NCBI GenBank assembly: GCA_001949185.1
Contig: BDGG01000009.1
Span: 1 to 64,000, forward strand
Length of the DNA: 64,000 nt
Reading direction: 5' to 3'
DNA from: Ramazzottius varieornatus
Taxonomy: Eukaryota; Animalia; Tardigrada
Below, piece by piece: positions 1-64,000 of this stretch (position 1 is the first letter of the stretch; every line of letters begins with the position of its first letter). The notes under the pieces were generated by a model that ran no database searches, had not been told where the DNA came from, and saw nothing but the letters and a program-made list of their open reading frames with translations. Both the position numbers and the translations under genes were made by a program.

Positions 1-421
1 GTGCGGAGGATCGTACATACTGAGGATCAGAGATCCTATCAGTTGATCTTCCCCCGTAGCGGGATGATCAAGAGCTGATCTTAACTTTCTAGAACGGCCA
101 AGCTGACCCGCCTCGCGAACTAAGAACTATGGTCGTAAAAGAATCCATAAGAATGTTGGATGGGTTGGCCAGGATGCTAAAAGTACCACCCGTCAGTAGA
201 TGAAACAGAGCTTAGAAGTGATATTGTTTCACTCTGCCCGAACAAATTAAAATGGCACTTTGTGAAGACAAAGCAAGATGCTGCCGCTGTCACGGTGAAG
301 ATAAAAGATAAAACAACCAAACAATACCGTAGAACCTGCATAGAAAATCGAGCAACAGCAATTAAAAAAGTAAAAACGCTTTCGAGCTATGAATGGAAGA
401 TAAAAGATTCAAGTAAGACGC

Positions 422-3396
422 TCAAAGAGAAGCTTCTTCAATCTCCCCTTCCCCATCTGAATCCATTTCGCCAAACTGCTGTTCACTCTTCTTGCTCCAC
501 AATGAGCCGACCGAGGCTGCGGTGGACGCGATGTCCGTCTGACTCACCAGTCCAGCGTTATCGCCTTCTCCTCTTCTGAAGACTGTATCTAACGATGCCT
601 GGAAACCTTCTGGGTCCTGTGAAGAGCTGCCAGGGACGATTTTTTCGTCGCGATTGTCCTCCTCCAAGGGTAAGCCCTGTCTTTCACGCGCTCGCTTCTC
701 GCGTTCACGCCAGTCCGCTGATCGGACACTCAGCAAACTCTTGATTTCTTCCAGCACCATCTGCGACTGCTGCTTCTGCTCCTCAAAATGATGCTGAAAA
801 AACCCAGAAAACGTACGTCTTGAAAAAATAATCTCTCCTGACAGACGCCATCGTTTTATGAAATGTGCGCTAAACAAACAGATTCGATTAAATGTATTTC
901 TCAAGCGGCGCACGTTGTCCATAATTTCGGCTGGAAACGTTACTTGGGAGGACAATCTCGCCGACATTGTTTGCCGAGCCCTCAAATGAAGAAAACTGGT
1001 CAAGTTTAGGCGAACAAAATTCAGTTTTCAAAAAGAACTTTTTTTGTGTTGCTAGAGGTCGTGCTATTGCTTGGTAAACGCAGAGGAGACTGTGAGATTT
1101 TGGACAAACACGCCATAGGACAAACTTACAAGTTCTGAGAAGACGGGTTCGCCTCGATGTTCCGCTGCGGCATCTTCCATCACCAGCGCTTCGAAGATTT
1201 CATCTTGGACATAGATGTCGTCGTCACACCGGGCCACATTCTCTACTTCCCTGTCAGCCTTGCCCGGTACCATATCCAGCTGGTTGGAAAAAGGCGCTGG
1301 ATCGTATGCTTGCAGTGACTTTCGTTTCAAGTACTGCGAGCATAAAAACTCAGACTAAGTCCACGGTGTAACCCAGAATACAAAAGTCTGTAAAAGCCCG
1401 TCTACTTACATCGAGTAGAAGTGTGCAACACTTGATGTGATAACCCAGCTTCTCCATACGATCCACCTGTGCCACTTTCTCCAGTTCGTCCTTCTCACCA
1501 TCTCCTCCTCCTTCTTCACCTGTCCCTATCAACCTCACGTCTTTCAACGCCGCGGTTAAGTGCAGCTCCAGACTCCTCAGATAATTCGGTGGACCACTGC
1601 AGTACACAAAAGCTTGATAAGACAATCAGGTAGGAAGGAAAACGAAGAAATTATTACCCTTTGACAGATTGCCTTCTTCGGTTGTCCCTCTCCTTCGCAC
1701 CTTCCGTCTCGAACTGGTATTCGGCTTCGAGTCGTCGATAACACTCGACTAGCAATTTGTGAGCTGCCTTTAGACGCTTTCTCAGAAGCCAGTCATTGAG
1801 GACGGACTCTGTGGTGGAGCGCTGAGAGCAAAGGAGCTTCAGCAGTTCAGAAGCCTGAAGGTCCAGTAATCCTATCAAGGACTTGATGGCTTGCAGGGAG
1901 AAGCCGTCGGTGGACAGTTGCAGTGCTTCGGCTTCGCTTTCAGGGATGCTAAAGCAGTCGCCAAACTCTTCTAAAGGAATGGCGCAGATGTGGTTGCTTG
2001 AAGCATCTATCGTACCCACATCTTCTGCAAGAAACAAAGTGATGACTCTGCAAGCCATCTGGTATTTTATTGAATGGCGCTTGACGTCATCGCGTAGTCT
2101 TCCGCGATGACGTCGCAGCAACAAGTTTGAGTCGACAGCTTGATTGATTGTTGAGTGTTGATTGGAGCAATAAATCCGAATTTCGGGCTTTCACAAAATT
2201 ATTTCCAATGTTACAGAAATTCGCACGTTCTTTTCAAATATTCACACAGAGAGGGGGTGAAATTGAAGTTGTATCGTATACGGTCTAGCGTACCTTTGAG
2301 CATGTCGAAGGCAGCAGCCCGAAGGACAAAGACCATGAAGCGAAACTCGACGAAGGCAGCATGGCGCAGCCGGAAGCAAGCGCGAGTCAAGCCCGTTTCT
2401 TTCTCTTCGCACTTTTCTCCAACACTGGCGAAACCACCGGTAGTCACCGCGTATCCACGCTGCAGCACTTCATTGTCGAGGATCCACCTGTTGATCTTCT
2501 GTGACAGAACCGAGCTGTTGTGGAGTACGGCCAGGAGCAGCTCGACTTGTCTCGTCAAGCTTCTTGCCAGTAGGCTCAACCCGCCCTGCATGAAGAGAAC
2601 CACGCTCATGAGTGAACAGAAGACATGCAAAACGCAAGCGTTGCTTATTAGAACAGTGAAGCGTATTACAGGGTCGTTTTATGAGCTTATGGGAGCGATT
2701 TCACCGTACCTGGACTGCGCACAAAGCGACACCACTCGCTGCCGAGACGCTCAGCGCATTTCTTCCGAGTGGTGAAGGTTTTCTGGAAAGAAGGAAGAGG
2801 CTCCCAGCAGTAGACAGTCCGAGTAGAACAGGAAGATGAAACGAAGGAGACTCGCGCGGCGAGGTAGCTATGCGATGGCGAATGGCTGTTTCGTCGTCAA
2901 ATGTTAGACGACCAGAGTTTAGAATGATCTCCTCGATGGCATCAGTCCGCTGAGGTTTCTCCATTATTTCCTCACCGTCTCCATTTCCGGAAAGTCTCGC
3001 TGATTCTCCTCCCAAAACCAGCGCAAAATAGGCCGTGAAACGCCATATCACGCTCTCCGAACTCTGGATTTCGGTCTGCAAAAAACAATGCACGCAGGAC
3101 GAGAAATCTGGGTACAGTACGAGTACAGTAAAAATTATGGTACAATGAGAATTTGTATGAGGGGGATTGCGATTGACAGCCAAATTGATCTTTCCCTTGA
3201 TTGCGACGAAACATTGATCGGGACAACCGAAAGCATCGATACACTCGACGATTGTCAAGTTATCGATTGCAGATAATTCTGTCGATAAAGCATCGAAGCA
3301 GTCTTCACTGTTCGGCTCTTCATGAAATTCTCTTGCATATCCACGAGGGACGTTCTCTTCGGTTGCAGGTGGCGGAACGTTGTTTTGGGACAACAT
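422..3396 (-). CDS. VEZT: Vezatin-like protein, multi-exon; start codon uncertain
   Basis: Exon peptides EVLQRGYAVT, RLRHAAF...AAFDML, TDGFSLQAIKSL...QASELL and YLRSLELHLTAAL resemble vezatin blocks; acidic C-terminus EQQFGE; last intron 794-1129 is GT-AG. Confidence 0.75.
870..978. repeat. Intronic dyad element (degenerate), vezatin intron 794-1129
   Basis: caagcggcgcac...ggctggaaacgttacttgg...tttgccgag. Confidence 0.65.
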
Positions 3397-3454
3397 CGCT
3401 CCGTTGAATATCTTCGTCAGACATCCACAGAAGTCTGCAAGCCAACCTGCAAGG

Positions 3455-6400
3455 ATGCAGCATCAGGAAGCGCTATCTCCTGCCGATCAGGAAAAGCTGG
3501 ACAAAAAAATATCCGAATGGCTTTCCTGGGACCAGGTATTGTAAGAGCAGCTCGTTCAACACGAGCCACGTTGACCGATTCTTGTTTTCAGTACGAGCCG
3601 ACGAGGACGGAAATTCAGAAGATGATCAACGAGAAGCGCTTTCCCGAACTCGGTGCTCGTCTTCTAACTCGCATGTCGTTTGGCACTGCCGGTGGGACAG
3701 CTCGATGTTTATGCCTGCGGTGCCACAAGGAACTATAAAGATCGTTTTTGTGTTTTTTCTCCAAGGGCTTCGAGGGAGTATGGGCCCTGGATTTGCGCAC
3801 ATGAACGACCTGGTCATCGTCCAAACCACACAAGGCCTGGTGAAATACCTACTTTCCGTGTCTGCAGGCGTCAAGAAGCAAGGCGTTGTTATCGGTTATG
3901 ATAACCGACACAACAGCGAACGGTAAGAAATATCTCATGGGCAAACGTGAGAAGTGTAAGTGCTTGAGAATGAATATTCAGCAGTTCGAAAAATTCCCAT
4001 TGTATTGGTGGCATGACGTCACATCATTGCTCTTTTGAGAAAACAATATTCTAGCATGGTATCACGATTTTAGCGATGACGTCATGCGCGTACTGTAATA
4101 GTCAAATGACCCTACCCCGCGCGTATTCGAGCGGTTCATGTAATTTCATGAATATTCATTATTAGTTTTGCAGGTTTGCTCAGTTGGCAGCTGCTGTCTT
4201 TGTCACGCATTCCATTCCAGTTGTCCTCTTTTCCAAAATTTGTCCAACGCCTTTCGTGGTATGTTTAGCCTTGTGTATCGACGTATTGTCGAGTTTCGTC
4301 ACTTGAGAACGTTTGTGCGATTATTGTAGCCGTACACCGTGCTGAAGAATGGTGCGAGTGCGGGCATCATGGTCACGGCTTCGCACAACCCAAAAGAAGA
4401 TAACGGCTACAAGGTGTACTGGGATAACGGTGCACAGATCACCTCGCCGCACGATAAGGGTATCGCTGCGGCTATTGAACAGAATTTGCAGCCGTGGGAA
4501 GGCTCGTGGAAGATCGACACGAAGAACCCTCTGGTGATAGACGAACTGGAAGTCATCCTGAAAAGCTACAAGGAAGACCTGGCAAAGATGTCGCTGTATA
4601 GGTATAGCCAACCCGAACGCTGCCCAGTCATATCTCTGTCAAAATTTAATAGTAAAGAGATGGGACAAGGTAAACGAATTCCTCCAGGTGGCTTTTGCAA
4701 GTGGCGCACGCTCCCAGGCAATAACAGATGAAGCGTGCGCCACTTGAGACATCGATCTGGATGGAATCATTTGCCGACCTTCCAGATATCAATGATCGGT
4801 TTTCCTCTCTTTTCAGAGAACTCAATGCGACGACGCCGGTGAAGTTCGTCTATACGCCGATGCATGGTGTGGGGCAGTCTTACATTATGGATTGCTTGTC
4901 GGTCTTCCGGCATAAGCCCTTCATTTCCGTCGAGGAACAGGTAGGTGCGAACGAAACTAGAAATGTTTCATACGTATCGATGAGCAGGTTAGAGCTTTTG
5001 GATACGCGAGGTATCCAACGAAACTCGTATCATTTACAGAAAAATCCCGATGGTGACTTTCCTACTGTACGATACCCAAACCCGGAAGAAGGGAAAAGCG
5101 CATTGGTGAGCGTCACTTGAGTATGTACCTGCCGTGTGTTTTCGAACTTGTTCTCCGTTTTTGCTTCGTTGGGTTTTTTATTCTATTTTCTTCGAAAGCT
5201 TGAATTTAAAGTGCGCTTCTGGTGTTTCACAGGACTTGGCTGCAGCGACAGCTAAGAGGAACAGCGCTACTGTCATCCTGGCGAACGACCCTGACGCGGA
5301 CCGGTTTGCCCTAGCCGAAAAGCAAGAGTGAGTTGATTGCTCTATGACAGCACGAGGCTCAGTTTCTGTTTGTGCTTCGTTTATTTTGTCTCTAAAAAAT
5401 CATCTCTGGCTTTGTGCGTTCTCGTTTGAAGGGAGTCATGGAAGATCTTTTCGGGCAACGAAATCGGGACCTTGTTGGGCTGGTGGATGTGGCACTGCTA
5501 CCAGCAGACAAACGAAAACAACGTCGATCGTAAGAGACACTATTATCCTGCTACCTAAAATCCGTTTTTGATGATTATGCGTGTTTGAATTTGAAGCTCT
5601 TTTTGCAGCAAAGAACTGCTACGTGATTGCCAGCACAGTTTCCTCTAAGGTTCTTCGTTCCATCGCCAACGCCGAAGGTTTCCACTTCGAAGAGACTCTG
5701 ACCGGGTTCAAGTGGATAGCCAACAGGGCAGATGTCTTGCGCAAGAGCGGCAAGACCGTCCTGTTCGGCTTTGAAGAAGCCATCGGCTTCATGTGTGGTG
5801 ACTTCGTGCTGGACAAGGATGGCGTTTCGGCCTGTCTGATCGCCGCAGAAATGATTGCGTGGCTGAATAACCAAGGCTCGACCATCCAGCAACAACTCGA
5901 TACTTTGGCCAAAAAGTAAGTCCACTGTCAAGTTTTTTCGACGTTTCACTGTGGCCGGAAGTTTTGGTTCTGCAGATATGGATATCACGTGTCGAACAAC
6001 TCGTACTTCCTTTGTCATCACCCGCCAACGATGAACGCCATGTTCCAGCGTTTGAGAAATTACGAAGGAAGTGGCACGGTGAGCTGTCTTCATTGATGAT
6101 TCAGATTTGAATCGATATGAATAAAAATCACATACTTATCAGTCATTTCCAGAGCGTCGGCAGATGAATTGATTTAGAGTGTTTTCTCAAATGGCGCAGG
6201 CTGTCGGTCAATAAAAATAAAACGATGCGGCACTTGAGGTGACGATGTGGCTGAAACCATTCTGCCGACGACCCAGTTGGCTGTTTTCCTACGATATATA
6301 TTGAAACCTAAGAAGGCCGTGCTCGGCACAAACTTAACTGGCGCTTGCATAGAAAAAGGGCGGAAAATAAAAAAAAAAAAAATAAAAAAATAAAGAAATA

Positions 6401-7002
6401 AAAAAATAAAAAATTAATAATAAAAAATAGTTTAGTTATCCAAACTCTATAGTACGTGTAGTCTTCCTACGAATGTGCCCTAGTTCGGAATGACTTCCGC
6501 TCTAAAAGACTTTGTTCGTTTGCAGTACCCGAAGACCTGCGGGAGGTTTCACGTTGAATTCGTCAGGGACCTTACGGATGGTTACGATAACGAGCAGCCT
6601 GACAACAAGCCGGTGAGGTCTGAATGTCACTGGCACGCGAACCAGTCCTCTAGTTTTTTCGGGATTGACGGTTACGTTCTGTTTCAGGTGTTGCCGACAA
6701 GCAAGTCGAGCCACATGATTACTTTCACATTCGAAGAAGGCATAGTAGCCACACTTCGCACAAGTGGCACCGAGCCGAAAATAAAATACTACACGGAAAT
6801 TTGCGGGAAGCCTGGTCAAGGGTAAGTTCGATTCGTGTCTTGTGGTCTTATGAAGTCGCAAGGTACTATACACATTTGGGGTAACGGAAATCTTTGTAGA
6901 AGTCGAGAGGAGCTCGAAAACGTTTTGGACGAGTTAGTGGCATCTTTGATAGAAGAGTATTTTCAGCCAGAGAAGAACAACTTGAAAGCAAAGTCGGACT
7001 AA
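3455..7002 (+). CDS. PGM2: Phosphoglucomutase-2 / phosphopentomutase (PGM2/PGM2L1 family), multi-exon
   Basis: Motifs FGTAGLRG, catalytic [20 protein letters not shown], metal-binding [31 protein letters not shown] across GT-AG spliced exons; ATG 3455, TAA 7000-7002. Confidence 0.95.
4667..4778. repeat. Intronic dyad element, PGM2 intron 4602-4816
   Basis: caagtggcgcac (4698-4709) N25 gtgcgccacttg (4735-4746). Confidence 0.9.
6155..6270. repeat. Intronic dyad element, PGM2 intron
   Basis: Outer arms cgtcggcaga / tctgccgacg; core caaatggcgcag N25 atgcggcacttg. Confidence 0.85.
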
Positions 7003-7500
7003 GTTTATGTTGGACGTTTCTGACATTTCCTTTTTCTAATGTGACAACCGTGAATTTTATGTAGTATTTTGTCTGTTCCTGGAATGTTGAGCTGTGAAAG
7101 GATTTTTAGATGGCATCATTTTAGAGTCAAACAGTAATGAACCGCCGAAGTATGAACTGGCGACTGAATTTTCGGCAGAAATTGTCCTTCATTAATTCAG
7201 TTCACCAGTGATAACAGCTACATTCGAAGATGGAACCTTTGAGTTATCCGGGGTAAAACTAATTGATATCCTATCTGCTTTTACGAAATCGATTACGCAT
7301 GTGTCGGTAAAGTGAGCACTTCACTCGCTTCTGATTGTTCAGCCTTCTCTCTACTCAACAACTGTTGGCGATAGGAAACGAGAGGCTTGACGTGCCACAA
7401 TCTTTTTGTAATTTGCACCTGTACTTTATCCTCTAGCTTACTGAGGTTTTTGTTTAAATCTGATCGCATGCTTTTTGACTGTGCGCAATTTGTGTGTAGG

Positions 7501-8400
7501 TACAGGGTGATTCCAATTCACTCGACGGATTTTGGGACTCTATAACTAATCCTGCACCAATTCCCCTTCCTTCATATTTCATCCTCGGACACCTCGAACA
7601 CTTGCAATTGTTTCTTTAAATTCTTGCGAAGATCGCGCTTCACCCAAAAACTGCTTTGCAGAAAGTTTCAACAGGGCGGAAATCGAGGTCTCGTTTCAGA
7701 TATACTTGCATGGTTGAGCGTAGCTCGCTGCCGAACGAAAACCTTTAAAAGTTTTCCGCCAACGCTACGTTGTTCTAAACGTCGTAGGCCACTGTATAAA
7801 ATTTAGTCTCGTTAGGATACTCCCCACTGGCGAGTTTTGCGAGAGTCAACTGGGTGACCGGCACTGTCTGCAGCGAAAAAACTTCCATTTATTTCACTTT
7901 TTAAATGTTATGCGAACTAAAAAGGACGAAATATATGTTAGTTACAAGCACGGGTAAGTATCCATGACATTATGGCGATCCGAATGGTCTCACTTGTCGT
8001 GCGTTTCAGCAATGAACATTTGAAATAAGCTATGGGTTTCGGACCGAAAAATGCTACCTACTAAAATTGTTTTTTAGTCCAAGCACAGGAGGCCTTGCTC
8101 GCAAGATGTATACGCGATCAAAAGCCTAGAGACTGCTTCACTGATAGAGGGAGTGTCCAGCAAAAAGAATTGAGATGCAGCGCAGCTACTAAAATTCGTA
8201 TGTCGGTTGAATGAGGTTTTCCGTGTAGTTTGTGTTAGATTTTTTCTGGTTTTTGGGATACAACTGATCTGCGCAAAACTTCCAGGAAACGATTTTTAGA
8301 CGCCTACTGTACTTGCGTATCAAATTTGAGGGCAGGATAATCAGTGCACAATTTGTAGTCAGTATTCAAAATCCGTCGAGTCAATTGGAATCACCCTGTA
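7501..8400. mobile_element. Non-autonomous Tc1/mariner-like DNA transposon (~900 bp)
   Basis: 33-bp terminal inverted repeat with one mismatch (tacagggtgattccaattcactcgacggatttt / aaaatccgtcgagtcaattggaatcaccctgta); TA-CAGGGTG ends; no transposase ORF. Confidence 0.8.
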
Positions 8401-8490
8401 GAAGCGTTGGAAGCAAGACAAAAGAACCACCACTGGTGCGACCCGGAAGTCACTCACTACAGTTTCTAAATCGAATGAAAAATGCTTCTG

Positions 8491-9663
8491 TCATGAGACG
8501 TTTTCGGTTTTGTTCAGGCTGTCATTGTTCAGGCTGACTTTGCCATGGCTAATGAAGGTGGCAATCAGAACGTTGATGATGGTAACAACGAGGATGCTCA
8601 GGACAGCGATATCATCCAGCAAGGTGACCGACTGTTGTCTGCGCAAAAGTCGTTTTTGTTCCTTCTCAGCCAAGGTTTCATCGCAATCGGGTTGGGAATA
8701 CATGAGGTTCTCGCTAAGGACCTGAAGACGACGGATGACGACCAATATTACGGGCACGGCGAACTGGATGGCAATGGAGAAGGACAACATGGTCCGCACG
8801 AACTTGAAGTAAGGATGTTTCTCGAATTCGAGCAAGTTCTTCAGTTGGCTTGCGTTGGCAGTTAGCAGCGCGAAATCCAATAGTCCTGTTTAATGCACCG
8901 AAAAACAGTAGTGGGGTGAGCGCCAAATCATACACTTTCTGGAAGAGCGGCAGACGAAACGGACAAGATTCTTGTAGTGGCGCACGCCTCCAGCCAAAAA
9001 TGATGAAAACATGCGCCACTTTTGATGGTCTTGTATGTTTCTTTGCCGGCCTCGCACTTTACCATTGAAGTTGGACTGTATAAACTTACCTTGTGCCACA
9101 AACTTTCGCATCTGGTAAGTCCCTCCAATATTTCCAGTGCCAGCGGTATCCGACATCTGCTGGCGTGAAGGGGCAACAGAGACCTGTCGAGTCAGTTTCT
9201 TCGGACCCTGACAAAAGAGAGGTCGCTGCCACGCCCGAAACTTACAGTTTTTCGTGCGAAAAAAATGATTATACCTTGGGACTATTTTGGAGTCCGTGTT
9301 CAGTCTCGTGGCCGGCGATGTGGGGGTCAAGCTCGTAAGGTTGTTGTTGGGTACTTCAACGTCTGGTTTTCTTCTCAGGGTTGACTTTCTGTGCTTCGAT
9401 TTTGCGGACAAGAAGCCCACTTTTAATGGCCACATGGATGATTTGGCCGTCGCGTCGGTGTCGTCCTCTGCCATTATAAGGTTGGATGGTGTCTGATCCG
9501 AACCTTTCTCCACTTCTTCTTTGAAGCCTTCGTTCTGGATTCCATTATCAAGACGACCGGCCGGATCGGTAGAAGATGCTGGAGCGTTTTGACCTGCGTC
9601 TTGGGAAACGATGCCAGACTTGTCAGCTGAGGAGATGGAGTCTTTGCGATCGATGTCAGTCAT
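8491..9663 (-). CDS. Ninjurin family membrane protein
   Basis: Splicing intron 8886-9089 gives KFVAQGLLDFALLTANASQLK (ninjurin signature), followed by two hydrophobic segments ending IINVLIATF. Confidence 0.88.
8948..9048. repeat. Intronic dyad element, ninjurin intron 8886-9089
   Basis: agtggcgcac N25 atgcgccactt; outer arms cggcaga / tttgccg. Confidence 0.9.
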
Positions 9664-11256
9664 GGTCAAAGGTTTGACATGTAATGCCGTTTGAAGCGGT
9701 AGCTATTTGACCAAACTAATTTCCGATGTACAAGGTTGAACACGCGAGAATTGCCCACGAATGTTCCTGCTAACTGCAAGAAGGCAGTCAAGTGTGGTGG
9801 TACAGATACTGTACAACAGTATCATACGTAATATTGACAGGTGATGGATCGAATCTTTCTTCCTTATCTTTCGAATATACTCTCGAAGGCAAACGGTGTA
9901 AGATAGCTTTCTTCTCGTCTTGGGGCCAAAGACAACACGGGTTGAGCGGTAATGTTGTGTTCGCAGCCTGGAGCGTATTCAGGATACAAGTAGTGACAAA
10001 AGCAGTCTGATGCATGCGAAAATTTCATTAGCTGTTTCCATCTGGCTCCATCCAACACCCATTTTTCACGGCTAATTCTTGAGTACACTGTACTTTTCAC
10101 GCTGAATTACACCCTGGAAGCGGCAAACGTCGGTAACGGGGGATGACGGTGGAAGCCAAACGGGAGATTTTTCCATGGGTAGGCCTCGTTGTCGACAAGA
10201 ACGAGGTTTGTAAGGGGCTTTTAAGTGTTTTAGAATGTTTTGCGAGATCTGCATTTATAAATGTGCAAGCTGGTCAGATCGAGGTCAGATCGAGAAACGA
10301 AGCATCCGCGGCGTAACTTAACCTCATCAGTATTTGCAACTCTGAGCGAGACTGATGTCAGTACAAATGAACCCGTTACGGTTTCTCGTCATCAAAATTA
10401 TACGTCTGAGATATGAAAACAACCTATTCTGAAAAACTTCCGTCCGACTGGGCGGCGATATAACGCTTCTCCTTCCATACCTCACCATCCAACTCTGCTT
10501 CTGGGAGGCCTCTCCGCTGGTTTTCCAGGCTTGCGCATCGGTGCTGCGTACATTAACTCTTTGCCAACTTGTGAGTGACCTTTGAGTACCCAACGCAAAG
10601 AGGATTTCCAACCTTGCGTCTTTGGCATATCTTCTGATCAGACACTGCGAATATCTTCGGAGATGCTGTACATGTTTACAGTGTCGATGTTGGGGGCTCT
10701 CGAAAATAACACCTGCCGTGACACTTCCGGGCGGAAACGTGCACCGGATCCCGTGCATACGCAGTCCGCATTGCTCTCTGCGTCAGAAATCTCATAACAT
10801 CCTCAGCTAGATCGAACGCTCTTAGCAGGTCCTCGGGTTGATGGCAGAAAGACCGCCTCGATCTCGAAAGGTCGAGCAGGATAAAATCAATTCGGCTCAT
10901 CCAATATGTTAACCACAGTAGGAGCATCGAGACGCGGATTATGATGAGCAACTGGGGATAGCCAATTTCTGCAAGCGTGCCGAACGCCTACGCTTGCAGA
11001 TTCCTTCGACCGCCATGAGCTCAGGTCTGGGTACGTGGGCATGAGTTGGCTCATCTACTTCCCTTCCAGCCTTTTTCGGCGGCATAACGTGCGAAAGCAT
11101 TTCCCTCTGACATTCATCCACTTATCCTTTGCTGGTGTCTTCTCGAATTCCGATTGGTAGTGTGATCAAATGCAGCCTGGTGTCGTTTCTCAAAAGGTTC
11201 TGTATTTTATGATTTATTCGTTTGTGAGCTGCATGTAAGGTGTTGTGAAAGTTTCA

Positions 11257-13198
11257 ATGGATATAGTCAAGTTCACCATAGCCTTCGACCCCCACATATT
11301 CAACTCCACGGAAGTAGACATCATAGCGGTGCAGTTCCCTTTGCTGTACCGAGTAGTGGCCACCGTGGTGCATGGAATCATTCTGCTTGGCGGAATCTGC
11401 GGTAACGTTCTGCTGACAGCCACCATCTTGCGAACCAGGTGCTTGCAAACTCCGACGTATCGCTTTCTGGTAAGTGGGGAAAAGTTGCAGAATTTTGGGT
11501 TTTGTCCTATGCCATGCTTGTACCAGCTTGGAAAACTGGTTTCACTTTCGATAGGTTTCACTAGCGGTGGCCGACTTGGTGGTATTAATCTCCGCGGTCC
11601 CCGAAGCCATGATTTCTCATCACATCGGCAAACGCTGGATTGCCGGCAAAGTGGCTTGTTCAGTCTTTGTCTTCTCCAACTTTCTAGGTATCAACGCTGG
11701 AAGCATGAGGTGCGTCTGATTAGTTTTTCTCTCGACAACCTGAATTCATCAGCGTCGCAAAAACCCTTGGCAGTATACTGTTCCTTACCCCAATCTGGAT
11801 AGTCTAGAGTCAGACAGAAAATTTCCCAAATCGTCACAATACCGCCCGTCTGCATTTTTGTAGTTTTGTTGGCTGAAAGCGTGAGCACTGCGCCATTGAG
11901 CAAAAACAATTACTGTACATTCAAGACATTTGCCGGCGTCCCTAATCGATTTTTTGGGAGATACAGTACATCAAGGCCGCCATTTATCACTTAACCCTTT
12001 ATTGATTTATCTCATTTCGCTCGCTTTAATTGACTTTCGGTTAAATCTTAAGTCTTTATCCGGTCATAGCTCTATTACAGCATTCTCGCCTTCACTGTGG
12101 AAATCTACATTGCGATATGCCGACCGCTGATCTCTCAGCGGTATTTCACCGCTCACCGCACGAACCTCTGGATCTTGGCACTGTGGCTCGTAACCCTGGT
12201 CTACTGCGCTCCGTGGCTGTATTTGACTGATGTGCGACCAGATCCGGACATACCCACCATTCAGCTATGTGACTTCCGCACATCCACCCGCCACTTTACC
12301 CGTTATTACTTCCTGGTAGACTTGGTCCTTTTTTACTTGATCCCTTTGATCGTGGCTATTGTGGTCTACACCAAGATTGGCAGTGTCTTACATCGGGCAG
12401 ATCAGGGAACGCTGATGCGCGCAACGGGGGCGGATGAAGAAAGAGCTGACAAGAGCATCGATGATACCGAGAACTCATCGTCGCTCCGCCGTCAAATCCC
12501 ACAGGACCAGATTGCTGCAGGTGCAGCACTGTCATCATCCAATTCCGTGACACCGTCGACCTGTCAGACCATCTCTCCCGAGATTAACGAAGAGGACAGG
12601 CACCAACAGCGTGACAAGAAGACTTCTCGAGACCGGGCAAAATCCAGAGCCCACGTATGTACCGTATACATGTTACCCAAGTGGCGTCGGACGTGTTGAA
12701 TGTTACTTGCTAGGAGCGTGCAGTGCTTGGACAAACGAATTACAAAGTGGCGCACGCTAGCAGCCGAAACTACCGTGAATGTGCGTTACTTGGAAAAATG
12801 AATTGGTCAAGTGTGCTTTGTGACGTGGCGCACATTTCCATTGTGATTAGCCGCAAGCGTACGCCACTTGGCAAACGACCTCGTCAATTTTGTTTGCCGA
12901 GCTCCCATAATATCGTAGTATCGAGTACGTCAGCTTTACTACTTTTTTCCAGATTCTACGCATGCTGTTCGTGATCGTCCTTCTGTTCATTATAACCTGG
13001 CTACCATATCGTGGCGTGCTGGTTTACAACACCTTCGCATCGGAGCCCTGGCTCCACCTGTGGTTTCTATTCTTTGCAAAGACCCTCATCTACTTCAACT
13101 CTGCGATGAACCCACTACTGTACTCCGCCATGAACCTCCGTTTCCGGAAGAGTCTTCATCGAACAATAACTTGTCGACCACCATTTGATGATCGTTAG
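11257..13198 (+). CDS. Class A GPCR, thyrotropin-releasing-hormone-receptor-like
   Basis: GNVLL (TM1), TPTYRFLVSLAVADL, LGINAGSMSILAFTVEIYIAICRP, YCAPW, DLVLFYLIPL, WLPYR, NSAMNPLLY; four exons (approx. 11257-11469, 11554-11709, 12081-12654, 12953-13198). Confidence 0.85.
12677..12901. repeat. Tandem array of three dyad units, TRHR-like intron
   Basis: Cores at 12678 (degenerate), 12745 (N25) and 12825 (N25); closing tttgccgag arm. Confidence 0.85.
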
Positions 13199-14454
13199 TA
13201 CATCGGTTTCACGATTGTATGCTAAAATTCATTTCATTATGTTCCATTTTCAGAAGCGGATATTATAGTTGGAGTTTTTCGAAGCAGCTTGATTTCTCGT
13301 GAAGGCGTAAAATTTATGGCTGCTACGGGCTCGGGAAATGGAGCTGTTGTCGATGTACTTCTGGTGCCGGAACGAAGGGAAAATCCACTCGACGATAGAG
13401 TCTGAGTTTTCAGCGGCAAGCTAAGCCCTTCAATCAAGAATTCAATAAGAATAGCAGAAGCCACAGGCGAAACAAGATCTCTCTCGTTTTTGAAGCAAAA
13501 GCTTAGTATAGATATTCAACGTGGTAATGCTGCCTCTGTTTTCGGAACCTTTTCTAGTCATAGAGGTTTGGAGGAGATCAATTGTATTATTGTTTTGGGG
13601 TCTGGTTCTACCGGGCCTCTTTATGCTTTTGCAAATTGGCTTGCGTTTTTTTGGAGACTGAAACAAACGTAGAATCACCATAAAGCATTCAAGAACCTCA
13701 GCTCGCCACGCCCTTATTTTCGCGTAATCGGTTTGAGTTGTCTACTGTTGTATTCTTGTCGCAAGTTTATCATCCGGCTATACTGTATGTTTTCTACTGC
13801 TCTCGTTCATAACCCTCAATGACGTCATGGAGTTTTAATTTATACCTACCCAGCGGAACGCTGATACAGATTAAAGAAGCTGCTGCGGGAATCAACGAAT
13901 CCCAGCTCGGCTAAAACACCGAGTCGTCCAAGTGCGGACGTTCAGGTGCTCACCGTCATCTTATCCACCAGCAAGACTACCCGCGACCTGTGTTTACGGA
14001 CTTGCGCTTGAGCTGCGAACCACTATTACGCCTTTACGACTGACATTTCAGAAATGATCAGTTGGATGTAAACACGGGGATTTTTCTTGTAGTGGTATCC
14101 GAGCATTTGTATTCCATTCCAGCGGCAGTGAGCGGGTGGGCCGACACAGCCGTACAGTCGTTAATTTTCCGCGTCATCTTATTCACGCATTTCGTCTATT
14201 CTAGACCGTATAGTGTCCTCTCCGGTCGTCCGTAGTTCAACATGGTGATCCAAAACCGTTACCGCGTTAGTCCCATGTGGCTTGGGATTGTAGAGAAGGG
14301 ATATAAACGCAACATGACGCGTAATTTATAAGACCGCTCGAACCGGGTTGTTCAGTTTCACCTTAGGCATTTGGTCGACTTGTCTTCGTTTCTATTAGAT
14401 TTCAATCCAGTTCTAAAGTTTCTTTGTTTTTGGTGAGAGAACACCGGGGGGATG

Positions 14455-14566
14455 TTAGTAAATGGACTGAGAATAACGAACATTCGTCAGTGGCGCACAT
14501 TCTCATTGTTACTAACAAAAAAATTGCGCCACTTGGAAACGCGATTCTGCTCGAGTTTTTGCCGAC
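14455..14566. repeat. Dyad element upstream of the orphan GPCR ATG (probable 5'UTR intron 14433-14584)
   Basis: agtggcgcac N25 ttgcgccacttgg ... ttgccgac. Confidence 0.85.
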
Positions 14567-14638
14567 TTCCCACTCAATCAACAGTCTTTCTGAACTTCAC
14601 CGGACAAAACATTGTTTCCCCGTTTGCTCACTTCTCAA

Positions 14639-15963
14639 ATGAGTATCAACGGCTCCGAAGCCGATTTCTTCTTACACAATGTACCTGCTGATTTGTTGGA
14701 AGGATGGTCCATCTTTTCCTGGATGTTGTTGTCAGGTGGAGCCATTTTGAATGGCTTCAACCTGTTTGTCCTACTTCTTCACTGCTGCCGGTTCAGGTTC
14801 AGTCCGACGAGAAATCAGCTGTTGATCCTGTTTATCCACGACCTCCTCCTCTCGGCGTTTTTCTATCCGGCTATCGTTGAGAACCTTGCCCACGGCAACC
14901 ACGGTGTATGGAACAATGTAGAACTCTGCCAGGTCTTCGGTTTCTGCAATATTTTCTGCTCCATTCACACCACCTTTTTGGGGGCACAGATCGCCCTTTT
15001 CCGGGCTTTCATGTCTTCGCAAAACTATAGCAGTAACCACGTCTTGGAACAAAAACAGAGAATGGCCGTCAGAATTATGACCTCGACAACATCCGTGATA
15101 GGCCTGCTGACGGCCAGTATACCTTTCGTGTTCCCCGATGAGATGGAAATAAAGCCACCGTATGGGTTTTGCGGACCGAACACTCACCAATACGGAAAAG
15201 GCATTCAGATTGTCAAGATGGTATTTCACTGTTACAACATTCGCAATTTGGAACGCGCGCAAAATGATATCACCCAGTTCATGTTCCAAGTGGCGCACGT
15301 TCACACGGTTACTGCCTGGTTCCGTGCGCCACTTAGGGAAACGATCTGGATGAATTCATTTGCCCCAGTCTATATTGTGTTCTCAAGAAGTTTCAACCCT
15401 GTACCATTACAGGTTTTGTGGGTGTTTATCCCTTCAACGATCGCGTTGATCAGCTACCTGAAAATCTACCTGGACTTGAACAGACGACGCAACGCTTTTC
15501 AAGACCCAAGTCCCGGTCAGAGCTTACAGGATGAGAGAAGGCTTACGGCGTCTTTTAATGCTTCCTATCAGTGTCTAGGAAGCGAAGGGACCGTTACGCT
15601 GAACCTGTCGACTTCCAACCGTAACTACGACAGGAACTGCAACCGGGCAGGAAACCGCCTGAGGAGACTGTCTAGGAAGATGCTGGCTTTGCTTCTTACA
15701 AAGCTAATAGCGCACATGCCCATGGCGCTCTTCTACATCTTGACTACGAGGGAGAACCGCGACCCCATCCTGAACTTGGTTGTTTTGTCGCTGAATTTCG
15801 CGTCCACGTTATTTCACCCGGTATGTTTGTGAAAGTAAGATACGCCCGTGTAATCTTCCCTGATTATAAACGGTGGTTTTCGCGATTGCAGATTGTGTAT
15901 GGGATGATCAATTCACAGATGAGGGAGCCCTACCGCAATGTTATCGGCATGTTTTGCAGATAA
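14639..15963 (+). CDS. Divergent orphan class A GPCR
   Basis: Seven hydrophobic segments, TM2 Asp (IHDLL), Cys at the top of TM3 (LCQVFG), TM5 FIP..SY.KIY, HPIVYG; introns 15221-15412 and 15821-15891. Confidence 0.75.
15257..15365. repeat. Intronic dyad element, GPCR intron 15221-15412
   Basis: caagtggcgcac (15287-15298) N25 gtgcgccactt. Confidence 0.9.
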
Positions 15964-16068
15964 TAACCAACATCTGAAGCAGTTAACGTAGGGAAATTGA
16001 AACAAGAATCAGCACTAGGAAAGGAAATGAGCTACGAAAGAGCGGTACAAAGAAACAGGCCACGCACC

Positions 16069-19000
16069 TCAAGTTTGTTTGCCCAATGCAGTAATCTGAT
16101 TCAGGAAAGTCGCTGCGTTCATCAGCTCCGTACATCCGTACGTTATCCTTTTCGTACCCCCTTGAGATTTATTCTACAAACATAAACCTGGTTTCACGCC
16201 GGCAGGGAGGAGAGGTTAAGATAAGCTGACGGTAAAAGACCTGACCTTGTAATCGAGTAGATTATGATACTCGACAAAGCACCCTCCGCCCACTACAAAG
16301 ACAATGGCTTCGGCGTACGTCTGACGGTTCTTCGCTAACGTCGCCCTACGAAAAAAACCGCACTCAAGTTCATTTTCTTCTTGAGCAGAAAGATAAGGGC
16401 TGTCTAAACTTTATCGTGGTACTTTCGAAGGAGACTTACGGGTCGGGTGCTCGAATAGCCTTGGGATCGAAATACCGATAGTCTTCCACTTCCGACAAAG
16501 ACTTTCTCTCCATCAGTCCATCCACTATCCTCGTTACGGGCAAATCCTTCACAAGAAAGCACATATGCTCCCTTCATAGCAACCTTCAATCTTGGCGCAA
16601 CTCAGTTTCCAGACTTTGGAGCTGGGCAAACAGAACGCAAAGATCGTTTCTATCTCAAGCGGCGCATGTTTTCGTTGTTGTCGGCTGGAATGGTGCGCCA
16701 CTCATGATAACGGTCTTGTAAGTTTAGTTTGCCCAGATTCAATCTATTTCTGATGCCGAGAAACATTACCAGTTTATTTCGGTTTTTGAGAAGATTGTCA
16801 GGTGCAAAGAAACTTACGTTCTTCTTGACGACAAAGTTTTTGACGCCCTCCATGACGAACTGTGAACCTTGGTTCATCAGCTTGGAAAACATCCTGTAAC
16901 AATACGTTATAGATACTTCCTTCGATGCTGATATTGACAAGTGTGAAAACAGAGTGACTTACTGGACAGCAACAGGTCCCGCCGTGGCAGCAGCAGCGCC
17001 ATACTGCGGCTGTTGGGCGGGAGTCACGCGACTGAAGGTCTTCCACCGGCGAATGTACTGGAATGGGCTCATATCACAGCCGACCTTTTCCAACAGTTCC
17101 GTGTACTGCTTCAGCTGGGCATCGGTCATCACCGGGCCGCAGATATAGCTGATCAGGAATAACCGCATCTTATCCTCTGGATTTCCGGCTAAACAACAAA
17201 AGTTTAACAAATGTCAACAATCTAGACAAAAGTAGCTTCCAGCAAGCGGAAACCGTAAACTCCAAAGAGTAAACTTCTTTCCAGAAAAGGCTTGAAGAGA
17301 ACAAGTGTGTTTCTAGACGCGGAAAAGCCTACCAAGGGGATCGGACAGTAGTTCAAGAAATGACTCGTCCTGCAAAACCACTGGAAGTGTAACTGACACA
17401 GTGTATGGCAAAGAAAACTAAGAAAGGATTTCCCTACGGTTGTTCTTCGGGCCATCAGCTTCTCTTCCATCTCGTAGAAGATGTCCAGCCGCCGAGCTTT
17501 GATCCGCTCAAGCAGGGAAGTGGCCAGGTTGGTGTGGAGATCAATGTTCTTTTTCCTTTCCAGTAACTCCGGCAAGGACCTGGAAAGCAACGAGAAGATT
17601 AAGCAATCGGCAGCATGTTTCTCGTCATTCCGAATTTCAGACTACCATGATTTGTAAAACTTCTAACAAGTCAAGCTTTGCTTACGTCATCGCGGAAGTC
17701 AGCTTTGCAGTGTTATCCGATAACAGATAGACTGTCTCGTCCGTTTCCGCGTCCAGCCCCTATAAAACAGAGATAATGAAAACCAGCACCAAACCGGAAA
17801 GATTTTTCGACGGAAAAATGTTTATTAAACTTTGCAAAAATCAATTTATTCAAAAAAATACCATTTCGTGTTTGAGTCTTTTAACGTCCTCTTCCGAACT
17901 TTTATAATTCTCTAACTCTCCTTGGACAGCTTCTGCAACGGTTGGAAATGGACTGCAAAAACGAAAAGACCGTTTGACAAGACAGACAAAAAACCATGAT
18001 TTTGTGGGGCAGAAACTTTGTAACTTCGACAACGACAACATTCCCAGTGATTCACCTGGCTTTCTGTGTACTCCAGAACTTATCCCTGCTTCCTAAATCG
18101 AACGACTTTATCTTGGCTTTGGTCTTCGCAACATGTTCAATGTCTCTGGGACCATCGATGACGGTTACACAGTTCAGCTGGTAGTCGAGGACGTCGTGGA
18201 CTAGAGCTTGGTATGTCCATGGATGATGTAAAGGCGTGGCAACGTCGATGTTCCGATCGAGAACGATCAGTAACGGTCTCTGGAAACTAACCAAGGGAAA
18301 CTCATGAAGAGCTCTTCACTCAATACTCCATGTGAGAATGCTACACATAAATGGGACATCGGCAATTAAGATCCCCAAGATTGTTTTCCAAGCGGCGCAT
18401 GCGTTCTTTGTTATTAGCTGAGAGTGTGCGCCACTTGAGGTAGCAATCTGGATGAATTCACTTGCCGAAGTTCCACACCACAGCTAGCCCGACAGCTACG
18501 TACTGTACCTGAACTGAGATTGATGAGGGGAATCTGAGCTAAAAAGGTTATTTCGAGGGTCACGCAGATTTTCCCTAATCCGCTTATCTAAACGCTACGA
18601 ATAAGACCAACTGACTATATCTCTACGAAATAGCAAAAGGTTCGTTGTCTGCGACTTACTTCGGCGACCATTTCTGCCGCGTTATTTCTAGGTGCGCGAA
18701 TAATGGGAATAACGCCTGTAAAAACACCAAATATGATACAGAATTAGAGAGATTAATTCTGATCTGTCAAAGTTGCTGATCGACAATAGAAATTGGCTTT
18801 GAACGCACTTGAGGTGACGAAAACGGAGAAGAGTCCGTCGACAATGCCGTCGATCATCAGGTCCATTTCCGTGTCCTTCACGGCACTACTGTTCAGAGCT
18901 GAAAGAGGAGAACGTCACGCTCTGCACAGTATGATGCTGTTTTGCCAGATTAAAAGTTGGTGTCAGAACTGAATACCGAAATACGAGAGCTCGTTTGCCT

Positions 19001-19964
19001 TCTTCTTCAGGACGAACAGGTCTTCGTCTAGGCTGATGAAGTTCCCGTACTGATCATAAACCTAGAAGGATAAACCAGCCTTCACTAGTTTTTTCCCCAA
19101 AAATGGAACTTCTACGCTCTCAACATCAACTATTCAGAGCTTCTGGTTCACGGGAGATTCTCTAATCTGTCTTACTTTTGCGATCTGCTGAGTACTGTTG
19201 CTCTCCACCGCCGCACTGGCTACCATCTCCAGCAGTTCGCGAGGTATCGGCGAAATGAAGTTGAGGTAGTACGTATCGTACATCTGGTTTCGAATGTCCT
19301 GCAAATGGAATACGAAGACGGTGAAGAACTAGGGACGCACCATCACTGCCGGTTCAACAAAAAGCAAAGCTTGCTATTCAGGCCGTGTCCTACAACCCTA
19401 TACACAGACTAACCCCCTTGTGCGGACTGTGCCCCACATCCTTCCCCAATTTTAGCAGTTCACAGCGACGACGAGTACATACCTCGCAGATTCTTCGGAT
19501 ATTCTCCATGATGGGCATAACAAAATACACGGACGACACGTCTGGAATGGAATCTCTTTCGGACAGTAGGTTCCTGCAAAGGAAAGACTGGACACTATTG
19601 GAAGGAGACACGACTGCGAGAACTGAAGATGAACGTACAAGTGAAGGGTTACACCGAGTTCTTTCAGTTCGCGCACAGATAACAACGGCGAAATAATGTC
19701 CTTTCCGGCGTCATCATATACCAAAATCTGCACAAGAGTTCATCAGACGTCCTTTCCGGCTCAAAAACGGAAAAAGGAAGGAACGTACCTTCCAGTTTGG
19801 TTCAGCAATCGAAGAGGGTATATTTCCAGCTTTTCCTTGTGGATTGGTCAGCGTCAGCATGCGCTTCAACGCGCCTGCAAAGGTCTCTGCTCAAAGTACA
19901 CAGTTTACCGCTGTTCAGAAGCTCTGTCCTTACCTGTCTGCTTGTCCAATATGCTAGTTCCCAT
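16069..19964 (-). CDS. SCFD1: Sec1 family domain-containing protein 1 (Sly1)
   Basis: ALKRML, EPNWKILVYD...[81 protein letters not shown] across many short exons. Confidence 0.95.
16622..16736. repeat. Intronic dyad element, SCFD1 intron 16547-16817
   Basis: Outer arms ctgggcaaac / gtttgcccag; core caagcggcgcat N25 gtgcgccact. Confidence 0.9.
18359..18468. repeat. Intronic dyad element, SCFD1 intron 18287-18508
   Basis: caagcggcgcat N25 gtgcgccacttg; outer arms tcggcaa / ttgccga. Confidence 0.9.
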
Positions 19965-20518
19965 TGTGAATCACGAAGAACACGAGGAGGAAGATTCCAG
20001 AAGATCGAAGAGATCTGTCCGAACTGTTCAGAACATCCGTGACGTTTCATATTCAATCAACAATCAAACCTAAATTCATTGAGATACGCACCTGCATCCG
20101 GTGTGCGCATCTGCCCCGTCGGAAACGACTGGTGCAAAGCCCATGCACTGCGCTTTCAGTGCGGACGGATCCTTCGATTGGTTGTACTGTGGGTGAGGTC
20201 ATTTTAGTCTCTGCCCATCCGGTGCAGACTCGGTCTGCGGTTGTTGCTTTGTGTTTTACTGTTAATAATCCCACAGAATGGACCAGATCAGCTCGACGAG
20301 ATAAGGCAAGAGTTCTTGCTGTTCCGACTTCCGGCTCGCTCCAGCGGAGCAGCACGCTTTCTTGGACAAGGGGCATAAGCCTGTTTTGTTGCTGTTCGTT
20401 TCTCTTGCTTTTGTCTTTGCTTGTTTGCAGGTGCTTGTTCCAGCCGGCAGCCACATTTTCCTCCCCTTGACTTCCGACTCGGCTCCTGCTTCACGTTCAA
20501 CCCGCTGGCTCGTCAGTC

Positions 20519-23500
20519 ATGGAACTCCAACCCGTGGAAGACGACATTCTCCTTGATGACGTTGACGAAGGCCTTCGCCGCAGAGCGTTGGAGGTGGATC
20601 TGGACCTGTTAGGAGCAAGTCCTCGCTCTTTCTCGGAACTGGACGCGCTTCCGTCAACTTTATCCGCGACAGTCACGGGAGTGCACGTTTCAGACGTGTC
20701 GTCTCCTTCGACAAGTACTGCGTTGAATTTTGTTGATGGTAAGTGCAGTCTAACCCACGCTACGACGACACTCTTCACGTGAAAACTTTTCGAGAAAACG
20801 GTCGAAACTTAGAGCTGACAGGTGGTAGGCTGCGCCAGATCAACTGGGCCTTGTGATGTCACGAAAGCTGTTTGTTTTGTGTTGGTTTGATTTGTTGATT
20901 GAATATCGCGCTTGTCCGGGTTTCATGACACTTTCATCAACTTCCGTCAAGTTATTTTCTTCCACAGAATCTGGTTCGGACCTGGCCGGATATGTTCCTG
21001 CACCTCGTATAGAACAACCTCTACCTCATTCTCGTAGAAAGAGTAAGCCAAACCGAACACACCTCTAGAAAGTGTCGAAATTTGCAGCGATTCTGTTCAT
21101 GATGTCATGAATCGTTTTCTTTATCGTTTCAGACGCTACGCTTCCCGAACCTTCTACTTCCGGGAATAAGCTCCCGAAGATCACAATAATCAATCGGCTC
21201 ATCAAGCGACCATTCGGACCACGCGGACTGGATCAGAGCAAGTGTACGTAGAGGGAATTTCGAGGAAGATTGTACTGCGTGACGGAAATGTGGGATTGCT
21301 GAAGTTTGCTTAATTGTTCTTCCTCTCTTCACAGGCGATTTTTCTGTGACCAACAGAGAGGACCGCGCATACTCTCCCGGGATTTGCTCGTTGGAAGTCC
21401 AAGAACAAGAAGCCACAATGAATGAGTCTGAGAAGGGAACTGTCGAAGAAGAACAAGGTGAACTTTCAAACTAAATCCAGACAACAGAACTACTTTCGAA
21501 AATCACATTCGACGGTGGTGTTTTTTGCAGTGGTTGAACGGACACATATGGATCCCTTCTATGACATGTGCGGTCTGACGGATATGCCGTTGGTTGAGCG
21601 TCGGTCCAGCGCGGTGGACCTGCACTTGCGAGTGGCCATGGTAGATAAACCCCAGGTCCTGATGGAGCGAGTGCATTTGAGTACCGTCAAGTACTTCGAA
21701 GACCTTCGACAGGAGCGACTGCAGAAGAAGAAGCATGTGTTGGCAGACTTGGAGCTGTCTTTAGAAAATGACGAAGAGTTAGAAGAAGTCTTCCCGATCG
21801 ACAACAACAGTGGCATTGGTAAGAAAATTGTCCTCTAATAAAGGGAGACTTCGGCAAACAAACTCGAAAAGACCGGTTTATCCAAGTCGCCAAATAAAGC
21901 CGCCAAATAAAGCCGCCAAATAACACTTGCAGAGTGCGCCACTTGGTAAAGCAAACTCGACAACCTGGTTTTTCTGTGTGGCGTACGCTGCTAGTTGAAA
22001 ACACTGTAAAAATGCGCCACTTGGAAAAACATTCTATTCGAGTTTGTTCGGCAACTCCCAGATCCTCATAAGATCATGCCTACTGGAACTAGGTTGGTGA
22101 TCGGAAATGAGGCGAAGCTGAATTTTTGTAGTTGGAAGTGGGAAGAAGGTTGTGCCAAAGGGGAGAGTGGAATGTTCGGTGACGTCGGCCAGTACTTCAT
22201 TGGCTTCTTCGACGTCCAGCTGGACAAGTCCTTGTGGCTCGAAGAAGGCTGCGGATAGGTCGGAAGATGCTGGGGGGAAGGTGAAGTTTCGTTTCGGTCC
22301 GCTACTTCTCAGTTGTGTCGACGCAAGAAAAGGGCATAAGAAGATGCATGGGCAGAGGGACAAGAAGTTCCGCTGCGCCCATTGTTGCCTGTCTGCCGAC
22401 GCAAAGTATGTCGTCTCCAAACACGAGAAGATCCACATCGGAGAGCAACCGATGGACAGGACGAACGAACCTATCTCAGAGGGTACAGTACGGTAGACAT
22501 ATTCTAAATAAAGTTTTGGTAAGCAAGCTCTACAAGATCCAAGTGGCGCTCATTTGCAGGACTTTCGTTGAAACCGTGCGCCACTTGGGCAAACTTTGCA
22601 AGATGGGTTTCTCAAGTGGCGCACGTGTTCAGTGCGATTGTCTGATAGCGTGCGGGACGTCGCAAAACGAACTCGTCGAGTGTGTTTGCCGAGTTTCCAT
22701 ACAGTCTGTAGGACGTTTATGAACCCTGATCTTTCGTCGTTGATTGTAGCGGATGGTTATGAAAGTAGTGATGAGGAAGTTGAGCTGGTTGAGAAGAAGC
22801 AGTGCCGTTATTGTCCGCAACGCGTCACGCCAGCCAACCTTGCATGGCACGAGAAACAGCACTCACGACAAGACGCCACCTTCCATTGCGAGTACTGCAC
22901 CTTTGCTCACAACGCTTGGCTCGTTGTCGTTCAGCACCAGAAAGTTCACCCAGCGGACGCGGAGAAACTACCAAGTAAGCGCATCTCACTTGGTTCTGCG
23001 AGTGGGCAGACGAAACAAAGTCGTCATGTCAAGTGGCGTACGTTGTCGTTGTTACTGCTTCGAATCGTGCGCCACTTGAAACGACGAACTTGCAAGTTTG
23101 GTTTGCCGGCCTCTCAATTTTCCTGTACGTATTGCGTAAGATGGCTGGTTTCCCAGCTGAAGCTAAAGAAAGTGCGGATCAGAGCGATTCGGAAGATGAG
23201 GCGGATCGTCCTTTAAGTGGAACCAAATGCGCTCACTGCCCGCAGATGTGCACTAAGGGCAATCTCACGAAGCACGAGAAGATGCACACGCTGGGCGGGG
23301 CGGAATACCAGTGTGAGCATTGTTCTTACTCTTCTAACCACGTGTCATCGTTGAGAAGACACGAGGTGGTTCATGGTTTACATCAAGTCAAGACGGCGTC
23401 CAGTAACATCAAGTCCACACCGAAGCAAAGCCAAAGTAAGTTGAAAACAAAAATTGGGAAATTGGCTTAATAAAGATCTTGTTCCCAAGTGGCGCACACT

Positions 23501-25083
23501 CTAGTCAATTATAATGGAAATGTGCGCCCCTTGACGCAGCGATCTGATGAAATCTTTTATAGATATGTTAAAAGGTATGAAAGATGTATAAAAGATGATG
23601 TTGTGGTAGGGTGCCGGTTAGTGGAGAGTGATAACGGGAGGGAATCGGGCGAGGAAGGCCAGTCGGAGGGGGAAGAAGACGAGGGAACCAAGGAGCAGTG
23701 TCACTACTGCCCACAAGTGGTCTCACAAAGCAACATAGGTCGTCACGAAAAGCTTCACTTCCTGCAAGATGCACAGTTCCGTTGTGAACAGTGTAATTTT
23801 GGATCCAGTAGTCGCCACGCTGTCACCGGACATATGAAAGTTCATCGGATCAGTGTAAAAGAGCAGAAAGGTAAAGGAAAACTACCGTCTTATCTTGAGA
23901 TAGCTGGTCTGAAAGTCTGTTTAACCAGAGGATGTTTACTTTTTAGGTACGCCTGATGAGGCTGATGATGGTCCTTCTTGCAGAAGGGTTAAGTCCCCCC
24001 CAAAGAAAACCCAAAGTGAGCGACATAAAAGGTCGCGAGCTCGGCACACAAACTCGACCAGATCGTTTTCCGAGGTGGCGCACCCTTCCAGCCAATATCA
24101 CTGAACTGGTGCGCCATCGAGTTTTTTTGCCCAGCTCCCCGGTTTGTAACGATTTGACTTTCGATTTGAATTTTAAACGTACGGATTTCTTCACAGATGG
24201 TTTTGTAGAAGGGGAGAGAAGTGATTTGGAAGATCAGGAAGAGGGCACTTCCGGTCGAACGAAATGCTCGTACTGTCCGCAGCTCTGCACTATTCCAAAC
24301 CTGAAACGACACGAAAATTTGCACTTTTTCGACGAGGCTAAGTATGAGTGTGACTACTGCTCTTATTCGTCAGACTGTCGAAAGTCGGTGGTGAAACATG
24401 AGAAACTCCATGGAGCGAGACAAACGAAGGCAACGACCAACTGCACAAAATCCACTCCAAAGAACACTCAGAAAAGTATGTGCCGTCCAAATACTTCCGC
24501 AAAATAGTTCATTCTGTCGAAAATGAAATGAGAATCTTCTTCCTCCCTGAAATCATTCAATTTTGATACTTTGGTTCATGAAATAGATAGCCGAGTTCCT
24601 TACCATTAAACTAACTGACTAGGCACCACGATTTCTATCTGGTTCGCTCAAACTGGTAAAATAAGGAATTTGTATCTGTTTTATAGGTAAGAAATGTTCC
24701 GCTCAGTCCGCTGAACCAATGGATGTACAAGTGAAGGCGTTGACGGAGAAGCTGCGATCGGCTTTGCGTACTCGTTTGGGCCACATGGCCATGAACGAGT
24801 CCGCCGTAGACCGACGCAGTAGAACCCAGGTTCCACAAGGGACCAAACGTCCTCTTGACGACAAACCAGCACCTTCCATTCCTAAGATTCGCAAAAGTAA
24901 CCTCACACTTGTTCATTCCAACTGTGACATTAATGACAGTGCTTTTTTTTGTCAGCAGAGTCGGAAGCAATGTTGGACAATGCTCTGAGTTTCCTCATAC
25001 CACGAAACGCTCCTTCCACTTCGAAATGGGTGGAAGACCAAGACGTGATTGTCATCAGCTCAGACGAGGACGTCCTCGATTGA
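20519..25083 (+). CDS. Multi-C2H2 zinc-finger protein with five paired-finger modules and a C-terminal SIM-like motif
   Basis: Repeated CxxC...HEKxH-x-CExCxYS...HEKxH modules in exons 22132-22482, 22750-22974, 23157-23435, 23622-23870, 24197-24475; ends DVIVISSDEDVLD*; 5' exons less certain. Confidence 0.75.
21850..22052. repeat. Two tandem dyad units (first disrupted by a 13-bp tandem triplication), zinc-finger intron 21819-22131
   Basis: caagt(cgccaaataaagc)x~3...gtgcgccacttgg, then gtggcgtac N25 atgcgccacttgg. Confidence 0.8.
22518..22693. repeat. Two tandem dyad units, zinc-finger intron 22483-22749
   Basis: Cores at 22539 (N24) and 22613 (N25). Confidence 0.85.
23004..23109. repeat. 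Intronic dyad element, zinc-finger intron 22975-23156
   Basis: tcaagtggcgtac N25 gtgcgccacttga. Confidence 0.9.
23456..23560. repeat. Intronic dyad element, zinc-finger intron 23436-23621
   Basis: caagtggcgcac N24 gtgcgccccttg. Confidence 0.85.
24038..24137. repeat. Intronic dyad element, zinc-finger intron 24016-24196
   Basis: gtggcgcac N25 gtgcgccat. Confidence 0.85.
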
Positions 25084-25586
25084 AGGTTCCCCCAAAGAGA
25101 AGAAAAGAAAAGTGAAGGAAGAGAGTATCTTTTCTTGTTGAGTTTTGGTTTTGCATGCTTGCTTCTGTTTTCTCCCCATACGTACACTTACCCATCGCGC
25201 CAAATCAGTAACTCTTCCTCCATCCTGTCTCTTCGTCATTCTTGTTTCACTGAGGTGTCTTGCGCTCGGTTACGTGAAGCTAAGTGGTTTCACCCTGTCA
25301 TTCCTTGCTTTCATCGTTGTTTAATCGTTTACGCTTTTAGTTTCCTTTCGATCGATGTTTGCCTTTGACGAACCAAAGAGACTGGAGGTTTTTACGAGAT
25401 TTTCTGAAGAGTGCTTTTTGTTTTACAGTATACCATACTTTACGCCGTTACGAAACTTCGTTACGATTGAAAGACATCCGAATAGAATTCAATAAACCAA
25501 TCGCTGTGGCAAATGTGTCCAAACCAGCAATATCGGAGCAAAGTCTGCATCGATCATATTACTGTCATCGCTCGTCCAAGTCATCA

Positions 25587-27171
25587 TCAATGGCGAATAG
25601 GGATGTAGACTTTGGGTTTTGACAACAGTTCGAGATGATCGTCGATTTTGCTCAACACTTCTTCCAGTTCTTGACGCTTGGTTCGAGCTCGCATAGTGTC
25701 GTTGCGGATGGGCAACCTTTGCATCTCCTGTTCTTTCTCAGCTTTCGCTGGAACGGAGTAACAGAAAACATCAACGTCACTGAGCGGTGTTAAACAGGAA
25801 ACAAGAAGGTATTCGACTTACTTTGGTGGAGTTGTTCAATAAGCTCCTGACGTTCTTCCTCATCCATCAACTGGCATCCTTTGGGTATCTTAGCCTGCTG
25901 AGCTCTTTCCAGTATCATGCATTCGTCGTCTTTCCACTCTTCCTGCCTTCTCAGTAAACTGAAAGAGAGAAGCGATTAATCAGTTCGGAAATCGAGCAAA
26001 AACGGGTAGGTTGCCAAATGAAACATACAAGATTACCATCTCAAGTGGCGCACGTTTTTATTGTTTCTGGCCGGAAGCTTGCGCCACTGGGAAAAGTCCA
26101 CAAAACTATTGTCCCAAGTGGCGCACGTCTTTATTCGAGGTATTCGGAGTCGTGCGCCACCTAGGAGAGCAATCTAGTTCGACATATTTCGTTTGTCAGT
26201 CTCGCATGCTGAGATAGAAAGTTAATTGTACTATAAAGGCACTTGGCCAAGAGGAGTTTTCGGTAGTTTCTCCAGCTTTTGCAGGAACCCAGTTTGACGT
26301 TCAGTGAAACTTCGATTGCCCACAATCTGTTTCGGTTCTTTGGCGACTTGTCCGTTGAGCTTGATATAGTTCCTCGGTTCGCGTGAACTTGTCAGCGTGC
26401 AGGAACTCGCTGTAGTCGAGGCGGAGTGAAGTCGGTTAGGCGAATATCGGGAAGGAACAGATGACTGAGAAACGCAACTCCGGCTGGGCGAAATGTTCGA
26501 CCGAGGTCTCAAGGAAATGTCGCTGTTCGGCCCGGTCTTTGAATGGGCTCTGAGATATTCAGTCCGTAGTGGTTTCTTTTCCGCCAAATTACTCTATCAA
26601 AAATTGACATAGTAAAACAAAACTCAAATGTGAGTAATTAGAAATTTTACAACAATAGGTAGATATAAAAAAATTTATTTTCTAACGGTAAACTTAAAAC
26701 AAAAGATACTGGGAACAACCGTTGGTGGAGAAAAGATCATCGTCGATGGGACAGCTGATACTCACTTCCGTCTCTCGGAATACTCTGGACTCGACGTTTT
26801 CATATCTCGATGAAACTTTCAGTAGCGACGGAATTTGCTGAGCCAATGTCTTCTCCTTCTGTGCAACCGCTAGCTGTCGCAATAATTGCCGATTTTGTAG
26901 CGCGTAATTCTTGACTGGCTCTAAACTGCGTGGATCAATTGCGTTACAATCGGGATAGTAACCAAAAATTGGAAACTGTGGGTTTGGTGCACTGAAGCTT
27001 ACTCGTTAGTGATTTGCTGCGAAGTGGATGTGGTGGCATCGGGTCAGGGTCCCGCAAGAGTTCGGAAACGGCACTTCCTTGTTGGTCGCGTTGTCGATTG
27101 GTCAATCTTTCCTGGTTACGCAGCTTGTACTGCTCAATCGGTTTGCACAAATTAGCTACCAATTCGCCCAT
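25587..27171 (-). CDS. ENKD1: Enkurin domain-containing protein
   Basis: Spliced GQVPLYLLRRQEEW, IPKGCQLMDEEERQEL, RLPIRNDTMRARTKRQELEEVLSKIDDHLELLSKPKVYI match the enkurin domain. Confidence 0.8.
26010..26199. repeat. Two tandem dyad units, ENKD1 intron 25959-26231
   Basis: caagtggcgcac at 26042 and 26115 (73-bp period), both with N25 spacers. Confidence 0.9.
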
Positions 27172-27907
27172 GTTCCAAACTCGAGAAACGCGATGGTTTA
27201 ATGTAATATATAACGAATCGCGTCTGCAAGCGCGTGGGACAAAGTAACCGAAGTGTTTGTGTTACACTTAACCAGGATCCGGAGCATCAACAACACGATT
27301 GCCATGGGGACCAGCCATAGCGTGGAACGAGCCGAATATTGGTCACATTCTGTCTTACCCAGGATCGATGATGACAGCGAAAATATCCTTACGAAAAGCG
27401 AGCTGGTGCCTTGGTATCGAATCACGATGTGTATAAAGCCTGAAAAAAAAATGCAAAGCTCGAGTCGGTAAAGTATCGCGCGTTTTGTTTTGTAGGCGCT
27501 TCTGAGTTTCGATGTACAATGTTTGGCTGATCCGTTTCATGTAAAACTTATGAGTGACCGATGTATGGTACTAACTTAACTTACTTGCCGCGCACCACAG
27601 TTGCAAGATGCGTCATTTGTGGCGAACCCACTTCCACTGACAGCTGCAGCGCACATCAGACTTCGAGTTCGGAGTTTCCTCCCATTAAATTACGGTGGCA
27701 GGTCCTGACAAACAGATCAACAAAAACACGCCGCTACAGAGATGCCGAATGTCACTTTTCAGTTCGCGTTCTTCTTATTGCGTGCTGCTTACAGTCAGAC
27801 CAACTTTCACAGTATAATCCATGTGGTGAGGAATTGCATGTACGTGGAACTCTGAGGCAGTAATTTGTGGCCGAATATCCGACACTTCCACCTCCAACTC
27901 GATTAAG

Positions 27908-28643
27908 ATGAGCCTGTCGCAAAAGATGAACTTGCGGGAAACCCTGGATGGTACAAGTACTGCATGGGCTGCCTGCAATATTTAAATGGTGGTTTCGAGT
28001 GCTGGTGCAGTGTTGCTCAATCCCTACAAACGTGGACTTGCTTTGTTGCAGCTTCTGCAAGAGCTCCAGCCGGCAATCGGGCTTGCGGCCTTGTAGTTTT
28101 CCGCCGGTCAGAAAGTGGTGGAATATCCTACTTGCTGTTGCAAGAAGCTTATGGCGAAAAGCACTGGACACCTCCGAAAGGTACGGTGGCCTGACAAGCT
28201 TTATAGATTATGGCATTTTCTTTTTCGTGAACCCGGAGCTGTTATTGACGACGTAGCTTCCCGCAGGATTCATCGAGGACAGCGCGGTAGAGAAGGCGGA
28301 AGCACAAGCTCAAACATTGAAAGAAACGGGGTTGGAAGGCAAGGATCTGAAAGTTTACGACGATTTTTCCTTCAAGATGCAGTACGCCATCCGCGGACAA
28401 GTGAAGAAGATCTGGTACGGACTAGCCGAGTTGGTCACGGGTGAGAAGGCCAAAGATAATGATAAGACGAAAGGCAACGCCAAGAATATCCATGTGTCGG
28501 GAGAGAACCATAACGCAGCCTGGTGGCTACCACTCAATGACGCCATTCGTGTCAGCGGTTACGTCGAAGCTGACGCTCTCCTGAAGAAAGCCGACAAATT
28601 TATCCAAGACAAGACCAAAGCAGAAGAAGCCACCTCATCATAA
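27908..28643 (+). CDS. NUDT2/Ap4A-hydrolase-like Nudix protein with a degenerate Nudix box; 5' end uncertain
   Basis: RACGLVVFRR...YLLLQEAYGEKHWTPPKG matches NUDT2; the following box reads GFIEDSAVEKAEAQAQTLKETGL. Confidence 0.8.
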
Positions 28644-28871
28644 TTTCAAAATTAACAACGTTGTCGTTTTTACAGATGTCTCTGGCAAATTGTTAATATA
28701 CTTGAGCTGTCCGAAGTCTAAACCTGCTTTCAAGCGCTACAACCTTTCTTTTTTATTACCCACAAAACGGTCACAGTTTGTTTTGTTTTCCTTACACAGA
28801 ATACCCGAGTTCCTCTAAGGAAGAATGAAATATTGGCGTTGTTGGGAAATTTGTCGGTACGTACTGTCACT

Positions 28872-29215
28872 AACGAGGTAAACGACATAATTCTGGCATA
28901 CCGATTTTCGCACCATAATTCGGGCAACGCGAAAAGTTTGGACACTATCGTCAACGCTTGATTCATCCCTCATCGTACGCCTGTTGATACAACAGTAGGC
29001 TGTTTGACATTGGACAGACCCATCCCTCTCCCAGGCAGAATTCCCGTGTTCCACAACGCTTTGTTGCTCTCAAACCTATTTAAAACTCGAGAAGAGGGAG
29101 CAGTCTACCTCAGGAAAGAAGAAGCAGATCATTACGCGCACCAGAAGCTGAGAAAAAATATGCCCGAATTGCGAGTGAAAAACCACTGTGCCCAAATTAT
29201 GTCGTTTACCTCGTA
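28872..29215. mobile_element. MITE family A, copy 1 (~344 bp, mariner-like CGAGG ends)
   Basis: TIR acgaggtaaacgacataatt / aattatgtcgtttacctcgt; homologous over its length to 59502-59845 and 63173-63515. Confidence 0.85.
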
Positions 29216-29615
29216 GTGTGAAACGAGCCCCATCAAGGCTGCAAGGACTTCGGCGCGCTTCGACCACAGGTGGCGCTGGACGCAGGATCAGCTACACATG
29301 TATTCCATTCCTGATGTGTTCCTGATCAGATCACACCAGCCTAATTGCTCATCCGGGTTGTAAACACTGCACTGTGGTTGTAATGTACGTGGGCCGTTCA
29401 ATCGACCGTTCGAGAAAAATGACAGAGAGAACAAGAGTCCTTTCACTCTAGACTGCGAAACCTTACGGGACAGTAGGTCAGCTGATTCAGTCGAAGAAAT
29501 TTCAGTCGGCCACATCAGCTGTGCAGTCGATGCTTTGCTCCCATTTTGACACCCGCAGATTTTTCCTCTGAACAGCTTTACGTTGTTCTTTGCAGGATAT
29601 TCTCGGAACGAAAGC

Positions 29616-31083
29616 ATGGCATCGTCAGTCGATCACCGCTGGATGGTCCACCAGCGCCAACTTCGTCGTGAACGTGAGCAGTCGACCTCCCTCGAGTCAT
29701 CCTCTGAGTCTCCTCAGCCTGGCAATGTAGACATCACCGCGGAAGTCGCCTATCCCTCATCAATTCCCTATATCGATCCTGCCAAGCCGAAAAAGCTCCC
29801 CACTCGCACTACCACTGATCCCAAAAAGTCCCTAGAAGTTGCCTTTAACGACCTGAAGGTGGACGAATTCGAAGCCACACAAGAGGCTCCAGTCATCGCC
29901 GAGCCGGGTCCGGAGCCTGTCCTACCGAAAAACAGTCATAGTGTGTCGTTGAAGGACTTTATGAGACGGAAGGAAGATCGTCAAAGAGGGATAACTCCTG
30001 CTGGGCAACCACCGAAAGCTGCCACTTCGAACTTCATTCCTAGGTATGAAGACATCAGCAGTAAGTACGAGAAGCACAATCCTACGTACACAACAGGCCC
30101 GCGCCGTTTTGGTGGAAGAGATGAGCATCCAACCCGACGCCATCGCTCGACCTCCCGAGACGACAAGAAGAAAGACAGGAATGCCTCGAAGAAGGAACGT
30201 GACCAGGGACGAAAGGACGAGAGCAAGGAGACAACCGGATTCTTCAAAAGGACTCTGGTAAGCCAAGCACACTAAATCAAGCTAAAGTAACAGCAAAACC
30301 ATGTAATCATTTTACGTGCCATTCAATGCCGCGAAACGTAAAGTTTATTTTGGTTCCCAATGTGTTATTATGGATGCTCGGCAAAACAAAGTCGATCAAA
30401 TTGTTTTCCTAGGCGGTGCTCGATTGTAGTTTATAATTTCGAGAATATGCGCCACTTCGGCGAGCAAGACCGTTGTTCCAAGTGGCGCAAAGGGTTTAGT
30501 CTTTTGAACTTGGCAGCTTGCGCGACTTTAAGGACAATCTTGCCAAGTTTGTCCACCGGCCCTCCCTCATTCAAACTTGATCAGGTGGTTGCGAAACTGC
30601 TTACCACGTGCGAACAGCTGCTTGGTAAAAAGGCTTCGGAACTGGATGTAGTTTCATGTGTTGACTGCTTCGCAGAGTTCGATGTCGGTCGACAGCGACG
30701 ACGACGAAGATTCTTCCTGGGCAGGTTCGGACGAGCAGCCCAAGCGTTTCCGCGTGATGCAGGATCCTTGTGTCATCATCGATGAAGAAGGGAGAGAGCG
30801 TATCAACTACCAGTATGTTCCAGCTCGCAGGCCTCACGCCGAGGTTCCGGGACATCGACGCCGAATCCACCAGGAGATGGATCGCGAACTCGACCATTAC
30901 TTCAAGCGAGGTCCGCGAGCACCCCGAGTCGACTCCCGACGTACAGAGGGTCATCGAGCCGAGTACAACGACGGCAAAATTTCGGTGAAATCGTACAGGG
31001 ACGAAGAAAAGGTTGATCGCGAGAAGGACAGGTCGCGATCTGGACTCTCCAACAGGCATCGTAATACCGAACACGTCCATTGA
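29616..31083 (+). CDS. Uncharacterised charged, low-complexity protein (2 coding exons)
   Basis: ORFs 29583-30275 and 30658-31083 join in frame through GT-AG intron 30258-30675; rich in R/K/D/E/S; no recognised domain. Confidence 0.6.
30377..30560. repeat. Two tandem dyad units, intron 30258-30675
   Basis: ggcggtgctc N25 atgcgccactt; caagtggcgcaa N27 ttgcgcgactt. Confidence 0.75.
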
Positions 31084-31739
31084 CCACAAGCGGAAGTTCG
31101 ACTGAACAGCAACTTCACTAAGGTGTTAAAACGTTTGTTTCGATTCTTGGCGATTGATGACATCGGCACCTTTTGTTCACCGTCCACCTCTTAGGAAGCC
31201 TTTCGATAGAATTGAAGAAGCGAACTTGGGTTTTACAGAGTATTTTATCGACTTCCTGCAAATTATTTTGTTGACTAGTTTAGCGTTTTCACCTTCGGGT
31301 CCCTAGAACTGATTTTGTCTGGACACTGCACTTATCCGAATTTTGTTGAAACTCCTTCATGTACAATACTTACACAGCAAAACTAACAACAGAAGCTCTC
31401 TAAAACTGAAAAAAAACTGTTTGAAAAGAGCGGTCGAGAAACAAACAGAAGGGACTTTTTTTATTCGTCCGTCTTTCCATAAAATATTTGCACAATAACA
31501 CAACAAGGGCGGCTTCTCCTTCCCGACAAAGAATAAAATGCCGAACAGAATCGTCCAAAATAGATTCCGCTACCACTATCGAACTATCAACAAGACGGAA
31601 TGAACCAGCAAAGTTCTTGCGAGGTAATTGTTTCGCGTGACTGTCGGACTACAGAACATTCCTTTATCCAAAGGTTTGGAGGTAAGAAACAATAAAACAG
31701 AATCACAATGATATTAATGTACTATCGGGGTAAACGACT

Positions 31740-34700
31740 CTAATGTCGTCTTCTCCGATCCCTTTCCCGATTTTCTCTTCGTCGGTCTTCCCTGCAAATC
31801 ACCAAGCATGAGCAAACTGGATGAAGTTCAAGGAACACAAATAAACAAGAAGTATTCCTACCTCGAGCGTTCTCGCCGTCTTCGTTCGTCTCGTTCCTCT
31901 GAGCTCCGCGAACGTTTTCTTCTATCGGGACTTCTTCGATACACAGGACTCCGTGTGCGACTTTGTCGTCGTGGAAGAGTACGATCCCGCGACCGTTTAA
32001 CAGGTTGAGGTTCGCGGGAGCGAGAACGCTCGCGGACAGGCTTGCGAGGTTCGTCAGGACTGTCAGTCCGAATACTGTCGGGTGTGGCGTCAGCAGCTGC
32101 AGCCTTGATGTCAGCCAGCGGACCCTTCTGGCGCTGGTTATCTATAGAGGTACGCAGAGCAGTGATGGCATCTTCCACTTCCTTCACCGGCGGCTGTAAC
32201 GCACGAATAAAACGTTCAGTAACCAAGTGGGAGCTCGGCAGACAGTCGACCACGTCGTTTCCAAGCGACGCATGATACGAGCCAAAATCACTGACAACGT
32301 GCGTCACTTGAAAAAATTTTTTCGATTTTGTTTCCGAGCTCCCAAAATCAGAAAAGATTCCGTTTCGTCCAACAGAACAAAAATAAAAGTTGTGCGGAGG
32401 AGAATAGAAAGCTTGAGCGTACCATTTTGATGGAGTACAGGAGGAGAATACTGGTGGCAATGTTCCGCACGTCCTCTTCCGATACTTCGAAGAGAACCTG
32501 GTACCATGCTTGACGCGTCGGAACTGGCCTCTGTAAGATGAGAAGTAGCCCGATTAAAATTCAGAATCAAAACGGGATCTACGCGAACAAACTCGTCAAG
32601 ATCAGTTTCCAAGTGGCGCACATTACCAGCTAACAATGCTGAAACGTGCGCCAACTGGGAATCGAATTTTATCTCGTGAAGAACATGTTACCTTCTCCGT
32701 TCTTGTGGCTAGATAAATACAGCCACAAGCCACGGCTTCGGGTGAGTATCGAACAAAGAGATCGGTACGGAGGCTGTCATTCATGTAATTCCTGAAGGAG
32801 AAGAAAAGCAAGGGTTAATATGTTCAGACGAGTGACTTACGGTTGCCTCCTCCACATTGGCGTCTTCATGTTGGCGAACCCACAAGGTGGAACGAGTCAC
32901 GTCTTCCAGCGCTTTGACAAGGAAACAGGCGAATAGTTCTGCTCGACAAAAAGACACGGTTCGTCGTCAGCAAAGATGGAAAACTTGCACAAACCTTTCA
33001 CCGGAAGCCCAGATGTCTCTATGGACTGGTGCATTCTGTCTCTTCCGCCTTCTGAATTCGCCAACAATCTGACAGAAAACAACGGTTATTGGGTGCCACC
33101 AGAAAAACCTAGCATATCATGCGAAGTTGAATATTACCAGTTTTCGCCAACACTTATTAGTTGAATATTAACAGAAAAATGATCTCAAACATTATCGCAG
33201 AGGAAGAAACATGAGTAGAAGCAATACCAAGTATTTTGAGGATCAGCGCTCAATTTTCTCGACAGTTTTTCGGACAGGTTTAGCTAGCTACTATTTTTGA
33301 AATCCAGCTAATATTTTACAAAAAGTTACTGTACAAAAGGTGGACCTGGGAGGTCGGAAAACGGAACGGACAAAGCATCGTTGTCTCAAGTGGTGCACGT
33401 TGTGCTATCAGCTGAAAACGTGCGCCAATTTCGACAGCGGTCTCGGACGTTTCGTCTGACGATCTCCCACTTCGATCCCAGTTCTGGAAAAAACCGTGAT
33501 AGAAATTCGAACTGATCAATCAAGGCGCAGCCCCCAGCATATCAAAGTCCCTATGTGAACGATATCGAAACAAACACGCACAACAGATGTGAGAAACTTA
33601 ATAAGTTACTAAAGTGAAAAGAGGACCTTACCAAGCAGCCTGCATGAAGCGCCGGTCCACGTCGTCGTCCATGTCAAAATCCAGCATTCTCAGGTACATG
33701 TAAATGAGCTGCAAACACCCAAAAAACACCCGCCTCTCCATTAGAAACGTTTCAGTACGGTTTCCAGTTTTGATCGCAATAGCGAGCTTACCTTATGAGG
33801 ATGCTTGACGTGGACACAGAAGCCCAGTTCTTTCAGCAGTCTTCGTTCACACTTGATCACCTGGTTCTTGACATTCACATAACCATAATCAAGGATCACC
33901 GGTTTCACTGGCCTGCAAAATCAGATTACAGATTAGGAATGAGAAAATGTGAAACAAAAGAAAGAGTTCTTACTCATCACAGATGACTTGTCGAACGTAG
34001 GTGAACACGTTGATGATGTCCCTCAGTCGCTTCGGACTTTCTTCCACTTTAGACGACAGATAAACACAAGCCATTCCCATCGTCTGCAAAACATGGACGA
34101 TTATGGCACAGATTCAGAAGGAACAAAACTGAAAAACAAGATGGAAACGTTTTCTATAAGGCCGCAGCGACGTCACCAGCTGGCGAACGCCAGCTTTGCT
34201 TGATTGACGAACCATCGTTTGCGCTATGAAGATATTTCATGAAGGCTCCAGTGTGACGACATGGCATAACACCAATCGTCAGTGACACACATAACGGAGC
34301 ACTGCACGGCTTGCCACAGCATGTGCAGTCTTGAACATAGATCGGCCCTGTATAAATTGTTCAGACCANNNNNNNNNNNNNNNNNNNNNNNNNNNNNNNN
34401 NNNNNNNNNNNNNNNNNNTGCATAACGGAAAATGCAAAGGCCAACTTGACGTTTCCACCTCCTACGGCCAGGGGCTGGTCTGAATTTATACAGGGCCGAT
34501 CTATGGTATTGAAAATCAAGCCAGCTAGTTCCGCTCTTTATCTTCCTGGAAGGAAATAGCCAACAACTTACGAGGTAATCATTCCGAACGAAGGACTTGA
34601 TGTAGTAAAATCGTTGGTACAGTACTTGCGCCGTAGCCATGGCCGTCTAAAAAGGTACAGAGGAATCAGAGGTGCTCCTACAGAGAAAAGCGTTAGCATA

Positions 34701-35272
34701 ACGGTAACCAGCAAGCTTTGCGTAACTACCTGAGGCAGTTTCAGGATGTAGCCCCCGTGCTGGATAAAGTCGCAGCCGAGACGACGAAGGTACCATTCTG
34801 TCCTTACAGACAACCCTTCTTGCATGGAAGGAGTCGGAGCCAACCGATAGCGAGGAAGGATCAGGTTTTCGAGGGAGATGACAACGTGCCCGAATGTCCG
34901 TTGTAAGGTGGTCGTTGATTGACTGGTGGGTGTTGATTGGGCATGGGACATCAGCGTGGTGGCGGTGGTTGATTGGAGAATGGTTGACTGACCACCTGAC
35001 GCTGTGCGAGCTATGCTTGATTTGGCACCAGTTTGATCCGCCATTGAAGATCGACGACTCGGCTGATCCGGAGACAACGATGCTTCTCGACGTCGTTTGC
35101 CATTTTCCTGGAGCGTAATGGCTTCAGCGGAAAGCGAAGAAGTCTTGGTCGACTTCTTGACCACCAGATCGGAGAGTTTGACGGAACGGGAAGATTTCTT
35201 CTTGAGGCTGTCGGAATCCATGACCGTCTTGAATGGACGACTGATTCGCGTTGGCGTTACAACTCCAACCAT
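31740..35272 (-). CDS. CCNL1: Cyclin L
   Basis: [61 protein letters not shown]|[15 protein letters not shown] and a C-terminal RS domain. Confidence 0.93.
32228..32344. repeat. Intronic dyad element with a compensatory core change, cyclin L intron 32194-32422
   Basis: Outer arms tgggagctcgg / ccgagctccca; core caagcgAcgcat N25 gtgcgTcacttg. Confidence 0.9.
32583..32680. repeat. Intronic dyad element, cyclin L intron 32531-32691
   Basis: ccaagtggcgcac N24 gtgcgccaactgg. Confidence 0.85.
33348..33468. repeat. Intronic dyad element, cyclin L long intron
   Basis: Outer arms gggaggtcg / cgatctccc; core caagtggtgcac N21 gtgcgccaatt. Confidence 0.85.
34336..34505. mobile_element. hAT-type MITE family B copy in a cyclin L intron (spans an assembly gap)
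   Basis: TIR catagatcggccctgtataaatt / aatttatacagggccgatctatg; flanks gtcttgaa / gtattgaa (8-bp TSD, one mismatch); internal similarity to 43099-43500. Confidence 0.75.
34369..34418. other. Assembly gap (50 N)
   Basis: Run of N. Confidence 1.
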
Positions 35273-35694
35273 GCCGTTCGCCCAACCTCTTCAGATACCA
35301 AGGTAAGTAAGTGATGATCCTTCGTTCCAGATAGTCACAAACCGCAAGAGTCGAGAAAGGTCCTAGAGAGATAAGACAGGTGAAATCAACAATGAAATAT
35401 GATTGATTCAAATTTGAAAATCGAAATAACGAAATTCTACCGCACACTGGCGCCTGATGTCATGTCACCCCGCCCTGGGAGGGGGGGCGGGTGCAAGTCC
35501 TATTGTTTGAGACCCGCTGGCCCTGCGTCGATTTAATATGGCGTATGATGTGGCCCTACGATCACCGGCTAGTCCTTTGTGGACTTCCGCCTGTTTTCTC
35601 TGATCTGATCTGGAACACACGACCTCTTCCTCCGGTTCGATCAAATCTGAATGTGCAGGTACTCGTATTGAACACCGAATCAAATGTTATGGTA

Positions 35695-35806
35695 TCCAGA
35701 AACAATTTTGGGATGATCGTCATCTGAAGTGGCGCACGTTTCCAGCCAACCTCAAAGAAAACTGGGCTACTTGAGATAACGATTGTCTTCAGACTGTTTG
35801 CCGGCC
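35695..35806. repeat. Dyad element between cyclin L and XK-like gene (possible 5'UTR intron)
   Basis: aagtggcgcac N24 ctgggctacttg ... tgtttgccgg. Confidence 0.7.
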
Positions 35807-36385
35807 CCATCTGACCAAAAAGATTTTTGCGGAGGACCTTTGTTCTGGCTGGATAACGCTACCCAAACTCAATATCCGGCTGGTACTTTTTCTTTCGGTC
35901 CCGGTTGTAGCCGGAAAGGTCCTGGACACATGTACGTCTCCGTAACGAAGTACGCTGACTGGAGACGGCAGAACTCGGCGGGGGAGATGTCGAGTGCTCC
36001 AGCTGTTAACTGTTGTGTCGAACTCTTTGGAACTTGTTGGCCAAGTCATATTTTCATCTCGATAGAGTATCGTGTGCGAATTATTTTAATTAGCGAATTC
36101 TTTACGATCGCGCTGAACTACAGCGTGTACAGTTGCGCATGCATCTGCAGAAGGTAGTCATCAACAAAACCGTTAAAAAACCATTAGACTATTCTGGCAG
36201 ATGTTGTAGCAATATTCCGAATGGATACATTGGAGTTAAAAATAACCCAGACTTGATACAGACTTTCACCACGGAGATCATCTCGTCGATCCTGAACAAA
36301 CCCTGTCGTCTTCTGATCTCGTGCAACACTCACACAAAGATCGGGGCAGCTGCGTGTTACGCTTTGTCTCCTTCCGGCTACAAAG

Positions 36386-39133
36386 ATGAACCTGACCTTG
36401 CAGTCTTTCCTTCATCGTCATTTTCCTCGTCTTTCCAAACCTCCTTCCAAAGACATGGTTTATCGACCTATCGTTCTGCAATGCGGAGCGAAGGGTAAAA
36501 CTGCGAGATGCACGACGTTAAAGACTTGGCTGGTCTGTTGGCCCGACCACTGCGACCCGAGCTACATGGTGATTTTTTGGACAGTCTTTAGCTTCGGCTT
36601 CTTTCTGGCCGATATGGCATCGGATATTTCTGTTGCCTTCGAGTACCTTGAGTCGAAAGACTATATCTGGTCGGGATTACTCTTTGGCTTTACCATTCTT
36701 CCTTGTATCATTGCCCAAGGATATTTTGTTGCGGTGAAAAAGGCACCGTGGTATGAAGCTTATCCGTTCGGCGTCATTTTCTGGTAAGAGAAAATTCACA
36801 CTTGAAATGATACTGCAAAACATGAAGCTTCTAAATTATTCTGCCAGTATTTTGAAAAATCCACGCTTCGAAAGGTGACACTAATACTGTCAAAAAGTCG
36901 AATAAAATTTAGCATCTCGGTGTATTTCGTTCCAGGTCCTGGAGAACAGTTCAGACTTTTCTTGCCTTGCCTCCCAACGAGGCCATTAAATCTGCCCCCG
37001 ACGCCGCGAACTTCCTCCACAAGCTCCGTGAATTCCAAGCCTGCAATCGTCAGCGTACCAACGTCAGTGACCTTGACGTCTACTTCGGTTCAATGCCCCA
37101 ACTAATCCTCCAAAGCTACATTGCCGCCGACGTGGCTGTCACCACCGGCGCGTACAAGATCACCTGGAACAGCTGGCTCTCACTGGCCCTGTCTTCCCTC
37201 AACATGCTACGCTACGAGCCCAGTGCCCGCGAAAGCGAGAAGGGGATCATCGTTGATGTAGAGACCGTCCTTGAACCCGCCATGTACGACTACATCGCGG
37301 AGAACCTGTTCGACCTGATGAGTGTGGTACCACGCGCGGTGACCATCGGATGCTTCCTGTCCATTCAGCCTTCCTACGTCGCTCTTTTGTCTTTCTTCCC
37401 ACCACACATCCTGGTGGGGTTTCTGTGGTTCTGGCTGTCGTCCCCGAAGAAGATACCAGGTTACAGGTCGCATGATAGAGACTTTCGTGGGCAGAGAAGA
37501 GACCGACACGATTACCTCGCTCACTTCCAAGCAGCTTTGGCCACCTTGCTCTTCCCGCCGACCAACAAAGCCTGGCCAGAGAACTTCCTTCTCTGGAGAG
37601 ATCGTTTCAGGGCAGTCGCGACGAAGCAGTTCGTCGTGGTAACAGTTTTTCAGTTCTTGGAGACGGAAGCGCTGCTGTGGATATGGGTGTTCCTGGCCGA
37701 TGCAAACGTACCGGTACTTCCAACGCTGTTGGCTGTAACCGGCTGGACCGTCCTTCGAATCCTCTGTCATGTTGGGTATTACGTATTTCTGCTCTTTCCG
37801 TTGTATACCTGCGAGTGGGAGCAATGCACGAGAAGAAGAGGTAAACGAGACTCAGAAAAATTCAGAAAATTATTACTGTCCGCCGTGACGTCATCGCGGC
37901 CATTAAAAACAAAACAAGCGGTCCAGGGTCACCTCGAAGCTCGGCAAACAGGCTTCACGAATCATTTTCCGGAGTGGCGCACGATTTTGATGCTGTTGGC
38001 TGGAAGCCTGCGCCACTTGAGTAGACGATCTTGCCGAGTTTGTTTTGTCTCCCAAGTAGTGGGCGTTTAATGATTTGCTGATGTGTTCGCGTGCGCCTCT
38101 TGGAAAAAAGATGTTGTTTTGTTTGCCAGACCCCACTTATTGACAGATTTACCTAAATTATTGCCGGTTTCAGGTCTGATTGCCAAGATGGAGATAACCC
38201 GAATGGCAGAAGAACTTGGTGGCTATTTCTGCCCCAAGCTGAAGCCACGCTTGGTGAAAACCCGCGATCTATGCTCGTCCAAGTCGGACATTTCCTCGTT
38301 GCGTCAAGAGTGCCAATGGCTGGTTGACCATCTGCTGTCCGAGTCCGTAGGCCATACGAAGCGTAGTCGAACACAAAAACATCGCTTGAAAGCCATGAGT
38401 GCCTCAGAGAAGGATCTCTTGCGGTCTGTTCGTCGAGAAGCAGCGAACTGTCTGCGCTCGTTGGACAATCGCCGGCCTTTGTCCACTTCAGACATGCATG
38501 CTTGGCAGCGCTTGATCGATGATTGCCAAGGTGAACCTTGTGCTCAGTTTTCAATTAATGGACAGCCAATATTTCATGCGTCACAGGAATGTCGACAAGC
38601 GAAACGTAAAAGATCTTCGTCTCAAGTGGCTCACTTTTCGTTGCTCTTGGCTGGAAAACTGCGCCCTTAACATAATCATCTTGTACGTTTCGCTGGTCGT
38701 TCTCCCAGTAGATGTTTGCATAGAAAAACTGAGTTCAAAACGACTCAACCGAGCACGATTCTACTGCAGATTCTATTTTTTTTGTAAGGACTGTTTTCTC
38801 TTAGAGTTGTCCAACGGATGGCTGGACATTCTCTTCCGCTGTCTGACACATCATCGTCTTCCCTCGTCTTTCCTTCACGCCGACCGGGATCTCTCCCTGT
38901 CCCAATATCCCGAAATGTTCCAGCAGATGGTTGTCAAGAACAGTTTCCACCTGAAGAACTCTTCGGTTGTTAAACGTCCAGAAAAGAGCAAGAAGACTGT
39001 TCAGGACTCCGTTACAAACCAGGAAGCTCCACAAGGAAGACCGTCGTCCACGATATTGATCTTAGAGAACCCAGTGGAAGCTGCAGATGACCCGTTGTCT
39101 TTCGGACATGATTTAGATTTCGAATATGTTTAA
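36386..39133 (+). CDS. XK-related (Xkr scramblase-like) multi-pass membrane protein with a soluble C-terminal extension
   Basis: FFLADMASDISVAFEY...WSGLLFGFTILP and DVYFGSMPQLILQSY resemble XK motifs; introns 37841-38173 and 38531-38804 keep frame. Confidence 0.7.
37940..38050. repeat. Intronic dyad element, XK-like intron 37841-38173
   Basis: agtggcgcac N25 ctgcgccacttg. Confidence 0.88.
38593..38699. repeat. Intronic dyad element, XK-like intron 38531-38804
   Basis: Outer arms cgacaagcgaaacgta / tacgtttcgctggtcg; core caagtggctcac N24 ctgcgccctt. Confidence 0.85.
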
Positions 39134-39424
39134 CCGAGGAAGCGCTATACATAAAAGATAAAAAGAAAGAGATTCAAAGATAGTTGGGGAAGGGTGAAAA
39201 ACACGTAACAAAGTGATCGAATATTAACCACACGGCGTTAGAAACGTACAAAGGAACAACACAGAAAAGAAACTGGTGGTGGCAAATTTAATCTCAAAGG
39301 AACTTCTGGGGCAATGTAAGGGAAAAAAATACTTTGAAAACCGGTATTGCATACGAAAGGCACAGGAAACTATTGTCAAACTCAAAAGGAAACTTCAGAA
39401 AAATCTCAGTGTAATGATCTCCTT

Positions 39425-41601
39425 TCAGTGACACTTTTCGAGATTTGAGGCGGAGGTAGACTGAAACATCGTGGTGAAAGGCCATTTTCGGGTGAAGGGC
39501 CATTCGTACTCGTTGGGCACGACACGGTAGACGTCGGCCTCGAAGAAGGCGTACAGCGGAAAGTACAGATTGGTCTTCCGCGGGTGCCGACGTACAATAT
39601 CGGTGTTGGCTAAGGTGTGATAATACAAAAAGAGGCGGGACGAAATGTAGAAGGCGATGAACACGTCGATTGAGTAATGCTAGATACAAAGGCAACCAGA
39701 ATGATTTCTGTACAATAAGTGGGAGGTCGGCAAACGAAACGTGAAGTATCGTTATGTTGAGTGGCGCACGCTTAAAGCCGAAAGCAACGATAATATGCGC
39801 CACTTCGGACAGCGATCTTACACGTTTCGTTTACCGATTTCCTGATTTATCTGAAATTTTTCGGAGATTGACCAAGCTTCGATCTGAAGTTTCTATAATG
39901 CAGACTTTTTACCTCGTGAGCGGCAAGGATGAAGAACATGCCGAAGAGATTCAACGTCCAAGAAGCCAAATGGATCATCCGATGTCTCTTCGGGGTATCT
40001 GAAATAAAAATAAATATTCAGTTACGTACTTGAGAAAGTGAGATCTAACAAGAAAACGGCCAAGTTCATCTGTGCGTACATTCTGTGATGAAGAAATTCA
40101 GAGTGGTAATGATAACTGTGTGACCTGAGAACATGTAGTCACCACAAGCTCGAACACCTTGCAGCGACATTCCAAAGCCTCGAACTATGGTCAAGGCTTG
40201 TCGAAACCTCGCTGCGGGATCACCGAAAATCTAAAAACAATACAGGCCGGTAAATTATGAAAAGGATATTAAAAGGATAAGGAAACTTTGTACCTTGCCA
40301 GAGCACTTCAGGTGAACCCCGGGGACTGACATGGAAGTTATCAGCATGCAGACACTTCGTAGGAGGAAGATAGAGCCCAGAAGGACGAAGTAGCGTCGCA
40401 TGAGGATAAACCTATAAAGAAGAAGTATGTGAGACCGCTGCAACTACCGGAAGGTTGAACTGACACACCTGTGCTTGTGGAGGACCAGAATGGCGAACCA
40501 GAACAGGCAGAGCAAGATGGTGGCAACTTCACACATGTCAAAGGCCCACGGTATGAGCGGGACGTTGTCCAGAATCAAGTCCGGCAATGGAGGGTACTTT
40601 TCCATGTCGGGAACCCGATCATGAACGATGACCATCACGAAAGCAGTTATGACTGTCGACGAGACGAAGTACCTACGAGAAACCCAATAGGAAAGTTAAC
40701 TACCGGATCAACCCACGCAAGATAGCAGGGAACTGAAATGCGCAAGCGCGTCAATCACTAAAACACCCTGGTCAAGTGGCGGATAATGACGGTGAAAGAC
40801 CACACAGCTCGCGCCACTAAAACGGGGTAGTAACTCAAGCCGATGAGTTGACGCAGAGTCGCAGACTATCGTGTTAATCAACAGCAGTAGTGCGTCAGTT
40901 AGACCAAGTCAAACTGCATGACACATCCGATGACGTCGCACGAGTGATCACTATACAGTAGGATCTACAGCACCTTCCTCAATCACTTATTTAATTTCTG
41001 ATCTTATGAATGATGGTTGATAGCTCTTATCTTACGCAAAAGCGAGGATGGCTTTCCCAAAGTCAGGTTTCAATGGAGGTAGGTGTCTGTGTTGTGAATG
41101 CGAGGTGAAACCATGTGTCATGGCCGAGACGCTACTCAGCCTCCTCTTCCTTCGTTCCCTCTTCTCCCGTAGTGCCTCCTCCGTTTCAGTTTCCGAGCCC
41201 GAAGAAGAAGAGGACGACGACGACGCTTGGCTGATATTTTCAGCCGCCAACACTGCGAAGTTGGCTGTGACAGGGTCATTGACGGCCTTGCTCCCCCCGT
41301 TGGTATCTTCAGCCACGGGCAAACCAGGTTTCGAGATGTCCACCTTGGCAATGGTGGTCGACTTCAGCACGGAGATGGCACCATATAAACGCTTGATCAC
41401 TCCCAATTTCCTGATGGAGAGGGGAGGCGAACGAAAATCAGTTTCCGTCATGCGGAGGAGGGAGAAGCCATCGATTTCGTGCTCCCGGAATAACTCCCGC
41501 ACGTCCAACGCGACGCCATTCAGTTCCAGCCATCTTGAGACGTCTTCTATCGTCCATGAAGCTACCGTTACATCCCGTAGATTCGCTGGAACCCGATCCA
41601 T
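39425..41601 (-). CDS. SAMD8: Sphingomyelin synthase-related protein (SMSr, CPE synthase) with N-terminal SAM domain
   Basis: SAM domain ([10 protein letters not shown]...HEIDGFSLL...KLG), [24 protein letters not shown]; Glu in AHEHY is the SMSr type. Confidence 0.93.
39727..39837. repeat. Intronic dyad element, SAMD8 intron 39680-39912
   Basis: Outer arms tcggcaaacgaaacgtg / cacgtttcgtttaccga; core agtggcgcac N25 atgcgccactt. Confidence 0.9.
40748..40854. repeat. Degenerate dyad element, SAMD8 intron
   Basis: caagtggcggat N24 tcgcgccact; outer arms gcgtcaa / ttgacgc. Confidence 0.55.
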
Positions 41602-42185
41602 GATGGTCACCTACAAGACAAGTTACACATATTATAACTCACAGAAACTTTCCTTGAGCAGTAGAAACTAGAATTAACTGGAATACAAATTGAGGTTGGT
41701 TGAATGTTTTGGCCCAATCAACCATCTGTAGGACTTTCAATCAATCGTAGCAGGATGCGTGACCCAGTTACTGTACGTCACGAGTACCTCATCACGCGAT
41801 GTGACTGCTCACCTGCTTATATGCGCTACGAACAAATGACTGCTGCTGCCGCCCATTTCGCTACACAGCAAAGAGCCAGCAGAGCTGGACACGGGGGAGC
41901 TGCAGATGCCTGATGCTACTGTCTGATACTAATTTTCTTTCCTCAACCTGTTGCTTCAACCGAGACCTCTCCTTGATCCTCTGCTGCCCACTCTTATTGC
42001 CGGAAGATGGAAGAAGGGATTGAGAAAAGATTTCTTCGGAACATAGAGCGATCAAGAAGCTGGCTGGATCCGGACAGAGCCTAACAAAGCGAGTCAGCGA
42101 AATTTTTGATTAGTTTGAACCGATTCACTTCTTCCATTCGGGCAGAGAGATTCCGGCGAATGTCACTGAGAACGTGCTCACTAGG

Positions 42186-42300
42186 GAGCTCGGTAGAAGA
42201 AGACAACCATGTATCTAAAGTGGTGCACGGTGTCAATCAGTACCACTGCAAAAGTGTGCCACTTGAGCAAGCAATCTGGTCAAGTAGGTTCGCCGAGCTT
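42186..42300. repeat. Dyad element upstream of the SAMD8 CDS
   Basis: Outer arms agctcgg / ccgagct; core aagtggtgcac N25 gtgtgccactt. Confidence 0.85.
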
Positions 42301-42703
42301 CTTTATATGTATATGTATCGACTGAGCGAACAAGGACCGAATTCTGGAAGTTGATTTCAGGCGTGTCGGCGATCTTCTGGGGGCTAGCTACCGGAAACTC
42401 TTGAGAACAGTCATTTACCTGTTCTTGCTACTGTCTTTCGGTTTGCTGAACAGGCCAATCTTATCCGCGCTGGTGCCGATTACGGGAGCCGCATTTAAAA
42501 GGTGTGTGTTGCCAGAAAGATCAGTAACCAGCAGGGAGGTTTTTGCTTTGGGGTCTGGCACACGGAAGACGTACACGATGTCCGTCACGTTTCTTACAGG
42601 ATACGTTGCGATGTGCAGCACGTGAAAAGCTTGGTACGTTGCTCAAGACATCGTGAAGGTGGTGTCGCGGGAAGCTCGCCACATGCCGGCACCTCGCAAT
42701 CCG

Positions 42704-43622
42704 GATTTCTATAACTACCGCTCCAACCCGGAAGTCATCAAGTATCAAGGCTTTGACGTAATGACACGCCAAGTCGCAGGTGATTTCGCAGCTTGGCAGC
42801 AGGATAAGTTGCCCGGCAAGCCTGATGATAGGGTACAATACGCCATCGTTCTGCACTCAACAAAAAGAGTAGTGGGGAATTGCACCATCAATTTATAGGA
42901 AGACGAAAATCGGACTGCGAAAACTTCTCACTTTCACCAGCGCAGGTGAGATAGGCCAAGGAGGTCCTGCTGGTAACTATGCACTTTCTTTTCGACGTCA
43001 AAGGCGTCCACAGAACTTAGAAAACCGTGAATGCGGAAAACGCAGCCTGTATTGCGTTGCTAGAATCTGCTGGCTTCCGACGGGAAGGCCATTTTGCTCA
43101 TAGATCGGCCCAGCTGTATGAATTGTTCAGATCAGCCCCTGGCCGTAGGAAGCGACATCAAGAGCTTGCATGGTAATAACCACAATACTGCAGCGTGTTG
43201 CATCACGGAAAATTGCAAGGGCCCACTTGACCGGTCCACCTCTTAGGGCCAGGGGCTGGTCTAAACAATTGAGCAATGGGCAGAGTAGATCAGTAAGGCG
43301 CTCCCTAGTTTGAGAAGTATGGAGCGGCAACGAAATGAAGATTGCTTTTAATCGACCAATCAAAATGGTTAAAGTGATAGATTCTGTGCCTTCATTGGTC
43401 GTCTACGGATATTCTTCAATTTCATGCCCCGCTCCATATGATGTCATCTTGCCGCGCCTTACTGCCCACTGCCCAATTCATACAGCTGGGCCGATCTATG
43501 ATTTTGCTGACAGTATTTTCTTTAAAACCGCATGGGGTAGTCATCACGAGCACGTGCTTTTGAATAGAGAATGGAATGAGCACCGAAAACTGTTGCATCC
43601 GAAGTCGCAGACATTGTATTAA
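42704..43622 (+). pseudogene. Bacterial-type RimJ/RimL GNAT acetyltransferase pseudogene interrupted by a hAT MITE
   Basis: DFYNYRSNPEVIKYQGF...VQYAI...VGNC*, frameshift, AKEVLL...FLFDVKGVHRT*KTVNAENAACIALLESAGFRREGHFA [insertion] DSIFFKTAWGS...LNREW; intronless, with stops. Confidence 0.85.
43099..43500. mobile_element. hAT-type MITE family B (402 bp) with a perfect 8-bp TSD
   Basis: Perfect 27-bp TIR catagatcggcccagctgtatgaattg; direct repeat attttgct at 43091-43098 and 43501-43508. Confidence 0.92.
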
Positions 43623-43748
43623 TATGGGAGACCGGCAAACGAACGTACAAGATCGTTATTATTAGCGCACGCGCTCAGCGTATAACAATGAAAACATGCG
43701 CCACCTGAACCTTCCATCTTGCACATTTCGTTTGCCTACCGCCCATAT
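43622..43748. repeat. Dyad element, apparently intergenic or UTR
   Basis: Outer arms atatggg..ggcaaacgaa / ttcgtttgcc..cccatat; core gcgcac N25 atgcgccac. Confidence 0.8.
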
Positions 43749-43820
43749 CTCGCTTTTGATAGTGTGATCAATGCTTGCTATTAATAGTAAACTGTGCGCA
43801 GATCACCAGCACTAAATAGC

Positions 43821-45477
43821 CTATCTCGGTTCCAAAGTCTTGTTTGGTACATATCCAGATATCGACTTGGCTAACTGTGCTAAAATTGCGTATTCATATT
43901 CCGTAAAACATTCAGGACTAAGGTACACTCCACAATACGAATCAACCGGTTTCTCTTTCTGCCCTCCGTCGTCATAAGCATACCGTCCCCAGCACGACGG
44001 TTTATCTAGTCGTTTTGCCGCCTCCCCATCATACACCTTCGTATTCAGTTCCTCGAAAATCTTCTGCGCCACCTGGGCCTCATCACTGAACCCAGTCACT
44101 TCCACAAAACCGTACTTGCCGAATATGTGCTCGATCTGAGTGATTTGCGCGTCCAGGTCATCGTTGATCGGCACCCGACTCTCCTCCAGAATCATCTGTA
44201 GGTAAGCATAGGCCGGAGTTCCGGGCAATCGAGGTATCCGCGGTGTGAAGACATATCTGTCCAGCAGATCAAGCATCAGCCTCAACTGTTGCGCAGACAC
44301 TGTCCGTAAATACACTTCCTGTTCGTGGTTGTAAGATTGAACAATATGGTTAATCACAGCCCGCATCGGTTGAGAGAACCGAAAGTATTCCTGGTTGAAC
44401 TGATGAACGTCAACTTTCAACTCAGCGGCACAGTTCGATACTTTCACTTGCAGATCCGTGATATCGTTCCAGAGTAACAATAAGGTTGCCCAAGGTGGTG
44501 GCGCACAATGAATACTGTCAGCGGGTTGGTTTAATTCGTCGGTATGAAGTATCGGACCGTCCAAGCAGTGTCGTAAACTTTTCGGTTCTTCGGCAATGCT
44601 TCTTCCTTTTTGGCACTTCATATGGATGAACGATTTCGGCACGCAGTCGAAACCAGCAAAGGTGGATATCAGAGCACAGTAGAGGTCGCGTTGCATGCAA
44701 GCAAGAGTATCGGCACGGACAAGAGAACCTGCATCCATAAGCATGTTATAAAGACATACAGTGTGAACGAACTGAATCGAACTCACACAGGGTTTTCGAA
44801 TCTGAATAGAGTTGGTCATCAAGGACGACCGGGTCGAGTTCCATCTCGGCAAAATCCGGTGTGCTTTCAGGCGAGACGTGCATGTTATAGTTCAGTTTCC
44901 GGATCAACGCTTGTACAGTGTTGAATATAAACTCTGGAGTTAGAGACTGAGGCGCTGCCAGCGAACTTTCTTTGGCGATTGTTTTACCGAGTGCCCTTAA
45001 CGCAGTGGGTGCGACAGTCAGCATTTTCCTCCACAGCTTGATCAACGATCCATCTTGATGACAGTACACATGCCGCTTATGGCTACTCAGGATCTGCTCG
45101 TCTTGGACACGACTGATGACTTCGTGGCTCAGTGTGGTGGGGTAATCACTGAGGAGCTTCAAGGCCCACAGTCTAGAAAGGATCTTCTGGTTGACTGTTT
45201 GGTATGAGTCCCGAATAAAAGTCAGGCATGTCTCTTCGAATTCAGGGCGTAAGCACGGAGTGATCACACAACTCTCCGGATCGTAGAATGTCCACAATGG
45301 AGCGAACATCTCTTCGCCGTCTTCGGAGTCGCAAAATGTACATAATGTGGCATCGTACACGTCTAGTAACTGCGATAGTTCACCGTAGTCCCGCTTGTAC
45401 TGTGGTACGCGCTCTTGAACGCGTTTGCGTAGACCGGCGCAATGCTCTTTCACATGAATATGGATGGATGTAGCCAT
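43821..45477 (-). CDS. Uncharacterised ~530-aa protein (two long exons); start uncertain
   Basis: ORFs 44746-45684 and 43821-44852 join in frame through a 58-nt GTGAGT...CAG intron (44729-44786); no recognised domain. Confidence 0.6.
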
Positions 45478-46398
45478 GTTTTCCAGCAATCCTGTATGAA
45501 GGGTTCTTTTTGGCAGATATATGTCATGCAACTTCTCACCGGCTAGCTGCGTTGTTTTTCGCTCTGATTGGAGAGGTTCACAGGTGTCCAGCCTATGCTG
45601 TTGCTGTTGCCATGCGCTGGTTCGTTCGCAGTGCTCGTGGTACCCGAGTAGTAAAGGCACGTGGAGCGCCAATCGAGATAACATACATCATGTTCTTTCA
45701 GCCAATGGTTTGAAGTTTGAACTGGCTAATTTTATTGGTCCTTGGTCAAGACCGAATCTTGCGTCGTAAGTACTGCAGCCCAGCATAGTAGTACGACGTT
45801 GTTTACAACGGAACGGGAATCAGGCGTAGATGTTTGCTTGCGGTACCGCCACGGTTTAGCGACCATGCCATACGGTGGGCTGCGCGGGCCACGTCCGACG
45901 TTTGCCCGTACTTCGCTAATGTTCGCGCTATTCAACAATCGCTGCTTGCGGGAACTAAATTTCCGTTCGGTAGTCTGAGTGCCTTTGCGGCGGACTCCTG
46001 TGTGTATGAAAAATTCAGAATTTGGATTCTGGTCCGGGCTACCTTATCTAACTTAGGTCTGTTGTTAAAGCATAGCAAAACGGTGAAAGCACGAAATAAG
46101 CGATCAGAATTTGAAACCTCAATATTTAAAACTACCAACAGTAAAATATTTTAGCATTTGATATTAAAGCAAATATTTCGGTGTTTGATGTGGCAACCGT
46201 TGGGGTTAAACAACAATCAAGCACGCGTGTATGCAGCCAGGCGACTTTCAGACCCATCTCGAAAGAAATTTGGCGTGCGCTGAGGGCGCTACATGATTCT
46301 GCTGGAGCTGGAAGCTTTCGGTGTTGTTTTACGCATCCAGACCTAGTTATTTACTCTCGTCCTTCTGGTACGATAGCTCGCGCAAAATCAAAATGAAG

Positions 46399-46870
46399 TA
46401 CACGCACGGCGGGTAATTATGGGACACTAAAAATTATGGTACAGGCCTTTTCGCTACGGCGGCACGGGCAGGTAATTGTTACTACAAGTAAAAACCAGCA
46501 CTAAGGCTGCGTTGCTGTACGTACGTGCTGATTAGCAGAATGCGCGTCCTTCGAGGCTTTTTCGGTGTACTGTCGAAGTTCATTGGTCTTGAAGGGCTGG
46601 GACATTATGAAAAAACGGTTAAAGAAACGATATGCATTCGAGAGCGTCTTTGGATGAAAATGAATGAACAATCCTCAGCCTCGAAGCGCAGAAGTCAAAC
46701 AGCTGATCGGCTGATGGGCACTGTCCATGACAATTTTCTACAGTTAAATTTCACTGCGTTACGTCATACCATCGATTTTCGTTTCTGGCTCGCATTCAGG
46801 ATGTAAATTTGCTGTCCTTTCCGCCTGTACCATAATTTTTAGTGTCCCATAATTACCCGCCGTGCATGTC
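46399..46870. mobile_element. MITE with a 42-bp perfect TIR core
   Basis: gcacggcgggtaattatgggacactaaaaattatggtacagg (46404-46445) and its exact reverse complement (46824-46865). Confidence 0.85.
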
Positions 46871-47364
46871 GTGTTGCCAGAGTTCTATGAGGTGGCGCGT
46901 GTTACATCATTGGTGTGTCAGCAATCACCAACCTCAAGATAATTTCCGGTCCATGGTGACAAGCAGCACATCCGAAACGGTGTACTCCGGCTAGTCTGAG
47001 CTAGATGGATTCGGCATCCATCCTACGGAAGCGATCGCTTTTCCTGCTTTTCTGGCATTGATCTGTTCCATACAACAAGTGCTGACCACCCTCGACAGAC
47101 TTGATCTGGATAGTGAAGCCCTCTCTTCACTCAGCCCTGTCTTCACTTAGCATCACCCAACTTCACTCCGCATCCAAACAGAGGCTCCTTGGTTACCACT
47201 GCGGAGCCACCTCTTCCGAAATTACGCCCTGCTACGCCCGCTGAAAGCCTGGAACAACCTTCTGCTGAATAAAGTTCCCGATAACCTAGTAAGTACCGTT
47301 TCAGTTTCATTGCTACTGTGGATATGAAGAGAAAATCTTCATGATTATGTTCTTATATATAAAT

Positions 47365-47578
47365 TACTGTACTCCCGCGATACACACGCCATACTCGTAC
47401 GTACGTCAGGAATGTGCACCTCCCGGGGGCAGAAAATTTGAACTTTATTGAATCAATAATCAGTCGAAAAGCTGTACTCTAAAGAGGAATCTTCCGCCAC
47501 TTCGTCACTTTTTTACTTGCAGTACTACTTTTCCTAATACAGAGGGAAGTATGGCGTGTGTATCGCGGGAGTACAGTA
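47365..47578. mobile_element. MITE (214 bp) with a 31-bp perfect TIR and TA ends
   Basis: tactgtactcccgcgatacacacgccatact / agtatggcgtgtgtatcgcgggagtacagta. Confidence 0.85.
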
Positions 47579-47764
47579 TGTGATGTTTTCTTGTTTCGCT
47601 TATCGGTTTGCTTTGCAGTTTCTGAGAACAAATCCTGCTCTTTTCGATAAAAGGTACTTATTAGAATAAATTTCTGTGCAGGTTTTACTTGTTCGTTGGG
47701 TGCACCCGTGTGAACAGAAGGCCCCAAGAGACGCATTGATCAGAAGATGATAATCTAATCATCC

Positions 47765-48385
47765 TTATATGGGTATCGCAGGAGCTTGAGAGACCCCTGT
47801 CGTTCCTGCGATGTCTGCCATGACGTCTTCGTACGACGGCGGCGCACCCATAACTTTTCTCGTGTTTGCCGGTATGGTGTACAGCTCGTAGGGGTCTCTT
47901 GGGTCTGGATCTCTTGTGCTGCTCCGTTCTAGTGGGGCAGACGGCGTCAGATTGTGCTGCCGTTTGAGCGACCTGACGCAGCAAAGAAGGAAGGATCCCA
48001 GTATAATAAGCACAACACATAAGGACAAGACAAAATCCCAAGTAAATGTGCTGGTGGATCGGCTTGGATCATAATTTCGACATAATCTGTTCAAATAATC
48101 TGAGCGTAGCAGATCGGTCACTGGGTTTGTCGCATCCACCGTAGCCACATATCGCTTTGGGCAGTTGACCCGAGACTGATCATACTCGCAAGCGTACTTC
48201 TTGAGAATGTATCCGTGGAGTGCCGAGCAATAGTAAGTGTTGGTCGAACCTACGAAAATTGAAAGAACGTCGCTGCACGAAGAGGTAGTGCAGAGTGCTC
48301 CGCACATCTCCAAGAACCACCATTGTCTTCGCACACCACCTTTCCCCACCGTAGTCTCGTGATACCACCTTTTGTCCGGAGGCAC
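47765..48385 (-). CDS. Single-pass membrane protein: Cys-rich ectodomain, TM-CC, PSAP and PPSY motifs (Shisa/WBP1/VOPP1-like layout); 5' end uncertain
   Basis: 206-aa ORF with TM FVLSLCVVLIILGSFLLCC and tail motifs TPSAP and APPSYEDV. Confidence 0.55.
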   Translation of the reverse strand: MPPDKRWYHETTVGKGGVRRQWWFLEMCGALCTTSSCSDVLSIFVGSTNTYYCSALHGYILKKYACEYDQSRVNCPKRYVATVDATNPVTDLLRSDYLNRLCRNYDPSRSTSTFTWDFVLSLCVVLIILGSFLLCCVRSLKRQHNLTPSAPLERSSTRDPDPRDPYELYTIPANTRKVMGAPPSYEDVMADIAGTTGVSQAPAIPI

Positions 48386-50490
48386 CAGCTTTTGTTCACC
48401 ACAATTAATCAGTTGTAATTTGATTTACTCTGTCCACCACCTTTGTTTTCAAGGACCAACAAGGGCTTTTAGGTGAAAAACCAAAGATCGGCTCCTTCAG
48501 ACATTGACCACGTGCATCTCAAATTTGAACTTCTCCTAAAGCTGAACTGTCCCATCAAGATACATTTGTGATCAAGATATATGTGTGACGCCCTCATCAA
48601 CGGCTCAAAACCGAAAACGGCGTATGTCTCAAGTGAACTGCCGCGCCGTCGAGGAAGAGAAAGAACAGCGGTGGTATCGAAAAGCAAAGTTAGCGTGACC
48701 AGGGACTTGAGGGAGGTCTGGCAGGTGCAGTGGACAGACAAAAAATAACGATTCAGGAGACCCCGCCATCGATAAACACTTCTTGCCACCTGTACTACCG
48801 ATTTTGTAGTCATCTAACTTCTTGCCCTTGAAATCTGGTGAAAGTGGTCCTCGAGATCTCTGTTGGTGCTCCCAAATTGATGGACAGAGAAAACTGTGGT
48901 GCGTAGTGATTAGGAATTGAAAGGTGGTATCAGGGGACTACGGTGGTGGACGGTGGTTTTAGGAGCCTATGGTGGTGTTAGGTGATGTGCACAGCCTTCT
49001 CCAGAAGTATTAGTGTCATCGATTGCTCAGCATTCTGTTGCATATTTCTTACTGATCGTGTTCAAAACAATGAAATCCAGATCGAAGTCGCCATCCTCCA
49101 ATGCCAGATGGTTGTCTGTGTTCTCGAGGAACTCAAGCGTGATTGTCGGATTGAACTGATATTCAGAAAGCAGCTGTGCCACCGATGGTGACCGAAGAGG
49201 GCCAACTTCCGATGGAGCGATCCCACCTGTGAGATTCTTCTTTAAGACGGAAGTGGCTTGTTCATAGATGAGCACCGAGTGATATTGAGTCATTTGAAAT
49301 TTCCTATGGAAAGATGACGACATTTCGATGGAAAGAAAACATCGGTTCGGACGGTTCCTACAGTAAGTGGAGTTTACCTGATGTGGAAGTACAAGGCGAA
49401 TCTCTCAGTAGGATGACGCAGAGGGACAAGATCACCGGGCACAGGGTTGACAGCGATGCGGACTGTACACCGACCGACGCCCGGAGGATTTCGAAACGTC
49501 AAGCTGCCGGCGGCCGAGCAAGAGATCCACAGTGTCTGATTGCAATAATCCTCCCAATAATCTGTAAAACAATGACCTGGCATCATATGTTCCACCAAGA
49601 CCTTCTACACTATATTACCGCTTCGTTTACCTACATTGTGGATATACTTCGTGCAAAGCAGATAGCTGCCGAAGACTAATAAAAAGAAGAAAGACGCCAA
49701 ATTTCATGATATCCATCATGGTACATCACTTCCCACTCAGACTCCAGTCTAAATTCGTCCCGTAAAGACTGGTCCATAGTTCTACCCATGTTAGACCTGC
49801 GAAATTTATGATTGCATTCTTATCTTCCGTGTAGATTTGGGTATCGAGGAGATAACAACGAGCCTTCTGGTCCTTATGGTGTAAACTATCATATCTTCAA
49901 TGTGAGCTTTCTGCTTCTGAGGAAGGTACGATACGGAGGAGACTCACGTGAACGAGCCAGAGACCTTGTGCCATTCTCACGAACAAACGAAACTTCGCGG
50001 GGTCTGTTCAGATTTTATGAGTTGCTTCGGGTCTTTGGAATTCCCATTCAATTTTTCTCTCGGAGCGGCCCAAATGAGCCAAAGCTGCGCATTTCTGCAT
50101 ATAAGGTCTCGCGTTGAATATCGGTAGTGCGATCGGTTGACGTCGTGTGGTTGTGTACTTCCAGCAGGCTGCAAAACATCATTTAGTATGACTCATTATT
50201 CTCCATTGAGTATTCGGCTACAAAACCATGTCTTTGTGCATCAGTCATTGTTTTACTGACAAAAGTGACAAATTGTCGGCCTCATTTAACCACGCCACGT
50301 TGGCTACGAAATCAAAGAAATAACCTCATTCATATGCATCGGGCAAAGAACTCTTACTCCACTCTGCATTGATAGCTCTGAATATCAAAATAGTCCTACG
50401 AGAAAACGGTTGAGTACCACACATACGAAATCAGAAACTCCTGAGGAAGCAAAAAGGAAACAAAAAATGCGACATTTTCAAGAACTCCGG

Positions 50491-53400
50491 TCACACTTCC
50501 GTGTGTATCTTTGGCGAAGATTGTCCAGGCTTTGATTCCGTCTCAACAGACTTCATTTCCACATCACCGTCGGCTGAGCTAACTTTCTCGTCGTTCTTCG
50601 CCTGGCCGTCGATGGGCTTCACTGGGATCACTATCCGATGGTGTCCAGTTCCCGAGGTAGACTGCGCTGTGCCGCTGGTGAATACGGCGGGGATATTTTT
50701 TTTCTTCTCCGACTTCTTCTCCGACTTCTTCTCCTCCTTCTTTTCTTCCTTCGTTGCATTATTTTCGGTCTTCCTCGGCGATGCATCTCTCTGTTTTGAG
50801 TCGTCAGACTTTGCCGAAACGCTATCCGAAGCCGAACCTTTCGTTTCGAGGAGGCTGACTAGTTCGTGCACCCTCTTCACCGACCGCTTCCTTGCGTTTC
50901 TCACTTCTTCAACCCCATCAGTCGGTATCAGATCGAGCTTCAGTATGGCCTGCGTTAATAGCTCATCCAGTAACTTGTACTCGTAGTCGCCTTTGGAGCC
51001 TTGGAAATCGTTGATTCTCTTCTCCAGCTCTTTAACGTGCTCGTTGATTTCTTCAATCTTTTCTAAAGGCGTCCTGGGCTTTGGTGGTGGAGCCGATGTG
51101 GCTTCTGAACGTGGGACTGGTGCTGAAGCGGAGCGCGGTGCGTCAGGTTCGCCTTTGACAACGATGGGTACTCGGTGCTGCTTGCCTTCACCGTCGGCTG
51201 AACTGGCGCCTTTACCTGGAGACGACTGTTTCGTAGGTTCAGGACCAGTTGGCGCGGAAGCTGGTCGAGTAAAACCCATAGGAATAGGCTCTGAAGGATC
51301 ACGCTTGGGGATGTAACCCATCGGTATTGGTTCGGTAGACTTCTGTGCTGCTTGAGGTTTAGGCTGAGTTTGAGGCTGGCCTGCAAAGTAAAAATCGGCC
51401 TTAGGAAACGCACAATGAATTCAATATTACATCGGATTTCGGAGTTCGACTGGGAGGCCGGCGCAGGCGTCCACACAATGCCAACGACAAAGTGCGCCAC
51501 TTGAGTCCAAGAGGCTGCACGTCTGGGTGGCGGGCGTCCCAATTGGGCTCCGCGCTTGAAAATTTGACAGTCAGTGCAAGCACGAAGAGAGAGTCTGGAC
51601 CAAGGGAAAACGAAGGCAACGTAAAGTTTAACCGTCGAAAATTGTCGAGAGTTGCCTGAAACTAACTGTACTTTCCGACAATCTTCTACGGCTGAGTCTT
51701 ACGGTGCCCCCTTTTTCACTTGGTCCAGACATTCTCTTCCTGCGTGTGCTGTATGAAATAGACTGCAGGCTGACCCCTGCTCAGGCTGTGGTGAACTTAC
51801 TGTTGTTGCTCTTTTGGTGTTCGACTTTGATAGGGATAGGTATATCTTTCGATCGTGAAGGAAATTCCCGGCCAACTGACCCTCCACGAAGGTCACGGTT
51901 AAATGAGTGGAAGTTTCTGGGGAGTGTTGACGAGAAGGTGGAAGACGTCTCCGTTGGGCTTCCAGAAGAAGTAGTGTTAGCGTCGATACCGCTGTCTGAA
52001 CTGTTGGAGGGGATGACGCGGCTACTGGGTCTCGGTTTGGGTGGAACAGGCGGCGGTGCAGCTGGCTGTGGTGAGTGAGGTCGCGCAAAGTCAGGTTGTG
52101 ATGAAGGGCGAAAGTTCGAACCGGACGGTGGAGGAACTGAACGCGGGATGGCGCCCTTGCTCTGCCGCATTAAATTCTCGTCATAGTCGGGGATGGGCGA
52201 AGCCGGTTTCTCGCTTGTGGGAGATTGCTGAATGTTGATGGGAATGTTCCGTACGTAGGAACTACGCTCGTCTTCTTTGGGTATCTTGAAGCGGCGTTCG
52301 TGAAAAGCGTCCTCCATGTCCCGGTTTTCGAACTACAGTGGAAGAAATCGAAAATTACTACATGTAATGGTTTTTGGAGTATTGTATGCACAGTGTGTAC
52401 TTCATCAAGGTTTCGAATTATATTACTGTAAATTTCACATTTTAACTGTGGGTGAAATCGGGATTGTCTTCACGTAGATTCCGACTCACGTAATTTGTTA
52501 TCGATTTTTTTTGCGATGCGGTTGCCGCATACTTCCCCTGGAATGTATTATCATCAGCTGTTTAATATGCAAGACTTGATGTTGAGCCGTGAGTCACGTC
52601 TGAGCAATGTTAATGGAGGCAATAATGTCGTGTAAAATTACTCAAGTGCTCTTCGAACGCTTACAAGCCGCGTCAGCATTACATTGAGCAAATCCACACC
52701 ACTGAAGCCTCGTCTTTCTGCCCGATTTTTTCAGCCACATTTTCAAAAAAATATTCTGGTCGAAAAAAAAACCCGAGTCATACTGCTGACCCGAGTCAAG
52801 CCGAGTCATACTGCTGACCAGCTGTTTCACAAACTAATTTGATGGGGGCGAGAGGCTCGGGGACAGTCTGGTCTGATGTTGAGTGACGTTATACGGATGC
52901 GGTCAGTCTAGCGTAACATCACACTTCCTGGTTGCTGTCGTATTTTTTTCTTCTCCACCATTAATGCAGATGCGCTGCTTTTTCTCTCACGCTTCATCGA
53001 CATCGAAGGATGCTTCTGCGCAGTACCTCGAACTGTTCGGCTCAACACTGTCAACAGTAGCCGAATAGCTATGGGCATATGTTGTTGTGTGGGACTGTAT
53101 ACTTTTATTGCTGCTTGCTGTGGATAACAAAGTTGCTTCCGTCTAACTTAGGCGTGTGTGACCAAATTTCACCAACCACTCTATGGCCCATGGCAATGCA
53201 AACAGCATAACAGCTTTCCGCAGCTCGTAATATGCTTTGCTTCTCGTCAACCAACACAAACTTTCGGCGTAAACAGCAGAGGCTTCAACGCGCCCGGGGT
53301 CGCCCTTTCTTTGACCTTGCCATGTATTACCATATCGATTCTGTGTACCGTATTGAGGACAGACATGACTATACTGTAGCGCAGTATTGGCTCACCCATC

Positions 53401-53566
53401 GATCAAATGCGGGATCTCGTTGGGCCCGAAAGTTCCGCGATTGTTCGTTAAAACGATTGCGCATCCGTTCAAATTCCCCACTTGGGTCGACCTCGAAATC
53501 CATCGATTCGGCACCACCGGCACGTGATGGGAAATGATCGTTCCCAAAAGTGTACCGTCGAGCCAT
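50491..53566 (-). CDS. BAG-domain co-chaperone, BAG3/starvin-like; 5' exons uncertain
   Basis: BAG domain PLEKIEEI...DYEYKLLDELLTQAILKLDLI...VRNARKRSVK, PxxP tracts, IPV-like motifs (IPINI, IPIPIKV, VPIVV, IPVKP). Confidence 0.85.
51455..51505. repeat. Degenerate dyad element, BAG gene intron
   Basis: ggcgcag N25 gtgcgccacttga. Confidence 0.6.
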
Positions 53567-55411
53567 TAAAGCCTTCTTTCAATGCAGGAACCAAGCAAGG
53601 GGTTCGATGGCAGATAAAGCAATACCCGCAGAAACAAAACACAAAAGATATTCCGCTGATCGACAACACAATCAAGACGTTGCTTCAGAAAAAGAAGAGA
53701 GAAACCAGAAAAAAGGAGCAGGTGAAATGAAAACGACGCAGAAAGCGGTAAGAAGGTAAAGATGTCGTTGACTCAAATGTTGACTGGTAATACTCGAAGG
53801 TACACTAAAACCATTTCCAGTGTAGGTAAATTTCGCTCAAGTTCGAAGAAGGCAATATGCCATGCAGTGAAGGTTGGTTCTGCTGAGTCAGTTCTGCACT
53901 CTACAAACTTGCTGCTCTAGAACAGACGACACAGTCGAACTTGTCACGAAGAAGTTGCAAAGTCAAATAAAGCAAGGCGATATTTGCTGGTACTCGGGTT
54001 GAGCAGTTGTACGATTGCCGACGTCAGCACGCGGTCTCTGGTAGAGAACCATCAGGAAGTACGTCGAAAGTTCGAGCGCACACTCCACCTTCTGTACACA
54101 TGACTCATGTGAGCGGAGAGTCTTGTATTCCTTGAGTTATCTCTATCCAGTTTGTGCTGTGGTTTACTGCGAGAGAAAAAACAGACAGATTCGATTACAG
54201 GCCTTTCAGTGGGAAGTGGGTAATAAGGTTCTTTACATCGATTCAAGTTCGCACGACTGTCTCCAAGACTGAAGAACTTGCTACGAGTGGTCCGTGCTAC
54301 CAAGCTTGGTTATCTGCCCACTACTGTACGAGGTACCGGCATGTTGACGATATGAGCGATGAGGAGCATCAGCTTTGAGTGATTTGTGGCCTTACATGGA
54401 ATGACAAGGTTAACCGTTTATTAGATATATGGACTTCGGCGGCCCAGTTTCCGTATGAACTTTTTTAACTCCGAACGACCCTTCTACTGACTTGAAGTTC
54501 TTGACAATATTAAAGGCCATGCAGCGTTAGTTTCGCCACGGGCTGAACTCTTACAAAACTGTTCGCCCTACTCGGAAGATGTTCCCAAAATTCTGGGGGT
54601 GCTCACCAGCTGAGATACCACCACATGGGGATTTTTCGTCCGAACAGATGTAGGTGCATTAAAATGCCGTATGATGTCACTGTGACATTGAAATAATCTC
54701 ACTCAAAATTTTGAGCCCCTTCAGATTTTTCTGACGGGGACACCTGATCACTGGTCAGACGGCCAAATGAACCTCAGCAGTGTGTTCCTCGATATCTGTT
54801 ATACATGACTGCATCACCAGTTTAACTGTGCCCTTGGGTCCCAAAACTTCACGTATAGCTTGTTTTCCTCAAGAGTACGGTCGCTGTTACCAGCACTCCT
54901 CCACCCAGTCGAGGAAGCCGAACCAGCGGGTACAATGACTATAAAGTGATTGGCAAATTTGACCGTGGCAGGGTCGGAAATACAGAACGCGACTCTTCAA
55001 TACAGGAAGCAGCAGGCTGGTTGCCTCTCCCGAATGCTCCGATTAAGGCAGCAGATGTCATTCTCTTACTCGTCTCCTCCACCGTTTCCTGTCCACGAAA
55101 CAGTATCCACTTAGCTGGACGTAACGTGATAATCAGAAAGAGTTCCGAAAGTCACAAAGTCACGAAGCAGGGAAAAAGAGAGGAGTGGTACGATGGGAAA
55201 GCAGTGGTCAGTCCACGTTAACCAAAATTAACTCGCTCAATTTTAGTATTGCGGCAACAAGCGGAATGCTGGTCGCGAAAGTCATGAAGCGTTACAGTGA
55301 AGGGTCTTGTGTCTTACTTTGATACTTTTACTTGATGACTTAGAGTGTCTTCAACAACGATGTCAATTTATTGCGCAGAAGGAATGAAACGAGCATAGTA
55401 ACGGATATGCA

Positions 55412-56585
55412 TTAAGCACGACCACGTCCATTAGCTGCAGCGCTGCTTCCCGCTCCATCGGCTGGCTTAGAGTCTGCAGCGCTACCTGCCAGTGCACTGC
55501 CTGCGGCATTGGGCTCGGCGTTGGGGTCAGTGTCGGTATCGCTATTAGTACTACCGTTACCAGTTGATGGTGCAAGTGCCGATGGGCTCCCGGATCCGGA
55601 CGGAGAGCTGCCATAGATGGTAGCGGGCACGCTACTGGGAAGCAGCTGTCCGTTGGTGCCTCTGGTGATTGAGCCGATGGTGTTGCAGTTATCCGAGATG
55701 CAGAGACAGCTTGGTCCGCCGTCTGGCAAATGGGGGAAGCAGTAGACTCCTCTATTCGTTAGCATTGGCCGATCAACATCGAGCGAGATTTTCCATGCGA
55801 AGGCACAAATGCGGGCCACACTGGTTGCTACAATAATCAAATCGAAAATGTACACCCAGCACCACTATGGGCGGCGGATGCGCTCACCGTAAAAATACCT
55901 ATCGAAACTGGTAGCCACATGTTTTGATAGCTAGGTTGTTTCGATATAGGTGGTTGTTTCGATAGCTATCATAACCAGTACCTATCAGTTTGTGTTTAGA
56001 TAGCTATCGAAACATGTAGCTACCAGTTTCGACAGGTACTTTTTGCGGTGACCGCATCCGCAGCCCATACACCACAAGCAACACCAGAACGCGGTTCTAA
56101 GTATCAACTTAACACCAGTCGCGCACTGAGTAATGGAGCTTCGATAGCAGCTACGACACTTACCCGAGATTTTTTCTGCTGCAAGATAGTAATGCGTGGC
56201 ACATCCAGTATTATCAGGCAATACAACAGTCGACCCTGTTTACGTAATTGGCACATGAGTCGGAGAACCTGCTCAGCTTTGCTGGATCGTTTGACCAACA
56301 ATCGGCCTGGTCTCTGCTGCCGTCCAGAACAGCATGACCGTCCCAAAGCGACTGCGGGGACGTGCATATGATGCACATGCTTACCACTAAAGAACGGAGC
56401 TGTTACCGGCAGGCACCGCTGAAGACGAAAATGTTGGGGCTAGGTAGTCACTAAAAAGCTCTGTTAATGTTCTCTGCCGTACTTCCGAAAGCTCCCCCTG
56501 CGGACACTTCGAAAACATTCAGACTGGCAGTCCAGCAAGCTATCCACACGACGAACTTGCAGATCGAACGACGGAATATCTTCAT
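55412..56585 (-). CDS. Putative secreted Cys-rich protein (three-finger/Ly6-like CxCxxDxCN) with Ser/Gly/Ala-rich tail; exon structure unresolved
   Basis: Signal-like MKIFRRSICKFVVWIACWTA; last exon contains SCLCISDNCN and a low-complexity tail. Confidence 0.4.
55866..56069. mobile_element. Foldback/MITE-like palindrome with internal gatagctatcgaaac-type subrepeats
   Basis: ~65-bp imperfect inverted arms tatgggcggcggatgcgctcaccgtaaaaatacctatcgaaactggtagc... / ...gctaccagtttcgacaggtactttttgcggtgaccgcatccgcagcccata. Confidence 0.75.
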
Positions 56586-57181
56586 ATCAGAACAAAGGAA
56601 AAGCTGGTGAACGTCGGGAGATGCAGGTAGTAAGACAGATAACGCTGCGAGTACCACATTGATTCCACAGGCGAAAGCTGTTTCAACTTAACACTGAACG
56701 ACTTGTCCGAAGGAGTACCGACAGACATGAAAGTACGACTTAGTAATGTTTGTGGTCTGCCCAACAGTAACAAAGGAGAAAAGTCTGTCCTTGGATGTCA
56801 TGGAGACACCCTACATGCGTTGTCCAGTTTACACCGGACACGGATAGTCGATCTGCTTGAACGTCATCAGTGCGAAAGCCACTTGACCACAACCGGGTAT
56901 ATGAATTCTCGCGGACAGCTCAACTTTCCCTAGGCATCTTACTAGTGAATTCTTCAGGATGTTAGCGTAAGCAATTTTTAACAAAGGTTTTCAATTTGCT
57001 GTACCATTGCCGAAGTATTGTTGTAAAAGTGGCAAATCAATCAATCGACAATCCGGGCGGGGTCGTAAGGCGGTACAATCAGAGGCCTTGATTAGTACTT
57101 TACTGAAATTACAGCCCAACATTCAGCTATCTCAGAATCACCACTTGGTTCGCAAACCGTTATTGAGCAAAAGATCTTCAA

Positions 57182-57231
57182 NNNNNNNNNNNNNNNNNNN
57201 NNNNNNNNNNNNNNNNNNNNNNNNNNNNNNN
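57182..57231. other. Assembly gap (50 N)
   Basis: Run of N. Confidence 1.
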
Positions 57232-57351
57232 CACTTTTACAACAATACTTCGGCAATGGTAGTTGCTACGGATTAGTTATTACTTGGTATGCTATACAGG
57301 GCAGACAACGGTCAAAGAAAACAAGTCCAGTGGCGAAGAAATCGTACATGT

Positions 57352-58997
57352 CTACTGTTCTGTCAAGGAGAAGTCTTTGAAAGCGATGAACGTGTCTTTG
57401 GATGGGGCGTACGTTGGATCATTTCCGCCAAAGAAAGTCTGCAAAACGTTAAGCTGAAGTACTTACTTTACCCGCAACTATAACCCTGAATAATGTGGAT
57501 AATTTCTGGCAGTAGACATATTTTACCTGGAACATGATGCCTTCAATCTGGACCAAAGGTCGCGTCCGCCAGATCATCTTGTCAAAGTCCACAGCCGGTT
57601 TGCCGTTGATAATGAGCTTAACCACGCCATCAGGAACGGGCTTGCCACCACGAACCGAGTTTAGCTTCAGGTACAGCTTGACTGTGTTCCAGTGCTCAGC
57701 TTGGAAGGTCTGCACACCGCGGCCCATAGAGGTACCAATGGAGCCATCGCTGAAAAAGCCGGGAATGCGTTCGATGGCAAGGTCCTGGTTGCCCGGTGCG
57801 TAGACGTACGCTTCAGCCTGTCCACCGGCACGCCACATGACACGGTAGGAGAAGCCATCGGGGTCGTCGTGGTTGCCACCGGACTGTCCGAACTTGCTGT
57901 ACAAACCCGGAAGTTTGCCACCTTTGACCCATTCGAAGTTCTTGGGGAAGTACACCTGTACGCCAAACAACCTCAACACACCGTACCGAGTTATCGGCAG
58001 AAAGAATCAAACGATCGTTGGAGCATATTCAGAAAGATGGAAATAACATTTGGCTTTCGGCGGCCCAGTTTGGACACAAGCTTTTTCGATCGACACCGAA
58101 CGACCCTTTTCTGATCAAAGGGCATCAAGTGGCTGGAAGTCTCAAAAACTGTTCCCCCTTTTGAGAAAATATTCCGGAACATTTCAGGGTTGACTTGTAG
58201 CAGAAACATTTCTGCCTGGGGGCCCCATGCCAAAATGATTGCTTGTGCAGTTTTGCGCTCTATGACGTCATTTGGACGTCAAAACTTTTTCAGTCGACAA
58301 TTTAAACCGCTTCGTAGTTTCCTGACGCAGCGATCTGACCAGTGATCCGATGGCCATAGAAACCTGAGAGTCGTGTTCGACAATGTTACACTATACTAGA
58401 CATTACACTAGATCGCATTGGCCGCGTTCAAGATTGGCGTTGGGGTCTCAGAACTTCAAACCCGTTTCCTGAACAATCTGTCTGGCGATCCTTCATGTTC
58501 CAATTGGGCCACCGAAACCCATTTGCAGTCAGTTTCCTTGTTCATTTCACAAATTCGGCTCGAAAAGATCAATGTAAGCCGTTTGTTTTATTCGTACCTT
58601 GTAGCTGAAAGTAACCGAGTCTCGGTTGAAGATATTGGGTCCAGGCTTAGCATAGAAAGCTAGCCCCCCGGGTTGGCCATTCCGTCCTGGCTTGGAAGCG
58701 TACGCACCAGCTGGGAAGTGAACCTAATAAGGTCAGATGAGTTATTGTTCGTATGATGATAATTCCAAAGTCGTTGGAATCCGGGAGACGATAGGATAAG
58801 GAAAATCCTACTTGAATCGCCTTGTCCCAATTAAACAGTCCTCCAGCAGGGTCCTTGGTCACATTGATGGTATTCCACAGGTTCTTGATGACATTGAAGT
58901 TTCCGAAATCTTTCGTACTTTCCCACAAGGTGGATTTCGCGCTAACCGAGGTGGCGACTAAGGCCAGTACCAGGAAGGACCATAAGCGGTTTGCCAT
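57352..58997 (-). CDS. Secreted polysaccharide lyase family 14 (alginate-lyase-like), 4 exons
   Basis: Signal peptide; FSYK|VYFPKNFEWVKGGKLPGL, GFSYRVMWR, AEAYVY, DGVVKLIING, IMFQ|TFFGG are PL14 hallmarks. Confidence 0.88.
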
Positions 58998-59501
58998 GGC
59001 TAGCTAAATTAGAGTACGCACTGGCCTTCTCAGTCTACTAAAGTCCTACAGATGCTTCGAGAGGACAAGTTGAAGCGTGATATATCTTGATCGGCTTACC
59101 AGCCTGTGTAGTGATTCTTTTCTTGATAGCAGCTTAATTCTCCACGGAACCGTCATTACGCCCATTGTCCTTCGGTGAAAATTCAGGGTTCAAACTTCAG
59201 CGCACATCAGATAATATTGGCGTCAAGCGCCGCTGTCGGATTACGCACAGCCTTCTCGTATGAACGCTTCCGCGCAAATGTATTTTGTTCAGTTCTTACA
59301 GGGTCCCTCCTCCACGTTAATCATGCTGGTCAAACGTACAGTATTAAACAAGGATGCTTCTGCCTGTATGTCTCGCAATATCGAGTCAGTCGATAATCAT
59401 ATCTGTTCCAGGATCGGAGTTGGCGCAGGCATTTGAGGTCCGGAACCAGATACTGTGTCCTTGGGGGTTACCGTATTCCTGTAATGGACTTAGTGTAAGA
59501 C

Positions 59502-59845
59502 TACGAGGTACAGGACGTGATTCGGGCATAGCGATTTTCGCACATATAATTCGGGCAGTGCAGAAAGTTTAAGCTTTATCATCACTTAATTGATTTTTCA
59601 TCGTACACCTGTTCATACAACTTTAGGCTTTTTTACATTGGGCAGACCCGTCTCTCCCTCACGAGAGATTCTTCTGACCTGCAACATCTCATCGTTCCCA
59701 AACCTATTTGGACCTTGAGGAGGAGAGAATGATCTACCTCAGGAAACAATAAGCGCTTGATTATATGCAGCAGGAGATCAGGAAAAATGTGCATGAATTA
59801 TGATGCGAAAATCGCTATGCCCAAATTATGTTCTTCTACCTCGTA
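59502..59845. mobile_element. MITE family A, copy 2 (more diverged)
   Basis: tacgaggta...ttcgggcatagcgattttcgca and ...ctatgcccaaattatg...tacctcgta; same length and internal blocks as copies 1 and 3. Confidence 0.8.
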
Positions 59846-60413
59846 CCATAGACACCCCAACGACGGAAGGCTGGACTGATCACTGACAAACACTGCTTCC
59901 AGCTAATGACGGCCTACCTGTCCCAGCTCGATGCATTTGCGTGTTTCCTATTCCAGTACGCGGACGACGAGGAATTATGGACCAGTAAAAATCATGAACT
60001 AGGCCTTGTCGCTACGGCGGTAGGGGAGCACGTATGTACGCGACCGAAACACATTATGGACTTTTCAACACTTTTCTATGGTTGGATTTTTATTTTGCCG
60101 TCTTTTCCGCCTGGCCCATAAGTTTTACTGACCCATACTTTCTCGTCGTGTGTGTACGACGTCCAGGTTATGAACGTATATTTTATTATCCATGCACATG
60201 CAAGTGAGACAGTCCTAGTCCTCGAGAACAGACTATTCTCACGAGAGTACAGTGATGTGATTCGGCTCTCGCAGAATTTGGAAGCTTGAGAGTTTAGATC
60301 CCGCGTAACTGTCCGTCCCGAAAAACAGTAACCGGTCGCCATGTATTCCCGCTAAGTCGGCGCTGACGTTTTTGTCTCGGTTCAAAGGCAGCGTTCACGT
60401 TGCCTCTATGACG

Positions 60414-62852
60414 CTATTTGGGCGTAAACTGAGCGTGTTTCAATTTTACGCTCATTTCACGCTGAAAACAATCTGAGAGCTTTTGAATTTTTGACGAAGG
60501 TTTTATTAAGTCAGCGGGAACCGCGAGCTGGCTGGAGCGGGTGAGCACGCAGAGGTCGGCGGGTGTCAGCCATGGAGAAAATTGTTGCGTCCGTACTCGC
60601 CTTCTGTAAGTCACAAAAACATCTTGCACAGCAATGTTCTTCTGGAACCAACAAAATGTAAGGAAGTACCTGTTGTATAACAAAATCCCGACAGTGGCTA
60701 ACAAGACCAGAGCTAATGTCGCCAGCAATGTGGCAAACTCGGTGCTTTGATATACCGTACCTCCTGCATGGAATAAAATGTTCAGAGCCTTCTCCCAGAG
60801 TGTATGAACAAGGCCATATACTGAGTCAGTACGCATAATTCTATTCTTACTCAAAGAGCAGTTGCCTCGATCGCCCAGAAATCCGCATGCGGGCTCGTTG
60901 AGAGGAACAATACCGGACGAAGCCGGAGGACCACCCCAGTCGATCGGACCTATCTCCACCAAAGTTTGTGGATCGGTGTACTCAAGACGAAACACCGCCT
61001 GCAAGAATTAAATCAATTCTGGATTATTGCTATACGCAATACCCGTGTTAAACCAACACAATGAGCAAATCTGAGTTCGGTATTAGAGCGGTGTATTAGC
61101 AGACGGTGGCACCTGAAATTGTCCTGTGGTCTGATTCATATCCGTCAGCTCTTCACGGATGAGACGCTGACCAATGTGGTCGAAGAACACTGAAGTGAAG
61201 GTGAGGTCGAATGTTCGGCTCATGAATTTCTTCGCGAGCGATGTTCCGCTTGTAAGATTCATATCGGGATTCGCAGTCAAACTTTCGTTAAGTACCCTGC
61301 CAAGAATGGCGAATGCGGTAAACACGGAAGAAACGAAGGGAAGTGGCTGCGAAAACAGAATTAGTCAGCATATTTATTATATGCGCACAGGAAAGGGGAA
61401 TTTGTTAGACCGTCGATTAGACTGAGATCAAAATCGAAACGAATGTCCATTCTGATTTTGTCCTACCAGCTCCTTGACCGGATAGGTTCTGTTCAATGCG
61501 GACACATAACCCGTGTTCAGATCGGACATGGATGTGCCGTCCGGCAACGCGTAGATTGATTGGTCCGGCCCGACGATGAGAACGGAGCGGAAGGCTTCGC
61601 GAGCCACGATGTCATCTTGATCGTCGTACTCCCAACTGAGTACACCAAGATCTCGAAATTTAAAGTGACTGTATGTCACGTAGACCTACAGTAAGACATC
61701 CCTTGGTGCGAAGGAGCCCGACAAAATAACCAGCAAGGTTATCACCGGCTTACATATTCTCCATTAGTCATATTTAGACGAGATGCTTGAATCTGTAACC
61801 ACACAGCCCAATTGTAAACGTGTACACAGTTTCGGGGGGAGGTGAGGACTCTGTTTACCATCAGCTGGCGGAATGGTTCTCCGTGACCAAGAAAAATAAG
61901 CACTAGAGAAAAAACGAAAGCCATGTTAATTCTTGCAAGAATTCGCAGACATTAATTCGAATATTCATTACCTCTGCTAACCCTTTGGAACAATCGCAGT
62001 TCAGCGCTGAAATCGGTGGACCGTCTTGAACTGACGGAAGCAGTCACGACCTCGAAACTCTTTGCTTGCAGAGCCTTCAACAGGAAACCCAGCACCAATG
62101 CATAGCCGCTGCCGGAACTCGTATCGTGCACCAGATAGATGTTGCGCCATTGAAATCGGGTCAGGATGGTGGTGAACACCTGTAGGGCGGGGGACCTGGG
62201 GATGGGTGAAGTCGTGATCCACGTGGGCGAAAGTAGTTTGTTGTGCAAGATGGTCGGGTCCGTTCCTTGCCTTGAACACAGAGCTCGATCTTAGTCCCCC
62301 GGTCGCATTGCCAATGATAATTTCAGAGACTCAAAAAAGAACATGCGCAACACTTTAAATTGAGTCACTGTACTTACGTTGAAATCATCAGTATATCCCA
62401 GTTTGCCAGTAGATGGTTTACAGCTTCCATCTCGGAACAAACTGAAAATATTCGCAATAACTATTCTCTCGGTAACGTGTTTTCTTCTTTGGCGTTTACT
62501 GTATCGTTCGTGAAGGCATACCGGGCGAAAGAAATACGTAAATGTCGGCTTTCGAACGCTTTCTGTGGTACCACTCGGCCAGCAAGAACTCGGACTGTGC
62601 CACGAGTTCCACGCAGTTGGTGACATTCGGATCAATCAGGTGCGTATGCTTTAGATAAAATGTACCATTGTATCTGGCTCGAAACCTCTCGGCCGCAGCG
62701 TCAAAAGTTGGGGACAGGTAGTGCATGGATCCAGCATGGCTAAAAGTCACTTGGCCCAAAGTCACGACTTCCAGGTTTTTCCTTGCGGATACCATTATGC
62801 AAGTTAGTAGACAAATCAGTTCAAATTTAGTTACGCAGTCCACTACGGCCAT
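60414..62852 (-). CDS. ANF-receptor-type (receptor guanylyl cyclase/NPR-like) ectodomain + TM with a short tail
   Basis: Signal peptide, SPTFDAAAERF, RFQWRNIYLVHD, MTNGEYVY, REAFRSVLIV, SGTSLAKKF, IDWGGP..PLNEPACGF, then a TM; no kinase-homology or cyclase exons seen. Confidence 0.75.
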
Positions 62853-63172
62853 TCTGGGATCTGGTACATCCTCAATCACCAAATCCTTACACTGACTTTT
62901 CAACATTATTAGCTTCAACGATGAAAATTGAGCAATCAATTAGGTGGCCGGACCTTGGCGACATGAGGGGAAACAGTGCGTCAACAAAACCGATCGTTGA
63001 AATTAGGCCTTATGATCGTTTATTCCCCTAATAGGCTTCTTGGTTCTCCGGAAATAAACGAAATTACAGGTGGGACCTGGAGATCATGTTTACCCTCGAG
63101 TGTACTTGCCTCCGCTCTCTGTGGCTCAATGATTAGACACGAGACGGGTTCCCGGCGGATGGCAGCAATCGG

Positions 63173-63515
63173 TACGAGGTAAACGACATAATTCGGGCAT
63201 ATCGATTTTCGCACCATAATTCGGGCAACCCGAAAGGTTTGAACATTACCTTCAACGCTTGATTCATCCCTCATCGTACGTGTGTTGATACAACAGTAGG
63301 CTGTTTGACATTGGACAGACCCATCTCTATCCCAGGCAGAATTCCCGTAATCTACAACGCTTTCCCGTTCTCAAACATATTGAAGCCTCGAGGAAAGGGA
63401 TCAGTCTACCTCAGGGAACAAGAAACGGTTCATTACGCGCAGCAGGAGCTAAGAAAAACTATGCCTGAATTACGAATGAAAAACCCCTATGCCCGAATTA
63501 TTGGTTTACCTCGTA
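63173..63515. mobile_element. MITE family A, copy 3
   Basis: TA-cgaggtaaacgacataattcgggcata ... tatgcccgaattattggtttacctcg-TA; closely similar to 28872-29215. Confidence 0.85.
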
Positions 63516-63546
63516 TTGTTCGGAGTGGTACGGCAGAGGAAATTCC

Positions 63547-63670
63547 GATACTGTATACTCTCCCGAAATTCACGTACGTCACTCCATTCAGAGTGTAAAA
63601 CTAGAGAAAGAGTTCTCATACGGTGACCATAACAGTGACGTACGTGAATTTCGGGAGAGCATACAGTATC
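63547..63670. mobile_element. Short MITE-like inverted repeat (37-bp arms, one mismatch)
   Basis: gatactgtatactctcccgaaattcacgtacgtcact / agtgacgtacgtgaatttcgggagagcatacagtatc; TACTGTA ends as in 47365-47578. Confidence 0.75.
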
Positions 63671-64000
63671 ACAATGCCAATATTGCTTGTCAGCCGGTGA
63701 TCACGTACTATTATCAGTAACCATTTACTCATGTAACAAGTCAAGTGACCACCGGCGGGGACGCAATACCGATACCGAAAATACTCGACACACACGACCG
63801 AACCGTAAAGAACAACTGGCGACAAGTAATAAAGTTCTGTGGTCGGATGCCACTGGACCGGGAGGCGGCCAGCCGACGGATGTAAGCGATTACGTCACTG
63901 CGGAGTTTTCCTCAAGCTTGAAGTCATGAGAACTTTGTGAAGGGATCGCCTTCAGTGGTTTGTTTTTGATGGGTTGTTTTCCCAGTGTATTTTCCTTCGT

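What the first reader, a model, noticed from the sequence alone, without database searches (positions are those of the whole stretch)
870..51505. Pervasive intronic dyad element CAAGTGGCGCAC-N25-GTGCGCCACTTG with fixed spacer length
Seen: about 34 units at about 28 loci. Each has two inverted 12-bp cores inside looser outer arms (CGGCAAAC...AAGAT... / ...ATCT...GTTTGCCG), ~110-120 bp in total. They lie in introns of about a dozen unrelated genes (VEZT, PGM2, ninjurin, two GPCRs, SCFD1, ZF, ENKD1, cyclin L, XK-like, SAMD8, BAG) and none is in an exon. By hand count the spacer is exactly 25 bp in 22 units, 24 bp in 6, and 21 or 27 bp in one each, while the spacer sequence is highly divergent (only a weak TTGGCTGGAA trace). 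No consistent TSD is visible, unlike the ordinary MITEs in this window. Inference: conserved cores and spacing with a decayed spacer fit selection on geometry better than neutral MITE decay. Candidates are a site for a dimeric DNA-binding protein or recombinase, a nucleosome-scale chromatin element, or a structural splicing aid, possibly a domesticated transposon end. I know of no function for it and cannot check whether it has been described.
Basis: partly seen in the sequence, partly recalled or inferred. Interest (0 to 1): 0.93.

Follow-up and report, generated by a model that had tools for sequence, protein, structure and literature searches.

The report
Old tardigrade mini-transposon with protected boxes
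The repeated "dyad" is the middle of a very old, very abundant 123-bp palindromic miniature DNA transposon of the tardigrade Ramazzottius varieornatus. It is an ordinary kind of element, except that two inverted 10-bp boxes in it have decayed about three times more slowly than the rest, so thousands of copies may be kept as protein-binding sites.

Summary
A profile search finds 34 units at about 28 places in the window. The genome (R. varieornatus, 55.8 Mb) holds 1,111 dyads with both 10-mers exact and roughly 13,000 units in all.

Each unit is a 123-bp near-perfect palindrome, a foldback MITE. It has a consensus that occurs in two orientations and is itself an 8-bp inner stem plus a 9-nt loop. 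It has diverged as much as the arms (about 30%).

No two copies are more than about 84% alike, so the family is old and dead.

The unusual part holds up. The block AAGTGGCGCA is 91% identical to the consensus, against 65-72% everywhere else, including the terminal nucleotides. A search blind to the core gives the same result. Three separate clocks (arm against arm, TSD decay, termini) put insertion-age divergence at 0.23-0.30. The boxes therefore seem to be constrained after insertion. The pattern fits recognition of the DNA sequence by a protein, not an RNA hairpin.

Spacer length is only weakly protected (81% against 65% unchanged, p = 0.03).

Other follow-ups in this scan reached the same view on other windows of this genome.

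The parts
875..981 (+). MITE unit, full length, TSD AAAT/AAAT
   Evidence: nhmmer 64 bits; flanks
4667..4778 (-). MITE unit, both cores exact, TSD ATCT/ATCT
   Evidence: folds as hairpin z -4.8
6156..6266 (-). MITE unit
8943..9047 (-). MITE unit
11852..11941 (+). partial, decayed unit
   Evidence: 20 bits
12673..12739 (+). partial unit at the head of an array
12729..12817 (-). array unit 1 (dimer 12729-12906)
12796..12906 (+). array unit 2, intact right terminus
14489..14570 (+). unit lacking a recognisable left arm
15261..15369 (+). MITE unit inside the 192-nt intron 15221-15412 of GPCR gene RvY_13411; the splice sites lie outside the unit
16622..16739 (+). MITE unit
18361..18472 (+). MITE unit
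21845..21956 (-). array unit 1 (dimer 21845-22059), left core decayed, insertion in spacer
21949..22052 (-). array unit 2
22518..22594 (+). array unit 1 (dimer 22518-22696), spacer 24
22590..22696 (+). array unit 2; begins at GGCAAAC directly after the previous right core
23005..23115 (+). MITE unit
23473..23554 (-). MITE unit, spacer 24, ends truncated
24035..24131 (-). MITE unit with an internal deletion that removes part of one arm and core
26013..26095 (+). array unit 1 (dimer 26013-26205)
26094..26205 (+). array unit 2, both 9-mers exact
30377..30465 (-). array unit 1 (dimer 30377-30560)
30464..30560 (+). array unit 2, spacer 27
32230..32334 (-). MITE unit
32575..32671 (-). MITE unit, spacer 24
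33353..33467 (+). MITE unit, spacer 21 (4-nt deletion)
35700..35804 (-). MITE unit, spacer 24
37940..38045 (+). MITE unit in intron 37843-38172 of XK-related gene RvY_13420
38088..38133 (+). half unit (right core and arm) in the same intron
38594..38704 (+). MITE unit overlapping the annotated 3' end of the RvY_13420 coding sequence (last exon 38173-38667)
39722..39837 (-). MITE unit of the arm subfamily CGAAACGT
   Evidence: hairpin z -6.0
42185..42297 (-). MITE unit
43626..43738 (-). MITE unit, TSD ATAT/ATAT
51460..51506 (-). copy with left arm and left core deleted; the remaining core is exact

Best explanation
The units are copies of one ancient, now immobile family of non-autonomous cut-and-paste DNA transposons (a foldback MITE) in Ramazzottius varieornatus.

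Anatomy. Each copy is a 123-bp palindrome. It runs from the terminal motif GGGAG(C/G)TCGGCAAAC through a 22-bp mid-arm, the box CAAGTGGCGCAC, an 8-bp inner stem and a 9-nt loop, and then the mirror image of all of these. It is flanked by a 4-bp TSD of the form A-N-N-T.

History. The family spread to about 10^4 copies long ago, mostly into short introns and other non-coding DNA, and has since diverged about 25-30% per site.

The boxes. The two inverted 10-bp blocks AAGTGGCGCA have diverged only about 9%. They sit 37 bp apart, counted from the start of one 12-bp core to the start of the other. The blocks have sharp edges, both copies are equally protected, and the stem around them has decayed.

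Reading (inference). The boxes were the element's internal protein-recognition sites, probably an inner transposase-binding site. After insertion they have been held by purifying selection as sequence-specific DNA-binding sites for a protein that is still present, possibly one derived from the transposase. The binding protein and the cellular role are not identified.
For: Shown:
- Palindrome, two loop orientations and consensus.
- The TSD is 4 bp. Flanks read A (31/42) N N T (30/42) on the left and A (32/42) N N T (27/42) on the right. Perfect duplications occur in 8/42 against 3.7% in permutations (p = 0.0002), and only length 4 is significant (z = 3.3).
- Abundance.
- No close pairs: the best non-self identity for three query copies is 80%, 78% and 84%.
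- Box identity is 0.91, against 0.65-0.72 elsewhere, 0.68 for the terminal 5 nt and 0.68 for G/C sites outside the box.
- A core-blind profile finds no additional copies and gives box divergence 0.097 against 0.257 for the rest.
- Genome-wide counts agree: 1,111 loci keep 20 exact core bases, but only 7 matches counting both strands (about 6 distinct loci) keep 23 exact terminal bases.
- Clocks for the time since insertion: arm-against-arm mismatch 0.23-0.29 outside the box against 0.09-0.12 inside it; ML divergence of the TSD 0.30 (95% CI 0.24-0.35), where a value of 0.10 is worse by 38.7 log-likelihood units, in copies whose boxes show 0.09; terminal nucleotides 0.32.
- CpG observed/expected is 1.01, so methylation decay is not a factor.
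- Only weak subfamily linkage: sum of r2 60.3 against 51.6 in permutations.
- G.T and A.C mismatches are symmetric and not concordant within copies. Compensated double changes in the box are at chance level. Both argue for DNA-level rather than RNA-level recognition.
Against: - No binding protein, autonomous partner or orthologous comparison could be obtained. Selection is therefore inferred from rate differences alone.
- The TSD clock rests on 42 copies and assumes that their boundaries are correctly placed.
- The arm clock assumes that copies were near-perfect palindromes when they inserted.
- Box mismatches do not correlate with non-core divergence (rho 0.04) or between the two boxes of a copy (rho -0.15). 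This fits a single burst but gives no positive support for dyad-level function.
- Cores that have lost their partner are often still intact.
- The motif is not enriched outside the family, so no independent host use is visible.
- Spacing is only weakly protected.
- A sequence-specific low mutation rate cannot be separated from selection without polymorphism data.
Confidence: 0.55

Rival explanations
1. Ordinary neutral MITE decay. The boxes are better kept only because every copy that went on transposing needed them (selection among transposon lineages). Nothing constrains them once a copy is in place.
For: - Arm subfamilies exist that differ symmetrically in the mid-arm but share the boxes, GGCAAAC and the termini. 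So source elements did conserve the boxes while other parts drifted.
- Box mismatch counts are unimodal and close to binomial.
- Cores that have lost their partner are still intact.
Against: - This model needs the last insertion to be about three times younger than the family. Yet the TSDs (0.30, CI 0.24-0.35), the terminal nucleotides (0.32) and the arm-against-arm mismatch (0.23-0.29) all show the same age as the non-core consensus divergence.
- The termini, which any DDE transposon needs, are not protected.
- Subfamily linkage explains little of the variation.
- No copy pair exceeds about 84% identity.
Confidence: 0.25
2. The boxes mutate more slowly rather than being selected, for example through a sequence-context effect or shielding by a bound protein in the germ line.
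For: - The rate difference is uniform over all copies and both boxes and independent of the partner box. A property of the sequence itself would look like this.
Against: - Other G/C-rich parts of the same element, such as the terminal GGGAGCTCGGC, decay at the full rate. G/C sites outside the box have identity 0.68, against 0.92 inside.
- CpG observed/expected is 1.0.
- A threefold drop over exactly ten adjacent sites with sharp edges is not a known context effect (my knowledge).
Confidence: 0.1
3. An RNA-level role in introns: the palindrome folds in the pre-mRNA and helps splicing of the lengthened intron, or it is a hairpin substrate for a double-stranded-RNA protein.
For: - Copies still fold as hairpins, with the boxes as the main stem (z -2 to -6).
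- Verified copies lie in short introns.
- The consensus inner stem has two positions that would be G.U on one strand.
Against: - Outside the boxes only 54-61% of stem positions still pair.
- G.T-type and A.C-type mismatches are equally frequent (490 against 492) and show no per-copy strand concordance (P = 0.2).
- There is no excess of compensated pairs in the boxes.
- There is no Rfam match.
- Loop orientation looks random along the window.
Confidence: 0.05
4. An introner: the element creates its own intron when it lands in an exon.
For: - The introns that hold it consist mostly of the element: 126 of 192 nt in RvY_13411.
- The consensus is almost free of stop codons.
Against: - In both introns examined the GT and AG lie 26-94 nt outside the element, in ordinary flanking intron sequence. 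The element ends carry no fixed splice signal.
- The TSD is A-N-N-T, not AG/GT-like.
Confidence: 0.02

Closest known systems
MITEs / foldback-type non-autonomous DNA transposons (class II TIR elements)
   Same: Small size, long inverted arms, TSD, high copy number, no coding capacity, residence in and near genes, occasional dimers.
   Different: The best-conserved part is an internal 10-bp block in each arm, not the termini. No autonomous partner was found. The family is not described in the papers searched.
Sola superfamily (DDD transposase, 4-bp TSD; PMC10741241)
   Same: 4-bp TSD that is not TTAA-specific. An earlier follow-up in this scan called the family 'Sola1-type'.
   Different: Only the TSD length links them. 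No Sola transposase or matching autonomous element was examined here.
Kolobok and piggyBac (TTAA-specific 4-bp TSD; Kolobok termini RR..YY, PMC9587614)
   Same: 4-bp TSD. Termini GG..CC fit RR..YY.
   Different: The TSD is A-N-N-T (AAAT, ATAT, ATTT, ATCT). TTAA was not seen in 42 copies.
Transposon-borne transcription-factor or insulator sites kept by the host (for example CTCF sites spread by SINE B2; conserved cores of MIR and CORE-SINEs) (my knowledge)
   Same: A short internal motif of a dispersed repeat that outlasts the rest of the element in thousands of copies.
   Different: Here the carrier is a DNA transposon, the motif is an inverted pair at fixed distance, and no binding factor is known. 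Resemblance to the CTCF core is limited to GTGGCGC and lacks the upstream CCA..AG part (comparison from memory, not a test).
Introner elements (MITE-like intron creators)
   Same: Short DNA-transposon copies that make up most of the length of many introns.
   Different: Splice sites are not supplied by the element or its TSD in the introns checked.

Membership tests
MITE (non-autonomous TIR DNA transposon) | Terminal inverted repeats | tested here: met
   The whole unit is a palindrome. The termini are GGGAG(C/G)TCGGCAAAC and its reverse complement.
MITE (non-autonomous TIR DNA transposon) | Target-site duplication of fixed length | tested here: met
   4 bp, A-N-N-T. Perfect in 8/42 against 3.7% expected, p = 0.0002. 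Only k = 4 is significant.
MITE (non-autonomous TIR DNA transposon) | Short, non-coding, high copy number | tested here: met
   123 bp and about 13,000 units.
MITE (non-autonomous TIR DNA transposon) | Autonomous partner with the same termini | not testable with these tools
   No longer element with these termini occurs in the 357 kb held.
Sola superfamily | 4-bp TSD | tested here: met
Sola superfamily | Sola DDD transposase mobilising the same termini | not tested
Kolobok / piggyBac | TTAA-specific TSD | tested here: not met
   The flanks are A-N-N-T. TTAA is absent from 42 copies.
Introner element | Element or TSD supplies the splice sites; the intron is co-extensive with the element | tested here: not met
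   The donor at 15221 and the acceptor at 15412 lie 26 and 40 nt outside the unit. Intron 37843-38172 has 94 nt before the unit. Only two introns were tested.
Structured RNA family (Rfam) | Match to a curated covariance model, or covariation that supports the helix | tested here: not met
   No Rfam match in the window. Compensated changes are at chance level in the boxes. Mismatches are strand-symmetric.
CTCF-type insulator site | Match to the full CTCF core motif and binding by CTCF | tested here: inconclusive
   Only a by-eye comparison with the motif recalled from memory: GTGGCGC fits, the upstream half does not. The presence of CTCF in tardigrades is inferred from PMC5094011. No binding data exist.

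The most novel reading that the evidence does not exclude
About 10^4 transposon-seeded inverted box pairs (AAGTGGCGCA, 37 bp apart from core start to core start) are bound by a still-unknown sequence-specific protein and are held by purifying selection across the compact genome of an extremotolerant tardigrade. The protein might be a domesticated transposase or an architectural factor. That would be a lineage-specific cis-element network of roughly one site per one to two genes.
Probability: 0.35. Interest if true: 0.8.

Novelty: new variant of a known kind. Interest (0 to 1): 0.55.

Why it matters
If the boxes really are selected in place, R. varieornatus carries thousands of identical paired protein-binding sites delivered by one transposon burst. 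That would make it a compact and tractable case for how mobile DNA wires a genome-wide binding network, in an animal studied for chromatin protection. The claim can be tested directly by footprinting, DNA pull-down and comparison with sister species.

If the boxes are not selected, this is simply the dominant old MITE of this genome. It should still be masked and annotated. It makes up about 3% of the DNA and inflates many short introns. Because it is nearly free of stop codons, open reading frames and gene models run through it.

Tried and rejected
- Introner idea: rejected for the two introns checked.
- RNA hairpin or splicing aid: no strand asymmetry, no covariation, stems decayed; no Rfam family.
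- CpG or methylation decay as the cause of rate differences: CpG observed/expected is 1.01.
- G/C content as protection: other G/C-rich parts decay fully.
- Ascertainment bias: a core-blind profile gives the same result.
- Arm-to-arm correction (palindrome repair): compensated double changes in the boxes are at chance level.
- Host motif used outside the family: 30 hits with up to 1 mismatch, against 18.7 +/- 9.2 for letter-permuted motifs.
- Relatives in metagenomes: first scan 0 hits; second scan 2 hits with no arm similarity, taken as chance.
- Literature: no paper describes the motif or a tardigrade MITE of this kind.
- Autonomous partner: none in the 357 kb held.
- Solo-core test of dyad dependence: too noisy to use.
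The H. exemplaris orthologue (P0003) and a protein 90% identical from a public read-set assembly (P0002) could therefore not be followed to DNA.
- Intron/exon/intergenic split: not done for lack of annotation.

Full report
**Observation**

The dyad is real and far above chance. The exact 9-mer pair with an 18-32 nt gap occurs 3 times in the window and never in shuffles. The 12-mer with up to 2 mismatches occurs 57 times, against 4.6 expected. Pairing cores with up to 3 mismatches gives 22 dyads, with spacers of 25 (16), 24 (4), 27 (1) and 21 (1).

An nhmmer profile was built from window copies, iterated, and reduced to one strand per locus. It finds 34 units at about 28 places between 875 and 51506.

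The genome has 55.84 Mb in 200 contigs. It is Ramazzottius varieornatus: two window genes are 100% identical to RvY_13420 and to the exons of RvY_13411.

Genome-wide, 1,111 loci carry both 10-mers exactly, against 0 for the reversed control. A systematic sample of twenty 10-kb stretches holds 47 units. That gives about 13,000 units in the genome (bootstrap 95% CI 7,000-21,500). The window is about twice as dense.

The assembly gap at 34369-34418 touches no unit. It lies inside an unrelated inverted repeat. Whether the sequence is continuous across it cannot be told here, and nothing below depends on it.

**Anatomy**

Aligning full-length copies with their flanks shows a 123-bp near-perfect palindrome. 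In order it contains:
- the terminal motif GGGAG(C/G)TCGGCAAAC;
- a 22-bp mid-arm;
- the box CAAGTGGCGCAC;
- the mirror image of these three on the other side.

This is why it looked random by eye. It is an 8-bp continuation of the stem around a 9-nt loop. Its per-site identity is 0.68-0.70, the same as the arms.

Copies still fold as hairpins, z -2 to -6. There is no Rfam match.

**Target-site duplication**

I used 42 copies whose terminal 7 nt are ungapped and match at 5 or more of 7 positions on both sides.
- The left flank reads A (31/42) N N T (30/42). The right flank reads A (32/42) N N T (27/42).
- The four bases are identical on both sides in 8 of 42 copies, against 3.7% in permutations (p = 0.0002).
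- Scanning lengths 1-10, only 4 bp is significant (z = 3.3, p = 0.001).

A 4-bp TSD that is not TTAA excludes piggyBac and Kolobok. It is compatible with Sola (PMC10741241, PMC9587614). The superfamily was not otherwise tested.

**Age**

Three different copies were used as genome-wide queries. Their best non-self matches reach only 80%, 78% and 84% identity. The family therefore has no young members.

**The unusual feature**

In 202 arms from copies that were not chosen by similarity, the block AAGTGGCGCA is 0.91 identical to the consensus and has sharp edges (0.73 and 0.78 at the two neighbouring positions). For comparison:
- mid-arm 0.71;
- positions 7-16 0.72;
- terminal five nucleotides 0.68;
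- inner stem 0.65;
- G/C sites outside the block 0.68, against 0.92 inside it.

This is not an artefact of how copies were found. A profile whose core columns were randomised finds 125 copies, all of them already known. It gives block divergence 0.097 against 0.257 for the rest.

Genome-wide counts agree. Twenty exact core bases survive at 1,111 loci. Twenty-three exact terminal bases give only 7 matches counting both strands, or about 6 distinct loci.

CpG observed/expected is 1.01, so methylation-driven decay is not involved.

**Is the difference older or younger than insertion?**

If the boxes were conserved only among source elements, the last insertion would have to be about three times younger than the family. 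Three clocks that do not depend on the family consensus say otherwise.
1. Mismatch between the two arms of the same copy gives 0.23-0.29 per site outside the boxes and 0.09-0.12 inside them.
2. A maximum-likelihood fit to the TSD pairs gives 0.30 (95% CI 0.24-0.35). A value of 0.10 is worse by 38.7 log-likelihood units. In those same copies the boxes show 0.09.
3. The terminal nucleotides, which any cut-and-paste element needs, are at 0.32.

Linkage between variant columns is significant but small (sum of r2 60.3 against 51.6 +/- 1.0). It is concentrated in the mid-arms, where a few subfamilies co-vary symmetrically.

The simplest reading is a burst from a few sources, then about 0.25-0.30 substitutions per site everywhere except in the boxes.

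Caveats:
- The TSD set is small and depends on correct boundaries.
- The arm clock assumes that copies were near-perfect palindromes at insertion.
- Box mismatches do not correlate with non-core divergence or between the two boxes. A single burst would give this, but it adds no positive evidence.

**DNA or RNA?**

Outside the boxes only 54-61% of stem positions still pair. G.T-type and A.C-type mismatches are equal (490 against 492) and not concordant within copies (P = 0.2). Compensated double changes in the boxes are at chance level.

A ten-base block with sharp edges, conserved as sequence on both arms, fits a protein footprint on DNA better than a helix requirement. The motif is not enriched outside the family. 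Any binding factor would therefore be specific to these transposon-derived sites.

**Spacing**

Spacer length is unchanged in 64 of 79 copies (81%). Equally long mid-arm segments are unchanged in 49 of 75 (65%) (Fisher p = 0.03). That is about 0.008 against 0.019 length-changing events per nucleotide. This is a modest effect, and part of it may reflect length differences between arm subfamilies.

**Gene context**

Only spot checks were possible.
- In RvY_13411 the unit at 15261-15369 sits in a 192-nt intron (15221-15412). Its GT and AG lie 26 and 40 nt outside the unit. A homologue at 48% identity (P0005) lacks the corresponding residues.
- In RvY_13420 the units at 37940 and 38088 lie in intron 37843-38172. 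The unit at 38594-38704 overlaps the last ~25 codons and the stop of the annotated protein.

So the element landed in existing short introns and is not an introner. "None in an exon" is not strictly true against the public gene model. Intron enrichment per non-coding base was not tested.

**Arrays**

The five dimers in the window share one layout: terminus, arm, dyad, arm starting at GGCAAAC, dyad, arm, terminus. The junction falls where the right arm begins with GG(G/A)AAAC, which is nearly the same as GGCAAAC. Slippage or unequal exchange at this short direct repeat would produce the 73-80 bp period. This is inference. Loop orientations within dimers are sometimes opposite, so simple duplication does not explain every case.

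**Comparison with what is known**

This is a MITE by every feature that could be tested. The autonomous partner was not found. Neither the motif nor a tardigrade MITE of this kind appears in the papers searched.

The nearest known parallel for the protected boxes is the retention of transposon-borne factor-binding sites, such as the conserved cores of MIR-type SINEs or CTCF sites spread by SINEs. That comparison rests on my own knowledge.

Four earlier follow-ups in this scan, on other windows of this genome, reached the same view: an old MITE of about 12-13 thousand copies, with a 4-bp TSD noted in one of them and boxes decaying 2-5 times more slowly. I read them after my own tests. They are not independent evidence.

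No read data, sister-species DNA or larger copy sample could therefore be used.

**Verdict**

The element is an ordinary kind of thing, an ancient foldback MITE with a 4-bp TSD, with one feature that is not ordinary: paired 10-bp boxes that seem to be constrained after insertion. I put about 0.55 on constraint as DNA-level protein-binding sites and 0.25 on purely source-level conservation. The rest is split between low mutability and RNA-level roles.

Noticed in passing
family consensus; window ORFs 14612-15832, 36967-38070, 22596-23216, 8890-9669: The element consensus has no stop codon on the loop-defined plus strand and only two on the other strand, against about 10.8 expected from shuffles. 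Long open frames therefore run straight through copies and their introns.
   Followed up: partly
window 38594-38704 and 38173-38667: The annotated XK-related protein RvY_13420 takes its last ~25 residues and its stop codon from inside a MITE unit. Either the element supplies the C-terminus or the gene model reads through.
   Followed up: partly
window 15221-15412: The single intron of GPCR gene RvY_13411 is 192 nt, a multiple of three, and free of stops. About 126 nt of it is the MITE. A homologue at 48% identity (P0005) lacks the corresponding residues.
   Followed up: partly
window 12729-12906, 21845-22059, 22518-22696, 26013-26205, 30377-30560: Dimers of the unit joined where GGCAAAC meets the similar start of the right arm. 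This suggests slippage or unequal exchange at a 7-bp direct repeat. Loop orientations within a dimer can differ.
   Followed up: partly
window 32229, 39721 (left flanks); 33468, 32343 (right flanks): The TSD is often AAGT or its complement ACTT, so TSD plus terminus reads AAGTGGG. This resembles the internal box AAGTGGC and may reflect a single DNA-binding specificity.
   Followed up: no
window 63542-63675, 55866-56069, 47365-47578, 43121-43270, 51572-51751, 34336-34505: Several other short inverted-repeat elements unrelated to this family, some with perfect 23-31 nt arms. One of them brackets the assembly gap at 34369-34418.
   Followed up: no
P0002: A 278-aa protein from an assembly of a public read set (Logan) is 90% identical to RvY_13420. 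DNA of a close relative therefore exists in public data and could serve for the orthologous-copy test.
   Followed up: no
L006 (G000 contig 2, 500001-510000): 14 units in 10 kb, while five other 10-kb samples have none. The family is strongly clustered along the chromosomes.
   Followed up: no
window 57182-57231: A second 50-N assembly gap, outside the finding's range.
   Followed up: no
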